A DNA stretch of 64,000 nucleotides, taken from Magnetococcales bacterium. GTDB taxonomy: Bacteria; Pseudomonadota; Magnetococcia; Magnetococcales; JADFYX01. Location: assembly GCA_015232365.1 (NCBI GenBank), contig JADFZU010000004.1, positions 5,371 through 69,370 of the forward strand, written 5' to 3'. Positions 1 through 64,000 of the stretch are shown here, one piece after another (the stretch's first letter is position 1; the number at the start of each line of letters is the position of its first letter). The notes beneath the pieces are model-generated. The model searched no databases and was not told where the DNA came from. It saw nothing but the letters and a program-made list of their open reading frames with translations. Position numbers and translations under genes: made by a program.

Positions 1-1860
1 ATCGCCTCTTCTGGTGACAGTTCCAAGAGTTTCTCTTGGTCAGGTTGGATAACAAGAGAGCCAAGCGACGAGATATCTCTGGTTGCTGGTCCATGGTTTG
101 AATACAAAAAAAACATGGATGACGGAACAACTCTGTTTGCCTTTTTCCGGGAAGATGACCCTGTCTTGGCTAAGAGTTATCTTGACTCTTCAGAAAAATA
201 TATAAAACTCTACAGTGATCTGCTTGGGCCTTATCCATATAAAAAATTTGCAGTTGTAGAGAACCACCGTCAGACCGGTCTTGGTATGGCATCGTTTACC
301 CTGTTAGGGTCTAAGGTTCTGCGTTTGCCATTTATTCTAAATAGTTCATTGCCCCATGAAATTTTGCATAACTGGTGGGGTAATGGAGTTTTTGTTGATT
401 ATAAAGAGGGTAACTGGAGCGAGGGCCTAACCGCATATCTTGCCGATTATTGGTTACAGGAACGTCTAGGTAACGGAGTCGCTTATCGGCGGAATACTCT
501 GATTGGTTATGGTGATTTTGTCGGAGAATCCAACGATTTTTCTCTGGAAAATTTTCACTCCAGGCATGATAAGTCCTCCCAAGCGATTGGCTATGGCAAA
601 GGGGCGTTTTTATTTCATCAACTCCGTAACATTATTGGTGATGAACCTTTTGTTGCCGGGCTTCGCTATTTTTACCGGGAGAATAAGTTTAAACGGGCCT
701 CATATGCTGATTTGCAGAGTAGTATGCTTTTAGCTTCTGAGCAGAATTTGAGTGAATTCTTCAGGCAGTGGACCAAGCGGGTCGGTGCTCCAGATTTAAA
801 ATTGGTCAATGCTAATGTAAAGGTAATTGCTGGCAATAAATTTAAAATAACCGTTACTCTTTGGCAGCTCGGTGATGCACCGCCATATCAGTTATTGATC
901 CCTTTTACAGTGACTCAGGTAGGGGCGCCAGAGCCGGTAGTTTTTTGGCGAACAATGTCTGAACCATCACAAAGTTTTGAATTTACTACTAACCTGCGGC
1001 CTATGCGTCTTGATGTTGATCCCAGTTATGATATTTTTCGTAAGTTGCACCCAGAGGAGCGTCCGGTCACTCTCTCCAAGGCGTTTGGAGCTAAACGTGG
1101 CTTGATTATCTATCCTGGAGAGGCGAAAAAAAAGGCAGTTGAGGCATACCGTCAGGTCGCAATAGCCTGGAATCTTGGCATCACTCCAGATGATGCAACC
1201 TCTGATTTGCCAACCGACCGAACGGTATGGTTGTTTGGCAAGTCCAACCGTTTTGGCCCTAAATTATTGGAGTCTCTCTATAAGTTTGATGTAGGTGAAG
1301 GGGTGCAGACCAGACGGATAAAAATTAATGATGAATGGTATGATGATAGAAAAGAGGCAATAGTTTTAGTTGGCAATAATCCTGATGATAAAAAATCTAC
1401 TCTTGTTCAGATAATGAGCAGGCCGGAAAAATTTCCAGATCTTTACCAAATTCTAGCTAAAAAGCTGCCCCATTATGGTAGTTACAGTTATATGGTTTTT
1501 TCAGCTCCAGACGGTATAAACAAAATAAAAGGCCAGTGGCCATCAACCGGATCACCACTCAGTGTCACCTTTGATACAGACGGCCTATCTCGTCAGGCAA
1601 AAGAGCCGCCCAGGCCTCGTCCTGTGACGATTTTAGAAGTTCCGTTACCGGAGCACTCATATACAATAAAAGCAGACCCTGAACAGCCAGAGGCAACTAC
1701 GTTAACTCCACAAAGAGTTGTTCTTCCCGATTCAGAAACCGAGCTTCTCCTGCCAGAAGATCCAAATAGCAATCTTCAGTTTATAAAAAAACCCAATCGT
1801 GGAATGAAAGGTAGCGACCTATTTCAAAAACCGGTGGCAGTTCCTTTGTCGTCAGACTAA
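1..1860 (+). CDS. M1-family (gluzincin) aminopeptidase, 5'-truncated by the window edge
   Basis: HEILH followed by the downstream Glu (NWSEGLTAY) gives the HEXXH-x18-E zinc motif; YGKGA motif also present. Frame 1 is open from base 1, so the true start lies upstream of the ORF-track ATG at 115. Confidence 0.85.
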   Translation: MASSGDSSKSFSWSGWITREPSDEISLVAGPWFEYKKNMDDGTTLFAFFREDDPVLAKSYLDSSEKYIKLYSDLLGPYPYKKFAVVENHRQTGLGMASFTLLGSKVLRLPFILNSSLPHEILHNWWGNGVFVDYKEGNWSEGLTAYLADYWLQERLGNGVAYRRNTLIGYGDFVGESNDFSLENFHSRHDKSSQAIGYGKGAFLFHQLRNIIGDEPFVAGLRYFYRENKFKRASYADLQSSMLLASEQNLSEFFRQWTKRVGAPDLKLVNANVKVIAGNKFKITVTLWQLGDAPPYQLLIPFTVTQVGAPEPVVFWRTMSEPSQSFEFTTNLRPMRLDVDPSYDIFRKLHPEERPVTLSKAFGAKRGLIIYPGEAKKKAVEAYRQVAIAWNLGITPDDATSDLPTDRTVWLFGKSNRFGPKLLESLYKFDVGEGVQTRRIKINDEWYDDRKEAIVLVGNNPDDKKSTLVQIMSRPEKFPDLYQILAKKLPHYGSYSYMVFSAPDGINKIKGQWPSTGSPLSVTFDTDGLSRQAKEPPRPRPVTILEVPLPEHSYTIKADPEQPEATTLTPQRVVLPDSETELLLPEDPNSNLQFIKKPNRGMKGSDLFQKPVAVPLSSD

Positions 1861-1890
1861 CCGACAGTTAAAAGTAGTTTCTGGGATTTT

Positions 1891-2058
1891 CTCCTAGATT
1901 TGGCAGTTGTTCGTACATTACTAGCACAACCTCTTGATGCACTTGGCAAGTCAGAAAAAAGTTTCATCACCAATAAGGTGGTTTCGATTTTTCCTGATTC
2001 ACCAGATAAACCAATATGTTATGTCATTAATGCACGCCATATTTCTGAATCTTGGTTA
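1891..2058. repeat. ~168-bp palindromic MITE-like element, copy 1
   Basis: Aligns by eye to 40953-41120 and 56403-56570. Ends CCTAGATTTGGCAG...CTGAATCTTGGTTA; central TCACC-AATAA-GGTGG hairpin. Confidence 0.85.
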
Positions 2059-2086
2059 CATTAGAATGGATAATTGGAGAGTTGAA

Positions 2087-3013
2087 ATGGCTAAAAAACT
2101 AGTTCTACGTGCTTCAGCTAAAATCCAAGATCTCTTTGGAGAGTTTAATCCTGGTTGTGAAAAGTTTGAAGCTAGTGGGGTTGTTAAACGTAACGATGAT
2201 ATTTTGGTGGTTTTTGATAGTTGTCTGCAGATTGCCCAGTTGACCATAGATGGACCATCGACAAAGCCGGTTTTTAACGGTAGGGCATGGATTATTCCCA
2301 CACTTACCAATGTTGAAGATGTTAAAGGTTTTGAGGGGATTACCCGTAACCGGATGTTAGGTGATGATAAGCTCTACATGGTTGCCGAGTCTCTTGAGAG
2401 AAGTGACGAAAAAGGTAAAAAATTTTATAACGGTAAAGTTGTCACTCTAGATCAGAGTTATAGTGGGGCAGGGGAGTGGTTGGACTATAGGCTGCCTAGT
2501 TCAAACAAGGGGTTTGAGGGAGTTGCTGTCATTACCAGCCCAGGTAAAAAAAAACCACGGCTTTTTGCTCTATGTGAGGGAAATCGTTGCCGGGCAGGAG
2601 AGGCGGGCAAAAAACCAGGAAAGGGGAGAATCCGGGTTTTTAAACCAGGTGATGGCAAATGGATACACCTAGGTAAAATGTCCCTTCCTGAGCAGGTAAA
2701 GTTTATCGACTATTCCGACCTGGATATAGTAATAAATACCAAAGGCACTGAAGCTGTTGTGGCAGTGCTCTCTCAGGCCAGTAGGCAACTCTGGGTTGGG
2801 AAGCTGGGTATGCCATCTTTCAAGTGGCAGGGCCAAGGAAAGATTTACAACTTTCCGAGTAAGAGTAAAGGTAGTTTCTGCACAGTTGAGGGTGTGTCTT
2901 GGTTGGACGATAAATGCAACAAAATTATAGTGGTGTCCGATAAGAGAAAGAGTGACCATCCTGAAGGCTGCAAAAATTATGAGCAATCTATTCATCTGTT
3001 TGAGTTGCCGTAG
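2087..3013 (+). CDS. Hypothetical protein, probable beta-propeller (SdiA-regulated/esterase-like repeats)
   Basis: Repeated blade-like motifs FEASGV, GFEGIT, GFEGVA, YSDLDI, VEGVSW. The ATG at 2087 follows GGAGAG; the ORF-track extension to 1934 runs through the repeat element. Confidence 0.55.
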   Translation: MAKKLVLRASAKIQDLFGEFNPGCEKFEASGVVKRNDDILVVFDSCLQIAQLTIDGPSTKPVFNGRAWIIPTLTNVEDVKGFEGITRNRMLGDDKLYMVAESLERSDEKGKKFYNGKVVTLDQSYSGAGEWLDYRLPSSNKGFEGVAVITSPGKKKPRLFALCEGNRCRAGEAGKKPGKGRIRVFKPGDGKWIHLGKMSLPEQVKFIDYSDLDIVINTKGTEAVVAVLSQASRQLWVGKLGMPSFKWQGQGKIYNFPSKSKGSFCTVEGVSWLDDKCNKIIVVSDKRKSDHPEGCKNYEQSIHLFELP

Positions 3014-3059
3014 TGTATAGTTTGCTAACAGTATCGGTATCTAGCAAATAGTTGCAGCT

Positions 3060-3512
3060 CTACATTCTAACTCTTAAGCGTTCAGTTAGTTTGTCAATCC
3101 TGCTGATCATCTTTAGAATGCACTGATCTTTGATTTTTTCCCTTATTTCACAACCTAAACGTTGTAGAGAGTCTTGATCTAGACGAAAGAGAAAAACACT
3201 ATCATGGGCAACTACAGAGGTGCTTCTTTTGGTGTTGGCGAAAAAGGCCATCTCTCCAAAAATCTCACCTTTCTCCATGTAGTTAAGTTCTACTCCTTGT
3301 TTAACTGTCGCAACTTTTCCCGTTAATAGTATATAAAAACAGGTGTCTTTTTTACCCTCAGCTATAATCCGTGTTCCCGGGCCAAAAGTGACAAAACCGC
3401 CTTGAAAGCTAGCCATCCTCTTTTTTTCATAGAGAGAAAAAGGTTCAAAGAATGGAATCATCTTCATCATATCAACAATTTGTTCTTGGGAGTAACCAGC
3501 AACTGTTGTCAT
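3060..3512 (-). CDS. Stand-alone cyclic nucleotide-binding (cNMP/Crp-like) domain protein
   Basis: IIAEG..FYILLTGKV..GEIFGEMAFF..RSTSVVA signature, no HTH tail. Start overlaps the mamZ stop at 3512. Confidence 0.85.
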   Translation of the reverse strand: MTTVAGYSQEQIVDMMKMIPFFEPFSLYEKKRMASFQGGFVTFGPGTRIIAEGKKDTCFYILLTGKVATVKQGVELNYMEKGEIFGEMAFFANTKRSTSVVAHDSVFLFRLDQDSLQRLGCEIREKIKDQCILKMISRIDKLTERLRVRM

Positions 3513-5482
3513 TAAATTTTTCTCCCTTTTTTTTCTTTAATTTGCTTCCACCTATATGCCAAAAGGGTAAAAACTGCGATAGCATATACATATGGTTCGC
3601 CATTTTCATGAGTTGCCGCCAACCAAAAATGCAGGGCGATCAAGATGTTGACCAAGTATACTGATTTATGTATTTTTTTCCACTTTTCATTACCAAGCTC
3701 ACGGCGTTTGCTTTTTGTCGAGGTCACGGCTAAAACGATTAAAATAGCAAACGCAAGCATACCAAGAATGATAAATGGCCGCTTGCTGATATCATCAATA
3801 ATTTCGTGTAAGTTGAATAACCACTCCAACCAAAAATATGTGGCCACATGAAGAGAGGCATAGAAAAATGCATAGAGGCCAATCATCCGTGAGTACTGCA
3901 TCAGAAGCTTTACTTTGGTGATCTCTGCTACAGGTCTCAGTGCCAAAGAGAGCAGAATAAAGTTAAAAGCCCAATCTCCAAGATAGCGGTTGATAAAGCC
4001 CACAGGCATCTGTCCTAGGGAGCTTCCAGGGGTAATGCCGCCAATCATTATTCTACCGACAAGCCAGATGATTGGAAGTAGAGAGAACATGAAAAGCAAC
4101 GGTTTTAAATTGGAGCGACTCTTTTTTTCCAGTTTATGTTCCCGGCTTTCATCCATACCGCTTTTAATCAGCCATAAGGCGTATAGCATAACCAGAAGGT
4201 TGCTAGCCCCAATAAGAATAAATGGTGCTTTAGGGCCAACGGCATCAAAGTAATAGCCGCCGCTTTGGACCAGCATTACTACGCCAATTCCACTTACTAA
4301 AAAGAGCACCCCCTGTACCGAACCAAGCACATGTTTTGGAGCTAATTCAGCAGCTAGGATTTTTGGTGCAATCAGGCAGCCAGCTTGACCAATGCCAACC
4401 AGTAGTAGTGGGAACAACATCGTGTGCCAATCAAATGGATTGGAGACCAACCAGCCAATAGCAACAAACCCCAATCCAGTTAATGAGAGGCTGGCTCCAA
4501 TAGCGGAAATTCGGCTATTTGTCTCCATATAACGACGCCACATTGGCATGGCTATTAGAATTACCAGGCCAATATATCCCAACATCAAACTGGCTTGTCC
4601 AGCGGCAAAAGCCCTGGAAACTCCTACAACATCAGCAAAAGAGATAAACCATAAGGATAGAAACAGGCTGATAACCAACATGTCAGCCCGAACATAAAAA
4701 GCTGCAGCAAAACAGAGCTGCATACGAGGGTCGCTTGAGATTAGCTCCCATGCTTGAGCAAAAGGAAGTTGGGTAGATGCTTCTTTTACAGGTTGCTGTT
4801 TTGGCATGTAGCGGTTGACAATATATGCTCCGGCACAGGCTACAAAAAATGGTATAAGCATAATAGCCGGGACGCTGTCTATACCTTTTGGGATCTGCAT
4901 GAGAATTGCACAAATAACAGTGCTGCCCAAAGCCATCATGGTGATCATATTGGGAAGAAGAATTGGTTTTTTCTGGTAGAGGGTTGCATCTCCACCTAGT
5001 GTTGAGAGTTGCATCTGGACGGTGTCGGTACCAAGAGAGATAAGAATCCGCATTATGTAGTAAAATGTCAGACTGCTAAAGCCGATTACTACCTCAATGT
5101 TTTTACTGAACGGGACTAAAGCAGCACCTAATGCCGCCAATAAAAAACCGTAAAATACCGACTTCAGTCTTTTGCTGTTACTCCAGTATGGGCCAAGAAA
5201 AAAAATAAGGGCCAAACTGATGATTTGTGTTACCACCTGCAAGTGGGCGTTAATGGTTCCCTCTTCCTCGTAAGGGATGACAATAACCTCATCAAGAAAT
5301 AGCGGTTGCAAGGCGACAGTTAGAGATATTACCAGTGTGCTAACAGCCGAAACAAGATAGAACGTAGTCCAATCCTTTTGCTCTAAAGCACTCTTATATG
5401 GTGTAGCTTCCAGGCCATCAAATTCATTTTTATCCATATCCATAGACAGACCCTTACTCCTCTTCATGGGCAAGGGCTGCAC
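3512..5482 (-). CDS. mamZ: MamZ: MFS transporter fused to a ferric reductase-like (MsrQ/YedZ) transmembrane domain
   Basis: MamH-like MFS N-terminus (LALQPLFL, RADMLV) plus C-terminal GDWA..LALRP..RMIGLYAFFYASLH..WKKIHKSVY. Follows mamX. Likely start is the ATG at 5443. Confidence 0.92.
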   Translation of the reverse strand: MQPLPMKRSKGLSMDMDKNEFDGLEATPYKSALEQKDWTTFYLVSAVSTLVISLTVALQPLFLDEVIVIPYEEEGTINAHLQVVTQIISLALIFFLGPYWSNSKRLKSVFYGFLLAALGAALVPFSKNIEVVIGFSSLTFYYIMRILISLGTDTVQMQLSTLGGDATLYQKKPILLPNMITMMALGSTVICAILMQIPKGIDSVPAIMLIPFFVACAGAYIVNRYMPKQQPVKEASTQLPFAQAWELISSDPRMQLCFAAAFYVRADMLVISLFLSLWFISFADVVGVSRAFAAGQASLMLGYIGLVILIAMPMWRRYMETNSRISAIGASLSLTGLGFVAIGWLVSNPFDWHTMLFPLLLVGIGQAGCLIAPKILAAELAPKHVLGSVQGVLFLVSGIGVVMLVQSGGYYFDAVGPKAPFILIGASNLLVMLYALWLIKSGMDESREHKLEKKSRSNLKPLLFMFSLLPIIWLVGRIMIGGITPGSSLGQMPVGFINRYLGDWAFNFILLSLALRPVAEITKVKLLMQYSRMIGLYAFFYASLHVATYFWLEWLFNLHEIIDDISKRPFIILGMLAFAILIVLAVTSTKSKRRELGNEKWKKIHKSVYLVNILIALHFWLAATHENGEPYVYAIAVFTLLAYRWKQIKEKKGRKI

Positions 5483-6221
5483 CTGGTTCCCACATTCCGA
5501 TCATATGTCCATTGCGCAGGTTACACAGTTGACCATTGACTGATATAGTTCTCACATACTGCATCTGAGGATTTCGCTGACCTATCTCTTTATATGCCGT
5601 CCCTTTTACAAATAGCCCAGTCTGCACACTACACTCCTCTTTTTGTAAAAACCAATTTGGAGCCAAGTTATACCATGCGGGTTTGTTGATGCCATCGTTA
5701 ATCAGTACGTTGATGTTTTCTCGTCCTGACTGAACGGTTTTTGACAGAACTCGGATAATTTTGCCCTGAAAGCGGGTAATACCAAACCGCTCGTGCCACT
5801 CTGGGTCGAGGGTTGGATCTGGTCTGGGCATAAGAGGAATACGTTGGGCAACTGCAATGGTTTTTGCTGTTTTATTCCCGGTTGCTGTTTTTGGGGGTTG
5901 TACAGTTTTTCTGGCAACAATTTTATGGCAATGGGTGCAGAGCTGCTTTTCCCGTCCATCACGGTGGGGTGGAACAGCATTGCGGACGATAGCTGGCACA
6001 ACTTTGGAGCGGCCTGACAGAGTTGGGGAGATTATTTCATGACAGCTTGAGCAGACCATTTTTTGTCGACCAGCCCTATGTGGCGAGGCAACGCCAGCAG
6101 CAATGGGTGGGACGTTATCGTATACATGGTCTTCCCATGGGTCATTTTTAAAAATTGAGAGTAACAAAAGGCCGATGCCGAAGACAATTCCGACGGCCAT
6201 AATCCATTCGGCAATATTCAA
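5454..6221 (-). CDS. mamX: MamX magnetochrome protein
   Basis: N-terminal TM with DPWEDH; two magnetochrome motifs (PH..CSSCH, PH..CTHCH); C-terminal MamS/MamX domain (LAPNWFL, LCNLRN). Directly upstream of mamZ. Confidence 0.92.
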   Translation of the reverse strand: MNIAEWIMAVGIVFGIGLLLLSIFKNDPWEDHVYDNVPPIAAGVASPHRAGRQKMVCSSCHEIISPTLSGRSKVVPAIVRNAVPPHRDGREKQLCTHCHKIVARKTVQPPKTATGNKTAKTIAVAQRIPLMPRPDPTLDPEWHERFGITRFQGKIIRVLSKTVQSGRENINVLINDGINKPAWYNLAPNWFLQKEECSVQTGLFVKGTAYKEIGQRNPQMQYVRTISVNGQLCNLRNGHMIGMWEPGAALAHEEE

Positions 6222-6357
6222 GATAACTACTTATTCCATCCAGAGCAGATAATTAAACTAAACTCAATACCATTGATACCTCATGTTACTGTACCAACGC
6301 AATTAATTCATGATATATAAGGTCAGAAATGGCAGATTTAAAAGCGAGTTAACAGGA

Positions 6358-6669
6358 TTACTTTTTTGAAGGTTTTTCATACATGATCATATGAATAATG
6401 GTCATGCCGACAAAAGCCCAAGCAGCAATAGGGTGTATACGCATGGGGCGTAAAATTTTCAGGCCGGTCAACATAGAAACTGCTAATGAGCTTGCCATAC
6501 CTGCTTTAACTACCTCACGACCCCTGCGGCGTTGATTTGAGCTTTTTCTGGAGTTTTGTCGGACAATTTTTCTTCTTTCCCGTTCTGCATTTTTTGCCCT
6601 GCTTACTGGAATCTCTACAGTAGTTGATTCTAACTTCTCTATTTGTAGTTCAGATGTTTTTGCATCCAT
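6358..6669 (-). CDS. Small hypothetical membrane protein (2 TM, two His) inside the magnetosome cluster
   Basis: Basic N-terminus, then GREVVKAGMASSLAVSMLTG and IHPIAAWAFVGMTIIH hydrophobic segments. Confidence 0.6.
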   Translation of the reverse strand: MDAKTSELQIEKLESTTVEIPVSRAKNAERERRKIVRQNSRKSSNQRRRGREVVKAGMASSLAVSMLTGLKILRPMRIHPIAAWAFVGMTIIHMIMYEKPSKK

Positions 6670-6780
6670 GATCTTTTCTCACAAATCAATTGGTTGTGAA
6701 TCTCTAGCCGGTATACTTTTGAAATACCAGAGTTAGTTGACAATACATCTCATTTAGATCTAAGTCTAGATTATTCACGC

Positions 6781-6814
6781 AAAAAAAAGGCCACAAATTA
6801 ATGCGGCCTTTTTT
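6781..6814. terminator. Intrinsic terminator downstream of mmsF (A-tract/T-tract flanked)
   Basis: AAAAAAAAGGCCACA-AATTAA-TGCGGCCTTTTTT hairpin. Confidence 0.7.
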
Positions 6815-6877
6815 ATTTAAATATTCAGACACAGAAATGGAGAGTTTATTCTCCTCTTTATCTAAACCCAATAGCTT

Positions 6878-7213
6878 CTAAAGTTTTCCAGCTACCATTC
6901 CAACAACAGGCAGACGCCAAGCCCGTGTCAATAGTACTGATATGATACCAATTACTGCAAAGAGAGCTATTGCCAATACAGAGAAGCTAAAAAAGAAAGC
7001 TCCAACTACTGGAATGTGCAAGCTGAAAATAGCAAGTACGCCCCAGATCCACAGGACCAATCCCTGGCGAGCATGAAAGTGAACATACTCATCATCTTTA
7101 TTGAAAATCAGTGGCACTAAGCACAGTACTCCCAAGTAGCTAAGTAGAGACAAAACTCTTGATCTAGTGCTATGGCTGCTTTTTAGCATCCATGAAGTAT
7201 TTGGCAAATTCAT
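6878..7213 (-). CDS. mmsF: MmsF (MamF-like family)
   Basis: LSYLGVLCLVPL..DEYVHFHARQGLVLWIW..WRLPVVG; immediately downstream of the mms6-like gene. Confidence 0.88.
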   Translation of the reverse strand: MNLPNTSWMLKSSHSTRSRVLSLLSYLGVLCLVPLIFNKDDEYVHFHARQGLVLWIWGVLAIFSLHIPVVGAFFFSFSVLAIALFAVIGIISVLLTRAWRLPVVGMVAGKL

Positions 7214-7233
7214 TCTATCTATCCTTTAAAAAG

Positions 7234-7803
7234 CTAGCTGATTGCTTCGTCTAACTCACTGGTTAGTCCTTCACGATTTTTCATATAACTATATATGCCA
7301 ACACCAACTGCAGCAACCGCACCTGCTAGAAGTACCGGTCCCCATGCCCCAAAGCCCATACCCAAGCCAAGGCTTGTACCGGTTCCAGACCAGATAGTTC
7401 CACTTGCAGCAGCAGCTTTGGCTGTGCTTCCAGTAACAGCAGCCGTTCCGCCACCAGTTGCAGCTTTAGTCGCTAGTGTTTGTCCTGTAGCAGTGGCTCC
7501 TGCAGTTGCTGCACCCTTGGCAGCAGCACCCTTGGCAGCGGCTGCTCCCTTTACCTTGGCAGCTTTTGCAACTTCAGGTAGTTCCCACTCACCCTGTAGC
7601 ATCATTGGATTGGCAGCAGCACCCTTGGCAGCGGCTCCATTTGCAGCAGCACCCTTGGCAGCGGCTCCATTTGCAGCAGCACCTTTAGCTCCAGCACCCT
7701 TAGCCCCAGCGGCTTTGGCAGCTTTTGGTGCTTGCCATTCTGCCTCTTGAATAACTGCCCCTTGAGGTATGCCCATCATCTGCGGATTGGTAGCAACAGC
7801 CAT
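7234..7803 (-). CDS. mms6: Mms6-like magnetite biomineralisation protein
   Basis: GTIWSGTGTSLGLGMGFGAWGP LG-repeat, TM, and acidic tail YSYMKNREGLTSELDEAIS resembling the Mms6 C-terminus; adjacent to mmsF. Confidence 0.82.
   Translation of the reverse strand: MAVATNPQMMGIPQGAVIQEAEWQAPKAAKAAGAKGAGAKGAAANGAAAKGAAANGAAAKGAAANPMMLQGEWELPEVAKAAKVKGAAAAKGAAAKGAATAGATATGQTLATKAATGGGTAAVTGSTAKAAAASGTIWSGTGTSLGLGMGFGAWGPVLLAGAVAAVGVGIYSYMKNREGLTSELDEAIS
7613..7683. repeat. 30-bp tandem repeat (~2.4 copies) in mms6-like gene
   Basis: GCAGCAGCACCCTTGGCAGCGGCTCCATTT twice plus a partial copy; encodes (AAKGAAANGA)n. Confidence 0.9.
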
Positions 7804-8047
7804 GTGATTCCCCTACATAAATTTAGTGAATTATATTAACTAGAGCAACGGAGATAATAGAAATGGATCAATATCTGAATCAGTTCACCCCTCTTAACTT
7901 CTTACTCAAGGGAACTTATATTTTAGATCGTGCTCGCCTAATCATCACCAATTAAATAAAAAACTCAATTACTATTTGCTAATTTAGATACACCAAATAC
8001 ATGGTCTGACGCAACAAAAAATATTGTGTAAAATGAAAAAAAACCTG

Positions 8048-8067
8048 GTAAATAATAATGGTTCTTA
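8048..8067. promoter_or_regulatory. Candidate Fur-like operator in the mms6/mamH divergent region
   Basis: GTAAATAATAATGGTTCTTA; 17/20 identical to 28248-28267; resembles the 7-1-7 Fur box. Confidence 0.4.
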
Positions 8068-8405
8068 TTAACAGTATTATGTTAAATGTTAATATGTTGA
8101 TTTAAAAGTAAATTATTAAACATTGACTACTCTTTCTTTTGGTCGCAAGAATCTGTTGTTACTCATTGATATATTAATAAAAATTCTATCAAGATTTTGT
8201 CAAGCAAATACAGTCAAGTGAATTAAAAGTTTATTTATGAGTAAATATCTGGCGAAATAGGTGTGGAATTTGTTACTTTGCCCGGAGACTCAGCAGTGTG
8301 GTAAGTAGTCGCTGAGTCTAAATTGCTTGCAGATGATTTAATTTGTGTTTGCTATGGTTTTACCGATAAGATGTAGGACTACGCAAAAGTAGCTCTATTT
8401 ATAAT

Positions 8406-9665
8406 TTGGAGAAAAACACCACAATGTCTCGTGCTACGGTTCAAGAGCGACACTGGAATACTCTGTTTCTCGTTGTTGCCTTGTCGATGATTTTCATGAC
8501 GCTTGTTCTGGCTATCCAACCTCTGTTCCTTCGGAGTTTGGGGTTGGCTCGTGAAAATGCTGGTTTTGTAAATGCTAACATCCAGGTGATCACCGAGGTG
8601 GTTGACCTTTTGTTTGTTGGTTATCTTGGCTACCTGTCTGACCGTTTTGGTCGCACCCCTTTGATGGTGTACGGGTTTGTTCTAGCAGGGGTTACCGCTC
8701 TTCTTACACCGTTCAGCAAAGAGATTGCTGCTATGGTCGGTTTGAACGGGGTTGCTGTTTTTTATGTTGCCCGCTCAGTCATGTCTATTGGTACTACGGC
8801 GGTATGGCCTCAGGTTGCGACGTTGACTGGAGACTACACCGACAAAAAAAGCCGTCCTAAACTTCTGGCAAAAGTTGGTTTTATGATGGCCTTTGGTGCG
8901 ACGCTGGTCTATGCCGTTTTAATGCAGCTGCCTAAACACTCTGGAATTGTCACCGTAATGTTGTTGCCTGTTGTTGTGGCTTTTGCAGGAGCTTGGCTAT
9001 CCAGGGATTTTTTGATTGAGGTTGCTCCAAAACTTAAACAGGAGAGCTTTCCCTTTCAAGATGTTAAAGATCTGCTAAAAAAAGAGAGAAGGTTGCGCTT
9101 GAGTTTTTTTGCTGCTTTTTCATCTCGTAATGATATGGTCATTGTCGGTCTTTTTTTAATGACTTGGTTTATCTATTATTCAGATCTGCTTAATGATGTC
9201 AGTCATGCACAAGCTGCTGGTCGGGCAGGGTTGGTTATCGGTTTTGTTGGTCTGGTTGTCTTGGTTACGATTCCAATTTGGGGTTGGGCTATTGCCAGGT
9301 TTGGCAGGGTTTCTGCTTTGGTAGCTGGTTTGATGTTGTCTGGTATTGGCTTTACGGCAATTGGTCTGGTTTATAATCCAATGAGTTGGTGGATTATGCT
9401 TCCAGCCGCTTTTGTCGGAACCGGGCAGGCAGGCTGTTTGCTGGCTCCTCAAACTCTAGCTCTGGATCTGGCTCCTGATAAGATTCGCGGTTCGGTCATG
9501 GGAGCCTTCAACACTGTCGGCTGTATTGGTGTTATATTTTTTCTACAAATTGGTGGGTTTTTATTTGATTGGATTAGTCCGACAGCCCCTTTTATTTTTA
9601 CAGGAATTGCTAACTTTGTCATAATGTTGTATGGTTTTTCAATTCTTAAAAGTGATTACAAATAA
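8406..9665 (+). CDS. mamH: MamH MFS transporter
   Basis: LAIQPLFL, GYLSDRFGR (MFS motif A), SRNDMVIVG; first gene before mamI-mamE. Likely start is the ATG at 8424. Confidence 0.93.
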   Translation: MEKNTTMSRATVQERHWNTLFLVVALSMIFMTLVLAIQPLFLRSLGLARENAGFVNANIQVITEVVDLLFVGYLGYLSDRFGRTPLMVYGFVLAGVTALLTPFSKEIAAMVGLNGVAVFYVARSVMSIGTTAVWPQVATLTGDYTDKKSRPKLLAKVGFMMAFGATLVYAVLMQLPKHSGIVTVMLLPVVVAFAGAWLSRDFLIEVAPKLKQESFPFQDVKDLLKKERRLRLSFFAAFSSRNDMVIVGLFLMTWFIYYSDLLNDVSHAQAAGRAGLVIGFVGLVVLVTIPIWGWAIARFGRVSALVAGLMLSGIGFTAIGLVYNPMSWWIMLPAAFVGTGQAGCLLAPQTLALDLAPDKIRGSVMGAFNTVGCIGVIFFLQIGGFLFDWISPTAPFIFTGIANFVIMLYGFSILKSDYK

Positions 9666-9906
9666 GCTGATTTGCGTGAAATTGTTTAAGGTGGCTGTAT
9701 AAAAAAAATGGTTTAATGCTGTTTTTATTTTCGATGTTGCGTATCAATAGTGTATACCTACACTGTTAAATTATTTTTTGATTTACGTTAACATACGGCT
9801 ATTGCAAGCATTGGAAAAGTTAACCGATTGCTTTGTCAGTCTAAGTTAATAATTACAGGTTTTAATCTTAGTCGTGAAAAATTTGATTTTAAAGAGGATT
9901 CAATAG

Positions 9907-10143
9907 ATGGCCAACATAATATTTGGGTTGGTGGCACTTGCACTTGGTTTGTGGGGTGTTTCTGTTTGGTGGTGGTCAATAGTTGAAATTTTGCGTGGCA
10001 TAGTGCCAATTGCACTGATTCTGCTTGGGTTGGTGGCTCTAGGTGCTGGTGTTACCCGTATGCGAGAGAGGGATTTAGATGACGGTGCTGAGTTTAGTGG
10101 ATCTGTAGATCTGCAAGATGAAGCTATATCATTGGAAAAATAA
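9907..10143 (+). CDS. mamI: MamI
   Basis: Small 2-TM protein IFGLVALALGLWGVSVWWWSIVEILRG; canonical position between mamH and mamE. Confidence 0.93.
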   Translation: MANIIFGLVALALGLWGVSVWWWSIVEILRGIVPIALILLGLVALGAGVTRMRERDLDDGAEFSGSVDLQDEAISLEK

Positions 10144-10153
10144 GGTTTCATAA

Positions 10154-12286
10154 ATGTCTCAGTCCGATGCATTCTGTGGGAAGGTTTACCACAAATATCT
10201 CTATTTAGTCGGTGTAACCGCGGTTCTGGTTATGATCGGCAGTTATTGGTATGTTGAGTACTATTCTGGCCATCATCGTGGTGAGCATGGTGGTGGCAAC
10301 GTAACAGCAGCAAATAGCCGACATTCTCCAGGCAATGTTGTCGGGACGAACCGTCCTATACCTTCAGCATCCCAGCCACAGATGCAGTCTCCTGCTGTCA
10401 AGCCACAGATGCAGCCTCCAGCAGTTCTGGAACAGCAGCTTCCTGCCCAGCCGGTTGCTGCACAGTTTCCAGCAGAGGGTAATACATTTTCTTCTGTTGC
10501 ACGTGCTATGATGCCTAGTGTTGTCAATGTTAGTGCAACTACAGCTAAAAACCCGGAACCTGTTCCGCCAGAGCAAAAGCAGTCGCCTGGTTTGAAATTT
10601 GCGCAGCCGTTTAGCGGTATTGCTCAGGAGAGTATTGGTTCTGGTATTGTTATTACCAAAGATGGCTATGTGTTGACAAACTTTCATGTGATTGATAAAG
10701 CCCGGCATATCAGTGTTACAATTTTTAATGCCATGGGAACCAAACGCTACCATGCCGATGTTGTTGGTCGGGATGAGATGAAAGATCTGGCTCTTTTGAA
10801 AATATCGCCAGTTCGGGACCTTACTCCTGCTGCTCTTGGCAATAGTGAAAAAATGCAAGTTGGTGATTCGGTTATCGCTATCGGTAGCCCTTTTGGTCTT
10901 GACCAGACTGTGAGCAAAGGAATTGTCTCTGGTAAGAATAAGGTGGTCAATATTGGTGGGACAATCCATAAAGGCTTGTTACAGACCGATGCTGCTATCA
11001 ACCGTGGTAACTCTGGCGGGCCTCTAGTCGACAGAGGCGGTACGGTAATTGCCGTCAATACCGCTATATACACCACAACAAGTGCTTTTGCCGGCGTAGG
11101 TTTTGCTGTACCAATAAATAGTGCTAAGGAGTTTATGGAGGAGTTGATCCGTATTCCAAATGTCAAGCCTAAGCTTACAGGTCAGGGCGTGATGGCAGCT
11201 ATGCCGGTTGCTGCAGCTACTGCACCGCCAATCTCTGCAAATGCAGTTATGCCTCATGATGATCGGGGACCGTGTGAATCGTGTCATGAGATTCTTCCCG
11301 GCAACCAGCCGATTATGACTGTCGCCGCTAGAAATGCTCCACCAATCACAGCCGACGCTATTTTGCCCCACGGCGACCGTGGGCCATGTGAATCATGTCA
11401 TGATATACTCCCCGGTCCTCAGCCGATTAACTTTGGCCTTGGACCCCATGGTAAGATGGGGCGGGAAGCTTTGAGTAAATTTGGTTTTGCTCCCGGCGGA
11501 GCAATAGGTCTACCGGCGGCAAATGTTACAGGGGCCCCGGCAAGGATGGGGGCCAACCTCCAGCCTCTGGACCAAGCCAGTGCCAAACGTTTGAATTCAC
11601 CTGTTCCTGGCGGGGTGCTTGTCGTCTCAGTTGAGCAGGGTACAGCATTCAATATAGCCGGTTTGCAGTTGGATGATATTATATTCAAAGTTGACGGTAG
11701 GCGGATTGCGTCTATTGAGCAATTTGATACTGTGATCAATAGTTTTGAGGCTGGTGAAGAGGTCCGGGTCTCTGTAGTTCGTAATGGTGACCGACTTGAT
11801 TTAACATTGATCGTTGATGCTCCAGGGGTACAACCGGTAGCTTTGGTGCAGCCTCAGCAAAATTTTGCCGGTCCTGACACCCAACAGAACTTTCAACTCC
11901 AAAACATGCAGACTCAGCCTGCTATTCCTGGGCAGGCTGGCAATAATCCCATGCAACCAAAACGGGCTGGTGTAGTCGGCCCGGTTTTGACTGAGTTTGA
12001 GTGGATGGGAATGGAGATGAGTCCAGTTAAAGCAAAAACTGCTGCACCCAATCAACCTGGCCGCTTGCAAACTAGAAGTGCAGGGGCTTTGGTAGCCGAT
12101 GTTGATGTTGGCTCTTCAGCACAGTTGGCTGGCATCAAGCGTGGTGATGTTCTTTTGGCTATCAACGGTAAGCCGGTTGATAATGCAGGAGCTTTAGATA
12201 AGGCTATCAAAGATGTAAAAGGTCAGGCTGGAGTTTTGTTGGAAGTAGAACGTAGAGGTCAGCGGTTGTTTACAGTGTTGCAATAA
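10154..12286 (+). CDS. mamE: MamE HtrA-like serine protease with magnetochrome and PDZ domains
   Basis: Intact triad (TNFHV, DLALL, GNSGG), two PH..GPCESCH magnetochrome motifs, two PDZ domains, EFEWMGME motif. Confidence 0.96.
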   Translation: MSQSDAFCGKVYHKYLYLVGVTAVLVMIGSYWYVEYYSGHHRGEHGGGNVTAANSRHSPGNVVGTNRPIPSASQPQMQSPAVKPQMQPPAVLEQQLPAQPVAAQFPAEGNTFSSVARAMMPSVVNVSATTAKNPEPVPPEQKQSPGLKFAQPFSGIAQESIGSGIVITKDGYVLTNFHVIDKARHISVTIFNAMGTKRYHADVVGRDEMKDLALLKISPVRDLTPAALGNSEKMQVGDSVIAIGSPFGLDQTVSKGIVSGKNKVVNIGGTIHKGLLQTDAAINRGNSGGPLVDRGGTVIAVNTAIYTTTSAFAGVGFAVPINSAKEFMEELIRIPNVKPKLTGQGVMAAMPVAAATAPPISANAVMPHDDRGPCESCHEILPGNQPIMTVAARNAPPITADAILPHGDRGPCESCHDILPGPQPINFGLGPHGKMGREALSKFGFAPGGAIGLPAANVTGAPARMGANLQPLDQASAKRLNSPVPGGVLVVSVEQGTAFNIAGLQLDDIIFKVDGRRIASIEQFDTVINSFEAGEEVRVSVVRNGDRLDLTLIVDAPGVQPVALVQPQQNFAGPDTQQNFQLQNMQTQPAIPGQAGNNPMQPKRAGVVGPVLTEFEWMGMEMSPVKAKTAAPNQPGRLQTRSAGALVADVDVGSSAQLAGIKRGDVLLAINGKPVDNAGALDKAIKDVKGQAGVLLEVERRGQRLFTVLQ

Positions 12287-12375
12287 AATTTTCCATGGTT
12301 AGCTAGCTTTGGTATTTTATAGAATATCAAGCTAATTAGGCGTTTGATTAATACTTTTGATGGGGGCTTGAAAAG

Positions 12376-13224
12376 ATGGCTGAGACCAATAAAGATGATG
12401 CTGCAAAAACCACTACCAAGACAGCAGCAACAGGTCAGAGGAAATCTGCTGCAACAAAAAAGGCAACAACGACAAAGCCTGTGACTGCAAGAAAAGCCAC
12501 AGCATCAACAGCTAATAAAAAAACAAGTACTACAAAGGCTGCAACTGCCAAAGCTAGTGGCACTGATAAATGGAATGACATCCATCCAGCTTTAGCAAAA
12601 GCTACCAGTGCAAAAAAATCTGCTAAAACAGCCAAGAAGACTCCAGCAGCATCTAAGGGTGTAGCGGTTACCAAGGCAAAAGCAGCAACTAAACCAAAAG
12701 CAGCAACTAAACCAAAAGCGGCAACCAAATCTGTAACCAAGGCAAAAGCAGCGGGCAAAAAAACCACGCGTAAAATTGCTAGCACTAGCAAGACAAAGGT
12801 GTCGGCGGCATCACTGCGTGGTAGTAATGATAGTCCTACGGCGGCAGATAAATCACTCCAGCTAGCATATAAACAGGTTGAAGTCGAAAGTTTAGGTGCT
12901 GGCATTGCTGCGGTACTGGGTGATGCTGTTAATAAAGTGGTATCTGGTGGCAAAAAGGCCAAGAGTGCTGTTGGAGATGGTATTGGTAGTATCACTTCAG
13001 GCGGCAACAAAACCAATAATAAACAATCTAAAAAAAGTAACCCTTCAGTGATGGAGCAGGTAGCTGAAAAGGTTCCTAACGGAGCAAAAGCTATCATCGG
13101 TGGTGTTGGTCGTGTGGTAACTGGTGGTAAAGATATAGTTGTTGGTACTTTTGGTTGTCTTGGTGGAACAGCGGTCTGTATTGCTGATACAGTTACTGAT
13201 GCTGTAAAGGGTAAAGGCAAATAG
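12376..13224 (+). CDS. Lys/Ala/Thr-rich hypothetical protein at the mamJ position (mamE-mamK interval)
   Basis: Highly basic low-complexity N-terminus with KAATKP repeats. C-terminal VEVESLGAG and GTFGCLGGTAVC motifs are shared with 38758-40494 (both) and 40578-40955 (first only). Confidence 0.8.
   Translation: MAETNKDDAAKTTTKTAATGQRKSAATKKATTTKPVTARKATASTANKKTSTTKAATAKASGTDKWNDIHPALAKATSAKKSAKTAKKTPAASKGVAVTKAKAATKPKAATKPKAATKSVTKAKAAGKKTTRKIASTSKTKVSAASLRGSNDSPTAADKSLQLAYKQVEVESLGAGIAAVLGDAVNKVVSGGKKAKSAVGDGIGSITSGGNKTNNKQSKKSNPSVMEQVAEKVPNGAKAIIGGVGRVVTGGKDIVVGTFGCLGGTAVCIADTVTDAVKGKGK
12677..12730. repeat. 18-bp tandem repeat (~3 copies) encoding KAATKP
   Basis: CAAAAGCAGCAACTAAAC twice plus a degenerate third copy. 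Confidence 0.85.
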
Positions 13225-13303
13225 TATAGCCTTTAGTTTTTTTGCTCGAACGGAGTTTTTTTAAAAAAAGAGCAGATGCAGTAATTTTTGGTGAGGAGTA
13301 ATC

Positions 13304-14344
13304 ATGTCAATAGTTAAGCACAGTGATAAAACGCTATTTTTGGGTATTGATTTGGGCACATCCCAGACTGCTATTATGGCAAATAATGGCAATAAAGAGC
13401 TGATTCGCTCTGTGGTTGGATACCCAAAAGATATTATTGGTGTAAGGCTTCTCAATGATACCAAGGTGGTTGGTGATGAAGCTGTGGAAAAGCGCTCCTA
13501 TATGAACCTTCATTACCCTCTTGAAGATGGTGTTTTAAAAGAGTCTGGCGAGCGCGACACCCAGGCGGCAAAAGAGCTGTTGGAGTATGCTATCTCCCGG
13601 GTTGCACCAGGAGACAGGGGTCGGGTTTGTGGTATTATCGGGGTTCCTGCCAGGGCTTCGGTCACCAATAAAAGCCAGTTGCTGAAAATTGCAGATGAGT
13701 TGATGGATCTATCCATGGTGGTCTCAGAGCCGTTTATGGTTGCTTATGGTCTCAACTGTCTGACAAATACAATTATTATTGATATTGGTGCCGGTACCAT
13801 TGATATATGTGCTATGAAAGGTACTGTTCCTGCTCCTGATGATCAGGTAACACTCCTGAAAGCAGGCAACCATATTGATGATATATTGACTAGTGCAATT
13901 GCTGAATCATACCCAGAAGTGCAGATTACTCCACTGGTTGCCAAAAAAATAAAAGAGCAGTATGGGTTTGTTGGTAAGCCGGCTGCTGACGTTGTGGTTA
14001 ACCTACGCTCCGGCGGCCGACCTAAGGCGTTTGATGTAACTGAGGAGTTACGGTTTGCCTGTGAGACAATTCTACCAGATATTCTGGAAAATGTTGAGCA
14101 GTTGATTACAGTCTTTGATCCTGAAGATCAAGAAGACGCCCTGCAGCATATTATTCTTGCAGGAGGCGGTGGACAGATTGTTGGTCTGCGCCAGGCACTG
14201 CTTGATTTTTTACAAGACCATGGCGATGTAAATATTATTCGTGTGGAAGATCCTGATTATGCTGGAGCTGCCGGTGCACTAAAACTAGCTACAGAACTTC
14301 CGCCAGACTACTGGACTCAGGTCGGTGATGTGATCGGTTCGTAG
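13304..14344 (+). CDS. mamK: MamK actin-like cytoskeletal protein
   Basis: LGIDLGTSQT, VVGYPKDIIG, VVSEPFMVAYG, IDIGAGTIDIC, GALKLATELPPDYW. Confidence 0.97.
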   Translation: MSIVKHSDKTLFLGIDLGTSQTAIMANNGNKELIRSVVGYPKDIIGVRLLNDTKVVGDEAVEKRSYMNLHYPLEDGVLKESGERDTQAAKELLEYAISRVAPGDRGRVCGIIGVPARASVTNKSQLLKIADELMDLSMVVSEPFMVAYGLNCLTNTIIIDIGAGTIDICAMKGTVPAPDDQVTLLKAGNHIDDILTSAIAESYPEVQITPLVAKKIKEQYGFVGKPAADVVVNLRSGGRPKAFDVTEELRFACETILPDILENVEQLITVFDPEDQEDALQHIILAGGGGQIVGLRQALLDFLQDHGDVNIIRVEDPDYAGAAGALKLATELPPDYWTQVGDVIGS

Positions 14345-14398
14345 CTTACAGATTTAAACTTAATAATTAAGGTATAATTTTTTGAAAAGGAGAGGTGA

Positions 14399-14725
14399 AT
14401 GGTTTCCTCAGGTACAGTAAGAAGAGAGAGCGGTATTGGATCACAAATAATGGCTGCAATGAGTTATTTGGGTATTCTGGCTTTAGTGCCATTGGTTACC
14501 AATGGTCGTGATCCTTATGTTGGTTTTCATGCTCGGCAGGGTTTGGTTCTCTGGGTGTGGGAGGTGTTGGCGGTCTTTAGCCTAGCTGTTCCTGTTATTG
14601 GCCGTATTTTTTTCCAGACATCAAGCTTGATCTGTTTTGTCTTATCGGTAGCTGGCCTTTTATCTGTACTACTTGGCAGGGCCTGGAAATTGCCTATAGT
14701 AGGGAATATAGCTACAAAGCTGTAG
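14399..14725 (+). CDS. mamF: MamF-family protein
   Basis: MSYLGILALVPL..FHARQGLVLWVW..WKLPIVG; paralogue of 6878-7213; located between mamK and mamL. Confidence 0.85.
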   Translation: MVSSGTVRRESGIGSQIMAAMSYLGILALVPLVTNGRDPYVGFHARQGLVLWVWEVLAVFSLAVPVIGRIFFQTSSLICFVLSVAGLLSVLLGRAWKLPIVGNIATKL

Positions 14726-14787
14726 TTTGAATTTTGTCCCGAATATTTAATTGGAGTTTGAATCGTGAAAATTAGAGGAGATTAGGT

Positions 14788-15009
14788 GTGGTCAGGCTAG
14801 TTGTTTCCCTGATTTTCGCTATATTTTTGCTGATTTTTGCCTCCCAAAATATGCATGAGGTTGAAGTCCGTTTTGTCTTTGGCGAACCGGTGGATATGCC
14901 GATGATTTTGGCAATCGCCGGTGCGTTTGTCTGTGGTTTTGCTTTGGCAATTTTCACGATTATCGTTAGGGGCAGCGATAAAAAGGACACTGATGAATTT
15001 GACTATTAG
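14788..15009 (+). CDS. mamL: MamL
   Basis: Small 2-TM LapA-like protein, LIFASQNMHEVEVRFVFGEPV; upstream of mamM. Confidence 0.88.
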   Translation: MVRLVVSLIFAIFLLIFASQNMHEVEVRFVFGEPVDMPMILAIAGAFVCGFALAIFTIIVRGSDKKDTDEFDY

Positions 15010-15242
15010 CCAGGATATCTCATCTATGTTATCAGCTAGGAATTCTCCTGAATTATAGACATATTCTCTTAATATTTGTCCTAAAGGAACTGTTCTTGGC
15101 TGGTCGTGTCAATGAGTACAGCACTATCAAGAATAAGCACTTTGTAAAGCAAATTATTAAGCGATAGTTTCCATAGTTCATTAAATATCCTGGTTAGCAG
15201 ATCTGATTATTAACTTTAGCCGTTGGAATCCAGTTTTATATT

Positions 15243-16208
15243 ATGAGGTATTCTCAGTGCGTCGTTTGTAATGAGACAGTAGGCTGGATTGGCTTGATGG
15301 CTAACTTGGCTCTGTCTACCTTGAAGCTCTTTGTGGGAGTGATCTCTGGTTCTCACGCTCTTGTAGCTGATTCATTATACTCTGCAAAAGATGTTGTTAC
15401 CTCTCTCATAATAATAGTCGGACTGAAAATTTCCAAGCAGCCTATAGATCAAGAACACCCGTTTGGTCATGGCAAAGTTGAGTTTATTCTTGCACTGGTC
15501 GTAAGTCTTATCTTGCTAGTGCTAACCGGAATTCTATTCTATTTCTCAGCAGAGACTCTATTGGAAGGGATGCACACTGCACCCCATCTAATCGCCTTAT
15601 GGACCGCTCTTTTGTCGGTTGCAGTCAACCTTTTCATGTACAAATATACCCGCTGTGTAGCAGTGGAGATTAATAGTCCGGTTGTTGGAATTCTTTCAAC
15701 CCACCATTTTGCAGATGGTCTATCCTCTGTTGCTGTGTCTTTAGGTATTATTGGCTCACATTATTTAGGTATGCCTTGGTTGGATACAGTTGTAGCTCTT
15801 GGTGAGGCGTTGCACCTGATCTATTTGGGCAGTGAAGTTTTTTGGAATGCCTTTAAAGGTTTAATGGATGCAGCAGCCCCGAAAGAGACTGTTAATAAAA
15901 TTAGGCAGGTGGCACTTGAGTGTGTTGGAGTTGAGAGTGTTGAACTTATTCGTACCCGCCTTGTTGGTCAGGAGTTGTGGATTGACATGACTGTTGGTGT
16001 TGACCCTGAACTCTCAGTTGGTTCTGCCAAGGTTATCAGTCGCAGGGTTGAAGAGCAGTTAGCGACTAATATTTCCCATGTTGGCGATATTGGCGTCCAC
16101 TTCCTGGCTAAGCCTGGCTCTGTTCCGGAGATGGTTGAGTTGAAAGAGGAGATTCTTCAGTTATCAGGTGGTAATGAAGATGAGGAACCGGAAAGAGGTT
16201 TGGTGTAA
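15243..16208 (+). CDS. mamM: MamM CDF transporter
   Basis: N-terminal CVVC..GWIGL, ADSLYSAKD, HPFGHGKVEF; C-terminal CDF dimerisation domain. Confidence 0.95.
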   Translation: MRYSQCVVCNETVGWIGLMANLALSTLKLFVGVISGSHALVADSLYSAKDVVTSLIIIVGLKISKQPIDQEHPFGHGKVEFILALVVSLILLVLTGILFYFSAETLLEGMHTAPHLIALWTALLSVAVNLFMYKYTRCVAVEINSPVVGILSTHHFADGLSSVAVSLGIIGSHYLGMPWLDTVVALGEALHLIYLGSEVFWNAFKGLMDAAAPKETVNKIRQVALECVGVESVELIRTRLVGQELWIDMTVGVDPELSVGSAKVISRRVEEQLATNISHVGDIGVHFLAKPGSVPEMVELKEEILQLSGGNEDEEPERGLV

Positions 16209-17542
16209 TGTTAATACCGCTGTTGGCGATTCTGCTCTTTGCGACAACATTCTGGTTTATGTATGTTGGTAAATATGAGCGACGCACAGTGGCTTTGCTT
16301 GGTGGGGCGGGCTTTCTGTTATTAGGTACAGTGCTGGATTTCTATACTTTTGATATGGCTGTAGAGTCAATCTATTTTGAAACCCTAGCACTTATTTTTG
16401 GTCTTACCCTAATATCATCAACCCTGGCAAAATCTGGATACTTCCAGGTTTTGGCTGAGAGAGTGGCTCTATACTCCAGGGGGGACGGGTGGTTGATACT
16501 GGTTATTTTATCTTTGACCACATATTTTTTCTCTCTGTTTGTTAATAATCTTGCCACCATGGTGGTAATTTTACCGGTAACATTAAAGCTGTGTAAATCG
16601 GCTAAGATCAACCCGGTTCCGGTAGTGATTGCTGAGGTGATAGCTTCTAATCTTGGTGGTGCATCCACTATGATTGGTGATTTTCCCAACATGATAATCT
16701 CATCTGCTGGAGAGTTGCATTTTCTTGATTTTATTGGCGGTATGATGGTACCGACTCTTATTCTTCTAGCTGCTGCACTGCTATTTTTTCAGAGTCGCAG
16801 CCATGAAGTTTTTGTTAGGAAAACCAATAAAGGAACTGGAAAAGCTGCTTTCAGCCCTTTTTCCGGTTCTGGTTTAATTGCTGAGCAGCATGTAGATCAA
16901 ACACTGCTTCGTTTAGGCAGTATTACACTTTTTTTGACTTTGGGTGGCTTTCTGCTCGCAGAGTTTGTCAATGTACGCCCAGGGGTAGTTGCATTGTTGG
17001 CAGGGTTTGTTCTGTTGGTTTTTGCTGGCTTTAACCGCAAAGAGCTTTTTGTTGCAACCGGAAGCGGTGACATACTGTTCTTCGTAGGGCTGTTTGTTAT
17101 GGTGGGTGGTATTCAAGGGGCAGGGTTGCTTGATAGTGTCTCTTGGTTGATAAACGAGGTTAGTGGTGGCAAGCCGCTAATTGAACTTCTGGCCCTGTTG
17201 TGGATAGCCGGGATGGTGACGCCTTTTATGAATGCAGGTCCGGCAACCGCATTTTTTATTCCGGTTGCCGATGAATTGAACGGTTTTATTCCTGGTGATG
17301 CAGTTTGGTGGGCGTTATCCCTAGGGGTTTTAGCCGGTTCGTCAGCCTCTTTAACTGGAGCTACAGCAGGATCTATTGCTGCGAGCCAGATGGATGAGCA
17401 TATTAAGGAGAACCCAGAGGTGTTAAGCTATATACCTGGGGGTAGAAGTTTGGGTTTTGGTGAGTACGGTCGTTGGGGTTGGCCCATTATGGGGCTATTT
17501 TTAGGGATATCTTCTCTCTACATTGTTTTGATCAGTCCGTGA
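16208..17542 (+). CDS. mamN: MamN (ArsB/NhaD-like ion transporter)
   Basis: SLFVNNLAT, ASNLGGASTMIGDFPNMII, WWALSLG; between mamM and mamO. Confidence 0.92.
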   Translation: MLIPLLAILLFATTFWFMYVGKYERRTVALLGGAGFLLLGTVLDFYTFDMAVESIYFETLALIFGLTLISSTLAKSGYFQVLAERVALYSRGDGWLILVILSLTTYFFSLFVNNLATMVVILPVTLKLCKSAKINPVPVVIAEVIASNLGGASTMIGDFPNMIISSAGELHFLDFIGGMMVPTLILLAAALLFFQSRSHEVFVRKTNKGTGKAAFSPFSGSGLIAEQHVDQTLLRLGSITLFLTLGGFLLAEFVNVRPGVVALLAGFVLLVFAGFNRKELFVATGSGDILFFVGLFVMVGGIQGAGLLDSVSWLINEVSGGKPLIELLALLWIAGMVTPFMNAGPATAFFIPVADELNGFIPGDAVWWALSLGVLAGSSASLTGATAGSIAASQMDEHIKENPEVLSYIPGGRSLGFGEYGRWGWPIMGLFLGISSLYIVLISP

Positions 17543-17543
17543 T

Positions 17544-19505
17544 ATGGCAAATAATAAACGCAAAAAAATAAATGTACCTTTTTGTCGACAGAAATGGAAA
17601 TTTCCTTCAGTAGTGATGGTCTTGGCCATCTTGTCGACATTCGCGTGGGGGTTCCACCTGCTAAAGGATCACAAGCTTGAGCTAAAGGGAGTTAGTAAAG
17701 TCGACCTATCCAAGTCGCTAGTCTCCTCTGTTCTGCCTGTGGTGGCTGGTGGTGGTAGCCCTATGGATACAATTGTCCGAGCTTCGCTGGTCAATATTGC
17801 CGGTATTGAGGATGGAGCCAATGGCAGAACCAGGGGGTTTGTCTCTCGTGGCTCAGGTGTGCTTATAACTGCTCAAGGCCATATTGCAACCTCCAACCAT
17901 CTGCTGGACGGCCTCAAGGAGATTCTGGTTAGAGTCCAGACTCCAAACGGACCTCGTCAGTACTCTGCAAAGCTTTTAAAAGCTGTCTCTGAGCATGATC
18001 TGGCGGTACTTAAACTGGTATCAAGAGATCTTTTTCCCCACCTGATTCCTGGGGATTCCCGATCTCTTAAACCTGGGGATGCTGTCATATCCTGGGGCGA
18101 CCCTGACGGAACAAATGCAGTACGGCGTGATGGAACTGTAAACGGTCTGCCGTCACCTACTTCAGTTACTATAGCCGGACAGCCTTTGAGTGGCTTGATT
18201 CCAACCAATTCGGTTTACCACTGGACCCAGGGGGGCGGGCCGATGGTTAATAACCGTGGCCGTTTGCTTGGCATCAACTTGGCGGTTCAGGGGCAAATGG
18301 GCGAAATGATGGGGTTTGCGATTCCGGTTCATGTACTCTTCACTGATTTTCAGGATGTTGTCAACTTTCCTGTACCTTTACCAGCACCAAAAACTGCGAC
18401 TGGACAGGGGGTTGCTGGCACGCCCGTTTTTTTTCCAAACGGCAGTAATGCCCAAGCCATTCCGGTGGCAGCAACAGGGACATTATTGCCAGATCCAGAG
18501 AAAATTCTCGGTCGCTCCCGTCGACCATCAGACGATTGGTGGCATAAGGCAAAATCTATTCTTCACCTGAATCTAGGTCTCCAGCCACCACCAGTATCAA
18601 GCAGCTCTCTAGATGGTTTGATTCCACAAAAAAACAGTTCACATGTTGAAGTAACCAGGGTTCTTGGTTATCCGTTACGGACATTTCTTGGCCTGCTGTT
18701 TTTGGGATTTATATCAGGTGTGAGCGGCGGTATGATGACCATGGGTGGAGGGATCATCAAGGTTATCGGCTTGATGACCGTCTTTGAATATGGAATTTTA
18801 TTGGTCCGTCCGGTTGCCTACATAACCAACGTATTTATGTACGGTGCAGCAGCTCTGCGTTATCGTAAAAATGAGCTGTTTACCTGGGATACCGTCCGTC
18901 CTATGGTTCCCTGGGCCATGGTAGGTGTGATTTTAGGCTACTTTATCGGTAATGTGCTAAATGTTTATGTTATCAACTATCTGTTAGGCGGCTTTGCATT
19001 TATGCTTGGCTTGAAGATGTTGGTAGAGCTATCTGAATCTTCTGATAAACACGGTGGTCAGAGTTGGATACATTACTATTTTGGTAGTAGGGATATTGAT
19101 AGCGGACTTGCCAGGACGAAACCAGCAACAGGTTTGGTTAAGGACGGTATTCTCGGGCTGCCAATGGGGGTTATAAGCGGTATTCTTGGTATTACTGGTG
19201 GAGTTGTTGAGGTTCCTCTGCAAAGATATATTGCCCATGTTCCTCTACGCAACGCTATTGCCAATAGTGCAGTATTGGTGTTTTTTGCCTCTATTGTTGG
19301 TGCTATAGTTGCTTTGATTCACGGCGTGCAGTCCGGCAGCTTCTCTCTGGAAACACCTCTGACCATGGCTCTTATTTTAATTCCAGGAGCCTATTTTGGT
19401 GGTCAGCTCGGTGCTTGGTTGACTACTGTAGTCTCCTTGAAAATTCTCCGTTGGTTGTATGCAATTTTGATGTTTGCAGTTGCTATTAGGATGGTTTTAG
19501 CATGA
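17544..19505 (+). CDS. mamO: MamO (degenerate trypsin-like domain plus TauE transporter domain)
   Basis: GSGVLI..TSNH..HDLAV with the GNSGG motif replaced by WTQGGGP; C-terminal GGMMTMGGG and [13 protein letters not shown] TauE repeats. Confidence 0.95.
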
Positions 19506-20257
19506 GCCCCAGTGGCAATAACATAGTAGCTATAGGCTTGGTGGCAATTCTGATCTTTTTTGTCTACGGCCTTTTTTCCGGGCCTGATTTTTCGAGCCTG
19601 CCAGCCGCTTCGACGACAGTCAATAAATCAATTGCTCTGACTGGAGCTGGGGCGGTTCCTGTTGCCATGGTTGCCATAGCACCAGCAGCAACTCCAGGAG
19701 TAGCCGGTTATACGGACCCTGCTATCCAGCTCTCTGAAGGTCATTGGCAGGGAATGGAGACATTGCCGCTCTCTATGGAGCTTAAGAAAAAATTAAAATT
19801 ACCGAGAAGACTAAGAGGGTTGTTGGTTGATGAGGTGACTCTTTATGCGGCAGAGTCAGGATTGATGGCAGGAGATGTATTGGTTGCAGTTAATAGTCGG
19901 CAGGTGTTCTCTATTGAAGATCTGGTTCGGGAGACTAAGCGGATTCAAGATAGAAATTCAGCGACATTGACTGCGTATCGTCGAGAAGAGTGGAAAACTT
20001 TTACTCTAAAGGTAGCACCTGGAGACAATCTTGGTTTTGCCCAGGTGGAGACAGCTCCTATGATATTACCAGGAGCGATGCGTCCCCATCCATATCGTGG
20101 TCCATGTTCTAGTTGTCACAGGATTGCCCAGACCGGGCAGCCTATGATGCCGGACCCTGATGGGATTATTCTACCACCGCCACCAATTCGTGCTGATGCC
20201 CCTATGCCCCATCAAGATCGTGGCCCTTGTTATGTTTGCCATAAAATTATTAATTGA
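19502..20257 (+). CDS. mamP: MamP (PDZ plus two magnetochromes)
   Basis: [11 protein letters not shown] domain, [12 protein letters not shown] and [12 protein letters not shown]. Confidence 0.96.
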
Positions 20258-20268
20258 GGTAACTTAAA

Positions 20269-20931
20269 ATGAGTTCTGATAAGCAAAATGTGAATATCCT
20301 TGATGAGGTCAGTTTTTTCTTGCACGCCAGTCGTCAGGTTATTAAAAAAGTTACCGTTGCAGCTATTAACGGCTTCAATTCTCTCTTTTCTTTTGAAGAT
20401 GGTATGCGTAGCCATTTCTATCTTGATAAAGGTGTGCAGTACACCAAGCGAGGTCGTTATAATCAGGCGATATCTCTATTAGAGAACGTTCTTGCGGAGC
20501 ATCCGCTGCAAAAAGATGCACTGTTTCATTTAGGGTTCTGCTATCTAAAAGTTGAGGAGACTGAGCGTGGTATTGAGATGCTTGAGAAAGCCGAGGTTTC
20601 TGGCGACCACAGCTCCCAGTTATACTCCATTCTTGGTATGGCTTATCTACAGTCAAAAAATTATGAGAAAGCCATAACAATTTTGGAGAAGGCACTCATC
20701 CTTGATGAGAATAATTTCAACTTGAACTACAGATTAGGCGTAGCTCTAGATAATATTAAAGAGTATGACCGGGCGCTATTGGCGTTTGAAAAAGCCTCGT
20801 CCCTACGACCTAATGAGGCTAAAGTTTATCAATCCATGGGTTTTGTCTATGAGCAGATGGATAGGCATGATGATGCCATTATCAATTTTAAAAAGGCTGC
20901 CCATTTGGAAGATGGAAAACAGGATCTGTAA
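20269..20931 (+). CDS. mamA: MamA TPR scaffold
   Basis: TPR repeats, ENNFNLNYRLGVALDN; follows mamP. Confidence 0.95.
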   Translation: MSSDKQNVNILDEVSFFLHASRQVIKKVTVAAINGFNSLFSFEDGMRSHFYLDKGVQYTKRGRYNQAISLLENVLAEHPLQKDALFHLGFCYLKVEETERGIEMLEKAEVSGDHSSQLYSILGMAYLQSKNYEKAITILEKALILDENNFNLNYRLGVALDNIKEYDRALLAFEKASSLRPNEAKVYQSMGFVYEQMDRHDDAIINFKKAAHLEDGKQDL

Positions 20932-20946
20932 AATTAAGGTAGACTA

Positions 20947-23481
20947 ATGGTGGTGAGTGATAATAAGGCGCAGAATTCGTCTGTTGAGCTTGATTCTCAG
21001 CAACTCTACGGAGTTGGGGCGGATACTCATGCCACCACACCAAGTCTGAGAGGCTCTACAACTGATATCGGGCAAACAGCATCTTTTGCCGAAAGAGTTC
21101 CTGATATGGTTCAGGCCAACCCATATAGTGGTATTAGCCTGAGACCGATGGGGATGAAAGAGAGTAAAGAGTTAGATAGTCTGCAAGGCCAGGATCTGCG
21201 AAATATTGAAAAAGATATTTCTGTTGGTAGTGATCCCCATCAACAACCTGCTTCGGCATCTAGTCAGCAGCCTGTTCCTACTGCTGACGAGCAGAGATGG
21301 CTTGATCGACTTGCTAGAACTGACAAATTGATGAGCACAGTGATGCGTGGTTATCACCCGGCCACCACTACACCTAAAAAAACTAATCCTGCGTTTGCAA
21401 AGATTGATAAAAATCCTAAAGTAGAGCAGGCAGAGGCTGCTGGAGTTGATAATGATCCGGTTGTCAGTCGCCCTGGTAAAAAACAACTCGACGATGATCT
21501 GGCTGCACTTCATAAGGCAAAAAAAGGTAGTATTGCTGATACGCCAACTCCTAAGGCAAAGGTTGAACCACAAGCTCTTGCTGATAATGGAGAAGATGTT
21601 AAACTTGCAACTGCAACCATTACCGAGATATCTGATAATATAAAGTCAACGGCTGTTGTCAGTAAACCTAAGGTTAGAACTCAACCGAGGATACTGAAAA
21701 CGGCTCCAGAGACTCTTGATATTATCAACGATGTAACTGGAACTGAGTCTAAGTTAGAGCCAGTTGTTAACAGTAAGCCAGTTGTTAACAGTAAGCCAGT
21801 TGTTAACAGTGAGCCAGTTGTTACAAGCCCTGAATTGCCGGCTGAAGAAGTCAAAGAGGAGTCTGCACCTGTTGTTGCTGGTGTGGCGATACGGTCGGCA
21901 TCTACTTTAGATAAGATTAAAGAGATAGCTGATGCTATTAAGCAGAAAAGTGTTCCTGACTCTGTTGGTAAGATCCTTGAAACTGCAACAGGTCTGGAGT
22001 CTAAAACTGATTTAAGTTCTAAGAAAGCAGAAGATGTTGCTCCAGTTGTTGCCCCAATACCGGCTTTAGTAGACTCAACACCAAAATATGTTGAAGCAGT
22101 CAAACCGACCCAAGCACCTCTTAAAATAGTACCACCACAACAAAAAGCGGCAGTTCCTGACCCGGTACCTTCTTTCTCTAAGCCGCAGTCTGAATTAGAG
22201 AAGATAGTTTTGTCTGCACCAAGCCAGGTAGTCAGCAGTAAAAATACCAGTAGTGCGATAGAAAAAAGTTTCCCTAAATTGGTAAGGGGTGATGGAGATT
22301 ATCCTGGTGAGGTTGAGAAGCCAAGAACTGTATCTATAGTGGCGGTTGTGCCTGAAGTTGATCCTGGTAATAATGAAGAGGCTGTTGAGGTAAAAAAACC
22401 TACATCAAGTGTGACTAAACTTCATAAGAAGCCTGGTAAGAAAAAAGACCTTGTTTCACTATGCCGTGAACAAGCGGCTAAAAACCTCCCAGCAGTTAAA
22501 CCGGCTCCAGAGAAAGTTGCTGCCAAGGATCATCAACCAGCAGTAGAGATGGTTTCAGAGCCAGTTGCTGCCAAGGTTCAGCAACCAGAAGTAGATATGG
22601 TTTCAGAGCCTGTTAAGGTTGATAGAGAAACTCATGCTTCGGCAGAAGATCCCAGTGCCACAAAGTTTGAAGTTTCGGCATTAGTGAAAGACTCTTTTAA
22701 AAATCAATTTAGCCATGGTCACATAGCGGAGAAACTACCTGAGTTTGAGGTTTTACCTGCTGATAGCCGGACAGAGAAAAATGATCGTGGTCTGGTTCGT
22801 GACAGTTTAAAAAAGAGTTATGGCCGTGAAGGGCCAAATGATCTTGGGTTCTATTTTTTCTCTGGTTTAGATTTTCTCAGGCGGATTTCCAGTTCAGCTA
22901 TAGATGGTTATCTATCTGCTACCGCAATGGATGGCAAAATAAAATATAAATACTGTGTGGAGCGTGGTAACTCATTTGCCAAATCAGGTCAGAATAAACG
23001 GGCGGCACGTTATTTTGAGATGGCTCTTAAAGAGCGACCTGATAGTAAAGAGTTTTTAGCAACTCTTGGTGTATGTTATCTTCATACAAATCGTTTGGAC
23101 GATGGTGTCCAATGTATTGAAATAGCTGAGAAGAGTGGTATAACTCTACCACGATTGGATGAAATATTGGCTACAGCCTATCTTCGTCAGGGGGAAAACT
23201 CCAAAGCAGTTGCCAGATTGGAAAAAGCCTTGTTAGTATCTTCCGGCAGTTTTAATCTGAATTTTCGTTTGGCTCTCGCATTGGATAAGATGGGAGAGTA
23301 TAATAGGGCTTTTCAGGCTTTTGAAAGAGCTCTCAAAATTAATCCAGAAAGTGCCAAAGCAAACCGCTCCATGGGGTTTAGTCTAGAGCAGGCTGGTAAA
23401 CGGGATTTAGCAGTTAAATATTTTAAACGGGCCGCTGAATTAGAAGATAGCTCGATAGATAATTTTGCCGGGGTTGAATAA
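20947..23481 (+). CDS. MamA-like TPR domain fused behind a ~630-aa low-complexity N-terminus
   Basis: The C-terminal ~210 aa align to MamA (SFNLNFRLALALDK vs NFNLNYRLGVALDN; RSMGFSLEQ vs QSMGFVYEQ). The N-terminus is rich in P/V/E/K/S with repeats. Confidence 0.85.
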   Translation: MVVSDNKAQNSSVELDSQQLYGVGADTHATTPSLRGSTTDIGQTASFAERVPDMVQANPYSGISLRPMGMKESKELDSLQGQDLRNIEKDISVGSDPHQQPASASSQQPVPTADEQRWLDRLARTDKLMSTVMRGYHPATTTPKKTNPAFAKIDKNPKVEQAEAAGVDNDPVVSRPGKKQLDDDLAALHKAKKGSIADTPTPKAKVEPQALADNGEDVKLATATITEISDNIKSTAVVSKPKVRTQPRILKTAPETLDIINDVTGTESKLEPVVNSKPVVNSKPVVNSEPVVTSPELPAEEVKEESAPVVAGVAIRSASTLDKIKEIADAIKQKSVPDSVGKILETATGLESKTDLSSKKAEDVAPVVAPIPALVDSTPKYVEAVKPTQAPLKIVPPQQKAAVPDPVPSFSKPQSELEKIVLSAPSQVVSSKNTSSAIEKSFPKLVRGDGDYPGEVEKPRTVSIVAVVPEVDPGNNEEAVEVKKPTSSVTKLHKKPGKKKDLVSLCREQAAKNLPAVKPAPEKVAAKDHQPAVEMVSEPVAAKVQQPEVDMVSEPVKVDRETHASAEDPSATKFEVSALVKDSFKNQFSHGHIAEKLPEFEVLPADSRTEKNDRGLVRDSLKKSYGREGPNDLGFYFFSGLDFLRRISSSAIDGYLSATAMDGKIKYKYCVERGNSFAKSGQNKRAARYFEMALKERPDSKEFLATLGVCYLHTNRLDDGVQCIEIAEKSGITLPRLDEILATAYLRQGENSKAVARLEKALLVSSGSFNLNFRLALALDKMGEYNRAFQAFERALKINPESAKANRSMGFSLEQAGKRDLAVKYFKRAAELEDSSIDNFAGVE
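21757..21823. repeat. 18-bp tandem repeat (~3.7 copies) encoding (E/K)PVVNS
   Basis: (G/A)AGCCAGTTGTTAACAGT units. Confidence 0.92.
22515..22614. repeat. 48-bp imperfect tandem duplication (16 aa)
   Basis: AAKDHQPAVEMVSEPV / AAKVQQPEVDMVSEPV. Confidence 0.85.
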
Positions 23482-23483
23482 TA

Positions 23484-24449
23484 GTGACGGGAAAAGATAG
23501 ATTAAACCTGGATGATCTGGAGCCAGGCTCAGAAAATAGTGAACGTATGCGCCGTATGAAGCGGTTGATGCGTGAGCTATATAAAGAGGAGTTTGAAACC
23601 AAGAGGTTTCGCATGCCTCCGATTCGGGCAAAATCTCTGATTATCTACCTCTCTTTTGCCTCGATAGTTGTTTTTGGTGTTACTACCCTGTATAACTTCA
23701 ATCGCTTCGTTAATTTGGAGGAGAGGGTTCTTTCAGCAAACGGCCACGTTGAGGATGTGTTGCAGCGGCGAGTTAATCTGTTTGATAACCTGATTAACTT
23801 AACCCTGAACCAATCAGCTCTGGAGCAGGAGGTTTTTCGTCATGTTGCCAATGTACGTTCAAACATTGGCCGTGGTATGAACCAGGAGAATAGTGGGGGA
23901 GTTGATGCTGGCCAAACAGCTCCAACGGCTGTAGAAGCCTCTCCAGGAGCCTCTCCAGAAGCAATAAAAGCTGTACCATCTTTAAATGGGCCATCGCAGC
24001 CATCATTAATGGCTAGCGGAATGATGACCAAGCTTGCTGGTCTACCGGCAATGGCTAAACTTCTGGCTGTTGTTGAGCAATATCCAGAAATTCGCTCTTC
24101 GGTAACATATCAGCAGTTGATGGATAAATTGGTAGAGATTGAAAACCGTATCGCCAAACGCCGGGATGAGTATAATGAGGAGGTGAGAATTTACAACACC
24201 TTGATCTCCTCTTTTCCATGGTATGTACTGGCAAGGGTTACTGGTTTTGAAAGGTATAATTATTTCCATATTGGTGCTGGGCTGAATTATGGTTTGTTTA
24301 AACTACCTGATGTATCTACCCATGTTTTTAAAAGACTTTTGCCGCCTCCATTAGATGCAGTCCAGCCAAAAGAGGCTATAGTAGAAAAACCACCTGTCAG
24401 TGATGTTAAACCACCAACTACTGATACTACGAAGATTGAGAAACAATGA
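23484..24449 (+). CDS. mamQ: MamQ (LemA family)
   Basis: TM, then YNFNRF..LQRRVNLF..VVEQYPEI..ENRIA..YN..FPW. Confidence 0.95.
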   Translation: MTGKDRLNLDDLEPGSENSERMRRMKRLMRELYKEEFETKRFRMPPIRAKSLIIYLSFASIVVFGVTTLYNFNRFVNLEERVLSANGHVEDVLQRRVNLFDNLINLTLNQSALEQEVFRHVANVRSNIGRGMNQENSGGVDAGQTAPTAVEASPGASPEAIKAVPSLNGPSQPSLMASGMMTKLAGLPAMAKLLAVVEQYPEIRSSVTYQQLMDKLVEIENRIAKRRDEYNEEVRIYNTLISSFPWYVLARVTGFERYNYFHIGAGLNYGLFKLPDVSTHVFKRLLPPPLDAVQPKEAIVEKPPVSDVKPPTTDTTKIEKQ

Positions 24450-25324
24450 AATACGATCATTGCAAAGCATGTAAAACTGAGGTGACCTGGTACTCTATCT
24501 TTGTGAATGTTTTTTTAGTTATATTCAAAGGTGTTTTGGGTGCTTTGAGCGGTAGTGCCGCTCTGGTTGCTGACTCTTTTCACTCTTCGGCTGATGTTAT
24601 AGCAAGTTCTGTAACAATGATCAGTCTACGCATTTCCGGCAAACCAGCCGATGAAGATCACGCTTATGGTCATGGTAAAATTCAGTTTATTTCATCAGCT
24701 ATTGTTGGTTTAATACTTTTGACCGGTGCTATTTTCATCATGATTGGTGCAATCAAAAAAGTTGCTAGCGGTTACTATGAGGCTCCAGAGGCCATAGCTC
24801 TGCTTGGTGCCGGTGTTTCAATTCTTTGCAACGAATTTATGTTCCGTTATCAGAGCTGTGTTGCTAATGAGAACAATAGCCCGGCTATCATGGCCAACGC
24901 CTGGGATAACCGCTCTGATGCCTACTCATCCATGGCGGTTCTGGTTGGAATCGCTTTTGCTGTTTTTGGTTTTCCAATTGCTGATGCTTTAGCTGCACTG
25001 GGTGTTTCGATAATGGTTATCCGTATCGGCTTGGAGTTGATCAACGACTCTATTGATGGTTTGATGGATGCCTCGCCAGAGATGGACGATCTTCAAGGAA
25101 TCTATCGGGCAACCCGTAAGGTTGCAGGTATTTTGGGCATCTCCTATATGCGGGCTAGAACCACAGGTGAAGATCTGCATGTTGAGATAAATATTGAGGT
25201 TGACGAGACGTTGAAGGTTTATGAGGGTGATTTGATTGTTGAGGTTCTAAAACAAAAGATTGCTCAGGAGTTGGACCATGTGGGTACTGTTCAGGTATTT
25301 TTAACTCCGTTGACAATGAAATAA
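24446..25324 (+). CDS. mamB: MamB CDF transporter
   Basis: N-terminal CKAC, ADSFHSSAD, HAYGHGKIQF, ANAWDNRSDA; overlaps the mamQ stop. Confidence 0.96.
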   Translation: MKYDHCKACKTEVTWYSIFVNVFLVIFKGVLGALSGSAALVADSFHSSADVIASSVTMISLRISGKPADEDHAYGHGKIQFISSAIVGLILLTGAIFIMIGAIKKVASGYYEAPEAIALLGAGVSILCNEFMFRYQSCVANENNSPAIMANAWDNRSDAYSSMAVLVGIAFAVFGFPIADALAALGVSIMVIRIGLELINDSIDGLMDASPEMDDLQGIYRATRKVAGILGISYMRARTTGEDLHVEINIEVDETLKVYEGDLIVEVLKQKIAQELDHVGTVQVFLTPLTMK

Positions 25325-25383
25325 TCTGATTTTATTTGATAATAAATAACTATAATTAATGAACTTATTTAGGAGAAGTATCA

Positions 25384-25698
25384 ATGCCAGCAACTAATAT
25401 TCAAGTTGATTTGATTGCAGGGGAGAGCATGAAAATTGTTGGCCCTGGCACTCTTAGCTTTCAAGCTCCAGGGGCGGCAAAAGCTGCTGCTGGTGGTGTA
25501 AAAGGAGGCGGTGGTGCTACTGCCCTTGCAGCAAAGAGCTCTTCTGCAGCTTCTGGTACCATCTGGACAGGTAAAGGGGTTTCCTTGGGGTTAGGGCTTG
25601 GGTTGGGTGTTTGGGGGCCGGTGATTTTGGTTGCAGCTGCAGCAGGTGGTTATGCTTATTATCGTCACAAACGTTCACAAAGCTGGTGGCCTCTTTAA
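25384..25698 (+). CDS. Small LG-repeat magnetosome protein (Mms5/MamD/Mms6-like)
   Basis: GTIWTGKGVSLGLGLGLGVWGP; AGGAGA RBS; basic rather than acidic C-terminal tail. Confidence 0.85.
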   Translation: MPATNIQVDLIAGESMKIVGPGTLSFQAPGAAKAAAGGVKGGGGATALAAKSSSAASGTIWTGKGVSLGLGLGLGVWGPVILVAAAAGGYAYYRHKRSQSWWPL

Positions 25699-25768
25699 GT
25701 CATAGAATTGCTTAGAGATGTAACAAGATGTTAGCAATTGCAGGAGTTGAGCAGATGGGAGATTTAGC

Positions 25769-26368
25769 ATGAAAGTGGAGGAGGTGATTGGGCTGCTCGC
25801 CGTAGTATTTATCTTCGGCTTAATCGGAGCGGCAATGCTGCCTGAGGATATGTGGGAAGACCATTCACGTACACCAGGGATGGGTGGGGTACTCCAGGGC
25901 GTTATTGGTATTGCTCCAACTGGTAGTTCATCCAGAGTTGCTAGTCCGTTGCAAGGGGTTGCTGTTGCTGCTGTAACTCCACAACCCAATACAAACGTTG
26001 ATCAGAAAGTTCCCCGCACAACAATTGCTCAGCCCGGCTTAATCCCTTTCTCTCGTGCTCCATTAGTCCGTTTTGCTGGTACTATTCAGCAAATTACCGA
26101 GTTGCAACAACGGGATGGTCAGATACACCTTTGGGTTACTGATAATGTTACTGGTAATGAGCATGAAGTATCGGTAGCTCCATCTTGGTATCTGAAATAT
26201 ATGAACTGTACTTTATTGCATGATATGGATATTTCAGGAGTTGGTTTCCAGTTTGACAAGAAAAAAGGCTCATCAATTATCTACGCTAAGAAAATCAAGA
26301 TAAAAAATCAACCATGTCACCTTCGTAATGACGAAGGATTTGCTCTTTGGTCAAATAGATTGCGGTAG
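25769..26368 (+). CDS. mamS: MamS
   Basis: DMWEDH, GQIHLW, VSVAPSWYLKYMNC, CHLRNDEGFALW. Confidence 0.93.
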   Translation: MKVEEVIGLLAVVFIFGLIGAAMLPEDMWEDHSRTPGMGGVLQGVIGIAPTGSSSRVASPLQGVAVAAVTPQPNTNVDQKVPRTTIAQPGLIPFSRAPLVRFAGTIQQITELQQRDGQIHLWVTDNVTGNEHEVSVAPSWYLKYMNCTLLHDMDISGVGFQFDKKKGSSIIYAKKIKIKNQPCHLRNDEGFALWSNRLR

Positions 26369-26373
26369 TTAAG

Positions 26374-26886
26374 ATGAATAACCGAAAGCGTATTAAAAAG
26401 AAAAAATTTAGTGCCTTCGGTGGTGCAATGGTAGTGCTGTTGGTGTTGACTGCTGGTTTGGTTGGTAGGGAGAGATTTGGTAACCTGCTGGACAACTGGT
26501 TTGAAGGTGATAAAGTTTCCCGGCGAATTCAGGGGCAGGTATTTGGCTCTATGCCATCACCGACCAGTCCAGCGTTTAACGAGCCGGTCATCAAGATTAT
26601 AAAGCCAAAGAAAACCCGGAAAATGGTTGTAAAGCATATTCCCAGGTTAGTTCCTGGCACAAAAATGCCTCATGCGTATTGGGGGCCATGTACCAAGTGT
26701 CATCTTATCCGTGGTGGTGCACCTGCTGGTAGTCAGCCTATTACTCCGGTAGGCAAGGCATGGGAGAGGGCTTCAGCAACGATTATGAAGGTAGGCCCGC
26801 CAATTCTACCTAATACAAAAATAAACCATCCACCTTCTGGCCGTTGCATCAAGTGCCACGATATTGTTATTGAAGTCCCTATTTAG
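26374..26886 (+). CDS. mamT: MamT magnetochrome protein
   Basis: MPHAYWGPCTKCH and HPPSGRCIKCH; last gene after mamS. Confidence 0.95.
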   Translation: MNNRKRIKKKKFSAFGGAMVVLLVLTAGLVGRERFGNLLDNWFEGDKVSRRIQGQVFGSMPSPTSPAFNEPVIKIIKPKKTRKMVVKHIPRLVPGTKMPHAYWGPCTKCHLIRGGAPAGSQPITPVGKAWERASATIMKVGPPILPNTKINHPPSGRCIKCHDIVIEVPI

Positions 26887-26910
26887 CTATTTTGCAACGG
26901 AATAAGCTTT

Positions 26911-26990
26911 TATCATAGATTCGGCAGTTGGGGTGCTCATTAACCTATAAACGGTAGTTAGAAGCACGCGCAATGCCGAATATTTGTTTA
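26911..26990. repeat. Truncated, composite remnant of the MITE-like element
   Basis: TAGATTCGGCAGTTGGGGTGC..ATTAA matches the reverse complement of the element's right end. AAACGGTAGTTAGAAGCAC matches the left end of the 38506 copy. Confidence 0.65.
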
Positions 26991-27033
26991 AAGGTATGAT
27001 AGGCCATCCAAGTTTTTGCTGTTATTCTCTAAG

Positions 27034-27091
27034 AAAAACAGGCAAAAAAAAACTCCCCAGATCTCTGGGGAGTTTTTTTTTGCCTGTTTTT
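27034..27091. terminator. Bidirectional terminator between convergent mamT and mamD
   Basis: Perfect 27-bp inverted repeat: AAAAACAGGC-A9-CTCCCCAG / CTGGGGAG-T9-GCCTGTTTTT. Confidence 0.9.
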
Positions 27092-27102
27092 GGAATAAGA
27101 GA

Positions 27103-28185
27103 TTAGCTCTCTAAAGATAGCTCTTCCATATCTCCAGCTTCATCAGAAGGGTTGTTTTTCATGTAGCCATAAACCCCAACACCAAAGGCTGCTGCACCAA
27201 CTAGAAGAAGTGGACCCCAAGCTCCAAGACCAAGACCAAGACCCAAGCTTAAACCAGTTCCTTTCCAAATTGTTCCAGTGCTAGCAACTTTGGCAGCTTG
27301 TGCAGTTGTTGCAGATTTGCCAGCAACAGCGGCACCTGTTTTTCCAGCAGCTGCTCCGGTTTTGGCTACAGTGTTTTGGACAGCGATACCGCCATTGCCA
27401 TTTAGTGCAGCAGGTGTTGCTACAGGGCATGGACCGCCATTGAAAGCTACAGTTGATGCAACCGCACCTTTAGTTGCCATGCCGCCAGCAGCAGCCGGTT
27501 TAAACGCCAACCATTGTGGGCCGGCAACTCCAGAAGCCATTGGTGCTTTACTGACTACAAAACTTTTTCCAACCATAGATGAAGCTGTCGTGGAGCCTGT
27601 TCCTTGAATATTCAAGGCTACGATTTTTTCTCCAGCAGCACCAGCACCTGATGCAGGCTTCAAAAACATCCAGTTTGATGTTTTAGCACCAGCAACTGCA
27701 GGTGGCTTCATTACAGTGAAAGATTTTCCAGCAAATGTTGAGGAGTCGACAAATTTACGTGCTCCTTCGGCTTTAACCAGTACCATCTGCGAAGTGGTTC
27801 CAGCTTTGGTTGTCGCAGCACCTTTGCCGGCAGCGGCAAGAGCAGCTCCTTTAGCGGCAGCCCCTTTGCCAGAATTTAGAATTAAAAACTTACCAGTGCC
27901 ACCAACTGTAGCCGGAGATTGACCAACTGTTACAGTTTTGCCTGCCAGCCCTGATAGTTGTGATATCTGGTTGGTTCCCTCAATTTTGAGAGCGACTGAA
28001 CTCTGCTTGCCAGTAGCAGCAACAGGGTGGAGAAACAGCCATTTGGAAAGGCCGGTCTTTCCAGCTGCTGACACGTTGCCAACAGTGTATGTATTGCCTT
28101 GAAGGGCAGCCAATTGAGATGTCTGGTTTATCCCGTTTATTTTAAAAATTGTTGTCTCGGCAGCTGCCATTAGAGTGCTCCCCAT
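27103..28185 (-). CDS. mamD: MamD (Mms7)
   Basis: Repeated (L/M)xGK(T/S)(V/F)TV..W(L/M)FLxP modules, then GTIWKGTGLSLGLGLGLGAWGP and an acidic tail. Confidence 0.9.
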   Translation of the reverse strand: MGSTLMAAAETTIFKINGINQTSQLAALQGNTYTVGNVSAAGKTGLSKWLFLHPVAATGKQSSVALKIEGTNQISQLSGLAGKTVTVGQSPATVGGTGKFLILNSGKGAAAKGAALAAAGKGAATTKAGTTSQMVLVKAEGARKFVDSSTFAGKSFTVMKPPAVAGAKTSNWMFLKPASGAGAAGEKIVALNIQGTGSTTASSMVGKSFVVSKAPMASGVAGPQWLAFKPAAAGGMATKGAVASTVAFNGGPCPVATPAALNGNGGIAVQNTVAKTGAAAGKTGAAVAGKSATTAQAAKVASTGTIWKGTGLSLGLGLGLGAWGPLLLVGAAAFGVGVYGYMKNNPSDEAGDMEELSLES

Positions 28186-28247
28186 CTTAATAGTGAGTTA
28201 ATTGCTATATTTAGTGATTCTTTAACATATAAATTATTGTGCTGGAC

Positions 28248-28267
28248 GTAAATAACAATCATTCTTA
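28248..28267. promoter_or_regulatory. Candidate Fur-like operator upstream of mamD
   Basis: GTAAATAACAATCATTCTTA; 17/20 identical to 8048-8067. Confidence 0.4.
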
Positions 28268-28431
28268 ACTAGGTGTTATTCTACTAATTTTCAGCATACT
28301 AATACATTAATATGAAGATTGCAAAAAAAACTATTATATAGTAGGATTATTTAGTATTAATTATTTCCCTAGAGTTTGTTAGCTAGTTTTTTCAACCTTC
28401 TCATCATCTGATTTTTTCAATAGGATTTTAT

Positions 28432-29019
28432 ATGCTTCCTCTTTTAATTCCAGCAGGTATCTCCGCAGTCCTTGGTGTTGTTGTTGGTCGTAAGGTAGCC
28501 GAGATTGCAAGGGAAGACCGTTTGCAAAAAGGTTATGCCAAAGCATTTAATAAACCTGTCACCGTAGAAATAGTTAAAGAGTATATAGTTAGTGATGAGA
28601 GTCTAATCCTGGCTACGGAAGATGTGCCTTTAGATAATCAATATGGAAATCAAGATCTCAGTAGCGAACATGAATTTATCAGGACGGCAACAATATCGTT
28701 GGAGATTGCTAAAAACCGGGAGGTTGGTTCAGCTCTGAATTCTGGTTTTTTCAAGGCATTTGAGACCAAGATAGCTGATGAGCTATCTAAGAGTTTGGGA
28801 ACCAAAATCGGTAGCCAGATAACCAGAAGAGTACGCCTGAAATTTTCTGTGGGGCCGCAAAAATCCGCTAAGTATAGAATTATCTGGAAACAGGAGTCCC
28901 GGCGTGGTCTGTTTGAGATATTGGTGAGCAATAAAAAGAGGTATAAAATACCATATATGGTGAACTATGGTCTAAGTCACTCTGTGGAGAGCATTTCTGA
29001 TGAGGCTTTCTCTACTTGA
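28432..29019 (+). CDS. Hypothetical protein with N-terminal hydrophobic anchor
   Basis: 195-aa ORF divergent from mamD; AGGA upstream; beta-strand-like C-terminal part. Confidence 0.7.
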   Translation: MLPLLIPAGISAVLGVVVGRKVAEIAREDRLQKGYAKAFNKPVTVEIVKEYIVSDESLILATEDVPLDNQYGNQDLSSEHEFIRTATISLEIAKNREVGSALNSGFFKAFETKIADELSKSLGTKIGSQITRRVRLKFSVGPQKSAKYRIIWKQESRRGLFEILVSNKKRYKIPYMVNYGLSHSVESISDEAFST

Positions 29020-29087
29020 CCCTGTGAAGAGGTTGATAGGGGGCAGATAAAAAAGGTTTAATTGGCAAGTTTACAGTTTCTTCTATT

Positions 29088-29399
29088 CTATTGGCATTCG
29101 CCACTATCTACTTTTTTAATCCACTGCTTGACCAGTAGCAGTGCACCAGCAGATAAAATTACAAAACCAAATATAGGTCCTAGAGCAGGAATGGTGGCAC
29201 CTAGTTTTACAGCAGTCAGGGAGCCAACTTGACCTATGCCAGATGTTGAGCCACCTAACTTTGAAATAGTTACTGATTTTGCAACATTCAGCTTGACGTA
29301 ACCTGGGCCACTTAAAACCAAGGATTGATCTGCTGCCAGTTCGCTTACTATTTTTGTCTTCAATTTTTTCTCCAATTCAGTTCTTAATGCGTGAACCAA
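29088..29399 (-). CDS. Small membrane protein, diverged relative of 25384-25698
   Basis: IVSELAADQSLVLSGPG aligns with IQVDLIAGESMKIVGPG; Gly-rich linker, then LGPIFGFVIL TM. Confidence 0.6.
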   Translation of the reverse strand: MVHALRTELEKKLKTKIVSELAADQSLVLSGPGYVKLNVAKSVTISKLGGSTSGIGQVGSLTAVKLGATIPALGPIFGFVILSAGALLLVKQWIKKVDSGECQ

Positions 29400-29796
29400 T
29401 CCTTTAATAGTACACCTCTTATAGATTGATTAATAGTTAATTTCTTGCAAATTTAAATAAAATTTATTTCAAATTTTATAGTCATGATTCTAAATCTGTG
29501 ACTTCTTAACGAAACATAGGCAAGCATATGTTGCACTATTATGTAAGTTTAAGCTGACGAATCCAGGTTAAACTATTATCAAAAGTCACTTATTCCGGTA
29601 AGAAAATTAATTTTGCCATTAAGTTTTTCTGTCACGTTTCGGCATATTTGTTGCGTTGGTATTAAGCTTATCAATTTTATAAATAAAAATTTTAAATGTT
29701 TGAAGCCATTATCCATTAGTCAAAGAGTAGTAGATTGAATAGTGATGGTTGTGAGCATTGTTATAACAGAAATGTGGAAGAGAGTTTTTTTCTAGT

Positions 29797-31245
29797 ATGA
29801 GCAACTCTATAGAAAAGAAATTGTATTTAATGGTGCTGTTTTCACTGTTGCTATTTTTTATTGCTCCAGTTCAAACTGTTTTGGCAGGAGAGGGGGTGGT
29901 TGAGTTGATAACCGACCCGCCAGGGGCTGCTGTATATGTTGATGGGCAGTTAAAGGCCAAAGCTACCCCGGTAAAGGTTCGCCTGCCTTCAGGGTTACGG
30001 CGATTCGAGTTGCGTAAGAGTGGTTATCGTAAGCTTGATTTTAGCCTCTTTCTATCTGGTGGTGTCACTCTTAGCAAATCTATGTTTTTAATTCCTGCTG
30101 GAGTTATTGAGTCTGGTGAAGATGGGCCTGTGCTGGATTTTTTAAAAATAAAAGCTCCTATTCGAGATAGCTTTGAAACCGATAAGGAGTATAACGATAG
30201 GGTTGTTATCTCAAAACAGTACCGCCTTGAAAAGCTGCATAGGTTTAACAGAATGGCTGGAAACCCAATTTTTTCTGCTGGTAAGGTGTCGCTGTTAAAA
30301 GAAAAATATGATATCGGCTCTGGCCGTTTTCCAGTCAATTTTGAGCCGCGCAAGTGGTCTTTAAAAGTTTTAAAGTTCAAAAAAAGTTTTTTGTTTGTAA
30401 ATCGTAATATGGCTAGAAAGCTTTTTAGTGCCGGTGATGAGCATCCTGTCTATATTTCTTTTGCAGATAACGGCAATGTTAAAGATGCTTTTGTTATTTC
30501 TGGCACCGAAAAACTTTATCTTATGGGGGTTGGTCGTTTTAAACAGTTGTTACCTGATATGGGTTTTGTGGCAATCCAAGGTAGTTGTTTTACTATGGGT
30601 AGTGTTCGTGGTGCAAAAAATGAAAAGCCTGAGCATGAGGTCTGTGTCGACCCTTATTGGATAGGTAAATATGAGGTGACCCAGGGGGAGTGGATGAAAA
30701 TAATGGGTAAAAACCCTTCACGTTTCCGTCGTGGAAAAAACCATCCTGTTGAAAGGGTTACCTGGAATGATGCACAGAAGTTTATCAAAAAATTGAATGC
30801 AAAAGGTGGTGTAAAATATCGTCTGCCTACCGAAGCTGAGTGGGAATATGCTAATCAGGGCGGTCAAGGTGGTCTATACCCTTGGGGAGATAAAAAGCCG
30901 GTCTGTCAGCGGAAAGTAAATAATGGTGCAAAGTTTGATGATGATAGAGTGTGCAATGATACCGGAACCAATTATGTAGGCCGTTATGCTGCCAATTTAT
31001 TTGCACTACATGATATGGCTGGCAATGTACGTGAGTGGGTGCAGGATTACTATGGCAGTGATTATTACAAAAAGAGTAAGGGGTTGAAAAATCCAACAGG
31101 GCCGGCTGCTGGAAAATTCAGGGTTATGCGTGGAGGAAGCTGGTCTGAGCCTGGAAGTAAGTTGCGGTCTACTTTAAGATCTTTTGCTGGTCCAGATTTC
31201 AAAGCAGATAATCTGGGTTTTCGACTGGTAATGTCTCCACAATAA
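29797..31245 (+). CDS. Secreted PEGA domain plus FGE-sulfatase (SUMF1) domain protein
   Basis: Signal peptide; ITDPPGAAVYVDG PEGA motif; KYEVTQ, RLPTEAEWEYA, DMAGNVREW, RGGSW, GFRLV. Confidence 0.92.
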   Translation: MSNSIEKKLYLMVLFSLLLFFIAPVQTVLAGEGVVELITDPPGAAVYVDGQLKAKATPVKVRLPSGLRRFELRKSGYRKLDFSLFLSGGVTLSKSMFLIPAGVIESGEDGPVLDFLKIKAPIRDSFETDKEYNDRVVISKQYRLEKLHRFNRMAGNPIFSAGKVSLLKEKYDIGSGRFPVNFEPRKWSLKVLKFKKSFLFVNRNMARKLFSAGDEHPVYISFADNGNVKDAFVISGTEKLYLMGVGRFKQLLPDMGFVAIQGSCFTMGSVRGAKNEKPEHEVCVDPYWIGKYEVTQGEWMKIMGKNPSRFRRGKNHPVERVTWNDAQKFIKKLNAKGGVKYRLPTEAEWEYANQGGQGGLYPWGDKKPVCQRKVNNGAKFDDDRVCNDTGTNYVGRYAANLFALHDMAGNVREWVQDYYGSDYYKKSKGLKNPTGPAAGKFRVMRGGSWSEPGSKLRSTLRSFAGPDFKADNLGFRLVMSPQ

Positions 31246-31360
31246 TTTTTTAACAGAGTTGAGAATTGCTATCAAAAAGAAAATAAGTTAGATTCTTTAT
31301 CTATATTTATTATTATGATCTGTTTTGGTGTGTGTTATTTTATAAATATAACAGGGTGTT

Positions 31361-31663
31361 GTGATGTTTAGGTTTTTTGTTGTAGCGGTTTTTATGTTTG
31401 GTTTGCTCTCTTCAGGGCTATCTTTTGCAATGGGTGAGGCGACAAACGGTTCATTGTTGGTAAAAGTCATCCCTCGTGGAGCTGAGGTAGTGATTAATGA
31501 TAGGGTTGTTGGAAAAGCTCCTCTACTATTGACAAAAGTTCCAAAAGGCAAGGTATGGGTTCAGGCCAGATTAAACGGTTACAGAACCTGGGGTAAGAGT
31601 GTTGATATAAGTGAATCAGAGAAGAATACTGTCACTCTGATTCTAGCTAGATCATTGAAATAA
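31361..31663 (+). CDS. Small secreted PEGA-domain protein
   Basis: Signal peptide; GSLLVKVIPRGAEVVIND..GKAPL..LNGY. Confidence 0.85.
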   Translation: MMFRFFVVAVFMFGLLSSGLSFAMGEATNGSLLVKVIPRGAEVVINDRVVGKAPLLLTKVPKGKVWVQARLNGYRTWGKSVDISESEKNTVTLILARSLK

Positions 31664-31808
31664 AGGTTGGTAAAATTTTGCAAACAGGCTGCTTTTGCAG
31701 ATATTTTGTTAATTATTGTAAATATCTCTAACCTGATTGACCAATAAAGTTTTCCCAGTTATAGTTAAATGTCAATTTTCTTTTAATTTTTTCTACATTC
31801 TCGGCAAC

Positions 31809-34800
31809 ATGGCTGATATTACAGGGGCTGAAGAGGGCGAAATAGAATCCAACGCCCTTTTTCTTACTTACGGGGGAATTGTTGATTCCTTCTTTGCTGA
31901 TGGCAAAGAGGCTGGGGAGCCTATATCTGTCGTACCAGCCAACCTTAACGTAAGTCAGTCACCTGTAACCGATACACTTCCTCCAATAACTTTTTCAGAC
32001 TCTGTAGAGGATCATGAAGATTCCAAAGATGATGCGGAAACTGCGTTATCTGAAGAGAGTGGCGAAAAGTCTCCAGAAGATACCACCACTCTTGTCACTA
32101 ATAATCTCCCCAAAAAAGAGCTTGAAAAAATTCAGGAGTTGGTCGATGGGTATCGACGTGTTCTTAGCAAGAAGAGTAAAAGTGGTGATCGTGTGGAGTT
32201 GGGCGAGGAAGAACAGCTTCTTGCCTCATATCTAAAAGATTTTCGTAGTGCTCTAAAAAGTGAAGATGAATCCGCACTTGAGTCCAATCCATTTTATGAT
32301 CTGACAAAACAGATCTACAAATTAAACCTAGACGGTGTCAGCGAAGCCTTTCAGAAGATAAGCAAGGGAGGGGATGAGCCTCTGCCACGGTCTATTTTTG
32401 TTGCTCGAAGCTTAAAAGAGATCTGGTCCGGATCTAACAGTTCAAGAAATGGGTTTTTTAATAAGTTGTCAGAAACTTTTGGCAAGTGGATGGCCTTTTT
32501 CAGAACCCCTCTATCACTACTGCTATTTGTAGGTTCCACATATACCACTGCAAGGGGTGTTAATGACCTTCTGCAGATGGATGATGTTGGTTTGGTGTTT
32601 GGTGATCTTTTTGCTGGTAGTTCTGGAGAGGCAAACCGCTATATAGTTTGCCTTGCTAGCGGTCTGGTTCTCTCTTCGGCTATTCTAGATTATAAAACCA
32701 GAATATTTCAATCCATGGTTGAATGTGGGCTGGTGTTCAAGGGAATAAAAGATGCTTTTTTACGTTTTCCTCGTTGGATGATTCTGGCGACACTTTTAGC
32801 CTTCGTCTCGGTTAAAACCAATTATGATGGTATTGTCTCCATCATCTCAAAAAAAGAGGATCTTGCCCAGCAGTCCCAAATTATCACCAGCCGGGTCCGT
32901 AAGGCTATCGGCAGCCCATTTTTTATGAACGCCAATGATCCAGATTCACTGTTTGATCTGCAAGCCTCATTGCAGCAGACTACCAGAGAGATCCGAGGAG
33001 TTTTTAGGACTCTACCTGAAGATGAGATCAAGGGGGTTGCCTCAAGTGGCGACCCTCGTAAAGGCCCACGCTACTGGGCTAAACATTTTATTGTTCATGG
33101 TGGTTATGAGCCTGGTGTCAACGATGTAAAATTGGCTTTTAATGATCATAGGTTTGCCAGACAAATCGATGACATGCTTAAAAATTCTGGTATTGATTTC
33201 AGTTCATCTTTTTCAGAAAAAGTTGAGATTCTCAGAGGTAAATACGAGGATCACCTGAATTCCACTGATAGTTTGGTTCGCAAATACCTTGGCGAACTGA
33301 ATGTCCTGATGAGTATGGGTGGCTACTCTCTAGATGAAATTAAGCGGGTTTTAGCTCTTGAGCACTATCAAATTAATGATATTGTTCAGATTATTGTTAA
33401 TGCACTAGAAGAGAATAAACAGGCATACAAAGAGACTACTGTTGATTTGAGTGAGCTGACCAATACCTATCTGGGGATATTACAGATGGTTGATAAGTCT
33501 GGAACCTCTGGTTTGAGTTCCTATCAGGTCAAAGCAGAAGTTGTTGTACCCAAAATCGAAGCTATTGATGAACTGAGAAAGGGAAAAATCCCTGCAGCCA
33601 AACATAAGAATTTTGAAGAGCTGCGGGAGTCTCTTATGCTGAAATACGGCATAAGCCTTGGTGGCATGCTTTTAATTTCGATTCTTTTCTTCTCTATCAG
33701 CATGGACTTTGGCGATCCTATTGTCTATAGCCGAATGACTGCTAGAAGAGGGAAAAAAGACCGGGTATTCTATAAAGACCGACTGGCCAAGCTTAAAAAA
33801 TGGGAAGATGAGTTCTTTAGGAAAGCCAGCCTGTTTTTTGAGAATAATGAGGTTAGAGAGGTGTTTCTAGACCCTCAGCCTCCTGGTGAGACACTGGTTA
33901 AAAATGGATTTTATCTGCTGCTGGAGAAGGTAAACTTTGAGCTGAAAGATCATCAAGACAAGACCGGCTATGAGCGGTTTGACTCTTGGTTTCAAGGGAT
34001 GTTCCGGTTTAGTAGAACTGCTGATATGGCAGGATTGAATAACCGTCTGGCATCTACTAGAACCATACTCAGTAAACCCAGCCGTTATTTTCCTGATTGG
34101 GGAAAGTTTATCTATCCGGATTTTTGTCTTGATAAAACTTTCAAACGCAGCACATTCCTTGAATGGCATACTGAGAAACAACGTATTTTAGAAGAGCAGC
34201 GTGTCAACTTTTATCAGGAGTTGCGGGATATTTCAAAATCCCAACCCGGTTTGGTATCGAACTCTCCAACTGACCTATCTCCGAGACAAAAAAGATTAGC
34301 TGACTGGGCTGATAAAAAAGGCATGACGTTTGTTGGTAGAGCCTTGATGGCTGTTAACCGTTTCTGGTTTATTATGTTCCAAGCTGTAAAAAAAGAGCCT
34401 CTTGCTGGGTTTAGTTATACTAGAAGGGGGTGGCTCAAGGCGTTTTCTGAAGATAGTCAGGAGTCAGAAAAAATTGTTGAGTCTATTTATAGCTTTATTC
34501 CAGATTTGAAGAAGGTTGTTTTTGAGACCTTGCCATATATTCAAGAGAGTTATCTTGATCCAATATTGGAGTTTCTTGCCAAATATCCTGGTTACGACGG
34601 CTATAACGATGTTCTTAATGGTGAAAAGCTGCAAAAGCAGTTTGAGGAGATTGAAAAAGAGGCTTTGGATCTTTGGGGTGTCTCATTTTTTGCCACAGAC
34701 GATCCTGGTGGTTATTTAGGTCTCTCCTCTATAATGACACAAGAGGAGATTAACAACCTCCAGGAGATGGTAGCAAAAACCGGTACTGATTCTGTGGTGT

Positions 34801-35771
34801 TCTCCCGAAGAGTTGAAAAACTTACATCTGATATGAAGCAGGCATATGTTATCGTCAGTACTACTGAGGAGATAAACCATCTGCTCACCCAGGTGCGGAC
34901 CATATGTGTTGATGTTAACCAATCTTTGATGAAAATCAAAATGCGAGCTTGGGAGCTTCGTAGTAGCGGTACTGCTAATGCAAACCAGTTTTTAAATACC
35001 GCCACTGATCTGCAAACAAACGCACCAAAAGAGGCTGATAGTATTTTGTCTGTAATGGAGGCAATTCTGCAATCAAATCAGCCATATACCAGAGAGAACC
35101 TTGCTACTCTGCGTACGCTGTATCAGCAATCATCTGAGCTTCAGGACCGTATCATGGCTTTTGTCGATGTCGGCAAAGATAGTACCACCACAACCCAAGA
35201 TTATAGTCCAATTGCACCTGTAATGTCTGAACCTGTTTATGAAGAGCCAGAAGCAACTGAGGAGGTGCTGGCCGAATCTATGTCAGAGGTAGAAGAGCAA
35301 GCTGCAGTAGTGGAGCCTTACACCCACACCAGGCACAACTTACAGGAAATGCAGTCTCCAGAAGATGAAGTAGAACAAAGCTCAGAGGCTGTTATTCCAA
35401 CATTTATCCAAGATGATTTTGATGATGATGGTCCTGTCGTTATGCCTTCATTACCAGAAGCTGATGAGTCTGTAGTGGCATCTCGCCAGGAAGAGCGGAT
35501 AAACCGGAAGGTTTTTGCCATTTATCAAACTAGCCGTGGTGCATTGTTTGAGGGGTATACCGGAGAGATCGGCACAAGCAGCCTTGATTTTATCTCCAAC
35601 ACAGACCCTTCTATGTTGCCAATAGGCAATGAAGGCATTCTTCAGGTAACTGTTGATGATGCCAACTACCAGTTTGCAGGTAAAGTTGTTCGTGTTTCAG
35701 ATGCTCGTATTGTAGTGCGTGTTCTTGCTGAGCAGGACAAGTTTAAGGAACTGCTGGCTCCCATGGCCTGA
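31809..35771 (+). CDS. Large hypothetical membrane protein (3+1 TM, helical) with C-terminal PilZ-like domain
   Basis: Acidic N-terminus; three hydrophobic segments, a ~270-aa loop and a fourth TM; long helical tail ending RQEERI..EIGTSSL..GKVVRV. The ATG at 31809 is preferred over the ORF-track start at 31737. Confidence 0.75.
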   Translation: MADITGAEEGEIESNALFLTYGGIVDSFFADGKEAGEPISVVPANLNVSQSPVTDTLPPITFSDSVEDHEDSKDDAETALSEESGEKSPEDTTTLVTNNLPKKELEKIQELVDGYRRVLSKKSKSGDRVELGEEEQLLASYLKDFRSALKSEDESALESNPFYDLTKQIYKLNLDGVSEAFQKISKGGDEPLPRSIFVARSLKEIWSGSNSSRNGFFNKLSETFGKWMAFFRTPLSLLLFVGSTYTTARGVNDLLQMDDVGLVFGDLFAGSSGEANRYIVCLASGLVLSSAILDYKTRIFQSMVECGLVFKGIKDAFLRFPRWMILATLLAFVSVKTNYDGIVSIISKKEDLAQQSQIITSRVRKAIGSPFFMNANDPDSLFDLQASLQQTTREIRGVFRTLPEDEIKGVASSGDPRKGPRYWAKHFIVHGGYEPGVNDVKLAFNDHRFARQIDDMLKNSGIDFSSSFSEKVEILRGKYEDHLNSTDSLVRKYLGELNVLMSMGGYSLDEIKRVLALEHYQINDIVQIIVNALEENKQAYKETTVDLSELTNTYLGILQMVDKSGTSGLSSYQVKAEVVVPKIEAIDELRKGKIPAAKHKNFEELRESLMLKYGISLGGMLLISILFFSISMDFGDPIVYSRMTARRGKKDRVFYKDRLAKLKKWEDEFFRKASLFFENNEVREVFLDPQPPGETLVKNGFYLLLEKVNFELKDHQDKTGYERFDSWFQGMFRFSRTADMAGLNNRLASTRTILSKPSRYFPDWGKFIYPDFCLDKTFKRSTFLEWHTEKQRILEEQRVNFYQELRDISKSQPGLVSNSPTDLSPRQKRLADWADKKGMTFVGRALMAVNRFWFIMFQAVKKEPLAGFSYTRRGWLKAFSEDSQESEKIVESIYSFIPDLKKVVFETLPYIQESYLDPILEFLAKYPGYDGYNDVLNGEKLQKQFEEIEKEALDLWGVSFFATDDPGGYLGLSSIMTQEEINNLQEMVAKTGTDSVVFSRRVEKLTSDMKQAYVIVSTTEEINHLLTQVRTICVDVNQSLMKIKMRAWELRSSGTANANQFLNTATDLQTNAPKEADSILSVMEAILQSNQPYTRENLATLRTLYQQSSELQDRIMAFVDVGKDSTTTTQDYSPIAPVMSEPVYEEPEATEEVLAESMSEVEEQAAVVEPYTHTRHNLQEMQSPEDEVEQSSEAVIPTFIQDDFDDDGPVVMPSLPEADESVVASRQEERINRKVFAIYQTSRGALFEGYTGEIGTSSLDFISNTDPSMLPIGNEGILQVTVDDANYQFAGKVVRVSDARIVVRVLAEQDKFKELLAPMA

Positions 35772-35976
35772 CAAGGTTCCAGTAAAAAAAATCTTCTATG
35801 TTGCTTTTTTTACTACGTTAGCCCTATTGAAAAAAGATTTGCAAACAGCTAAGTATAGGCAGTTTTACAACATAGCAGTAGAAGTAAAACCGGTGCATTA
35901 TAGATAACTTTTTTTGATCAGGCTCAAAACATTACCAGAATGTTTATTTTTCAGCCGGTAATCAGGCTGTGGAGTC

Positions 35977-37221
35977 ATGGATTTTAGGTCTGTTAATATT
36001 AGAGCAGGTAAAATAGCTGAGGGGGGCGATATGAAATTAGGGGGTGATACAGCGCCAACCATTTTTTTGGAACTGGTTGCTGGGTTGATTTTTTTGTCTG
36101 TAATAATGGTTGTTGCTAGCCTGGCTAAAACTCCTCCTGCCTCGGTGTCAAAACCACATCAAACTCTTAAGTCCACCTCTGTCGCTGCATATTCTGAGAA
36201 GTCCGCACTTGCAAACCCTGTGGACTATATCCTCAATACAGTTCTAAATCAGGTTATGCAACGTTTTCAAGCTCTAGATCAAAAAGTTGATGCTCTGGTT
36301 GCCGTAAGAGATGAGCATGTCTTTTCAAAAGTAAACACAGTTACGGCAAAAGTTGCAGAGTTAAGGCAGAGCCAGCAAAAAAATATACTGCCTGGGGTTA
36401 ATGAGCTACAGAGGAAAATAGACTTTATTACTCTTGAGCATGAGAGGTATATAACTCCAACTATTGCCGGGCTAAGCGACCACCTTGCCAATTTATCCTC
36501 TATAAATGGTGTTGGTATTCCGGCCATAGGGGGAGGGGCAATAGTTGATGAAGATAGCGGTTCTGGAGCTACTGGGTATATTGCAGAACCAGAACCGGTA
36601 TTGCTTGAAGAGTCGTCCTTAGATCCTGAAACGGTAGAAGTAGCTAAACAGGCAACCATAATCAAAAGCGACTTATCTACTGCTGTTGATCCACCCCCAG
36701 TCGTTAGAAAGATGAGTAATCTTGAGCTTGCTAAGAGGCTGCAGAAGGTTTTGGCCCGTTACGGTATTGGCTCCACTATCGGTTTAAACAATAATGGATT
36801 ACTATTAGAGGAGTTTTTCGATTTTGATATAGGATCATCTTTTTTGCCCAAGGATAAAAGAGCCAAACTCTCTATACTGGCAGATGCTTTATCAGAAATT
36901 TTTCTCTGTTACGCCAATTCAACAGACATTTTAGTTATGGCGAAATGTCAGGGCAGGAGTAATCCTGTTGGTGTAAGTTCAGTTATAGTTAAAGCGTTCT
37001 CAATTGGTGACAATGTCGGTACTGAGCGGTTCAACTATAATTGGCGGTTGGCATCTGCAAGATCAATAGAGGTGTTGAAAGCAGTTGTTACTTCTCGCCC
37101 TGACCTGCTGGAGTTTAAAAATAGAGAAGGGTTAATTATGTTAAAAGCTGTAGCAGAGCTTGCAAAGTCTGGATCAAAAAGGACACGGAGTATTGAGCTT
37201 CAGTTTGTTATAGATAAATAA
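35977..37221 (+). CDS. MotB/ZorB-like single-TM protein with degenerate OmpA-like C-terminal domain
   Basis: TM IFLELVAGLIFL (Glu at the position of the conserved MotB/ZorB Asp), coiled coil, FDIGSSFL..NWRLASARS..RSIELQF. The EGHTD motif is not retained. Confidence 0.65.
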   Translation: MDFRSVNIRAGKIAEGGDMKLGGDTAPTIFLELVAGLIFLSVIMVVASLAKTPPASVSKPHQTLKSTSVAAYSEKSALANPVDYILNTVLNQVMQRFQALDQKVDALVAVRDEHVFSKVNTVTAKVAELRQSQQKNILPGVNELQRKIDFITLEHERYITPTIAGLSDHLANLSSINGVGIPAIGGGAIVDEDSGSGATGYIAEPEPVLLEESSLDPETVEVAKQATIIKSDLSTAVDPPPVVRKMSNLELAKRLQKVLARYGIGSTIGLNNNGLLLEEFFDFDIGSSFLPKDKRAKLSILADALSEIFLCYANSTDILVMAKCQGRSNPVGVSSVIVKAFSIGDNVGTERFNYNWRLASARSIEVLKAVVTSRPDLLEFKNREGLIMLKAVAELAKSGSKRTRSIELQFVIDK

Positions 37222-37320
37222 TCACCTCTAAACCCTTGCATTGTCATGGCGACAGTGTAGATGATGTAGTGTGTTAAAAATTTGATCTGCTAAATTAGAT
37301 AGGGTTCTTAGTCTATAATC

Positions 37321-38403
37321 ATGAAACTGCCTAAAATCATCATATTGCAAATTTTTCTCCTGTTAACATCTTTTCCGTTATTAAGCTGGGGAGCCGACTA
37401 TTATCAACGAGAGGAGTCTATCTTGGATGATCTTCGCTCGGCAGTTGATACTTTTGGAGCCAGGCATTACAACACTGTTCCTCACAGGCTGAAATTGGCA
37501 GATTTTTATATTGAAGAAGGCGAGTACTACAAAGCCGAGCCAATGTTGCACCAGGTTCGTTCTCTGATGGAGAAGCGGTTTGGGGTTGGAAATGCAAAAC
37601 TAATTCCTATACTAAAAAAACTGGCTGCTCTAGATCTTAGACAAAACCGCTATAGTTTTGCTTTAAGCCAATATAAACGGGCAGCGTCCATAGCCACAAG
37701 ACATTATGGCAGTAACTCAACCAAGACCAAACAGATCCAAACTATAATTGCTGAGACTAGAAGAACCGAGCGGGAGTGGAAGCGCCTCGGTAGTAAGCCA
37801 GCAGTATTTACTGAAACAAAGAGGAACCGTGCCCAGTCTTCAAATAAGTTTTCAAGAGCTGTGTTTCCTAGTACATCTTCAGCAAAACAGGCAGCAGTCA
37901 ACAGCGGGGTAGCAGCAATATCGCCTATAAAAAGTAAGCCCCCAGAGGTAAAGAAAAAGAGCTTTAATGCTTCCAGTAGCAAAGTAACAGTTAAAAATAA
38001 TGTGGTAGCCGCTGTCGCCTCTTCTCAATCCAAGAAAGTGCAAAATCCGGCAAAAAAAACTGAGCATGGAGTAAAAACGGTAACTTTACCTCCGGCAACA
38101 GTGGCATCTACGGCTAATGCTCCAATAAATCTAGACTCTGAAGGAATTCCAAGAGAGCCTGCTGCTGAGTATAAAAAAGGCTTTTTTATATCAATGGGCT
38201 GTTTTGGCGATAAAAAATTTGCAGTTGGTCAGGTTAACCGGGTGATGGCTCTTAATGTGCCAATATATATGAAAAGTATTCGAGGAGACTCTCTACACTG
38301 TGTGTTTGGTGGACCGTTCCCAACAAGAAGTGCTGCCCAAGCTGCAGCTGACCTCTCTCGTGCCAAAGCCGGGGTTGAAGATACCTTGGTTCGTAGTTAT
38401 TAA
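37321..38403 (+). CDS. Secreted TPR plus SPOR-domain protein
   Basis: Signal peptide, 2-3 TPR-like repeats (LADFYIEEGEYYKAEPM), low-complexity linker, C-terminal FFISMGCF..VFGGPFPTRSAA SPOR-like domain. Confidence 0.75.
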   Translation: MKLPKIIILQIFLLLTSFPLLSWGADYYQREESILDDLRSAVDTFGARHYNTVPHRLKLADFYIEEGEYYKAEPMLHQVRSLMEKRFGVGNAKLIPILKKLAALDLRQNRYSFALSQYKRAASIATRHYGSNSTKTKQIQTIIAETRRTEREWKRLGSKPAVFTETKRNRAQSSNKFSRAVFPSTSSAKQAAVNSGVAAISPIKSKPPEVKKKSFNASSSKVTVKNNVVAAVASSQSKKVQNPAKKTEHGVKTVTLPPATVASTANAPINLDSEGIPREPAAEYKKGFFISMGCFGDKKFAVGQVNRVMALNVPIYMKSIRGDSLHCVFGGPFPTRSAAQAAADLSRAKAGVEDTLVRSY

Positions 38404-38505
38404 TAACTGCAAACTATATATTTATCTAAAAAAAAGCATCAGGCAGTTTTTTTTGCCAATCACGATAATAATTTAAAAACTGCAATTAGAAGTGTGTAAA
38501 TAGAA

Positions 38506-38674
38506 CAATTTAGAAACGGTAGATGGAAGCACACACCTGGCACAACCTATTGGCTCACCAAGCATATCAGGGAAAAATCTTGTCACCAACAATGTGACTG
38601 CTATTTTGCTTGAAACAGCAGATAAGTCGATAGATTACACTATGCACATACTTTCACAGCCATTTCTTGGATAA
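38506..38674. repeat. MITE-like element, diverged full-length copy
   Basis: Shares CTGGCACAACCTATT, TCACCAACAA.GTGACT and CAGATAA with 40953-41120 at matching spacing. Termini AGAAACGGT...GCCATTTCT still pair. Confidence 0.75.
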
Positions 38675-38757
38675 TACAAAAAAATATAGAAGGTCGACAG
38701 TTTTTTTTTGCTGTAGTTCCATGTTAGAATTCCTGTTTATTTCTTTATAATCTGAGG

Positions 38758-40494
38758 TTGATAATGGCTAAGGATAGATTTGATAACGATTCACCAACAA
38801 CTCAAAGTCGGCAAGAGAGCGACGATTTACAAAATATTGCTACTCTCAAAGGTGTAGATATATCTCTAGGTTTTGGCCGTAGGCCATCTCCTGATCAATT
38901 TGAAGAGACACAAGTCTCTGTTAAACTTTATGAAAGTGCTGGTAAACTTGCGGCAAGAGCTGAGAAAAAAGTGATCACCGATCCTTGGAAAATTAAAGAC
39001 GGTTCTGATAAATCTCCTATAAGCCGCCTGAAAAGCCTGGCTTCTGAAATAAGTAAAGAGGAGAGTACGCGGCCTAAATCTATCTCTCCTCTGGAGTCAT
39101 TTATTCAGTCAAAAAGTTCTAAAAAACCTTCTGCTGTAAATGGTGGTAGTGCTGAAAATGTTGTTGTGGCAAGGGTTGCAGCAAACAGTGAGCAGCTAAA
39201 AAAACAGGGAGTACCTGATACGTTTGCAGCAGGTGATAATATAAAGCAGCCACAGCTTTCCAAGCAGATGGTTACCAGTGAACATAAAAAGCCAGTTAGG
39301 GTTCCAACTTCTGGCAATGCCAAGGCTGCACCCCATCGCCAGGAGGTATATAAACCTTCTGTTGGTTTGCCATTTGCGCCTCTTTCAGAAAGCAAGATCA
39401 TAACTACAACTACAACCAGATCCAAAACAGAACCTGCCCCTATTAAAAATCTTGCAGCTAGTGGTGCAGTCTCTATTATTTCAAGGTCTAGAGTTGTTAA
39501 AAGCAGCTCTGGATCAGGGCGTACTACAATCAAACGCAAACAGATGATGAATCAGCCTACAATTTTGCATGCAATATTTACAAATAAGGGCCATGACCAA
39601 CTACCTGTCACACCCACTAAAAAAGTTGCTGAAGTTTCTGCTAGCAAGGGAGCTGATGTAGTTGCATCAGAAGACAGTGCAGGACTGTTTACCCAGCTTA
39701 AACAGGTGAAAAAGGCACAGATTAGTAGAAAAAGCGTAATTAAAAATAGTCAGTTTGTCCCTGTATCACAGGACTCTCCAGATAGTGGGGATATCCATGA
39801 AGATGTTGAAGTGTCTCGACCTTCAACAGTTGACAAAATTGTTACTTTGGCCGAAAAAGCTGTTGACCGTCAGCAAAATGATCTTAACTCATCGACTTTT
39901 AAGCCGGTCTATTCTGGTGCGGAGGCGGTTCCCATGGGCTCTTCAAAAACTCTGTTCTCTATTTCTAAACCGGAAACAGAAGCGCAAAGTTTACAACCTG
40001 ACTTTGGTGCAATATCTACACAAAAAAGTGAAGAACGGCCCTCTTATGAATTTACCATGACCGCTTCCATGGCTAGAACCAGAAATGCGGCAGGAGAAGA
40101 GGAGCAGTATTGGTCTGTACCTGTGGAGACTCTTGGCTCTGGTGTTGCCAATATGTTGGGAAATGCGGTTGGCGGTGTTGTCCATGTCAGTCAGGTTATT
40201 ACAGGCGGAACAAAACGCAAAGTGACAAGCAAACCTAAGGCTAAACCTCAGGCTGCAAAATCTGTAAATGTTGTGAATGTGCCGCTAAAGCGTGGACAGC
40301 GAGTAAAAAAGGCGATGGCTAATAAGATTGGCAGCGGTATTGGTGGCATCTTCAGTGGAGTTGGTGAAGTAGCAAAAGGTGGGGCTAATATTGTCGTTGG
40401 TACTCTCGGCTGTATTGGTGGTGCACTGGTCTGTGTTACTGGTGCAAAAGTTGGAGCCGATAATCGAGCACAAAAAAAAGAACTGTTAAAATAA
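38758..40494 (+). CDS. Low-complexity Ser/Lys-rich protein; C-terminal domain paralogous to 12376-13224
   Basis: VPVETLGSGVANMLGNAV and IVVGTLGCIGGALVCV vs VEVESLGAGIAAVLGDAV and IVVGTFGCLGGTAVCI. Confidence 0.8.
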   Translation: MIMAKDRFDNDSPTTQSRQESDDLQNIATLKGVDISLGFGRRPSPDQFEETQVSVKLYESAGKLAARAEKKVITDPWKIKDGSDKSPISRLKSLASEISKEESTRPKSISPLESFIQSKSSKKPSAVNGGSAENVVVARVAANSEQLKKQGVPDTFAAGDNIKQPQLSKQMVTSEHKKPVRVPTSGNAKAAPHRQEVYKPSVGLPFAPLSESKIITTTTTRSKTEPAPIKNLAASGAVSIISRSRVVKSSSGSGRTTIKRKQMMNQPTILHAIFTNKGHDQLPVTPTKKVAEVSASKGADVVASEDSAGLFTQLKQVKKAQISRKSVIKNSQFVPVSQDSPDSGDIHEDVEVSRPSTVDKIVTLAEKAVDRQQNDLNSSTFKPVYSGAEAVPMGSSKTLFSISKPETEAQSLQPDFGAISTQKSEERPSYEFTMTASMARTRNAAGEEEQYWSVPVETLGSGVANMLGNAVGGVVHVSQVITGGTKRKVTSKPKAKPQAAKSVNVVNVPLKRGQRVKKAMANKIGSGIGGIFSGVGEVAKGGANIVVGTLGCIGGALVCVTGAKVGADNRAQKKELLK

Positions 40495-40577
40495 AGCTAG
40501 GCTAAACGGATTGCAACTATCAATGCTTATAATCAAAATACAGTTAAATTTTCTGTATTTATTTATGGAGAGATATA

Positions 40578-40955
40578 ATGTCGTATAATAGTACAGATGA
40601 TGATTATCTTGGTGAGTTGACCTTGGATGATGAACAACCTACAGTTGCCCAAGATTATGTTGCCTCTGAGTCGGCAGCTACTGATGAAGTAGTGCACGAG
40701 CCTGTTTTTGTTCCTGTGGAGAGCCTTGGTGCTGGGGTAGTCAACTTTTTAGGTGAGATGGTCGGTGGCTTGATTGGTTTAAAAGGACCTGTTCAACAAT
40801 CGCTAGAGAAGGGGGCACAGATTGTCAAAGATAAGGTCGAAGGTTTAAAAGCAAAAAAAACCACCCCTCACGATGAGGAGACAATAATACTTGATCAAGA
40901 ACCAATGGCTGAGCAGCCGGTTCAGGTCGCCAGGGAGGAAGATCCTCATCTATAA
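40578..40955 (+). CDS. Small acidic protein carrying the same VPVESLGAG motif
   Basis: GGAGAG RBS; D/E-rich; VPVESLGAGVVNFLGEMVGG. Confidence 0.78.
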   Translation: MSYNSTDDDYLGELTLDDEQPTVAQDYVASESAATDEVVHEPVFVPVESLGAGVVNFLGEMVGGLIGLKGPVQQSLEKGAQIVKDKVEGLKAKKTTPHDEETIILDQEPMAEQPVQVAREEDPHL

Positions 40956-41120
40956 TCCAGATTCTGCAGTTGTTTGCACATCACTGGCACAACCTATTTA
41001 TTCACCTGGTAAACCAGAAAAAGTCTCATCACCAACAAGGTGACTTCGATTTTTTCTGATTCACCAGATAAACCAATATTTTGCACCATTAATGCACACC
41101 CAACTGCCGAATCTGGATAA
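40953..41120. repeat. ~168-bp MITE-like element, best-preserved copy
   Basis: TAATCCAGATTCTGCAGTTG...CAACTGCCGAATCTGGATAA terminal inverted repeats; begins at the TAA stop of the upstream gene. Confidence 0.9.
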
Positions 41121-41173
41121 TTTATTCAAAGGAAAACTTAGGAGGCTTTGCGAATTAAAACTTTTAAAAAAGA

Positions 41174-43309
41174 TTAGCTCCTGGACCAGCGGTGTAACCT
41201 CTCCAGCCACAACATAACTCTCTTTGAAACATGGGCCTTTTTCCAGGCCCCGGCTGCATATTTGTTTGCTTCGGCCATAGTTGGGTAGATATGGATGGTC
41301 CCAAGTATTTTGTTCATGCCAAAGCCGTGGCGCATAGCGGCTACATACTCTGCAATTACATCTCCAGCATGGTTGCCAACAATCGTTGCTCCCAGAATTT
41401 TATCTTGGCCGGGAACAGTGAGTATCTTCACCACTCCATGGGCCTCTTCATCAGCAATAGCCCGGTCCAGATCATCAATTCCGTATCTGGTTATCTCATA
41501 GGCAATATCCTTAGCCTTAGCCTCTTGTTCGTTCAATCCAACTCTTGCCACTTCCGGGTCGGTAAATGTAGCCCAGGGTATGACTGAATAGTCTACTTTA
41601 AACTTTTTAAATCGTCCAAAAAGGGCATTGACTGCTGCATACCAGGCTTGATGAGCGGCGGTGTGGGTAAACTGAAATGGTCCTGCCACATCTCCACAGG
41701 CAAAAATATTGGAAAAATTTGTTCTAAGATATTGGTCGGTTTTTATAGTACCATCTTCGTCAAGTTCTACACCCAACTCTTCTAAACCAAAACCTGAAAC
41801 GTTGGCGGTGCGACCGGTTGCTACAAGAAGTTGATCAAATACGACACGTTTTTCAACCCCGTTATGGCTACAGATCAAAACTTTATCTGCTCCATCTTTG
41901 ATAAATTCCTGCATTGAGTGGTTGGTTAATACATTGATTCCTTCAGAAATAAATTGCTCTAGAACCATCTGTGAAATTTCCGGGTCCTCCTTTTTCATAA
42001 GCCGGTTACCTCTTAAAACCATGGTGGTGTCGCAGCCGAGGCGGGCAAAAGTCTGGGTTAACTCGCAACCGATAGGACCAGCTCCTAGGACCAGCAACCG
42101 TTTTGGCTGCTGCCTTATTGCCCAAATGGTATCGGAGGTCAGAGGTTCCACACTCATAATGCCAGGTATTGATGGCATAGAAGGGCGTGCTCCAGTTGCT
42201 ATGACAATATTTTTGCTGGAAATGGTTTTTCCGTTAACTTCAACATGGTAGGGGGAGGTGATGCGTGCTGCACCTTTTATACACTCAACTCCAAGCTCTG
42301 TGTATCGTTCTACTGAGTCGTGGGGCTCAACCTTTTTGATTACCCGTTGGACCCGCTCCATAACCTCCGCAAACTCAAATTTTACATCTGCCGAGCGGAA
42401 TCCAAACTCTTTGGCTCTACGGGCATTGGATAGAAATTTTGCCGAACGGATTAGAGCTTTGGATGGGACACATCCGGTATTCAGGCAGTCACCACCCATT
42501 TTATGTTTTTCTATCAAGGTGACTTTGGCTTTAACAGCGGCACCAATATAGGTGGTGACCAACCCTGCTGCTCCGCCACCAATGGCGATTAGATTGCGGT
42601 CAAAAGTTTTAGGTCTAGGGTATTTTGCCAATATTTTTCTTGATTGCATCCACAGGACAGATTTTTTTGCCAGTAGTGGGAAGATTCCCAGAAGGGCAAA
42701 AGAACCAATCATCCCTGGAGAGAGAATGCCAGAAATGGACTCCAACTGTGCAACCTGTGTCCCAGCATTTATAAAGACAACTGTGCCAGCCAGCATGCCA
42801 ATTTGACTGACAAGATAGAAGACTGGTGTCGAAATAGGGGTCAGGCCCATAACCAAATTGATAACAAAAAATGGAAAAGCCGGCACTAAACGTAAAGTGA
42901 AAAGGTATATGGGGCCATCTTTTTTCATGCCGTCATTTACAGCCTGTAATTTATCAGCAAATTTGGTTTGAATAAGGTCGCGTAGCAGGTAGCGTGAGGC
43001 TAAAAAAGCTAGCGTTGCACCAATTGTTGAGGCGAAGGATACGATAATCGTCCCGTAAAAAACTCCAAAGACTGCTCCTCCAGCAAGGGTCATTATTGCT
43101 GCTCCAGGAAGTGAGAGACCGGTGACTATTACATATGTGACAAAATAGACCAACACGGTTTTGCTTGGATTGCTCTCATAAAAACTGTAGATAGCTGCTT
43201 GTTGGGATTTTAAAAACTCCAGGGTTAGATAGTCGCCAAGATCAAACCAAAAAAAAGCGTAGATCAGTCCGGCAATTATTAGTAGCAGAAAGATTCTTTT
43301 ACCATTCAT
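41174..43309 (-). CDS. DedA/VTT (SNARE-associated) domain fused to a MerA/LpdA-like pyridine nucleotide-disulfide oxidoreductase
   Basis: N-terminal TMs with LRLVPAFPFFVIN; GGGAAG, GGDCLNTGCVPSK, GAGPIG, HIYPT; no C-terminal MerA Cys pair. Confidence 0.93.
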   Translation of the reverse strand: MNGKRIFLLLIIAGLIYAFFWFDLGDYLTLEFLKSQQAAIYSFYESNPSKTVLVYFVTYVIVTGLSLPGAAIMTLAGGAVFGVFYGTIIVSFASTIGATLAFLASRYLLRDLIQTKFADKLQAVNDGMKKDGPIYLFTLRLVPAFPFFVINLVMGLTPISTPVFYLVSQIGMLAGTVVFINAGTQVAQLESISGILSPGMIGSFALLGIFPLLAKKSVLWMQSRKILAKYPRPKTFDRNLIAIGGGAAGLVTTYIGAAVKAKVTLIEKHKMGGDCLNTGCVPSKALIRSAKFLSNARRAKEFGFRSADVKFEFAEVMERVQRVIKKVEPHDSVERYTELGVECIKGAARITSPYHVEVNGKTISSKNIVIATGARPSMPSIPGIMSVEPLTSDTIWAIRQQPKRLLVLGAGPIGCELTQTFARLGCDTTMVLRGNRLMKKEDPEISQMVLEQFISEGINVLTNHSMQEFIKDGADKVLICSHNGVEKRVVFDQLLVATGRTANVSGFGLEELGVELDEDGTIKTDQYLRTNFSNIFACGDVAGPFQFTHTAAHQAWYAAVNALFGRFKKFKVDYSVIPWATFTDPEVARVGLNEQEAKAKDIAYEITRYGIDDLDRAIADEEAHGVVKILTVPGQDKILGATIVGNHAGDVIAEYVAAMRHGFGMNKILGTIHIYPTMAEANKYAAGAWKKAHVSKRVMLWLERLHRWSRS

Positions 43310-43327
43310 GTTAAAAAAGCCTGTTGA

Positions 43328-44074
43328 TTATTTGCCGTTTAGAGACCAATTGTAGTTAAGGTATCCTGTTATTGTAGCATTTTTTGTAATTTCTGGCCGG
43401 TATTTACGAATAAATTCCAGAGGGTTGCCAAAATCTTCAGAAAACCAGTCGAGTATTTTTGATGTACGAAGAGAGCTTTTACTCACCTCCAGGCCCTTAT
43501 CTTGATTATTGAAAAACTGTTTTACCTGCTCGTCTAGCTGAGCATCCAAGTTAGCAGCACTATATGGCTCCCGGCGAAGATCCGGGCAGCTTAGTGATGC
43601 ACAGACAATAGCCATATGGATACGTGGTTCTCCCATGCTACGGAGAATGTTGTGTTCAATTTCGTTTAGAGTGGTTTTTTTTTCGGAAATTGTTCCTGCA
43701 GTTTTTTTCCAAACCGGGTTAAACCAGCTCCCCACATCTTTTATACTTTTTACAGGCCAGTGATCCAAGACCATCTTAATAGCCAGGATATTATAGGCGT
43801 TTATATAGAATGCTATTTTTTCTTCATCGCTTGCTAACCGTTCCACAGGAAAATTTTCCAAGGTCTCTAGGCTTTTTATATAGTCTTGGTCTACCTTTAT
43901 AGCTGTATAGTCCAGCCAAGCCAGAGTTACACCCTGTTTTCTTTGTTGGGTTATATGTTTATCAAGAATTGAGGCGTAGTGAGTCCAATCCGGCTCATCT
44001 GATCTTAGTAGAGGAGGGTAGAGCAAGCCAAAAGCCATAAGTATAATAAATATGTGTAATGGTCTATTTGACAT
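43328..44074 (-). CDS. DUF547-domain secreted protein
   Basis: AFYINAYN, LNEIEHNILR, EPRIHMAIVCASLSCP, YNWSLN. Confidence 0.92.
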   Translation of the reverse strand: MSNRPLHIFIILMAFGLLYPPLLRSDEPDWTHYASILDKHITQQRKQGVTLAWLDYTAIKVDQDYIKSLETLENFPVERLASDEEKIAFYINAYNILAIKMVLDHWPVKSIKDVGSWFNPVWKKTAGTISEKKTTLNEIEHNILRSMGEPRIHMAIVCASLSCPDLRREPYSAANLDAQLDEQVKQFFNNQDKGLEVSKSSLRTSKILDWFSEDFGNPLEFIRKYRPEITKNATITGYLNYNWSLNGK

Positions 44075-44867
44075 TTTAATATACCGTTGATTCTAGTTGT
44101 AAAACAAGCCATGCAAGACTCATCAAGGTGGTTAACCATAATGATGAAAAGCAGTATTAGTATTTAGGAAAAAATAGACTAAACCAATCCTCTGTTTGTA
44201 TCTACAAAACAAGATTTTCTGTTCTAACTTGTTTAGTCGGGCAAAGTTTGGGTTTCTTATAGATAGATGAAAAAAATGAAAATTGGCTTTCTGTTAAGTT
44301 TATGTGTAAGAATTTATAAATGCTTACAACTAATGGTTAGAGCAATACTGTTATGACTGTTATCTTTCTAGTGTTTGATGGTATTTACTCTTATTAGTAA
44401 CAATCAGGTAGCTATAATGTTTCTATAGTACAGGAAACGTTTGTCGTTTGCTAATTGCAGAGGGTTGGGTGCGTTATCTTGGTGTGTGATGCACCGTATC
44501 ATCGGTTGGTATTCTTGCCAATGGTCTTGATTCAAGAGTAGTTAATGTGATGGACCAAATTAGGAGTAGACATTCATGATCAAAAATCTACCATACTTGA
44601 CCCAGAAGATATAGAACATGCAGGTTTTGTGGTTAAGGTTTATGACAACTACTAAGGATAGTCTGCCTGCTTTACCTTATGGCTGCAACTTTCCTATTGT
44701 ACAACATGAAAATTTTTCCTCGTAAAGTGGGGCGGACCATATAATGATAATCACGTTCAATATCTGTTACTTGAGATTAAGAGGCAATTGCCAAAACCCA
44801 AGTAGGTCGGCTATATACTTTTTGAATTAAATATAAACTTTATATACAAACTACTCTGGAGAAAGTA

Positions 44868-45047
44868 ATGACTGCCCAACGAATGCTATTTCTGATTATG
44901 GCCACCTTTATCTCGGTTGGAATTTGGCTGACCGGTATATCTGTTGCTCACTGGTTCTCTTTTGTTGCTCCTGCTGCACTTATTTTTGCAGGAGTCACCG
45001 GTATCTGTCCTGGATTAGTAGTTCTTAAAAAAATGGGTTTCAAATAG
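44868..45047 (+). CDS. Small DUF2892-like membrane protein (59 aa, absent from the ORF track)
   Basis: Hand translation: MTAQRMLFLIMATFISVGIWLTGISVAHWFSFVAPAALIFAGVTGICPGLVVLKKMGFK. GGAGA RBS; TGxCP motif; ends 10 bp before arsS. Confidence 0.8.
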   Translation: MTAQRMLFLIMATFISVGIWLTGISVAHWFSFVAPAALIFAGVTGICPGLVVLKKMGFK

Positions 45048-45057
45048 GTTTTAGACT

Positions 45058-46062
45058 ATGCAATATAAATCCAGAACTGACCTAGATCTGGCATCTGAGA
45101 CCCAACATTCTGGTAACAGATCACCTTCAGGGTTTCCTCTGATTAAACGTAGCCGTTTAGAGACTTTGCAGGCTAATCTTGGCTATCGTTGCAACCAAGC
45201 GTGTAGCCATTGCCATGTAGCGGCCTCTCCAAAACGTAGTGAAAGTATGGATTGGCAGACCATGGAGTGGCTGCTCCGTTTTGCTGCTCAGCATGATATC
45301 AAACTTTTTGATCTTACTGGTGGTGCACCAGAGATGAACGAATTTTTTCGGGATTTGGTTGTGGCTGCAAGAGAAATGGGAGTTGGGGTGATCGATCGCT
45401 GCAATTTGACTATTCTCTCAGAACCAGGTCAAGAGGATCTTGCTAGATTTTTAGCCAAGCAGCAGGTGGAGGTTGTTGCATCATTACCATGCTATCAAAA
45501 AGAGAATGTTGATAAACAGCGTGGCAGGGGAACATTTGAGGCTAGTATTGCTGGTCTAAAGTCTCTCAACGCTTTGGGGTATGGGGTTCCAGGCTCCGGT
45601 CTTTACCTTAATTTGGTCTATAACCCTGCTGGGCCAAGCCTCCCACCAAGTCAGGATAGTCTGGAGGCTGCTTATAAAACCCAGCTTAGCAGCGAGTTTG
45701 GCATCAAATTCAACCAGCTATTTGTTATGGTAAATATGCCCATTAGCCGTTTTGAAGAGCGAATAGCCGCTAATGGTCAGTTAGGTGAGTATAAAACTCT
45801 GCTTAAAAACTCTTTTAGTTCAGACAATCTAGATGGTGTGATGTGTCGTAGCCTGATATCTGTTGACTGGCGTGGTTATGTCTATGATTGTGACTTTAAC
45901 CAAATGCTCGATATGCCTCTAAAACATGGCGATAGCGAGCGTCTCCATATCTCTGCATTAATGGCAAAAGATATATCTGGTAGTGCGATTCAGGTAGATG
46001 GACACTGTTTTGGCTGTACTGCTGGTCAAGGTAGTAGCTGTCAGGGGGCATTGGTTGCTTAA
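45058..46062 (+). CDS. arsS: Radical SAM protein of the ArsS / rSAM-selenodomain (DUF3641) family
   Basis: LQANLGYRCNQACSHCHV, DLTGGAPE, DCDFNQML, HCFGCTAGQGSSCQG. Confidence 0.88.
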   Translation: MQYKSRTDLDLASETQHSGNRSPSGFPLIKRSRLETLQANLGYRCNQACSHCHVAASPKRSESMDWQTMEWLLRFAAQHDIKLFDLTGGAPEMNEFFRDLVVAAREMGVGVIDRCNLTILSEPGQEDLARFLAKQQVEVVASLPCYQKENVDKQRGRGTFEASIAGLKSLNALGYGVPGSGLYLNLVYNPAGPSLPPSQDSLEAAYKTQLSSEFGIKFNQLFVMVNMPISRFEERIAANGQLGEYKTLLKNSFSSDNLDGVMCRSLISVDWRGYVYDCDFNQMLDMPLKHGDSERLHISALMAKDISGSAIQVDGHCFGCTAGQGSSCQGALVA

Positions 46063-46088
46063 CTAAAAAATAGTCATGGGATGGGGTC

Positions 46089-46136
46089 GGGAAGGGGGGG
46101 TGCCCCTTCCCAATGGGGTTTGGGGCAAAGCCCCAA
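46089..46136. repeat. Twin GC-rich hairpins (REP-like or terminator) between convergent genes
   Basis: GGGAAGGGG-gggtg-CCCCTTCCC and TTGGGGC-aaa-GCCCCAA. Confidence 0.7.
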
Positions 46137-46141
46137 CAAGT

Positions 46142-46927
46142 CTAACTAACAACAATAGAGCGTTCTTGACGATTAACCCGGTAAAGAGCCAGTATAAGAC
46201 AGCCCACAGCCCATACAACAGCTACTGCCAAGGCTTTCTGGTATTCATGGCTGGAAATAAGCTCAGCAGCAGGTTGATAGAGAGGCAGTCGGATAAGAAG
46301 TAGAGCGTGACTCACTGGGTTAACCGTTACCAGCCACTCTAACCATATTGGAGCTTGAGTTACTGGAAATAGTGCACCGGATAGCATCCATAATGGCAGA
46401 AGAAAAACCGACATAATTGCATGAAAACCGGCAGTGCTCTCCATATTCCAGGCGATGAGGAATCCTAAAGCAGTAAAACCAAGAGCAGCTATTGTTAATC
46501 CAAAAATCAACAATAAAACTCCGTCAACTCCCAGATCAATACCTAAAAACGGGATAGTTCCCATTAGTAGAAAAGCCTGTAACAGCCCTATTACCATCGC
46601 CCCAATAACCTTACCAAGAACAATAGCCATCCGAGGTACAGGAGCGACTAAAATTCCTTGTAGCAGACCCTGGTTTCGATCTTCAATTACAGTGATGGTA
46701 GAAAAAATACCGGAAAAAAGCACGACCATCAATAGGATGCCAGGGAAGAAATATTCAGTGTATGTAACCCCTGGCAGGCCGGGAGCTTGGAAAGATGCCC
46801 CAAAACCGCTACCGAGAAAAACCCAAAAAATCAGCGGCTGGGCAATGCTGCCAACCACACGGTGTCCTTGACGAAAAAAACGGACCAACTCCCGTTTTGC
46901 CATGGAGATAATTGCTCGTGTCATCAC
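46142..46927 (-). CDS. ABC-2 type exporter permease
   Basis: QPLIFW, FFPGIL, LVAPVPR..LGK, LSGALFPV, NPVS. Confidence 0.9.
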   Translation of the reverse strand: MMTRAIISMAKRELVRFFRQGHRVVGSIAQPLIFWVFLGSGFGASFQAPGLPGVTYTEYFFPGILLMVVLFSGIFSTITVIEDRNQGLLQGILVAPVPRMAIVLGKVIGAMVIGLLQAFLLMGTIPFLGIDLGVDGVLLLIFGLTIAALGFTALGFLIAWNMESTAGFHAIMSVFLLPLWMLSGALFPVTQAPIWLEWLVTVNPVSHALLLIRLPLYQPAAELISSHEYQKALAVAVVWAVGCLILALYRVNRQERSIVVS

Positions 46928-47859
46928 TCAACCTCCCCATTTTTTGCTGTTATATGGATAAAAAGATCTTCTAATGTTGGGCGTTTGATAGAGATTTCAC
47001 AGAACTGCTCTCTATGGTTGGCAAGGAGGTCGTCAAGGGTTTTGCTATCAATACCCTCAACCCGCAACTCCCTCTGTCTAATCCAAACTTTTACCCCATC
47101 TCTATTAGCTAGTTTGCTATTAAGTGTTTCTGCCTGTTTATCATCAATGGTTTGGATGACCACCATCTCCCGACCCAGGCGGTTTTTCAACTCTTCTGGT
47201 GAGCCTACAGCCAGTAGACGTCCCTGGTGGAGAATACCAACCCGGTCAGCTCGTTCTGCCTCAGCAAAAATATGGCTGGTCATCAAGATTGTCATCTCCC
47301 GTTCTTCGCGCAACTTATCAACCATGTCGAGAAAATCCCGCCGCCCTCCAGGATCAAGGCCATTGGTCGGCTCATCCATAAGGAGGATTTTTGGTCGGTG
47401 TAGTAACGCCTTAACAAGCTCTACACGTCTAGCCATCCCCCCGGATAGTGTTCCAACAAGCTCTCCTAAACGGTCTTTGAGTCCGGTCCATGCCAGATCT
47501 TCATCTAGACGCTGCCTGAACAGTGATTGCTTCATACCATAAAGGTCGGCATGGATGGAAAAGTTCTCCATCAGGGTAAGATGTTTATCCAGTGCCGGAT
47601 GTTGAAATACCACACCCATTAACTCACGAATTTTGTTCTGATGTTGGACAATATCCAGTCCATCCATTTTAATCTCACCTTGATTGGCAATGGATAGGCC
47701 GCTAAGAGCACGAAACAGGGTTGATTTGCCGCTGCCGTTAGGCCCGGTTAGTGTGAACAGGGTGTTTCTGGCAATTTCAAGATCCAGGTCAGCCAGTGCT
47801 TGCCGGTTATCCTGTTTACCAGCTTTATAAAAATAATTTAATTTTTTAATGGAGATCAT
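46924..47859 (-). CDS. ABC transporter ATP-binding protein
   Basis: GPNGSGKS, LSGGM, LLMDEPTNGLDP. Confidence 0.95.
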   Translation of the reverse strand: MISIKKLNYFYKAGKQDNRQALADLDLEIARNTLFTLTGPNGSGKSTLFRALSGLSIANQGEIKMDGLDIVQHQNKIRELMGVVFQHPALDKHLTLMENFSIHADLYGMKQSLFRQRLDEDLAWTGLKDRLGELVGTLSGGMARRVELVKALLHRPKILLMDEPTNGLDPGGRRDFLDMVDKLREEREMTILMTSHIFAEAERADRVGILHQGRLLAVGSPEELKNRLGREMVVIQTIDDKQAETLNSKLANRDGVKVWIRQRELRVEGIDSKTLDDLLANHREQFCEISIKRPTLEDLFIHITAKNGEVE

Positions 47860-47869
47860 TCGTAAGTTA

Positions 47870-49219
47870 TCACTTTGATTTAACAGAAGATAAAGCCCTA
47901 AAAGTCAGGGTTAAAAAAAGAATACCGCCAACAACAGCCAAAATGCCGCCAAGCCCCATTATCCACATGGGGATTTTATCCGCCAGACTCTCCAACCCCT
48001 GGGCAGCTCCGGGAGTTTTACGTTGTACACCGTGACCACCAGACCAAGCCAGGCCAGTAATATGCAACAAAGAGCCACTACTATAGAGCATCAGTTGCCG
48101 GTTGGACCAGACTATAGATGGCCGTTTATAACCTAAACCTGGCAGAAGATGATAGGTAATGCCCATATAGGCCAGGGTAATACCAACTATGGAACCATGG
48201 TAGTGGGCTGGAATAGTAACGTTGACTGCATTGATCATAAACCCGATCCAGCCGCCGGCACCAAATAGAATCAGTGAATAGAGCAAGGCTAAACGTAGAG
48301 GACGGTTCTCTTCAGCAATTTTTTTGTTGCCCAATAAGGAGCGAAAAATAATGACTCCAACAATAAGTGGGGCTATGCCGCCACCGTAATACATCAAATC
48401 TGTAAATGCCAGTCTATGCTCAATGGTGTCGACACCATACAAACTGTGAATAACGGGCCCCAACAGTGCAGGAAAAGCCCCAATTATAAAGAGCAAAATT
48501 AGTAGACCAGTTCGGGCTACAGGTTTTCCTGTTATTGCAGTTGCCAACCATAACCAAGCGACCATCAACAGTTGGGTATGGGTAAATTGTAAAATATGGC
48601 CTGGCCCCCAGAAGAGGGTCTCATAATATAGTTCGGTTTTATCAGATGAAAGCTCTTCAGGAGTTGCAAAATAGGTCCATATCAAGGAGGCTATAGCGAT
48701 GATGGCAATGGCCATTGCTGTTTTTACACCAAAACTCAAGAGCTGTTTTTTGTTGGGAGTAAAGCAGACCTGTAGAGCGACTATGGCAAACCCTAAACCA
48801 AAGAGTATTAAACCGCTAAAAAATGCCCAGTTGGCAAGAACAGGAACATAGTTGTTTAAATATGGCTCATCCTTACCCAAAAAAGGCGAGAAGGTGATTA
48901 GAACTGCTCCAAGTACAGCAAGCCACAAAGCGGTTTTTCCAATAGCAACAGTACTTTTTGGTGTGGTTAGAATAGCAAAAATTCCAGCAAAAGAGAGAAA
49001 CCAGACCAGTACTGACAGATCGACATGGATAACCAGAGCAGTTTTAAATGAGCCAGCCCAGGGAATTAGATCGTGTATAATGGGAGTTCTTGCCAAGATT
49101 ATCAAGATAACCACCAACCCAGAGCCAATTAGAGAGCTAAGCGCCAGAGTAAGCCATCCTGAGGCAAGCTGTTTATGGGGGCCTGTGGGGAAGTTGAACC
49201 GTAATAAATTGTCAGACAT
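47870..49219 (-). CDS. Degenerate heme-copper oxidase subunit I-like membrane protein
   Basis: About 12 TM; IHVDL, FWGPGHILQF and PAHYHG His motifs; lacks the cross-linked Tyr and the HH CuB pair. Confidence 0.75.
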   Translation of the reverse strand: MSDNLLRFNFPTGPHKQLASGWLTLALSSLIGSGLVVILIILARTPIIHDLIPWAGSFKTALVIHVDLSVLVWFLSFAGIFAILTTPKSTVAIGKTALWLAVLGAVLITFSPFLGKDEPYLNNYVPVLANWAFFSGLILFGLGFAIVALQVCFTPNKKQLLSFGVKTAMAIAIIAIASLIWTYFATPEELSSDKTELYYETLFWGPGHILQFTHTQLLMVAWLWLATAITGKPVARTGLLILLFIIGAFPALLGPVIHSLYGVDTIEHRLAFTDLMYYGGGIAPLIVGVIIFRSLLGNKKIAEENRPLRLALLYSLILFGAGGWIGFMINAVNVTIPAHYHGSIVGITLAYMGITYHLLPGLGYKRPSIVWSNRQLMLYSSGSLLHITGLAWSGGHGVQRKTPGAAQGLESLADKIPMWIMGLGGILAVVGGILFLTLTFRALSSVKSK

Positions 49220-49401
49220 TGTTAAAGACCTTCTTAAAAAATGAGTTGTATCTACCGATTAATTTGGCTTATGTAGCAAACATGGATTTGGTTTTTAGTC
49301 TATCTTGAGATTTGTATAAAGTGTGCAGATCGATGTGGAAGCTGTGCACTTTTAAGTATATAACGAGGAGGCTACTTTTTTAAAAAAGTTAATAATATAT
49401 T

Positions 49402-49461
49402 TTTGAGTCAGGTAGAGTTTAACTATCTCGGTTTGTAGTTACAATATTAAAAGTAATAAAT
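49402..49461. promoter_or_regulatory. Motif block shared with the ctaB upstream region
   Basis: TTTGAGTCAGGTA...GTAGTTAC...AAGTA(A)TAAAT, also at 55119-55169. Confidence 0.5.
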
Positions 49462-49673
49462 AATTTTGTAATTAGGCTTTAAAAAAATTGTAAAATAATT
49501 ATTAAGAAAATGTTAAGAAAAATTTTAGCAAATAATTTCAGAAAAATATATAGTTAAAACATCGATGTTTTCCAAAAAAAGTTTCAAAATTTAGGCAGAC
49601 AAATGGTGTCAATAGCACGTTTTAGAATCTTTTGAGTTGACAGTGGAATGTTGAACGTGGTTATTTATTGAGA

Positions 49674-49687
49674 TTGACATTGGTCAA
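49674..49687. promoter_or_regulatory. FNR/Crp-family-like palindrome upstream of the cox operon
   Basis: TTGAC-ATTG-GTCAA, about 90 bp upstream of coxC. Confidence 0.55.
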
Positions 49688-49775
49688 TTTGTACAGAATA
49701 TAAAAGCACAAATTTTCATTACACCAAATAACGCAGATCAAACTATACCAGTCTGGAATTTTAAGGAGAGTAAAT

Positions 49776-50540
49776 ATGTCTCAATCAAGCACATCTCAAC
49801 ATGTACATCATTGGGAAGTTAGTTGGGCTCCCATGGTTGCGACCTTCGGGATTTTGTTTGCTCTGCCGCTGGCTTTTTCAGCCTATTTTGTTTACGAAAA
49901 TACTCTGCTGACAGTAATATTTGCAGGTATAGGAACTCCAATGATGTTGGCTGGAATAGCCAAATGGGTTAGTGAAACCCTGCATGAAAAACCACTGATA
50001 GAGGGGATGTCACCTGTCGGACTACCCTATTTTATTGTCTCAGAAGTTTTTATCTTTCTGGGATTTTTTGTCAGTTACTGGGCGATGCGCCTTTCTGCTG
50101 GTAATGCATGGCCTCCTGAAGGCACACCAGAATTCAACACGCAACTACCGATTATCATGACAGTGATTCTGGTAGCTTCGAGTATTACCTACCACGTTGC
50201 CGAAGAGAAATATGAGCATAACGATTTTCCTGGTTTTAGAAAATGGTTGATTATCTCAATCGCCTTGGGTTTAATTTTCCTCGGCTGTACATTTTATGAA
50301 TACAACCATCTACTGCATCAGGGTTTCGCTCCATCAACCAACGCATTCAGCAGTATTTTTTACTCAATAACCGGTTTTCATGCTTCTCATGTGATTGTTG
50401 GTCTGGGAGTGTTTATTGCCATTTTAATACCAGCTTTCTCCAACAAGGCTCATAAATCTCTAGTCTTCTGTGGCGGAGTTTATTGGCACTTTGTTGATGT
50501 AGTTTGGTTTTTTGTTGCCTCACAAGTATATTTCTGGTAG
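49776..50540 (+). CDS. coxC: Cytochrome c oxidase subunit III
   Basis: FIVSEVFIF, WPPEG, TGFHASHV, YWHFVDVVW; AAGGAG RBS. Confidence 0.95.
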   Translation: MSQSSTSQHVHHWEVSWAPMVATFGILFALPLAFSAYFVYENTLLTVIFAGIGTPMMLAGIAKWVSETLHEKPLIEGMSPVGLPYFIVSEVFIFLGFFVSYWAMRLSAGNAWPPEGTPEFNTQLPIIMTVILVASSITYHVAEEKYEHNDFPGFRKWLIISIALGLIFLGCTFYEYNHLLHQGFAPSTNAFSSIFYSITGFHASHVIVGLGVFIAILIPAFSNKAHKSLVFCGGVYWHFVDVVWFFVASQVYFW

Positions 50541-50559
50541 AGCAGGCAAAAAATAGAGT

Positions 50560-51384
50560 ATGAGACATATTTTAGCTTTTTTCATTGGCACGATTTTCAT
50601 TTTAGGAACAGTGCCGGTCGAGGCTAACTACTTTCGGCAAAGAGAGTCTGATGTTGACTCAAATGTGTTTCGTATACTTGAAAAGGATTTTATGGGTGTC
50701 CAGTTTGATCAGGACCTTGAGTTAATTGATCAAAATGGAGCACAGCTAAAAGTTGGTGACTTTGCCGGTAAGCCACTGGTTCTTGTATGGTCATATTATT
50801 CCTGTGATGGCAGTTGTTCGGCAGTTAATGCAGAGCTTAAACTTCTGTTGGAACAGGTAGACAGGCAGACAATTGGTGAAAACTACCGGGTTTTAACTCT
50901 CTCATTTGACAAAAATGATACAGTTGAAACCATTAAGGAGTTCCGAAGTTTTCTACAGTTGCCGCCAAAGTGGGAGAAAGCATGGACATTTGCGGTTCTT
51001 AAAGATCCGCAGAAGATAGAAGAGATGACAAAAAAGACCGGTTTCAAGTTTTTCTGGGCTCCTCAAGATAAAACTTTCTACCATCCTAATGTTTTTATCC
51101 TGCTATCTCCAGATGGAAGAATTACCCGATACATCTATGCCCTGACCAATAATGAGAAGGATATGGGGTTGGCTCTGTTAGAGGCAAGAAAGGGTGATTT
51201 TAAAGTAAATGAGGTGATAGACTTTGTAGTTGGGCTCTGTTACAGCTACAACTATAAAGAGGGGCGGTATACCTATAACATACCTCTGTACGTTGGACTT
51301 GGTGCACTTTTTATCGGACTTTCACTGTTGTTTAGTTCGGTTTTGCTTTTTAGGAAAAAGAAATTAAAGGAGGGAACGCAATAA
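50560..51384 (+). CDS. SCO-family copper chaperone
   Basis: YYSCDGSC (CxxxC), distal His (FYHP), C-terminal TM. Confidence 0.88.
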   Translation: MRHILAFFIGTIFILGTVPVEANYFRQRESDVDSNVFRILEKDFMGVQFDQDLELIDQNGAQLKVGDFAGKPLVLVWSYYSCDGSCSAVNAELKLLLEQVDRQTIGENYRVLTLSFDKNDTVETIKEFRSFLQLPPKWEKAWTFAVLKDPQKIEEMTKKTGFKFFWAPQDKTFYHPNVFILLSPDGRITRYIYALTNNEKDMGLALLEARKGDFKVNEVIDFVVGLCYSYNYKEGRYTYNIPLYVGLGALFIGLSLLFSSVLLFRKKKLKEGTQ

Positions 51385-52130
51385 TGAAAAAGATGCTTAC
51401 GGCTTTGACCTGGATTGGGTTGATTATGTCGTCCGCTATCGCAATGGCTTCTGATTCTGCCGGGGTTATAAAAGATCCAGCGGAGAGTTGGAAACACCTT
51501 TGGATGGAAGTGATGATTGACCTCTACATCATGGGCGGTATTTTCGGTGCACTTGCTATATACTGGTTGATTAAGTATAGAGCAAAAAGCCCGGATGCCG
51601 TAGGTAAGGGGCCAAAATTGACACGTTCACAACGTTGGGCCTGGGCTATAGTTCCCTGTGTGCTTTTTCTTGCTGATGACCTGTATCTGGGTGCTAGTGG
51701 TTGGTCGGCCTGGAATGTCTACCGGAATGTTCCCGAGAATGCCATGGAGGTTAAGGTTACTGGCAGAATGTGGAACTGGGAGTTTGAATATGAGGACGGC
51801 ACAACATCCAGCTATGATGTTGATGGTGATGAGGGCGAAAAAGGAGACGGCTTGGTGGTTCCAGTTGGAACGCCAGTAGTGCTTCGCATGACCTCAGAGG
51901 ATGTTGTACACTCCTTTGGCATAACCGAATACCGGGTTAAAGAGGATCTTATGCCCGGACGAATTACCTATATTTGGTTCTACCCCAAAAAAGAGGCAGA
52001 AAGCTGGGTAACATGCACTGAGTTTTGTGGTGCAAATCACTCTAGAATGTATGCACCAATCAAAGCAGTTCCAGCAGCAAAATATCAAGAATGGATAGCC
52101 AAACGTGCTAAGGAGGAGGCTGAAGGATGA
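51384..52130 (+). CDS. coxB: Cytochrome c oxidase subunit II (CuA, no fused cytochrome c)
   Basis: WNWEFEY, DVVHSF, CTEFCGANHSRM. Confidence 0.95.
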   Translation: MKKMLTALTWIGLIMSSAIAMASDSAGVIKDPAESWKHLWMEVMIDLYIMGGIFGALAIYWLIKYRAKSPDAVGKGPKLTRSQRWAWAIVPCVLFLADDLYLGASGWSAWNVYRNVPENAMEVKVTGRMWNWEFEYEDGTTSSYDVDGDEGEKGDGLVVPVGTPVVLRMTSEDVVHSFGITEYRVKEDLMPGRITYIWFYPKKEAESWVTCTEFCGANHSRMYAPIKAVPAAKYQEWIAKRAKEEAEG

Positions 52131-53731
52131 GTAAGAAATCTGAAAAATTCAATTTAAGTGAATGGATTTTTACCACCGACCATAAGCGTATCGGTGTTAT
52201 GTATCTCATTGGATCAATTGCCGCCTTTTCAGTAGCTGGAGTAATGGCGATATTGATTCGTATTGAACAGTCCAGCTTGGGACCAACCCTGGCTGCTGAT
52301 GCCATGACCGCTGGCCAACAGTATAACCAATGGCTATATTTTCATGGTGCTGCCATGATTCTGGCCTTTCTTATTCCTGGCCTTACAGGATTTGCCGCCA
52401 ACTATTTTCTGCCGCTAATGATCGGTGCTGCAGATGTGGCTTTTCCACGGATTAATGCTCTGAGTGTCTGGCTGTTCTGGGCCGGTATCATTGTTGCCCT
52501 GCTCGGTTTTGTTATTCCTGATGCTCCAGATATCATGTGGACCGGTTATCCGCCCTATTCAATATTGACAGGTGGTAATACGGCGTTCTATGTGTTTACA
52601 GTCCATCTTTTGGGGTTTGCCTCCATTTTGGGAGCGGTAAACTTTTTGGTAACTGTTATCTACATGCGTGCTCCTGGTATGGGTTGGAACCAGCTCAACA
52701 TGTTTGTCTGGTCCACAGTTACAGCATTTGTCATCCAGTTGGTTTTTGTTCCTGTTCTCGCTGCTGCGGTTACCATGTTGCTGTTTGATAAGTATTTGGG
52801 AACCCACTTTTTTGATCCTTCGGCAGGTGGCGATGTTCTCCTTTATCAAAACCTCTTCTGGTTTTACTCCCATCCGGCAGTGTATGTGATCCTGCTTCCT
52901 GCCCTCGGCATTCTCTATGAGGTTGTTGCCACATTCAGTAAAAACCGTATCTTTAACTACAAAGCTGCTGTTTATGGTGGAATGTGGGGTGTGGTTTTGA
53001 TTTCTGGTGAGGTTTGGGTTCACCATTTATATGTATCCGGCATGCCAGATTGGATTCGTATCGGACAGATGATCAGCACCCTGCTTATCTCCCTTCCGGT
53101 TGGTCTATTGGCGATATCCTTGTTTGGTACTCTGTACAAGGGAGCTATAACTTTTGAACTACCTATGAAGTATGCAGTATCCTGCCTGTTTTTATTCCTT
53201 ATTGGTGGCTTGACCGGTATACCTCTTGCTATTACTGCTCTTGATCTGCATCTATCTGATACTTCGTTCATCCATGCTCATTTCCACTATATAATGGGTA
53301 TTTTTGCAACCTTCTCAGTGTTTGCTGCAGTCTACTACTGGTTCCCAAAAATGACTGGTAAAATGTACAATGACAAGTGGGGAACCATTGGTTTCTGGCT
53401 GAATTTTATCGGTGTTAATGTCACATTTATGCCGCTTTTCAAAATCGGTGTTGATGGTATGCCTCGTCGTTACTGGAACTATGAGATGTTCCCGCAGTTT
53501 GAAACATGGCATTATATCGCTATGTTGGGAGCTTTGTTGGTAGCTTCAGGTATGATTATTACCATTCTTAACTGGATCATGAGTGCTATGAATGGTAAGA
53601 AGTCCGTTGACAACCCATGGAAATCAAAATCTTTGGAGTGGACTCATACGGTCAACCCTCCTGGACCTGGTAACTTTCTGAAAGATGTAAAAGTTGCTGA
53701 TGATTGGACACCTTATGACTACGGAAAATAA
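52127..53731 (+). CDS. coxA: Cytochrome c oxidase subunit I, A2 type
   Basis: TTDHKRIG, FWFYSHPAVY (YS motif), VWVHHLY, HAHFHY, GMPRRY. Confidence 0.97.
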   Translation: MSKKSEKFNLSEWIFTTDHKRIGVMYLIGSIAAFSVAGVMAILIRIEQSSLGPTLAADAMTAGQQYNQWLYFHGAAMILAFLIPGLTGFAANYFLPLMIGAADVAFPRINALSVWLFWAGIIVALLGFVIPDAPDIMWTGYPPYSILTGGNTAFYVFTVHLLGFASILGAVNFLVTVIYMRAPGMGWNQLNMFVWSTVTAFVIQLVFVPVLAAAVTMLLFDKYLGTHFFDPSAGGDVLLYQNLFWFYSHPAVYVILLPALGILYEVVATFSKNRIFNYKAAVYGGMWGVVLISGEVWVHHLYVSGMPDWIRIGQMISTLLISLPVGLLAISLFGTLYKGAITFELPMKYAVSCLFLFLIGGLTGIPLAITALDLHLSDTSFIHAHFHYIMGIFATFSVFAAVYYWFPKMTGKMYNDKWGTIGFWLNFIGVNVTFMPLFKIGVDGMPRRYWNYEMFPQFETWHYIAMLGALLVASGMIITILNWIMSAMNGKKSVDNPWKSKSLEWTHTVNPPGPGNFLKDVKVADDWTPYDYGK

Positions 53732-53834
53732 GATACCGAAAAAAAAGTTATGGATTACTGCTGGTCTGTTGATGCTGTTGGCTATTTTGATCAACATCTC
53801 CATCTACTATAAGGTCAGCCGTTACGGTCCGTAA
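53715..53834 (+). CDS. 39-aa single-TM protein, candidate small oxidase subunit (absent from the ORF track)
   Basis: Hand translation: MTTENKIPKKKLWITAGLLMLLAILINISIYYKVSRYGP. Overlaps the coxA end and lies before the terminator. Confidence 0.65.
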   Translation: MTTENKIPKKKLWITAGLLMLLAILINISIYYKVSRYGP

Positions 53835-53874
53835 CCAACGTTTGAATTAGCAGAAAATTCGTTCAATACTATTG

Positions 53875-53917
53875 CCCCTTCTCTTGCAGAGTACTACTCT
53901 TTGAGAGAAGGGGTTTT
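53875..53917 (+). terminator. Intrinsic terminator of the cox operon
   Basis: CCCCTTCTCT...AGAGAAGGGG followed by TTTT. Confidence 0.75.
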
Positions 53918-54155
53918 GCCATATTAGGTTGGCTTTACTCTAGAACTTCTTAAACAGCGTGTAGGCGACATGATCATTGGCTTTAGCTGTTGCTTATCTT
54001 GTTGTTATTAATCAGTTTCTTCTATCTGTCTCCATACTGCTCTTAAATTTTTTAGCGGATTTTTGGTTCTAAGCGTAATCTAGGAATTATTATTATCGCT
54101 ATTATTAGCCGATGTTAACCAGCTCTTTTGGGCTAGACTTTAAAGTGATTTCTAA

Positions 54156-54821
54156 TTGATGAGCAGTAAAACAAATAAAATATCAGTTAAACAGCTTATT
54201 ATTGTCAATATCTTGATATTAATAGGGCTGTTCAGTTGCTTTAAACTGTGGCAACACTATTTTGCCAGCCCTAAAATTCCTAAAGAGTTGCGTGGTATTG
54301 TCCTGCCTGAACCAATTTCTTTAAAACCATTTCGGTTGGTTGACCATTTTAGTAAACCATTCAACATGGAACGCCTCCAGGGAAGTTGGAGTTTTGTTTT
54401 TTTCGGCTATACACAGTGCCCTGATGTCTGCCCTATTTCCATGGGTCTATTGGCAGATACATTTGAACGTTTGAGTAAAGTTCCTGGTGTTTTAGATAAT
54501 ACTCAAGCCGTATTCATATCTGTCGACCCAGGACGGGACACTCCAGAGTTGCTAAAATCATATGTACCTTACTATAACCCTGAATTTCTTGGTGTTACAG
54601 GCACAGCTGAGCAGTTGCGTGCTTTTGCCAAACAGATGTTAGCTAGTTATGTCATCTCTTCAAAAGTAGATGAGGATGGCGACTACACTGTGGCTCATAC
54701 TTCAGCATTTTTTCTTGTTGACCCTAAAGGGCAACTTTTTGCTATATTTCAATCCCAGTTTCATGACCCGGAAAAAATGGCAGAATATTTTATTAGTATA
54801 AGAACTAATTATGAAAAGTAG
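54156..54821 (+). CDS. SCO1/SenC-family protein
   Basis: FFGYTQCPDVCP, ISVDPGRDT, YTVAHTS. Confidence 0.93.
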   Translation: MMSSKTNKISVKQLIIVNILILIGLFSCFKLWQHYFASPKIPKELRGIVLPEPISLKPFRLVDHFSKPFNMERLQGSWSFVFFGYTQCPDVCPISMGLLADTFERLSKVPGVLDNTQAVFISVDPGRDTPELLKSYVPYYNPEFLGVTGTAEQLRAFAKQMLASYVISSKVDEDGDYTVAHTSAFFLVDPKGQLFAIFQSQFHDPEKMAEYFISIRTNYEK

Positions 54822-55118
54822 ATGGTTTCTTCTATGTTGTATGTAAGTGCTGTCGAAAAAGTTATTTATAGGTTTATACAAACAAAATCATAGTGTATTA
54901 GCCAAAAGCCAAATTAGAAATGGGGGCATCAAAACTCCAAAGCCATGCATCAAACTTTGTTTTAACCAATATTGATGTAACATAAATAGAGATCCTTGCG
55001 GTTCTGAAATATAGTTTAAATTTCTACAAATTGCATAAATTTCTTAAATATTTCCAAGTTTTAGTATATATTGTACCAGATGGGCTGCTTTATAGAAAAA
55101 ATAGGATAAAAAAATTAG

Positions 55119-55169
55119 TTTGAGTCAGGTATTGTTCTGTGCAGTAGTTACCAGTTATGAAGTATAAAT
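55119..55169. promoter_or_regulatory. Motif block shared with the cox upstream region
   Basis: TTTGAGTCAGGTA...GTAGTTAC...AAGTATAAAT. Confidence 0.5.
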
Positions 55170-55315
55170 TTTTATAGAAATTTTAAGTTTTGCAATGCAT
55201 AACTTTTTATTATTGCTGGCATTTTATTGACTATCTTGTTTGTTTGACTATGTTGGCTTTGTTAAGTTCACGCACGTCGGCTGGGGTCTGAAAACAGAAA
55301 TTAGGAATTGCAAAA

Positions 55316-56179
55316 ATGAAAAACATGACATGGACACCTTATGTTGAATTGATGAAACTGAAGATAGGCGGCATGATTGCTCTGACCGCAGTTGTCTCTT
55401 ATTTATCAATGATGGAGAGTTTCGACGTTGTTCATCTCATTGTTCTTATTACTATTATGCTGCTGGGTGCTTCTAGTTCTGCCGTTTTCAACCACTGGTA
55501 CGACCGAGATATTGATCAGAAGATGGAGAGGACTGCAAACCGCCCGTTAGCTACAGCACAGATTAACCCTGACCATGCTCTGTGGATGGCAAAAGGGTTG
55601 TTGGTTGCTGGAGTAGGGCTTGGAATCTGGTTTTTCAACCCAATGGTTGGATTGCACCTATTTTTAGGGGCTTTTTTTTATGGCATCGTCTATACCGTTT
55701 GGTTGAAGCGGCGAACATGGCTGAATATTGTTCTCGGTGGTCTTGCTGGAAGTTTTGCTGTGATGGCTGGTGCTGCATCAGTCAACCCAGACATGTACGT
55801 TCTACCGCTACTTTTAGCCCTGGTACTGTTTTTCTGGACTCCGTCACATTTTTGGAGTCTTGCTATACATCTAAAGAAAGAGTACCAGAAAGTTGGTGTC
55901 CCCATGTTGCCGGTGGTTGTTGGTGATAAAAAAGCTGCCCAATATATCTTCATCAATACAATTTTACTGGTAGCTTCATCAATGCTCCCATGGGTATTTG
56001 ACAAGTTGGGTCTCATCTATCTTAGCGGTGCCTTATTGGCTGGCGGTCTTTTTCTATTTGGCAATGTACAACTATTAAAAAATCCTACTTGTGAAAATGG
56101 CTGGAAAAACTTTACCGGCTCCATGCGTTATCTTGGCATTCTATTTATTGCCATCGTAATAGATAAAAATTTCTATTAG
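55316..56179 (+). CDS. ctaB: Protoheme IX farnesyltransferase (heme O synthase)
   Basis: NHWYDRDIDQKMERTANRPL, YTVWLKRRT, FWTPSHFWSLA, VPMLPV. Confidence 0.96.
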   Translation: MKNMTWTPYVELMKLKIGGMIALTAVVSYLSMMESFDVVHLIVLITIMLLGASSSAVFNHWYDRDIDQKMERTANRPLATAQINPDHALWMAKGLLVAGVGLGIWFFNPMVGLHLFLGAFFYGIVYTVWLKRRTWLNIVLGGLAGSFAVMAGAASVNPDMYVLPLLLALVLFFWTPSHFWSLAIHLKKEYQKVGVPMLPVVVGDKKAAQYIFINTILLVASSMLPWVFDKLGLIYLSGALLAGGLFLFGNVQLLKNPTCENGWKNFTGSMRYLGILFIAIVIDKNFY

Positions 56180-56402
56180 AATCAGACCTATAAATTACCG
56201 TAATTACGCCTGTCAGGTGAATCAATTAACGGTTTATAGAGAGTCCAGGTCTATACTGTTACCACTTTCAGAATCAGTAAGCTTTGATATATGTAGTAGA
56301 ATTAGTCGGTTTTCTTTTTTTGGGAAATTTGTTGAGACAATTGAAATTTTACAAGCTCCATAAGAGATTCTATTAAAATCACAATACATTTATTTCCATG
56401 TT

Positions 56403-56570
56403 TAACCATAGATTCTGCAGTTATTCGTACATCACTGGTGCAACCTCTTGACTCACATGGTAAATCAGAAAAAATCTCCTCACCAACAAGGTGACTTCGA
56501 TTTTTCCTGATTCACAGACAAACCAATATCTCATGCTATTAATGCACCCCCAAATGCTGAATCTAGGTTA
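56403..56570. repeat. ~168-bp MITE-like element copy
   Basis: TAACCATAGATTCTGCAG...TGCTGAATCTAGGTTA; central ATCAGAAAAAATC..TCACC-AACAA-GGTGA..GATTTTTCCTGAT hairpin. Confidence 0.9.
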
Positions 56571-56805
56571 ACAGTTTTTCAGTAGCTAAATAATCTACTA
56601 TTTAACTCTATTCTGTTAACAAATAATTTTAATATTGATACAGGTAGTGTAGACTTAGGTAACACTGAACTACTAAGCAGCAATGTTTAATCAACTAAAT
56701 ATTGGGGGTATTTGCGTTGAAGTTGTTTGTATTTTTTTTTCTCAGCAACACCATTCTAAAATCTCTTCCCATAACTGCTGCTCAACAAAAAATTGTTGAG
56801 AGCTT

Positions 56806-58740
56806 ATGAATCCAATTTCCAAATTTACCAACAACCGGGTTGTTACTGATGCCGGAGTATTCTTGTTCCTGCTAACGCTGTTGGTTGTTGGTCAGTGGTC
56901 AAGTGTATTTGAGAGGTGGGAGCTAGGGGCTTACGATTTGAGTTTGCGCTGGCGTATGGAAAAACCAGCCAATAGCGACAAAGTTGTGCAGATTCTAGCC
57001 AATGAAGAGGACCTTAACCAACTTGGCTGGCCTCTATCCGACCAGGTTTTAGCCAAGGTTTTAAATAAGCTTCATGTTGCAGCACCAAGAGTTATCGGGT
57101 TGGATTTTTACCGTGAGCAGCCCCGCCCTCCTGGACATGAAGAGTTGGTAGCTGCTTTTAAAAATGTCCCGGAAACTATAGCTGTTTTTAAATTTGGCGG
57201 CTCAAAAGCAAAAATGGTTCCACCTCCACCAGTTCTGGATGGTTTAGAGAGAAGCGGTTTTGCCGACTGGTTGGTTGATAGTGATGGGGTTGTCCGTCAG
57301 GGGCTTTTATATTTGAGCCGTGATGGTAGAGTCAGCTCCTCCCTTGCCCTACGTTTAGGGCTTGAATATCTGGCGGCAGATGGGATCACTGCCAAGCCCG
57401 ACCCGGTCAACCCAAAATATTTACGCCTTGGTAAAACCACCCTGCGACCTCTAGGTGCAAAAGATGGTGGATATGCTGGCTCCAATAGCGGTGGATACCG
57501 TTTTCTTCTCGATTTTAGAGGAGGGGAGAACCCCTTTCAGGTATACTCATTCCTTGATCTGCTAGAGGGACGAGTCCCTGCAGAGAAGATAGAAGACCGG
57601 ATAGTTATTCTTGGCCCTGGTGCAGATAGCGTTAAAGATCAGTTCCTATCCCCGTTCAGCCTGGGTGGAAGTAGTGAAAATGCTTTCATGTTTGGCCCGG
57701 TTCTCCATGCCCATGCAGTTAACCAGTTATTGCGTATTGCAGAGGGTGGCAGTGCCCAGATAATAACTATAAATGAGTTTTTTGAGCTTCTGTGGCTTTC
57801 ATGCTGGATAGTTATGGGGTTGATTATCGGTAGAACTCCATTTAATACGGTTACTTTTGCCTGGCGTACCAGTTTAGCCGGTGTTGGACCTCTATTGATC
57901 CAGATAATTCTAATCCATGGGAATATCTGGTTGCCATCTGCGGTGGCTACCCTGGGCTTTGTTCTAGCAGCAATTCTAGCTACAGCCATGGCATCACATG
58001 AAGAGCGTAAACAGCGACGAATGCTGAGGTTTTTGTTGGACAAATCTGTTTCACCAGCAGTAGCTGAAGAGATTTTGGCAAATAGAGAGCAGGTAGTTGG
58101 TGGTGGAAAAATTCGTACCCAAAAGCTCAGTGCTTCGGTTCTATTTACCGACCTGGTAAACTTCACTCCAGTAGCTGAGCGTATGGAGCCGGAGGTGTTA
58201 ATGCTCTGGCTTAATGAATATATGGGGGCTATGGCTGGTAAAATCATGGTCAATGGAGGGGTGGTAGATAAATTTATTGGTGATGCTATAATGGCTCTCT
58301 TTGGTGTTCCTGTGGCAAGGGAGTCTGAGGAGGATATTGATCAGGATGTGGTTAATGCTGTCAGTTCTGCTATGGGCATGTGGGATATATTGGAACATGA
58401 GCTGATTCCGGCATGGAAAAAACGTGGCCTGCCTGAGATTTCAATGCGGGTTGGTATACACACAGGTATGTTGGTGGCTGGTGGTTTGGGACATGAGGAG
58501 AGAATGGACTATACTGTGCTTGGTGATACCGTCAACATTGCTGCCCGTTTGGAGAGTCTAAAGCCTGGGACTGAGTTTACAATTCAACCATCTATCTGTC
58601 GTATTCTTATCTCTGAGGCAGCTTGTGCCAGGTTGGGCGGTAAATTTGAGACTGCCCTGGTTGGAGATATGGTTTTAAAAGGGCGGTCAGAAACCATAGA
58701 GGTTCATCAGGTTTTAGGGGTTAGCAAACATAATGATTGA
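56806..58740 (+). CDS. CHASE2-domain class III adenylate/guanylate cyclase
   Basis: CHASE2 (WP, VIGLDFYR, DSDGVVR, GPVLHAH), 3 TM, LFTDLVNFT, DKFIGDAIM, DYTVLGDTVNIAARLES; the Lys/Asp residues suggest ATP specificity. Confidence 0.93.
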   Translation: MNPISKFTNNRVVTDAGVFLFLLTLLVVGQWSSVFERWELGAYDLSLRWRMEKPANSDKVVQILANEEDLNQLGWPLSDQVLAKVLNKLHVAAPRVIGLDFYREQPRPPGHEELVAAFKNVPETIAVFKFGGSKAKMVPPPPVLDGLERSGFADWLVDSDGVVRQGLLYLSRDGRVSSSLALRLGLEYLAADGITAKPDPVNPKYLRLGKTTLRPLGAKDGGYAGSNSGGYRFLLDFRGGENPFQVYSFLDLLEGRVPAEKIEDRIVILGPGADSVKDQFLSPFSLGGSSENAFMFGPVLHAHAVNQLLRIAEGGSAQIITINEFFELLWLSCWIVMGLIIGRTPFNTVTFAWRTSLAGVGPLLIQIILIHGNIWLPSAVATLGFVLAAILATAMASHEERKQRRMLRFLLDKSVSPAVAEEILANREQVVGGGKIRTQKLSASVLFTDLVNFTPVAERMEPEVLMLWLNEYMGAMAGKIMVNGGVVDKFIGDAIMALFGVPVARESEEDIDQDVVNAVSSAMGMWDILEHELIPAWKKRGLPEISMRVGIHTGMLVAGGLGHEERMDYTVLGDTVNIAARLESLKPGTEFTIQPSICRILISEAACARLGGKFETALVGDMVLKGRSETIEVHQVLGVSKHND

Positions 58741-58775
58741 TGGACTATTCCAACTATTCAATCGAAACCCACGAT

Positions 58776-58864
58776 CTTGAGATTTGGCAGGTCAAAACAT
58801 AATGTCTAGATAAACCGGAGTATTGTACCATAAGTGCCTGTCTAACTGCCAAAAAACAGGGTTA
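58776..58864. repeat. Internally deleted copy of the MITE-like element
   Basis: Left end AGATTTGGCAG joined to the right half AGATAAACC..TTGTACCAT..TGC..AACTGCC..GGTTA. Confidence 0.65.
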
Positions 58865-59007
58865 TTTATTGAAAGCTGAACTCTTAAAAGTTTTTTGTTA
58901 CAATACTTGAATGTTCAAGGTAAGTTATCTTCTAGATAATTTTAGAAATCAGCCCAGTATTATCTAGAGTTTCTACTGGGGGTTATTTGATGATGAGGTG
59001 TTATAAA

Positions 59008-59982
59008 ATGTATAAACAGATCTGTTATACACTTTTGCTATTTACAGTTTTAATAGCTTCGCCAGTTTCAGGTTGGAGTGAATCTAACAGTTTTAAACCA
59101 GAAGGTGTAGGAGCACCAGTACGACTTGTTGGAGGCGGTACCAGGGGTATTTCAATCAAGCCGGATAAAGAGGTTAGATCGCTAATTCGTGCCTCTGATG
59201 GTTTCGCTTATCTGGGAGAGGACATGACTATCAAACAGGCAAGACGGGCCGCAGAGCTTGATGCTAAACGGGCAGTTTTGGAGGGGGTCTCAACATATAT
59301 TGAGTCCAAAAGTCAGGTAACTGACGGTATGTTGGATTTTGATGTTATAAAGTCTGAAGCTGGCGGTGAAGTTTCAGTTCTTGAGCATAAAGATTATGGC
59401 CTGGAGAACGGGCGCTATCACTATTGGATCAAAGCTGAAGTTAAATATGGCATGAAACCAAAAAAGGTTGTAGCGGCAGCAAGTAGCAACAGCTCTCTCT
59501 GGAGTAGTTCCAATGCTCCTTTAACAGTAAGGGTATGGAGCGACCATAAAGTTTTTAAGGATGGAGATATGATGGTCCTGTTTTTGGAAGGAAACCGGGA
59601 CTTTTATGCTCGTGTAGTAGATTATATGTCTGATGGTAGTATTGTTCAGCTTTTGCCCAATACCCACCGCCAGGATAATTTTTTCAAAGGTGGCATGGTG
59701 CATAAAATTCCTGATTATGACAAAGGCGACCAGTTTGAGATGGAGATAGGGCCTCCATATGGCACCGACCGGATTGTGGTCTATGCTAGTAACTCCCCAT
59801 TGGGCTCAGTTCCAACCGATGATATTGGAAATGGAATGAGGCTATATCAGGGGACTCAGGAGCAGATGTCGAAAAAAAGTCGCGGCGTATCAATTAAAGC
59901 TGCTAAAGGTGGTGGCAAAGCCGTGGATGAAAATGTTGAATTTATTGAGACTGTTTGGGAGATTGACACTACTGAAAAATAG
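59008..59982 (+). CDS. Secreted protein with LPP20/FlgT-N-like region and DUF4384-like domain
   Basis: Signal peptide; ARRAAELDAKRAVLE; C-terminal VWSD..FKDGD..NRDFY..QLLPN..PPYGTDRIVVYAS. Confidence 0.7.
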   Translation: MYKQICYTLLLFTVLIASPVSGWSESNSFKPEGVGAPVRLVGGGTRGISIKPDKEVRSLIRASDGFAYLGEDMTIKQARRAAELDAKRAVLEGVSTYIESKSQVTDGMLDFDVIKSEAGGEVSVLEHKDYGLENGRYHYWIKAEVKYGMKPKKVVAAASSNSSLWSSSNAPLTVRVWSDHKVFKDGDMMVLFLEGNRDFYARVVDYMSDGSIVQLLPNTHRQDNFFKGGMVHKIPDYDKGDQFEMEIGPPYGTDRIVVYASNSPLGSVPTDDIGNGMRLYQGTQEQMSKKSRGVSIKAAKGGGKAVDENVEFIETVWEIDTTEK

Positions 59983-60021
59983 TAGTGTTAATTGGTATCT
60001 ACTTGCAGTGAGGTGGAGAAT

Positions 60022-61236
60022 ATGAATTTTATAAAATGGCAGCAAAAGAGTCTGTTTGTGTTGATTTTTCTAACTGGTTCCTGGTTGTCTGGCTGTGCTA
60101 GCGATTCCAATATTGGGGTTGGTGTTATGGATAACGCAGTGCAGCAGTATGCCCAGGGAATGATGGCCATTGAAGATGGTAAGCTTGATCAAGCAGGAAA
60201 AAAGTTTGACCGGGCTTTAGCTCTGGTAAAAAAGTTCTCTCCGGCACTAGCAGGAAAAAGTTTGCTTGTTGCCCATGAGGCAGACAGACAGGAACAGGCC
60301 GACCATCGAGCTGTTGATGTTGCAAGGGCGATTGAGCTGTTAGACGCTGCCGAAGATAGTGCTGATGCTCCTCATGAACTTTTTATCTATCATGTTACGG
60401 CAATCAGGGTTCTCACCATTTTAAAGACCAAAAAATGGCTGCAAATGTCCACTGCCCATCATAAATTTGCTCTAGATATTGATGATCTTGATAGTGCAAA
60501 ACTGCCGTACTATAAAAACCAGGTTGCTGCAGATTATTTTATGGCTGTAGCTAAATATAATAGCGATTTTAGAAAAGCAGAACCACTTCTGCAAAGTGTT
60601 GTCGGTAGTGTAAATGGCGGCAAGTGGATTAAAAAAGCCAATAAACTCTATGAAAAAATACATAAAATAGCTCGTGCTTCTTCATATCACACCATGAGTG
60701 GAGTTGCTCTTAAAATTGCAGTTCTTGATGAAGTATCCCGTGGAGACGTTGCCGCTTTGATGGTTAGCGAGCTCAAGTTGGATGCTCTTTTTGCTGGTCG
60801 TATCCGCAAGCGTTCCCAAGAAAAAGAGGCACAATTTACTCCTGCGGATGTTCTTGACCACCCTTTCCGTGAAGAGATTGCTACGGTTATGAAATGGAAT
60901 ATCCGTGGCCTTGCCCCAATATATGACAGTCAAACTCGTGCTGAGCTATTCAAGCCAAATGAAATTGTCAGTAGGAGAGATCTGGCTTTAATGTTAGAGG
61001 ATGTGTTGGTACAGGTTACTGGTCAAGCAGATCTTGCTTCACAGTTTATAGGTCAGAAGTCACCTATTCCTGATGTTGCAGCAACTGTTGGCTGGTTTAA
61101 TGCTGTGATGACAGTTACAACTCGTGGGTTGATGAAGTCTGAAGTTTCTGGCGAGTTCCGGCCTTCTGACCCGGTATCTGGGGCCGACCTGTTGTTGGCT
61201 ATTATGACCCTCAGAACTGCTGTCAATGGAAACTAA
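60022..61236 (+). CDS. Lipoprotein with TPR-like N-terminus and SLH-like repeats
   Basis: LSGC lipobox; DVLDHPF..FKPNEIVSRRD and DVAATVGWF..RGLM..FRPSDPVS SLH-like motifs. Confidence 0.75.
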   Translation: MNFIKWQQKSLFVLIFLTGSWLSGCASDSNIGVGVMDNAVQQYAQGMMAIEDGKLDQAGKKFDRALALVKKFSPALAGKSLLVAHEADRQEQADHRAVDVARAIELLDAAEDSADAPHELFIYHVTAIRVLTILKTKKWLQMSTAHHKFALDIDDLDSAKLPYYKNQVAADYFMAVAKYNSDFRKAEPLLQSVVGSVNGGKWIKKANKLYEKIHKIARASSYHTMSGVALKIAVLDEVSRGDVAALMVSELKLDALFAGRIRKRSQEKEAQFTPADVLDHPFREEIATVMKWNIRGLAPIYDSQTRAELFKPNEIVSRRDLALMLEDVLVQVTGQADLASQFIGQKSPIPDVAATVGWFNAVMTVTTRGLMKSEVSGEFRPSDPVSGADLLLAIMTLRTAVNGN

Positions 61237-62120
61237 TGAACCGTTTTATATCAAAAAAGGATTGCATAATGGATAAAGTTAAACAAACTCCTCTAATATT
61301 TTTACTCTATATTTTAAGCATAAGCTTGGTTTTCGGCTCTGGATCTGCTTTGGCTTTTGATGGTTCTGTAACTGAAGAACAAGATATTTTCAAGTCTGGA
61401 TATATTGAAGCTATAGGTGAATCTGAAGCTGGGCAGAGCCGTTATGCTGCTATTCGTGCAGCAACGGTTGTGGCACAGAGAAACTTGTTGGAAGAGATGA
61501 AAGGGGTTCGTGTTCAAGGTGAGACCACCATTGCTGACGGTATGTTGCAAAGTGATATAGTTAAAAACCAGGTTACTGGTTTTTTAAGGGGGGCAAGGCT
61601 TTGTGGTCGGACCTATCACCCCCAAGAGAGATATGGAGAGGTCTGTTTAAGGATCTATTTGAAAGGTCATGGTGGAATGTACTCCTCTCTATATAAGACT
61701 TTAAAAGATCAAAAAATAGTTACTACGGATGAAGAGGCACCAATTCCGGTAAAAGATGCTCATAATGTTATGGTAGATAGCGATTTTGATGGTGTTATAA
61801 TCATGATGTCTGGGCTCTCATTCAAACCGGCTATTGTAAACCGTATTTTAAATAATAAAGGTGAGGTTATTTTTGATCCATCACGGGTTGTAAATGCTAT
61901 TTTGATTGAGCGGGGAACCGGTGGTTTTACCAACCAGGAGGGCAAAGCCAAAGGGCTTCTGGCATCATGGAATGGATTGAGGCCATTGGTGATTAATGCT
62001 GTTGATACCAAGCAAGGCACCGATGCTGTTATTAGTGACTCTGATGCGGCAACCATGCTTTCTGCTGACCAGAAGAATAGTTTCTTGTCACAAGCAAAAG
62101 TAGTTTTTGTAATTAACTGA
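61236..62120 (+). CDS. Secreted LPP20-like protein
   Basis: IEAIGE..AIRAATVVAQRNLLEEMKGVRVQGETT; DGVII..FKPAIVNRI. Start overlaps the previous stop. Confidence 0.65.
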   Translation: MNRFISKKDCIMDKVKQTPLIFLLYILSISLVFGSGSALAFDGSVTEEQDIFKSGYIEAIGESEAGQSRYAAIRAATVVAQRNLLEEMKGVRVQGETTIADGMLQSDIVKNQVTGFLRGARLCGRTYHPQERYGEVCLRIYLKGHGGMYSSLYKTLKDQKIVTTDEEAPIPVKDAHNVMVDSDFDGVIIMMSGLSFKPAIVNRILNNKGEVIFDPSRVVNAILIERGTGGFTNQEGKAKGLLASWNGLRPLVINAVDTKQGTDAVISDSDAATMLSADQKNSFLSQAKVVFVIN

Positions 62121-62191
62121 TTTTAGGCAAAGATTCTGTATCATCAGCTTTTTTACCTGCTTATAAAAGTGTTGTATATAATGGAGAGGTC

Positions 62192-64000
62192 ATGATCAGG
62201 CGGCTATTAAACATTTGGAGGGTCTCTAAAGTTTTAACGGTTTTTCTCTGCTCGTTAATAATTTTGGCAGGCTGTGTATCGGCATCCAAAAAAGGGGTGG
62301 TATCTTCCCAGCCGCTGACGACATCAGAAGAGAGTGCAAAAGAGTATGAAGAAAAATCTTCCTTTCCAAAAAATGTTGCCGTGTTGCCCTTTGCTAACCT
62401 GACCAAAAACTCAGAGGCCGGGCGGGCAGTCCGGCAGACTCTGTTCAACCATTTTGCTTCTAAAAATTATCTGTCCCTGCACACGCAAGAGGTGGATAGA
62501 CGAATGGGGCTGGCAAACCTTGAAGCAACACAAAACATGGACCAGGACAAGATTAAACAGATAGCAGATGCCTTGAAGGTAGACGGGCTGATATTAGGCG
62601 AAGTTACCCATTATGATAAAGTTTTTGTAGGTGTTTATGCCCAGGTTGCTGTCGGTGTCAAGCTGCGCTTTGTCTCCAGGGACGGCATGCTGATCTGGGA
62701 AGGTGAGCAGGTGATGCGGAAGCATGAGGGGGGAATCTCCCTCAGTCCCATAGGTATTATTCTACAGGTGGTTGCTTCGGCTATGCATATCCAGGATATA
62801 AACCTTTTTCGTGCCTCTGATGAGCTTGGCCGGCAGATTGTTGCTAAAATTCCTGAACCAACAAGATTGGCAACTGGTTTGATGCAGAATATCAAACGGG
62901 TTGTCCACGACGGATTTGGCCGCCATCTCCGCTTTGGTGATGTACTGAATATCGCTATTGAAGGTACGCCAGGACAAAAGGGTTTTGCCAGGATTCAAGG
63001 CTTGCCTGTTGTTCCTCTAATTGAAGGTGAATCTGGTTTTTATAGCGGTGAGATGGTTGTCCCTGATGATGTGGATCTGGAGGCTGTTGTTGTTACCGGA
63101 ATTCTAGAAGATGATCATGGTCAACGTGGAGAAAAAATAGCTACAACAGGTTATGTTTTTATCGATAATACACCTCCAAACCCAATAAAAGCCCTACAGA
63201 TTGAGAGCCGTGATCAAAAGATAAACCTCTCTTGGCAGAGTCCCGGCGACAGGGATGTGGAAGGCTTTGAAGTTATGAGTGCAAGCACTGCACAAGGGCC
63301 GTTTGAAACTCTGCTAACTACTCGCGACAACCATTATGAGCAGAGTGGCTTGGAAAACTTTGTCTCTGTCTATTACAAGATATTTGCTGTTGATAAAGCA
63401 GGCAACAGAAGCCAGCCAGTTTTAGGTGAAGGACGGCCCCTACCTGATCCAAGGTTTTTATCTGCCGAACCACTACCGCAATTTATCCCGGATATTTTAA
63501 ATGGTACTCATCTGTTAACCGCTGCTGGTGGACCATATCTGCTTCAGGGAAGGGTTGATATAACTCCATCTGCTGTGCTGTTGGTTGAGCCAGGCAGTGA
63601 GATTAAGTTAGCCGCATCCGGTTATTTCATGGTTCAAGGTGAATTGAAGATTTTTGGCTCTGCTGCAAAGCCGGTCAAGGTTGGAGGCCGGGATGGTATG
63701 GCCTTTGGTACATTTGTTAAGCTTGATGGAGAGAAGCCGGTTCTCATCCGTGGTCTGGAGTTGAATCAGGGGGGTATCCCCTTTGTTATCAGCCGTGGCA
63801 AACCATACATAGAGCAGGTGAAGGTTCTGCAAAGCAGTTATCACGCCTTTGAAATAAAGGGTAGTAGTCAGCCGGTCATTCGAGCATCGACTGTTAGCGG
63901 TGGTTTTGGCGGAGTGGCTATTATAACTGAACAGGCCCGTCCACAATTTGAGAAAAATATATTTAGCAATAATGGCCCGGTACATATCCAGTGTAACGCC
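62192..64000 (+). CDS. Lipoprotein (DUF799/GNA1162-like N-terminus, FN3-like and probable beta-helix domains), 3'-truncated; absent from the ORF track
   Basis: ATG after GGAGAGG; LAGC lipobox; NVAVLPFANLT; DNTPP..LSWQSP..YYKIFAVDKAGNRS; the frame reads open to the window end. Confidence 0.8.
   Translation, partial: MIRRLLNIWRVSKVLTVFLCSLIILAGCVSASKKGVVSSQPLTTSEESAKEYEEKSSFPKNVAVLPFANLTKNSEAGRAVRQTLFNHFASKNYLSLHTQEVDRRMGLANLEATQNMDQDKIKQIADALKVDGLILGEVTHYDKVFVGVYAQVAVGVKLRFVSRDGMLIWEGEQVMRKHEGGISLSPIGIILQVVASAMHIQDINLFRASDELGRQIVAKIPEPTRLATGLMQNIKRVVHDGFGRHLRFGDVLNIAIEGTPGQKGFARIQGLPVVPLIEGESGFYSGEMVVPDDVDLEAVVVTGILEDDHGQRGEKIATTGYVFIDNTPPNPIKALQIESRDQKINLSWQSPGDRDVEGFEVMSASTAQGPFETLLTTRDNHYEQSGLENFVSVYYKIFAVDKAGNRSQPVLGEGRPLPDPRFLSAEPLPQFIPDILNGTHLLTAAGGPYLLQGRVDITPSAVLLVEPGSEIKLAASGYFMVQGELKIFGSAAKPVKVGGRDGMAFGTFVKLDGEKPVLIRGLELNQGGIPFVISRGKPYIEQVKVLQSSYHAFEIKGSSQPVIRASTVSGGFGGVAIITEQARPQFEKNIFSNNGPVHIQCNA

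Follow-up and report, generated by a model that had tools for sequence, protein, structure and literature searches.

A Magnetococcales magnetosome protein family that includes Maq1 and is probably a distant relative of MamJ

We analysed a 64,000-nucleotide stretch of a Magnetococcales genome (GCA_015232365.1, contig JADFZU010000004.1; hereafter the window) and found that three of its genes, A, B and C, together with D (contig C18) and E (contig C59) of the same assembly, are by sequence true paralogues in one magnetosome protein family. What the members share is a C-terminal module, which in the alignments follows hypervariable low-complexity N-termini. On profile comparisons, motif 1 of this module is best read as a membrane-anchoring glycine-zipper helix that shares ancestry with the helix at the MamJ C-terminus, and through this helix the family is probably a distant MamJ relative, consisting of divergent MamJ/Maq1-type adaptors. 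In Magnetospirillum, MamJ links the membrane of the magnetosome to the MamK/MamY cytoskeleton as an adaptor and so tethers the organelles to actin-like MamK filaments.

We searched motif 1, V(E/P)VE(S/T)LGxG(I/V)xxxLGxxV, and motif 2, IVVGT(F/L)GC(L/I)GGxxVC, as regular expressions across 29,674 six-frame segments covering the whole assembly (2.56 million residues). Exactly as a first-pass annotation of this DNA had noted, motif 1 matched A, B and C only (9e-8 matches expected from residue frequencies) and motif 2 matched A and B only (4.5e-10 expected). That annotation had also proposed that the genes at 38.7-41.0 kb are related to a gene of the core magnetosome operon, here A with mamE and mamK on either side, and BLASTP bore this out: A and B aligned across both motifs (52 bits, E 7e-12, 41/122 identical), while C aligned through motif 1 only with B (E 2e-7) and with A (E 4e-4). 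Gene A, which belongs to no Pfam or NCBIfam family, matched the family HMM at E 4.3e-29; B, whose 576-aa form is P0003, matched at E 1.8e-40 and C at E 1.2e-9. With D and E, the genome holds five members and not the three originally counted. Coordinates are collected in Table 1.

Table 1. Positions in the window of the family genes, their motifs and the neighbouring genes discussed.
Feature	Position	Strand	Description
Second MamF/MmsF-like candidate	6878..7213	-	111 aa; DUF4870 E 0.0011, 19.3 bits (cut-off 25)
mamE	10154..12286	+	Trypsin-like, with two magnetochrome and PDZ domains; immediately precedes A
Gene A	12376..13224	+	282 aa, from ORF list; between mamE and mamK; positional orthologue of maq1
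Motif 1 of A	12877..12930	+	VEVESLGAGIAAVLGDAV; opens moderately hydrophobic GxxxG helix; GRAVY 0.88-1.2; aligned by hhalign to MamJ helix
Motif 2 of A	13135..13179	+	IVVGTFGCLGGTAVC; most hydrophobic segment of the protein; two Cys; 19-aa GRAVY 1.56
mamK	13304..14344	+	Actin-like; MreB_Mbl/Actin match; separated from A by 79 nt; presumed to form the partner filament
mamF-like candidate	14399..14725	+	108 aa; directly after mamK; weak whole-profile DUF4870 match (E 0.066, below cut-off)
1344-aa protein	31737..35771	+	No known family; paralogue on contig C59
414-aa protein	35977..37221	+	No known family; two genes upstream of B
Gene B	38758..40494	+	578 aa from TTG; ATG at 38764 (576 aa) more likely start
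N-terminal segment of B with 'DPW' motif	38941..39018	+	Common to B-type orthologues P0004, P0006, P0007, P0012, P0037 and P0040
Motif 1 of B	40117..40170	+	Regex match
Motif 2 of B	40390..40434	+	Regex match; GRAVY 2.03
Gene C	40578..40955	+	125 aa, 'mini' member; acidic head, motif 1, short conserved helix SLxKGxxIVKDKV
Motif 1 of C	40710..40763	+	Regex match; GRAVY 1.2-1.55

The N-termini differ as the annotation had described them. Residues 1-160 of A are Ala/Lys/Thr-rich and basic (net charge +32), residues 1-445 of B form a long Ser/Lys-rich region (net charge +16), and in both proteins the module with motifs 1 and 2 follows; the short head of C (residues 1-40) is acidic (net charge -11) and has no repeats, and E carries acidic repeats of the KQP(V/A)(A/E)E type. 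Across the family, 27 N-termini were acidic, 14 near-neutral and 20 basic (n=61), and these regions are probably disordered and cytoplasmic. The consensus of the motif 1 helix, ΦPVExLGxGΦxxxLGDxVGGΦΦ, contains GxxxG and is moderately hydrophobic with conserved Glu and Asp. A, B and D carry motif 2, an extra hydrophobic Gly/Cys segment that is absent from C. A Lys-rich loop separates the two motifs, so a simple two-pass topology fits poorly. We also considered 'DPW' of B as a counterpart of the MamJ 'SPW'; the statistics gave no support, and the resemblance was by eye only, as was the sighting of 'LLSPW' in E.

We found family matches in 53 of 56 Magnetococcales genomes, including 34/34 of the high-quality ones, and, among 345 genomes from the rest of the phylum, in one, where the match was marginal (E 5.6e-4). 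Among 1.84 billion proteins, just 85 representatives reached E<=1e-3. Up to six copies per genome occur across the order. In the genomes searched, family members occur only within magnetosome gene clusters, the outcome that the annotation had named as support. We took the best-hit locus of each of 30 Magnetococcales genomes, and in 25 of these 30 mamK adjoined the hit. A mamK-centred survey covered 79 loci, by label Magnetococcales (51), alpha (8), gamma (7), delta (12) and Nitrospinota (1); a family ORF lay directly upstream of mamK in 41/51 Magnetococcales-labelled loci, 7/7 gamma, 4/8 alpha, 0/12 delta and 1/1 Nitrospinota. Directly downstream of mamK, ORFs of 60-120 aa carry just motif 1 and one short helix. 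The same adjacency is seen in two further classes and involves more than one mamK paralogue.

Within the genome under study, 29 nt separate D from a second mamK (mamK-II) downstream of it. No mamK adjoins B or C here; in relatives, the B-type gene is found directly upstream of a mamK. E is not directly upstream of mamK, and the third mamK, on contig C59, has mamE directly upstream with no family gene between. Two other window genes have paralogues beside family members: the paralogue of the 414-aa protein is directly upstream of D on C18 (BLASTP 29% identity, E 1.4e-52), and that of the 1344-aa protein is directly downstream of E (BLASTP 35% identity over 764 aa, E 6.6e-146).

The family had been called unnamed, a description that falls away with the positional orthologue of A: by sequence, the family includes maq1, which was named in 2019 in Ca. 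Magnetaquicoccaceae (PMC6783814). Published accounts give Maq1 no homologues and restrict it to one family, or to two since 2026 (PMC6783814, PMC11950176, PMC12791574). In UR-1, FCR-1 (PMC11950176) and HHB-1 (PMC12791574), the ORF between mamE and mamK is a family member, so that A holds the slot of maq1; the same gene order occurs in L008 and L043. Maq1 proteins of UR-1, FCR-1, YQC-9 and HHB-1 share the C-terminal module (family HMM E 6.5e-33 for UR-1 to 1.5e-21), and an HMM of the window's family members alone matched the UR-1 ORF at E 1.8e-13. By BLASTP, UR-1 Maq1 hit B at E 8e-9 (both motif regions) and A at E 2e-4 (motif 1 only); similarity between the window's members and Maq1 is limited to the C-terminal module. 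Maq1 proper differs in not having the two Cys of motif 2, and FCR-1 and YQC-9 Maq1 share a clade that is distinct from those of A, B and D. Judged by the condition that the annotation itself had set, the links to maq1 and MamJ reduce the novelty first attributed to the family, though we found neither link in the literature searched.

Profile comparison connects motif 1 to MamJ. Using hhalign, we aligned a family profile of 70 sequences with 12 MamJ-type C-termini (probability 95.4%, P 1.9e-8, 37 columns); a second comparison, alignment A6 versus A10, gave 95.9% and 5.3e-9. The match persisted when the MamJ side was cut to the 9 proteins that pass the NCBIfam MamJ threshold (92.0%, P 6.6e-7) and after gamma-labelled rows were left out (87.2%, P 3.9e-6). 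Against a real score of 46.8, 40 column shuffles reached at most 17.2 and the reversed alignment 20.1, and the window's MamD, two MamD/G-like and two MamF-like proteins gave <=0.6%. When the 29,674 genome segments were searched with a canonical MamJ C-terminal HMM, only D, C, B and A came below E 10 (C at E 3.3e-4); among 9,222 locus ORFs, all of its matches outside alpha-labelled loci were family members, the best non-alpha ones being small C-like ORFs (E 7e-8). A strict 9-sequence MamJ HMM missed A, and an unrelated segment surfaced at E 1. The family HMM in turn matched LM-1-type MamJ-like proteins (about 1e-6), L137 (4e-5) and L138 (4e-8), the last two of which score E 6e-27 and E 3.5e-11 against NCBIfam MamJ. 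Motif 1 has a GRAVY of 0.8-1.4 versus 1.2-1.4 for the MamJ helix; residues 359-379 of MSR-1 MamJ were placed on motif 1 by arithmetic from other MamJ sequences.

The MamJ likeness could instead reflect convergence of short glycine-rich helices, with the family an independent Magnetococcales/gamma invention. The similarity spans only about 36 residues, support drops to 87-92% with the strictest sets, and full-length MamJ models fail: at E<=10, A, B and C had no match to NCBIfam MamJ (NF040987, cut-off 100 bits), D reached 21.5 bits (E 1.5e-4, under the cut-off), and 83/84 family representatives had no match, whereas among the positive controls 10/17 ORFs upstream of mamK scored 116-552 bits. 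Nor does the likeness extend to other parts of the proteins, as an HMM of 18 instances of the W..LL..SPW motif from the N-terminal MamK-interaction region of MamJ ranked no member (0/5) below E 50, and no part of MamJ could be matched to motif 2 with support. We nonetheless regard convergence as improbable, given the far lower scores of the shuffled, reversed and other Gly-rich magnetosome-protein controls, the specificity of the reciprocal HMM searches, the same gene position and overall architecture, and graded intermediates in alpha- and gamma-labelled genomes.

Alternatively, motif 1 could be a short peptide that binds MamK instead of anchoring in the membrane, in which case the members, mini-proteins included, would be soluble regulators of MamK dynamics, in parallel with MamJ and LimJ of AMB-1, and motif 2, where present, would be the sole membrane element. 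Motif 1 is strictly coupled to mamK, even in the small downstream ORFs, its hydrophobicity is merely moderate with conserved acidic residues, and one of two MamK-interaction regions of MamJ is described as C-terminal (PMC3905215). There is a small chance that this is correct; against it, the corresponding MamJ segment is described as needed for membrane targeting and membrane-bound MamJ as withstanding carbonate, salt and pH extraction (PMC11628618), the same report's 'moderately hydrophobic glycine-rich' class is a fit for GxxxG and for GRAVY values of 0.8-1.4, and MamK binding and membrane anchoring could both apply. That class includes MamD and Mms5, described as substrates of MamF-like proteins with a soluble Ala-rich N-terminus and a moderately hydrophobic glycine-rich C-terminal helix (PMC11628618). 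The family resembles them in architecture, and its N-terminal charge appears too varied for one conserved binding surface, as would suit MamF-like insertase substrates that act, like MamD or Mms5, in crystal growth or membrane organisation, unrelated to MamK tethering and next to mamK by accident. We consider this very unlikely: the genomic partner differs, mamK adjacency recurs across mamK paralogues and classes, the NCBIfam models for MamD, Mms6 and MamG match three other window ORFs but none of A, B and C, and hhalign against the window's MamD and MamD/G-like proteins gave <=0.3%.

Paralogy, family distribution, mamK synteny and profile-level similarity to the MamJ helix are directly supported, and we infer that the members localise to magnetosomes. 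As a MamJ-like anchor, the motif 1 helix would enter the magnetosome membrane post-translationally, in the way shown for its MamJ counterpart and possibly with the aid of MamF-like proteins encoded nearby. The 108-aa candidate is a possible insertase for glycine-rich tails; the gene at this post-mamK position has been termed mamF-like in UR-1 and FCR-1. The more hydrophobic motif 2 of A, B and D may insert too. The N-terminal region would extend into the cytoplasm and bind MamK filaments or other cytoskeletal partners, and each paralogue may preferentially serve the adjoining mamK, A the core mamK and D mamK-II. B and C may be the remnant of an ancestral B-mamK-C triad from which mamK was lost. 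The shared module that the annotation had recognised stands; its generic amphipathic or oligomerisation reading is best replaced by that of a MamJ-like glycine-zipper anchoring helix. GxxxG helices can self-associate, so motif 1 could also oligomerise.

Compared with MamJ, whose gene lies directly upstream of mamK, A (79-nt gap) and D are placed likewise, but B, C and E are not. Both MamJ and the family have a long, hypervariable, low-complexity N-terminal part, and the conserved 'VPVE(D/S)L-G-G' glycine-zipper helix at the MamJ C-terminus has a counterpart in the family at the sequence level. A and B have basic N-termini whereas MamJ is an acidic protein, and both A and B lack the MamJ central acidic repeat, a domain reported to be non-essential; in place of the CxxC...C tail of MamJ, A, B and D have motif 2. 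In Magnetospirillum, the MamJ helix (MSR-1 aa 359-379) is described as glycine-rich with GxxxG, as needed for targeting MamJ to the magnetosome membrane and anchoring it there, and as dependent on MamF-like proteins (PMC11628618). In Magnetovibrio blakemorei MV-1, the 289-aa protein Mg-1g50, whose gene immediately precedes mamK-II, is reported to replace MamJ despite very low similarity and to improve complementation by its cognate MamK, and its authors describe finding no orthologues by BLASTP (Awal et al. 2023, PMC10653835). Likened to the family by its published description and not by sequence, Mg-1g50 offers a functional precedent for the role proposed here. To our knowledge, the MamJ tether has long been said to exist in a single genus; a MamJ-type tether appears to exist in magnetotactic cocci as well, in versions of their own.

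The window (C48:5371-69370) holds a magnetosome gene cluster, in which the first-pass annotation had described three open reading frames as an unnamed three-member family: A, which lies between mamE and mamK, B, and C (125 aa). All three are present as described, and their relatedness was borne out by BLASTP (A-B E 7e-12, covering both motifs; C-B E 2e-7; C-A E 4e-4). We searched the source assembly, which is 2.84 Mb long and 83% complete and has MAGs of Magnetococcales as its nearest named relatives, as 29,674 six-frame segments, where a regular expression for motif 1, V(E/P)VE(S/T)LGxG(I/V)xxxLGxxV, matched exactly A, B and C (chance expectation 9e-8) and one for motif 2, IVVGT(F/L)GC(L/I)GGxxVC, matched exactly A and B (chance expectation 4.5e-10). 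The differing low-complexity N-termini of the three proteins also have the compositions first ascribed to them. The count of three was too low, as the assembly holds five members: searching it with the C-terminal part of A recovered a fourth, D, and a family HMM recovered a fifth, E (about 500 aa; E 5e-9), which is acidic, contains KQP(V/A)(A/E)E-type repeats and has motif 1 only. The assembly has three copies of mamK. The second begins 29 nt past the end of D and is 66% identical to the mamK of the window; the third, on contig C59, directly follows a second mamE, without a family gene in between. In a tree of the module, the conserved C-terminal glycine-rich part of the family, A, B and D fell into three separately supported clades, each common to related genomes, so these paralogues are older than this species. 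The A-E family is real and conserved.

Features of the window and of contigs C18 and C59 of the same assembly
Feature	Location	Strand	Context	Basis
mamZ and mamX	3512-6221	-		Pfam/NCBIfam
mamH	8406-9665			Pfam/NCBIfam
mamE	10154-12286			Pfam/NCBIfam
A (282 aa)	12376-13224	+	between mamE and mamK	motifs 1 and 2
Antisense ORF (261 aa)	12435-13220	-	covers nearly the whole of A	
mamK	13304-14344			Pfam/NCBIfam
mamM, N, O, P, A	15243-20931			Pfam/NCBIfam
MamA-like TPR protein (844 aa)	20947-23481	+	between mamA and mamQ	Pfam/NCBIfam
mamQ, B, S, T	23484-26886			Pfam/NCBIfam
mamD	27103-28185	-		Pfam/NCBIfam
PEGA and FGE-sulfatase (formylglycine-generating enzyme-like) protein; PEGA protein (100 aa)	29797-31663	+	between mamD and the 1344-aa gene	
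1344-aa protein	31737-35771		upstream of B	
414-aa protein	35977-37221		upstream of B	
B	38758-40494			motifs 1 and 2
C (125 aa)	40578-40955			motif 1
D (303 aa)	C18:28997-29908	-	followed by second mamK	search with A
Paralogue of 414-aa protein	C18:30029-31105	-	immediately upstream of D	29% identity, E 1.4e-52
Paralogue of 1344-aa protein	C59:1-2209	-	immediately downstream of E	35% identity, E 6.6e-146
E (about 500 aa)	C59:2281-3831	-		family HMM
1265-aa protein	C59:13223-17020	-	between E and second mamE-mamK	

Several features of these proteins and of their surroundings are recorded here in their own right. Orthologues of D (in loci L002, L010, L011 and L044 and representative proteins P0005, P0010 and P0013) share an N-terminal KG(I/V)EAF(R/K)xVxNSLAAQQ, at about residues 28-46 of D, and A-type proteins have KWN(D/E)(I/V)HPAL in common; these segments are candidate paralogue-specific partner-binding motifs. 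The antisense ORF over A is most likely a by-product of the Ala/Lys/Thr-rich codon composition of A, and the product conserved in other genomes is the plus-strand one. Over its final 200 residues, the 844-aa protein scores 135 bits on the MamA model, short of the cut-off of 200, and its N-terminal 630 residues have no family in Pfam or NCBIfam. The PEGA genes lie within the magnetosome cluster. The 1344-aa and 414-aa proteins have no known family and, together with their paralogues beside E and D, may form a recurring unit with family genes. The 1265-aa protein on C59 has DUF4347, filamin-repeat and caspase (Peptidase_C14) domains and adjoins an OEP/HlyD/M50 export set. The window has two MamF-like candidates, one directly after mamK, both below the Pfam cut-off. 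Upstream of B, no TGGCAC-N5-TTGC sigma-54 site was found within one mismatch, the window total being that expected by chance, and scans of 38.3-41.3 kb for sigma-70 promoters and terminators gave no decisive signal.

The gene already has a name, contrary to the first description. The passages on maq1 in Koziaeva et al. 2019 (PMC6783814) so name the gene that separates mamE from mamK in Ca. Magnetaquicoccaceae, remark on its mamJ-like position, and describe it as without homology in GenBank and probably family-specific. The corresponding passages of Shimoshige et al. 2025 (PMC11950176) and of the January 2026 HHB-1 paper (PMC12791574) take the same view, and the latter notes a single further homologue, from a second family. 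In UR-1, FCR-1, HHB-1, YQC-9, WMHbinv6 and WMHbin3, we found that the ORF flanked by mamE and mamK belongs to the family, and the UR-1 ORF was hit by B (BLASTP E 8e-9) and A (E 2e-4); judged by position and sequence, A thus counts as a positional orthologue of maq1, with B to E as paralogues. The accounts of maq1, in the parts that treat the gene, make no mention of the B to E paralogues. Within the same portions of the literature, we found no paper relating maq1 to MamJ by sequence and no report of maq1 paralogues, mini-forms or an order-wide family.

A profile search of public genomes had been proposed. Within the order, the module profile A3 matched 53 of 56 genomes, including all 34 of high quality; the three without a match are 75-78% complete. 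A broader profile, A6, again matched 53 of 56, versus a single marginal hit (E 5.6e-4) among 345 other genomes of the phylum. Among 1.84 billion representative proteins, 85 matched at E<=1e-3; of ten looked up, five had names, all "hypothetical protein", from three Magnetococcales and two Gammaproteobacteria-labelled strains. Given these counts, the family looks confined to magnetotactic bacteria within the genomes searched. Neither Pfam nor NCBIfam assigns A, B, C or E to a family, the module profile matched no PDB sequence below E 0.29, and the ESM Atlas yielded no usable match by features; its model of B was poor (pLDDT 0.38), with structural neighbours all at TM < 0.4.

Family genes also often lie beside mamK. 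Taking one best-hit locus per genome with 1.5 kb of flank, mamK adjoined the family match in 25 of 30. We then retrieved 79 loci with a MamK profile and counted as positive those with a family ORF ending <=400 nt upstream of mamK. Positives made up 41 of 51 Magnetococcales-labelled loci, all seven labelled gamma, Thiotrichales or Pseudomonadota, four of eight labelled alpha, the one Nitrospinota-labelled locus and none of 12 labelled delta or Desulfobulbia. In seven of the ten Magnetococcales misses, MamE lies upstream of mamK (six directly; L049 with a 77-aa ORF between), and in four of these the same genome has a family gene beside another mamK copy. In 8 of the 51 Magnetococcales-labelled loci, mamK is closely followed by small motif-1-only ORFs of 60-120 aa, which are orthologues of C. 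Two genomes of the window's genus have the order B-type, mamK, C-type, and in two others B-type and C-type genes are adjacent without mamK, like in the window. Family genes of five gamma-, Thiotrichales- or Pseudomonadota-labelled loci (L094, L095, L098, L099 and L102) nest within the Magnetococcales Maq1 clade of the module tree (support of 99/98 for the 22-row group holding them), which suggests either between-class transfer of a mamK-adaptor pair or mislabelled bins.

We compared the module with MamJ, the Magnetospirillum adaptor between magnetosome and MamK filament. In Magnetospirillum, Paramagnetospirillum and related MAGs, 10 of 17 tested ORFs that precede mamK scored 116-552 bits on the NCBIfam MamJ model; the C-termini of these MamJ-type ORFs read ...(V/I)PVEDL(L/V)GG(I/V)FG.AGSAVRGVF..., which the motif 1 consensus of the family, (V/I)PVE(S/T/G)LG.G(I/V)...LGDAVGGVV, resembles. 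Aligning 70 family modules with 12 MamJ-type C-termini in hhalign gave 95.4% probability over 37 columns (P 1.9e-8), with a score of 46.8 versus <=17.2 for 40 column shuffles and 20.1 for the reversed alignment; A6 aligned against A10 gave 95.9% (E 5.3e-9). The window's glycine-rich MamD, MamD/G-like and MamF-like proteins reached <=0.6% against both the family and the MamJ profile. Of the 12 MamJ-type sequences, two fell short of the NCBIfam cut-off and one had no score, so we repeated the comparison with the nine above it, obtaining 92.0% (P 6.6e-7), and 87.2% (P 3.9e-6) when gamma-labelled rows were also removed from the family side. A MamJ C-terminal HMM, run on the 29,674 assembly segments, hit only D, C, B and A (E 2.3e-4, 3.3e-4, 0.01 and 1.8); built from the strict set, it placed an unrelated segment (E 1) next after D, C and B and no longer found A. 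Across 9,222 ORFs of all loci, its non-alpha-labelled matches were all family members, the best being C-like mini-proteins (E 7e-8). In the other direction, the family HMM also matched MamJ-like proteins of the LM-1 type, as well as L137 and L138, which are weak MamJ relatives. Motif 1 is therefore quite probably homologous to the C-terminal helix of MamJ, with only about 36 residues aligning; a less probable rival view is that the similarity is convergent.

Two observations were made on the MamJ side. LM-1, WMHbin7 and nKLKbin1 (L207-L209, alphaproteobacterial) have a second gene with an EIPVEDL-type motif (match at 2501-2569), about 4.5 kb upstream of the MamJ-like gene, and motif paralogy is therefore not limited to cocci. 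The record titled Terasakiella sp. PR1 (MCP1_Contig_39, L133) carries a MamJ of 493 bits on the NCBIfam model and, like its mamK, this resembles that of Magnetospirillum moscoviense BB-1 (L132), so the contig may not be from Terasakiella.

The best-supported reading of A-E, and in our judgement a probable one, is that they are tail-anchored adaptors. Their C-terminal glycine-zipper helix or helices would sit in the magnetosome membrane, and the variable N-terminus would extend to MamK or other cytoskeletal partners. According to the relevant passages of one study (PMC11628618), membrane-bound MamJ withstands carbonate, salt and pH extraction, its targeting needs the MamF-like proteins MmsF and MmxF, and MamJ, MamD and Mms5 are built alike, with an N-terminus that is soluble and rich in Ala and a C-terminus that is glycine-rich, moderately hydrophobic and marked by a GxxxG zipper. 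In the MamJ sequences compared, the VPVEDL segment turns hydrophobic 67-71 residues before the C-terminus, which would correspond in MSR-1, by extrapolation from these sequences, to residue 359 of the 426-residue protein. Motif 1 helices have a GRAVY of 0.8-1.4, versus 1.2-1.4 in MamJ, and motif 2 is more hydrophobic (1.56-2.03). A less probable reading is that the family members are substrates of MamF-like proteins and serve in crystal growth as MamD does. Another less probable one makes motif 1 itself the MamK-binding peptide, which would account for the mini-proteins beside mamK.

Beyond tail-anchored adaptors in this genome, we tentatively propose, at somewhat less than even odds, one old superfamily of such adaptors defined by a VPVExL-GxxxG helix. 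It would comprise MamJ, the MamJ-like proteins of the LM-1 type, the proteins encoded upstream of mamK in gammaproteobacteria, and Maq1 together with its paralogues. MamJ would then be no Magnetospirillum invention, having been carried along with mamK across alpha-, gamma- and Magnetococcia-type clusters; genomes with several mamK copies would keep matched adaptor-filament pairs and anchor-helix-only "mini-J" proteins, and these sets would specify the number of magnetosome chains or clusters per cell. If the adaptor reading is right, the most abundant magnetotactic bacteria already encode their missing tether in their own clusters, in several copies, and it would share with MamJ the sole element of that protein known to mediate magnetosome-membrane targeting. 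For magnetosome cell biology the family is clearly of interest, and it can be put to the test directly: it offers cognate MamK and adaptor pairs for heterologous expression (which has succeeded once, for Magnetovibrio), a defined 20-40-residue signal to probe what MamF-like (Tic20-type) proteins recognise, and a genetic handle on why cocci form double chains, multiple chains or unchained clusters.

Papers up to 2026 (PMC9840458, PMC6783814, PMC11950176, PMC10653835), in the passages that concern these genes, place mamJ only in Magnetospirillum, have cocci linking magnetosomes to MamK by unknown means and handle maq1 as a lineage-specific orphan. In the pertinent part of their paper, Awal et al. 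2023 (PMC10653835) predicted that MamJ-like interactors had been overlooked outside the spirilla, and they validated one such protein in Magnetovibrio. Mg-1g50 of Magnetovibrio was absent from two MamK-centred locus scans and a motif scan. Set against MamJ itself, the family departs in several ways. The full NCBIfam MamJ model did not recognise A, B or C. An HMM of 18 alpha and gamma MamJ-type instances of the N-terminal SPW motif found none of the five members below E 50, and "DPW" in B and "LLSPW" in E are like it by eye only. Matching motif 2 to the Cys tail of MamJ failed as well: relaxed hhalign superposed the Cys pairs at zero confidence, and a second alignment gave 0.7%. Unlike MamJ, A and B are basic, and N-terminal net charge ranges from -18.9 to +10.9 per 100 residues across 61 family representatives of at least 250 aa. 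Together, these departures show that the family is not MamJ in the strict sense and is instead a MamJ/Maq1-like variant.

Follow-up and report, generated by a model that had tools for sequence, protein, structure and literature searches.

A candidate envelope-tether module with a Zorya-like stator subunit, linked to magnetosome clusters in Magnetococcales

Introduction

PilZ proteins of the YcgR type act on MotA/MotB stators. Another stator, the ZorAB complex of type I Zorya, has been described by Hu et al. 2024 (PMC11946911; PDB 8QYD, 8VVN). There, the wall is bound by ZorB residues Tyr151, Asn152, Leu155 and Arg159, ZorB has no linker, and an Asp in the transmembrane (TM) helix is described as conserved throughout the 5:2 motors and essential to them (PMC11946911).

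For magnetotactic cocci, the main texts drawn on here name single pieces, such as maq1 and 'MotB', but no system as a whole. The pieces reported for Ca. Magnetaquicoccus inordinatus UR-1 (Koziaeva et al. 2019, PMC6783814) are maq1, called family-specific and positioned between mamE and mamK, an 'EH-signature / MotB / apolipoprotein-domain' trio and several genes that are conserved after mamT. The same text has MamJ and MamY absent from the whole class. For strain FCR-1, PMC11950176 gives 'MotB upstream of mamD-like'. The module below was initially annotated as undescribed, which is true of the system as such, unnamed in these main texts, and not of maq1, the 'MotB' gene or the conserved genes downstream of mamT, which are in print. 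Our best reading of the module, tentative though quite possible, is an envelope tether for MamK-magnetosome assemblies that travels with magnetosome clusters. Such a candidate tether may hold magnetic particles in place inside round cells.

Results

The window, i.e., the whole stretch of 64,000 nucleotides that was analysed, belongs to a genome (G000) whose family (f1) is not that of UR-1, and was compared with 55 other Magnetococcales genomes (56 in all, 16 families). MamK is found in 54 of the 56, every genome of the order being magnetotactic, and presence or absence within the order is therefore uninformative; all order-wide counts refer to genomes that are related and hence not independent.

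The mamAB operon ends at a strong bidirectional hairpin terminator in the mamT/mamD interval (27039..27086; 20-bp stem with nine G-C pairs, T-runs on both strands), and the module is therefore a separate transcription unit. Then follows mamD (27103..28185, minus strand; NCBIfam MamD E 1.7e-74, 250.9 bits, cut-off 100), which is context outside the module and lies upstream of the set, as annotated. The claim of seven co-oriented genes is also borne out: all run on the plus strand, from 29797 to 40955 as first delimited, with intact reading frames of up to 1344 aa and intergenic gaps of, in order, 115, 73, 205, 99, 354 and 83 bp. A weak terminator-like hairpin is seen at 38367-38391.

The gene at 35977..37221 (plus strand) encodes a ZorB-like protein of 414 aa. 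Its identity is given by the PADLOC ZorB model (E 7.9e-16 over residues 250-389), by a sequence profile against solved structures, where the best match is 8vvn_B, chain B of the type I ZorAB complex (E 2.1e-17), and by a fold search, where 8vvn_B again comes first (E 2.8e-08), followed by 8qyd_F. The protein consists of one TM helix, a periplasmic coiled coil, a disordered linker and a peptidoglycan-binding domain of the OmpA/MotB type, which keeps the wall-binding residues Y-N-x-x-L-x-x-x-R as Y354, N355, L358 and R362, with N355 and R362 invariant in 12/12 sequences. Coiled coil and linker put about 200 residues between the TM helix and the wall-binding domain. The position of ZorB Asp26 is occupied by Glu32, and 11 of the 12 ZorB-like proteins have Glu as their acidic TM residue, aligned with the Asp of the canonical copy. 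Next comes a secreted TPR protein of 360 aa (37321..38403, plus strand; TPR_12 passes its cut-off) with a divergent C-terminal SPOR domain, and its orthologues come after the ZorB-like gene in G001, G002, G003, G004 and G038. Two wall-binding domains, OmpA-type and SPOR, are present by sequence, as annotated.

Upstream of the ZorB-like gene, at 31737..35771 (plus strand), a large all-alpha membrane protein is encoded, with 1344 aa from TTG; its true start is probably M25 (31809), giving 1320 aa. It has four hydrophobic segments (peaks at residues 248-266, 299-317, 341-359 and 638-656) and a degenerate PilZ tail. As a whole it has no match in Pfam, NCBIfam or PADLOC, and no known fold was found for it. 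PF07238 is present in 7 of 31 homologues, and canonical RRxxxR and DxSxxG are kept in several members of the family, while DxSxxG is missing from the window copy and its entire orthologue group. The domains initially annotated mostly hold, in that PEGA-FGE, PEGA, ZorB and TPR match or pass cut-offs. The calls are weaker for the PilZ-like tail, where the last 110 residues reach E 0.0023 and 18.7 bits, under the cut-off of 22.5, and for SPOR, with 19.4 bits against 21; homologues do pass, among them the G016 orthologue for PilZ (4e-08) and the G038 orthologue for SPOR (31.2 bits).

The last two genes are, as first proposed, paralogues of the gene in the mamE-mamK interval (12376..13224, plus strand, 282 aa; BLASTP E 7e-12 for the long and 2e-04 for the short protein), which has the position of maq1 and carries two motifs. 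The long Maq1-like protein (38758..40494, plus strand, 578 aa) is of low complexity and basic, the long forms having pI 9.8-10.4, and carries both motif 1, VPVE-LG-G...LG..VGG, and motif 2, a C-terminal Gly/Cys-rich hydrophobic segment (residues 541-563). The short acidic one (40578..40955, plus strand, 125 aa, pI 4.2) carries motif 1 only, and its counterpart lies directly downstream of mamK in other genomes. The Maq1 motif occurs in 53 of the 56 Magnetococcales genomes, with all 16 families represented, and in 0/345 sampled genomes outside the order. A same-strand match lies within 700 bp upstream of mamK at 61 of 100 mamK loci (in 49/56 genomes), and 78 of 106 motif matches are within 700 bp of a mamK.

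In two of the four sister genomes, G003 and G002, the module is fuller: a gene for a ZorA-like motor subunit separates big from ZorB, and a second mamK separates the genes of the two motif proteins. Along G003:C86 the genes run big, ZorA, ZorB, TPR-SPOR, long motif protein, MamK, short motif protein; the identical order in G002 is spread over two contigs, and mamK is inside the module in G038 as well. Elsewhere in the window genome, contig C18 has an operon of ZorA (PADLOC 2.2e-22), ZorB (4e-19), a motif protein and MamK, whose genes are 15, 120 and 29 bp apart. Residues corresponding to Thr147 and Ser184 are retained in its ZorA, which also matches solved ZorA chains (E 5e-06). A ZorA-like gene starts 11 bp after mamT in G016, followed by genes for a ZorB-like protein, a u195 homologue (see below) and a big PilZ protein. 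The synteny check proposed at the outset is positive: the core (big PilZ-tailed, ZorB-like, TPR-SPOR and motif proteins) recurs beside mam genes in families f1, f13, f14 and f15, and 34 of 91 ZorA-like loci have a mamK no more than 15 kb away, in 28/56 genomes and 12/16 families. Among the genomes sampled from outside Magnetococcales, neither the motif nor the big-protein family turned up. Because ZorA is linked to mamK, the motif lies upstream of mamK and its count outside the order is 0/345, the module appears to be a genuine accessory set that is tied to magnetosome clusters and confined to Magnetococcales. By homology, its basis would be a stator of the Zorya type, with none of the effectors by which Zorya targets DNA.

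The first two of the seven genes encode secreted proteins, one of 482 aa with PEGA and FGE-sulfatase domains (29797..31245, plus strand; Pfam FGE-sulfatase E 1.5e-47, PEGA E 7.2e-06, both exceeding cut-offs) and a small PEGA-domain protein of 100 aa (31361..31663, plus strand; Pfam PEGA E 3.5e-11). Orthologues of both occur in G001:C113, with PEGA-FGE upstream of the module; the window genome has five further FGE paralogues elsewhere. The linkage of the pair to the module is confined to this genus, which narrows their initial inclusion as module parts. A probable member is u195 (28432..29019, plus strand, 195 aa, N-terminal hydrophobic segment at residues 1-23), outside the interval first delimited. 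Its homologues, 38% identical, lie between the ZorB-like and big PilZ genes in G016 (L030:11360-11935) and G028 (L032:10600-11163), and one adjoins the module in G003:C86.

These data bear on a rather improbable alternative, that three independent sets are neighbours here: PEGA-FGE with PEGA, the big/ZorB/SPOR genes, and the two Maq1-like genes. It would account for the gaps of 205 and 354 bp with the weak hairpin, for the lack of PEGA-FGE matches in the homologous loci fetched for f9, f13, f14 and f15, for G003:C86, where only the 100-aa PEGA protein has an orthologue nearby, on the opposite strand, and for the main mam operon of the window, where a Maq1-like-MamK pair has no ZorAB directly beside it. 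It does not explain why f1 and f15 have both conserved the order big-(ZorA)-ZorB-SPOR-long motif protein-(MamK)-short motif protein, why ZorAB is joined directly to motif protein and MamK in type B loci, or why ZorA-like genes are still near a mamK in half of the genomes.

The window copy itself has lost zorA and mamK, both inside the G003 and G002 modules, and no remnant of either was found (best tblastn E 0.39 and 0.58), which counts against this copy as a working tether. It could even be a decaying leftover with little or no function, the C18 operon being the working system. The traceless loss of both engine genes and the PilZ tail without DxSxxG throughout the orthologue group agree with this, as does the greater divergence of the window ZorB-like protein (36-44% identity to its G001 orthologue vs 50% for C18 ZorB and its own), which would fit relaxed constraint. 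We nevertheless regard decay as quite improbable, given that seven reading frames are intact, that Glu32, the Y/N/L/R residues and both Maq1 motifs are conserved, and that the arrangement without zorA and mamK is kept at 31-72% protein identity in G001:C113 and partly in G004, where C199 has the part from the ZorB-like to the short motif protein and C293 the big one.

The big-protein family is multi-copy, with up to 10 matches per genome, and the mam linkage fails for most of its copies: of 84 loci, 14 have a mamK within 25 kb, 70 are farther away or on other contigs, and 16 have ZorA within 10 kb. In the window genome, copies stand beside signalling genes (hybrid histidine kinase, cNMP-hemerythrin; C103), and another is accompanied by a giant ZorA-like and a SPOR protein (C59/C78). 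The many copies remote from mamK and these neighbourhoods could be expected of a general, c-di-GMP-regulated envelope or motility machine of magnetotactic cocci that does not touch magnetosomes, where PilZ-tailed proteins and ZorAB-like stators would serve, e.g., flagellar bundles, division or envelope upkeep, and where mam proximity would merely reflect the accumulation of lineage-specific genes in islands, or co-regulation of the genes for magnetotaxis. The motifs RRxxxR and DxSxxG in several family members also favour such a machine, and SPOR domains bind septal glycan. It is unlikely, though by no means negligible, when set against the tie of the Maq1-like proteins, two of the module genes, to mamK, the position of mamK inside the module in G003, G002 and G038, and the G016 ZorA-like gene so close to mamT.

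Defence systems often gather in mobile islands, and the module might thus be a Zorya-type anti-phage system, or a relic of one, hitch-hiking in the magnetosome island. The A and B subunits do match the PADLOC ZorA/ZorB models and solved Zorya structures, G012 has a near-canonical ZorA (5.8e-48), a full-length ZorB (1.2e-70) and an EH_Signature protein (5.5e-16) beside mamD-like and mamH, and according to PMC6783814 it is in bacteria that are not magnetotactic that such genes have their nearest homologues. However, the EH_Signature protein of G012 is followed by a histidine kinase and not by a nuclease, G000-G003 gave no EH_Signature (ZorC) match, and the single match in G004 falls on a contig without listed module or mamK matches. 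The module's neighbours are MamK, Maq1-like and SPOR proteins, not nucleases, Asp is replaced by Glu, and the 200-residue linker is present. The linkage to mamK extends over 12/16 families, defence islands normally show quick turnover, and a defence function is decidedly improbable.

Discussion

The tether, our tentatively preferred reading, would have three parts: (i) a Zorya-type 5:2 stator, in which a ZorA-like subunit, extended far into the cytoplasm by its tail, is combined with a peptidoglycan-anchored ZorB-like subunit; (ii) the large PilZ-tailed inner-membrane protein, the small membrane protein u195 and the periplasmic TPR-SPOR protein; and (iii) a second MamK between the long tail-anchored and the short acidic Maq1-like proteins, which share one short motif. 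ZorB-like and SPOR proteins would fix the complex to the wall, while the ZorA tail and Maq1-like adaptors would provide its link with filaments of MamK and with the membranes of magnetosomes. Fixed in this way, the complex would set the position of the chain or cluster in the coccoid cell, with the PilZ-tailed protein as a putative regulatory or scaffold subunit. In the window genome the module is split, and the window copy would either work with the ZorA-ZorB-Maq1-like-MamK operon on C18 or be a passive anchor. The tether first suggested is favoured by linkage and wall-binding domains. Counting against it are the window copy without zorA, mamK or remnants, the TM residue, which is Glu and not Asp, the coiled coil and linker absent from ZorB, the greater divergence of the window ZorB-like protein than of C18 ZorB, and the many big-family copies away from mamK and ZorA.

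With type I ZorAB the module shares a B subunit with one TM helix and an acidic residue, a dimer-type OmpA/MotB wall-binding domain with the Y-N-L-R residues and, in the sisters and C18, an A subunit with three TM segments, a Thr/Ser filter and a very long helical tail. It differs in that the window has no zorA, in Glu for Asp26, in about 200 periplasmic residues where ZorB has none, in ZorA-like reading frames of 2,600 to about 4,600 aa in relatives vs 729 aa for the solved chain, and in its neighbours, MamK, Maq1-like, SPOR and PilZ-tailed proteins in place of adjoining ZorC/ZorD. As for YcgR-type proteins, a PilZ domain is encoded beside a stator of the MotAB class; here it is the tail of a 1344-aa polytopic membrane protein of no known fold, and the window copy is without DxSxxG.

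The chain-positioning MamJ-MamK-MamY system of Magnetospirillum, as presented in PMC6783814 and PMC11950176, has parallels here in a low-complexity protein encoded directly upstream of mamK, the MamJ position, and in the concept of an anchor that is bound to the membrane and sets position, as MamY does. One difference is that Maq1-like proteins match no NCBIfam or Pfam family. Further, the long Maq1-like proteins are basic whereas MamJ is acidic, and the proposed anchor would attach to the wall by way of a complex of the stator type, as MamY is not known to do.

The UR-1 and FCR-1 genes, as far as the main texts describe them, are alike in comprising a gene of unknown function in the mamE-mamK interval, MotB-like and coiled-coil ('apolipoprotein') genes inside the island and hypothetical genes conserved after mamT. 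In their main texts those papers handle the genes singly and do not link the trio to Zorya; and while maq1 is called family-specific in the UR-1 text, its motif is found here in 16 families.

A Conserved Module beside the Magnetosome Genes

The seven co-oriented reading frames of the module (29797-40955, forward strand) are as the initial annotation described them, and its expectation of linkage with mam clusters was borne out by synteny across the Magnetococcales: the module is conserved beside mam genes and is restricted to this lineage. The annotation of database homologues of its proteins gives Magnetococcales MAGs as their source. The magnetosome gene cluster of the window lies on the forward strand and encodes an MFS protein (MamH-like, 8406), MamE with trypsin, PDZ and magnetochrome domains (10154), the 282-aa interval protein, which has no family (12376), and MamK (13304), then, on the same strand, CDF transporters of MamM/MamB type, proteins of MamN, MamO, MamP and MamA type, a LemA protein of MamQ type and finally a magnetochrome protein of MamT type that ends at 26886. 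The magnetosome operon ends in a strong hairpin at 27039-27086, a bidirectional terminator, and MamD follows on the reverse strand (27103-28185; NCBIfam E = 1.7e-74).

Some features of these surroundings are recorded in their own right. Between the MamA-type and MamQ-type genes of the mamAB operon lies an 844-aa protein (20947-23481) with C-terminal TPR repeats, of which roughly 650 N-terminal residues are without a family. A short MamD-like match occurs at about 7270-7460, and the genome of the window (G000) has three more MamD paralogues outside the main cluster, on contigs C18, C39 and C69, 42-56% identical. On the 3' side of the module (41174-46062) are three genes whose order is kept in the sister genomes G001 and G004; they encode a 711-aa fusion of a VTT/DedA membrane domain to a pyridine-nucleotide disulphide oxidoreductase, a DUF547 protein and a radical SAM/DUF3641 protein.

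A B Subunit of ZorB Type

The 414-aa protein at 35977-37221 had been called an OmpA-type protein like MotB or ZorB, and PADLOC, profile searches and fold searches now agree on ZorB. The PADLOC match covers residues 250-389 (E = 7.9e-16); no Pfam family, OmpA included, matches at E ≤ 0.01. When a profile of 12 relatives is used, the top solved relative is 8vvn_B, the B chain of a type I ZorAB complex (E = 2.1e-17), and the same chain heads the fold search (E = 2.8e-08), which also returns MotS and 8qyd_F (title 'Zorya ... ZorAB'). The AF2 model, with a mean pLDDT of 69.4 and about 90 in the C-terminal domain, predicts a transmembrane helix (25-50), a coiled coil (81-176), a disordered stretch (177-242) and an alpha/beta domain (248-412). 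The fold of this domain is OmpA-like, with 63 PDB matches at E ≤ 0.001 in Foldseek, and these include ZorB, MotS, MotB, PomB, TssL and Pal/OmpA domains. A rival explanation is that the module is a general envelope or motility machine; against it stands the neighbourhood of mamK described below.

The tyrosine, asparagine, leucine and arginine by which ZorB binds the wall are all present in the window copy, as Y354, N355, L358 and R362 (pattern Y-N-x-x-L-x-x-x-R), and N355 and R362, together with two cysteines (C311 and C324), are invariant among the 12 aligned ZorB-like proteins. According to Hu et al., the transmembrane aspartate is universally conserved and essential; the acidic position is Glu in 11 of the 12 aligned proteins, and Asp only in that of G012, a genome from family f9. 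The B subunit of the module is of ZorB type. Its reading frame (35977) was likely called too long, the start being probably M19, where the relatives begin. Single-sequence PDB searches with the ZorB-like protein, the SPOR tail and the PilZ tail gave nothing useful, whereas profiles did find relatives; a word-based search found just two ZorB-like proteins and is too insensitive to define their range.

The Other Envelope Proteins

The 1344-aa protein at 31737-35771 has four hydrophobic peaks, as had been noted, but the PilZ-like tail ascribed to it stays under threshold in the window copy (PF07238, 18.7 bits against a Pfam cut-off of 22.5). Its orthologue group keeps RQEER and lacks DxSxxG, in whose place the window copy has EIGTSS; both PilZ motifs (RxxxR and (D/N)xSxxG) occur in the family members from genome G016 and contig G000:C78 and in P0010 and P0029-31. 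The AF2 model of its core is all-alpha (mean pLDDT 78.9), and no known fold can be named for it: a fold search found no PDB entry at E ≤ 0.001, and the TM-scores did not exceed 0.15. Those of its database homologues that are named all come from Magnetococcales. Its frame, too, was likely called too long, the start being probably M25; copies in the databases are 1320 aa long.

Pfam upholds the calls of PEGA with FGE-sulfatase (PF08308 and PF03781 pass their cut-offs), of PEGA and of TPR_12 in the 360-aa TPR-SPOR protein; the SPOR call for the latter falls just short (PF05036, 19.4 bits against a gathering cut-off of 21). For a profile of seven relatives the top PDB match is the SPOR domain of RlpA (E = 0.076), and the orthologue in G038, from family f15, reaches 31.2 bits. 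The top NCBIfam match of the PEGA-FGE protein is GldK/PorK, yet at 99 bits against a cut-off of 350, and for this reason the protein is not filed as GldK.

ZorA, MamK and Three Arrangements of the Module

The window copy of the module is without zorA and mamK. The best tblastn match to ZorA in the window has an E value of 0.39, the gap between the genes of the 1344-aa and ZorB-like proteins is 205 bp, and the window shows no remnant of zorA or of mamK. ZorA is present on contig C18 of the same genome, and within the module in the sister genomes G003 and G002.

On C18 it belongs to a second magnetosome-related locus (L005, G000:C18:20001-40000, at 7927-17292), in which a ZorA-like protein of 1244 aa, a ZorB-like protein of 358 aa, a Maq1-like protein of 303 aa and a MamK of 346 aa follow each other on one strand with gaps of 15, 120 and 29 bp; the other strand encodes a protein with Sel1 repeats, as well as a paralogue of MamD that shares 56% identity with the MamD of the window. 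This ZorA-like protein matches the PADLOC ZorA model (E = 2.2e-22) and solved ZorA chains (about 5e-06), keeps, by alignment to these chains, the counterparts of the filter residues Thr147 and Ser184, and has three hydrophobic segments. The idea that the 1344-aa protein might be related to it was rejected (best BLASTP E = 0.43).

All window proteins and the second-locus proteins were compared by tblastn with seven loci in the other members of the genus (four genomes), and three arrangements emerged. Type A has the order PEGA-FGE, PEGA, 1344-aa protein, ZorB, TPR-SPOR, long and short motif proteins, followed by the same three downstream genes; it occurs in the window, on G001:C113 and, from the ZorB-like C-terminus onward, on G004:C199, with the gene for the large protein on contig C293. 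Type B, with ZorA-like, ZorB-like, motif protein and MamK, occurs on G000:C18, G001:C15, G004:C262 and G003:C88. Type C (G003:C86, and G002 over contigs C249 and C410) has the order large protein, ZorA-like, ZorB-like, TPR-SPOR, long motif protein, MamK and short motif protein, so that it equals type A with zorA inserted between the large-protein gene and zorB, and mamK between the two motif genes. Since types A and C have orthologous flanking genes (large protein 59-67%, TPR-SPOR 40-52% identical), loss of zorA and mamK in the lineage of G000, G001 and G004 would be the simpler reading. A decaying copy, as another rival explanation has it, would agree with the two missing genes; against it may be set the type A order in three genomes and the intact wall-binding residues.

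Further pieces are scattered over contig ends and long frames. In G000, an arrangement over G000:C59:14-3777 and G000:C78:1-8401 (L007 and L008) has a 499-aa protein with motif 1 and, after it, a paralogue of the 1344-aa protein; next come a protein encoded on the other strand that resembles SPOR (15.1 bits) and a ZorA-like frame, cut off by the contig end, that exceeds 1400 aa. The third MamK of this genome is at C59:19687-20706. Open frames of about 4,100-4,600 aa begin with ZorA-like N-terminal domains in five loci (G001:C15:18800-19990, G004:C262:32950-33564, G010:C12:30931-31809, G025:C159:16302-17756 and G032:C164:24473-25393); if helical throughout, their tails would be several hundred nanometres long.

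Maq1-Like Proteins and MamK

Two module proteins had been described as paralogues of the interval gene between mamE and mamK, and BLASTP confirms a common motif in the three (E = 7e-12, 2e-04 and 2e-07). The 282-aa protein has motifs 1 and 2 and lies directly upstream of mamK, the two features that define a Maq1-like protein here; the 578-aa protein has both motifs and no mamK after it, and the 125-aa protein has motif 1 only. The label Maq1-like refers to these motifs and this position. None of the three matches an NCBIfam family at E ≤ 0.1. Long Maq1-like proteins are basic and of low complexity and carry a hydrophobic Gly/Cys segment at the C-terminus; the short one has an acidic pI of 4.2. 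An uncontrolled complex prediction for the MamK of C18 and the last 135 residues of its Maq1-like neighbour (alignments A3 and A4) scored 0.00, which is evidence neither way.

Distribution over the Order

Among 56 Magnetococcales genomes, MamK was found in 54, a ZorA-like protein in 52, a match to the motif profile (A1, built from 10 sequences of the genus) in 53 and the family of the 1344-aa protein in 32, with up to 10 matches per genome. The neighbour counts cover 84 core matches of the latter family and 91 of the ZorA N-terminal domain, after removal of tail-only rows from both and of weak rows from the former, together with all 100 rows for MamK and 106 for the motif. A mamK lies within 15 kb of 34 of the 91 ZorA loci, in 28 of the 56 genomes and 12 of the 16 families, where the genome fraction gives a chance expectation of about one such locus (an estimate made by hand); when ZorA and mamK share a contig, they are within 25 kb in 37 of 39 cases. 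A same-strand motif protein ends at most 700 bp upstream of 61 of the 100 mamK loci (49/56 genomes), and nine loci have a motif match just downstream. Conversely, of the 106 motif matches 78 have a mamK at a distance of no more than 700 bp; among those that do not are the two window genes and their type A orthologues. The motif proteins of the module belong with MamK, and at the level of the motif maq1 is not family-specific. Loci of the 1344-aa family are more loosely placed (16/84 within 10 kb of a ZorA, 14/84 within 25 kb of a mamK), which would suit the rival of a general envelope or motility machine. A further rival is that three unrelated sets neighbour each other; the mixed orders of type C and of the loci in other families speak for one set. 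Beyond the order, a sample of 345 genomes from its phylum has no match to the motif profile (E ≤ 0.001) and none to the core of the 1344-aa protein (strict E ≤ 1e-60). A search of public sequencing runs for 35977-40955 of the window listed none that contains it, RNA runs included.

To exemplify these orders, consider first G016 and G028 (f13), where mamT is followed by a ZorA-like protein of 1705 aa (after 11 bp in G016), a ZorB-like protein, a homologue of the 195-aa window gene at 28432, a large protein with a PilZ tail over the cut-off (4e-08) and, farther along, a TPR protein whose end is SPOR-like. The order in G038 is large protein, a ZorA-like protein of 2632 aa, ZorB-like, TPR-SPOR, a motif protein of 950 aa, MamK and a short motif protein; MamK and a short motif protein also close the set in G024 (f14), where they come after ZorA-like, a protein of 736 aa, ZorB-like and a TPR protein. 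In G012 (L035, G012:C4:1616001-1636000, at 586-8735) a near-canonical ZorA (5.8e-48) and a full-length ZorB (1.2e-70) with Asp in its transmembrane helix adjoin mamD-like, mamH, mamE, motif-protein and mamK genes; with them is an EH_Signature protein (5.5e-16) that also matches Hpt weakly, and the gene after it encodes a histidine kinase and not a nuclease. This set may act as a sensor of Zorya-like kind that feeds a phosphorelay.

Interpretation

How magnetosomes are arranged and fixed in magnetotactic cocci is an open question. The class has no MamJ, MamY or McaAB, and another arranging mechanism must exist, according to the available parts of the literature. A ZorAB-like stator anchored to the wall, a SPOR protein, a membrane protein with a PilZ tail, and MamK flanked by two Maq1-like proteins are the concrete, conserved candidates that the module supplies. 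We infer that their complex ties MamK-magnetosome assemblies to the wall. The Zorya field would thereby gain its first example of a ZorAB-type machine with a role other than phage defence.

It is a bolder and rather improbable step to assume that a Zorya-type ion-driven 5:2 motor, co-opted from phage defence or sharing an ancestor with it, handles the organelle. Wall-anchored complexes of ZorB-like and ZorA-like proteins would then reach MamK filaments through cytoplasmic tails hundreds of nanometres long, tail-anchored Maq1-like adaptors would make the connection, and magnetosome chains would be held or actively moved in coccoid cells. Activity would be set by c-di-GMP via PilZ-tailed partners, and the EH_Signature protein beside the histidine kinase in G012 may give a signalling output.

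The initial annotation took the module as a candidate undescribed one, which holds for the links and not for single genes, since maq1 and MotB are in print. In the parts available, PMC6783814 names maq1, a trio of EH-signature, MotB and apolipoprotein genes and, downstream of mamT, 11 genes that are conserved. Both maq1 and a MotB gene are mentioned in PMC11950176, and PMC12791574 reports one maq1 homologue beyond the original family; in the parts available of these papers the genes are tied neither to Zorya nor to one another. MotA, MotB, OmpA, PilZ and maq1 are all unmentioned in PMC9840458, and a literature search for magnetosomes with ZorA, Zorya or ExbB found nothing relevant. Deletion, tagging and cryo-tomography are feasible, because several of the genomes with fuller modules reportedly come from cultivable strains, according to the parts of the literature available.

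Comparison with Zorya

The last rival explanation is a defence system riding in the magnetosome island. The ZorA and ZorB homologies would fit it; on the other side, no neighbour of the window module has a nuclease or helicase domain. The ZorC domain EH_Signature (PF15611) is absent from G000-G003 and occurs once in G004, on contig C102, where none of the module or mamK matches are listed; models of ZorD and ZorE were searched through PADLOC, over the module proteins. Canonical Zorya identity was rejected, as the window has no ZorA, Glu for Asp26 and no soluble effectors in the locus. Zorya has ZorA beside ZorB, an order that is lacking in the window and is found on C18 and in G003 and G002. 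Where the ZorB of Zorya has Asp26 in its transmembrane helix, the window protein has Glu32 at the aligned position, whereas the residues that bind the wall are common to both.
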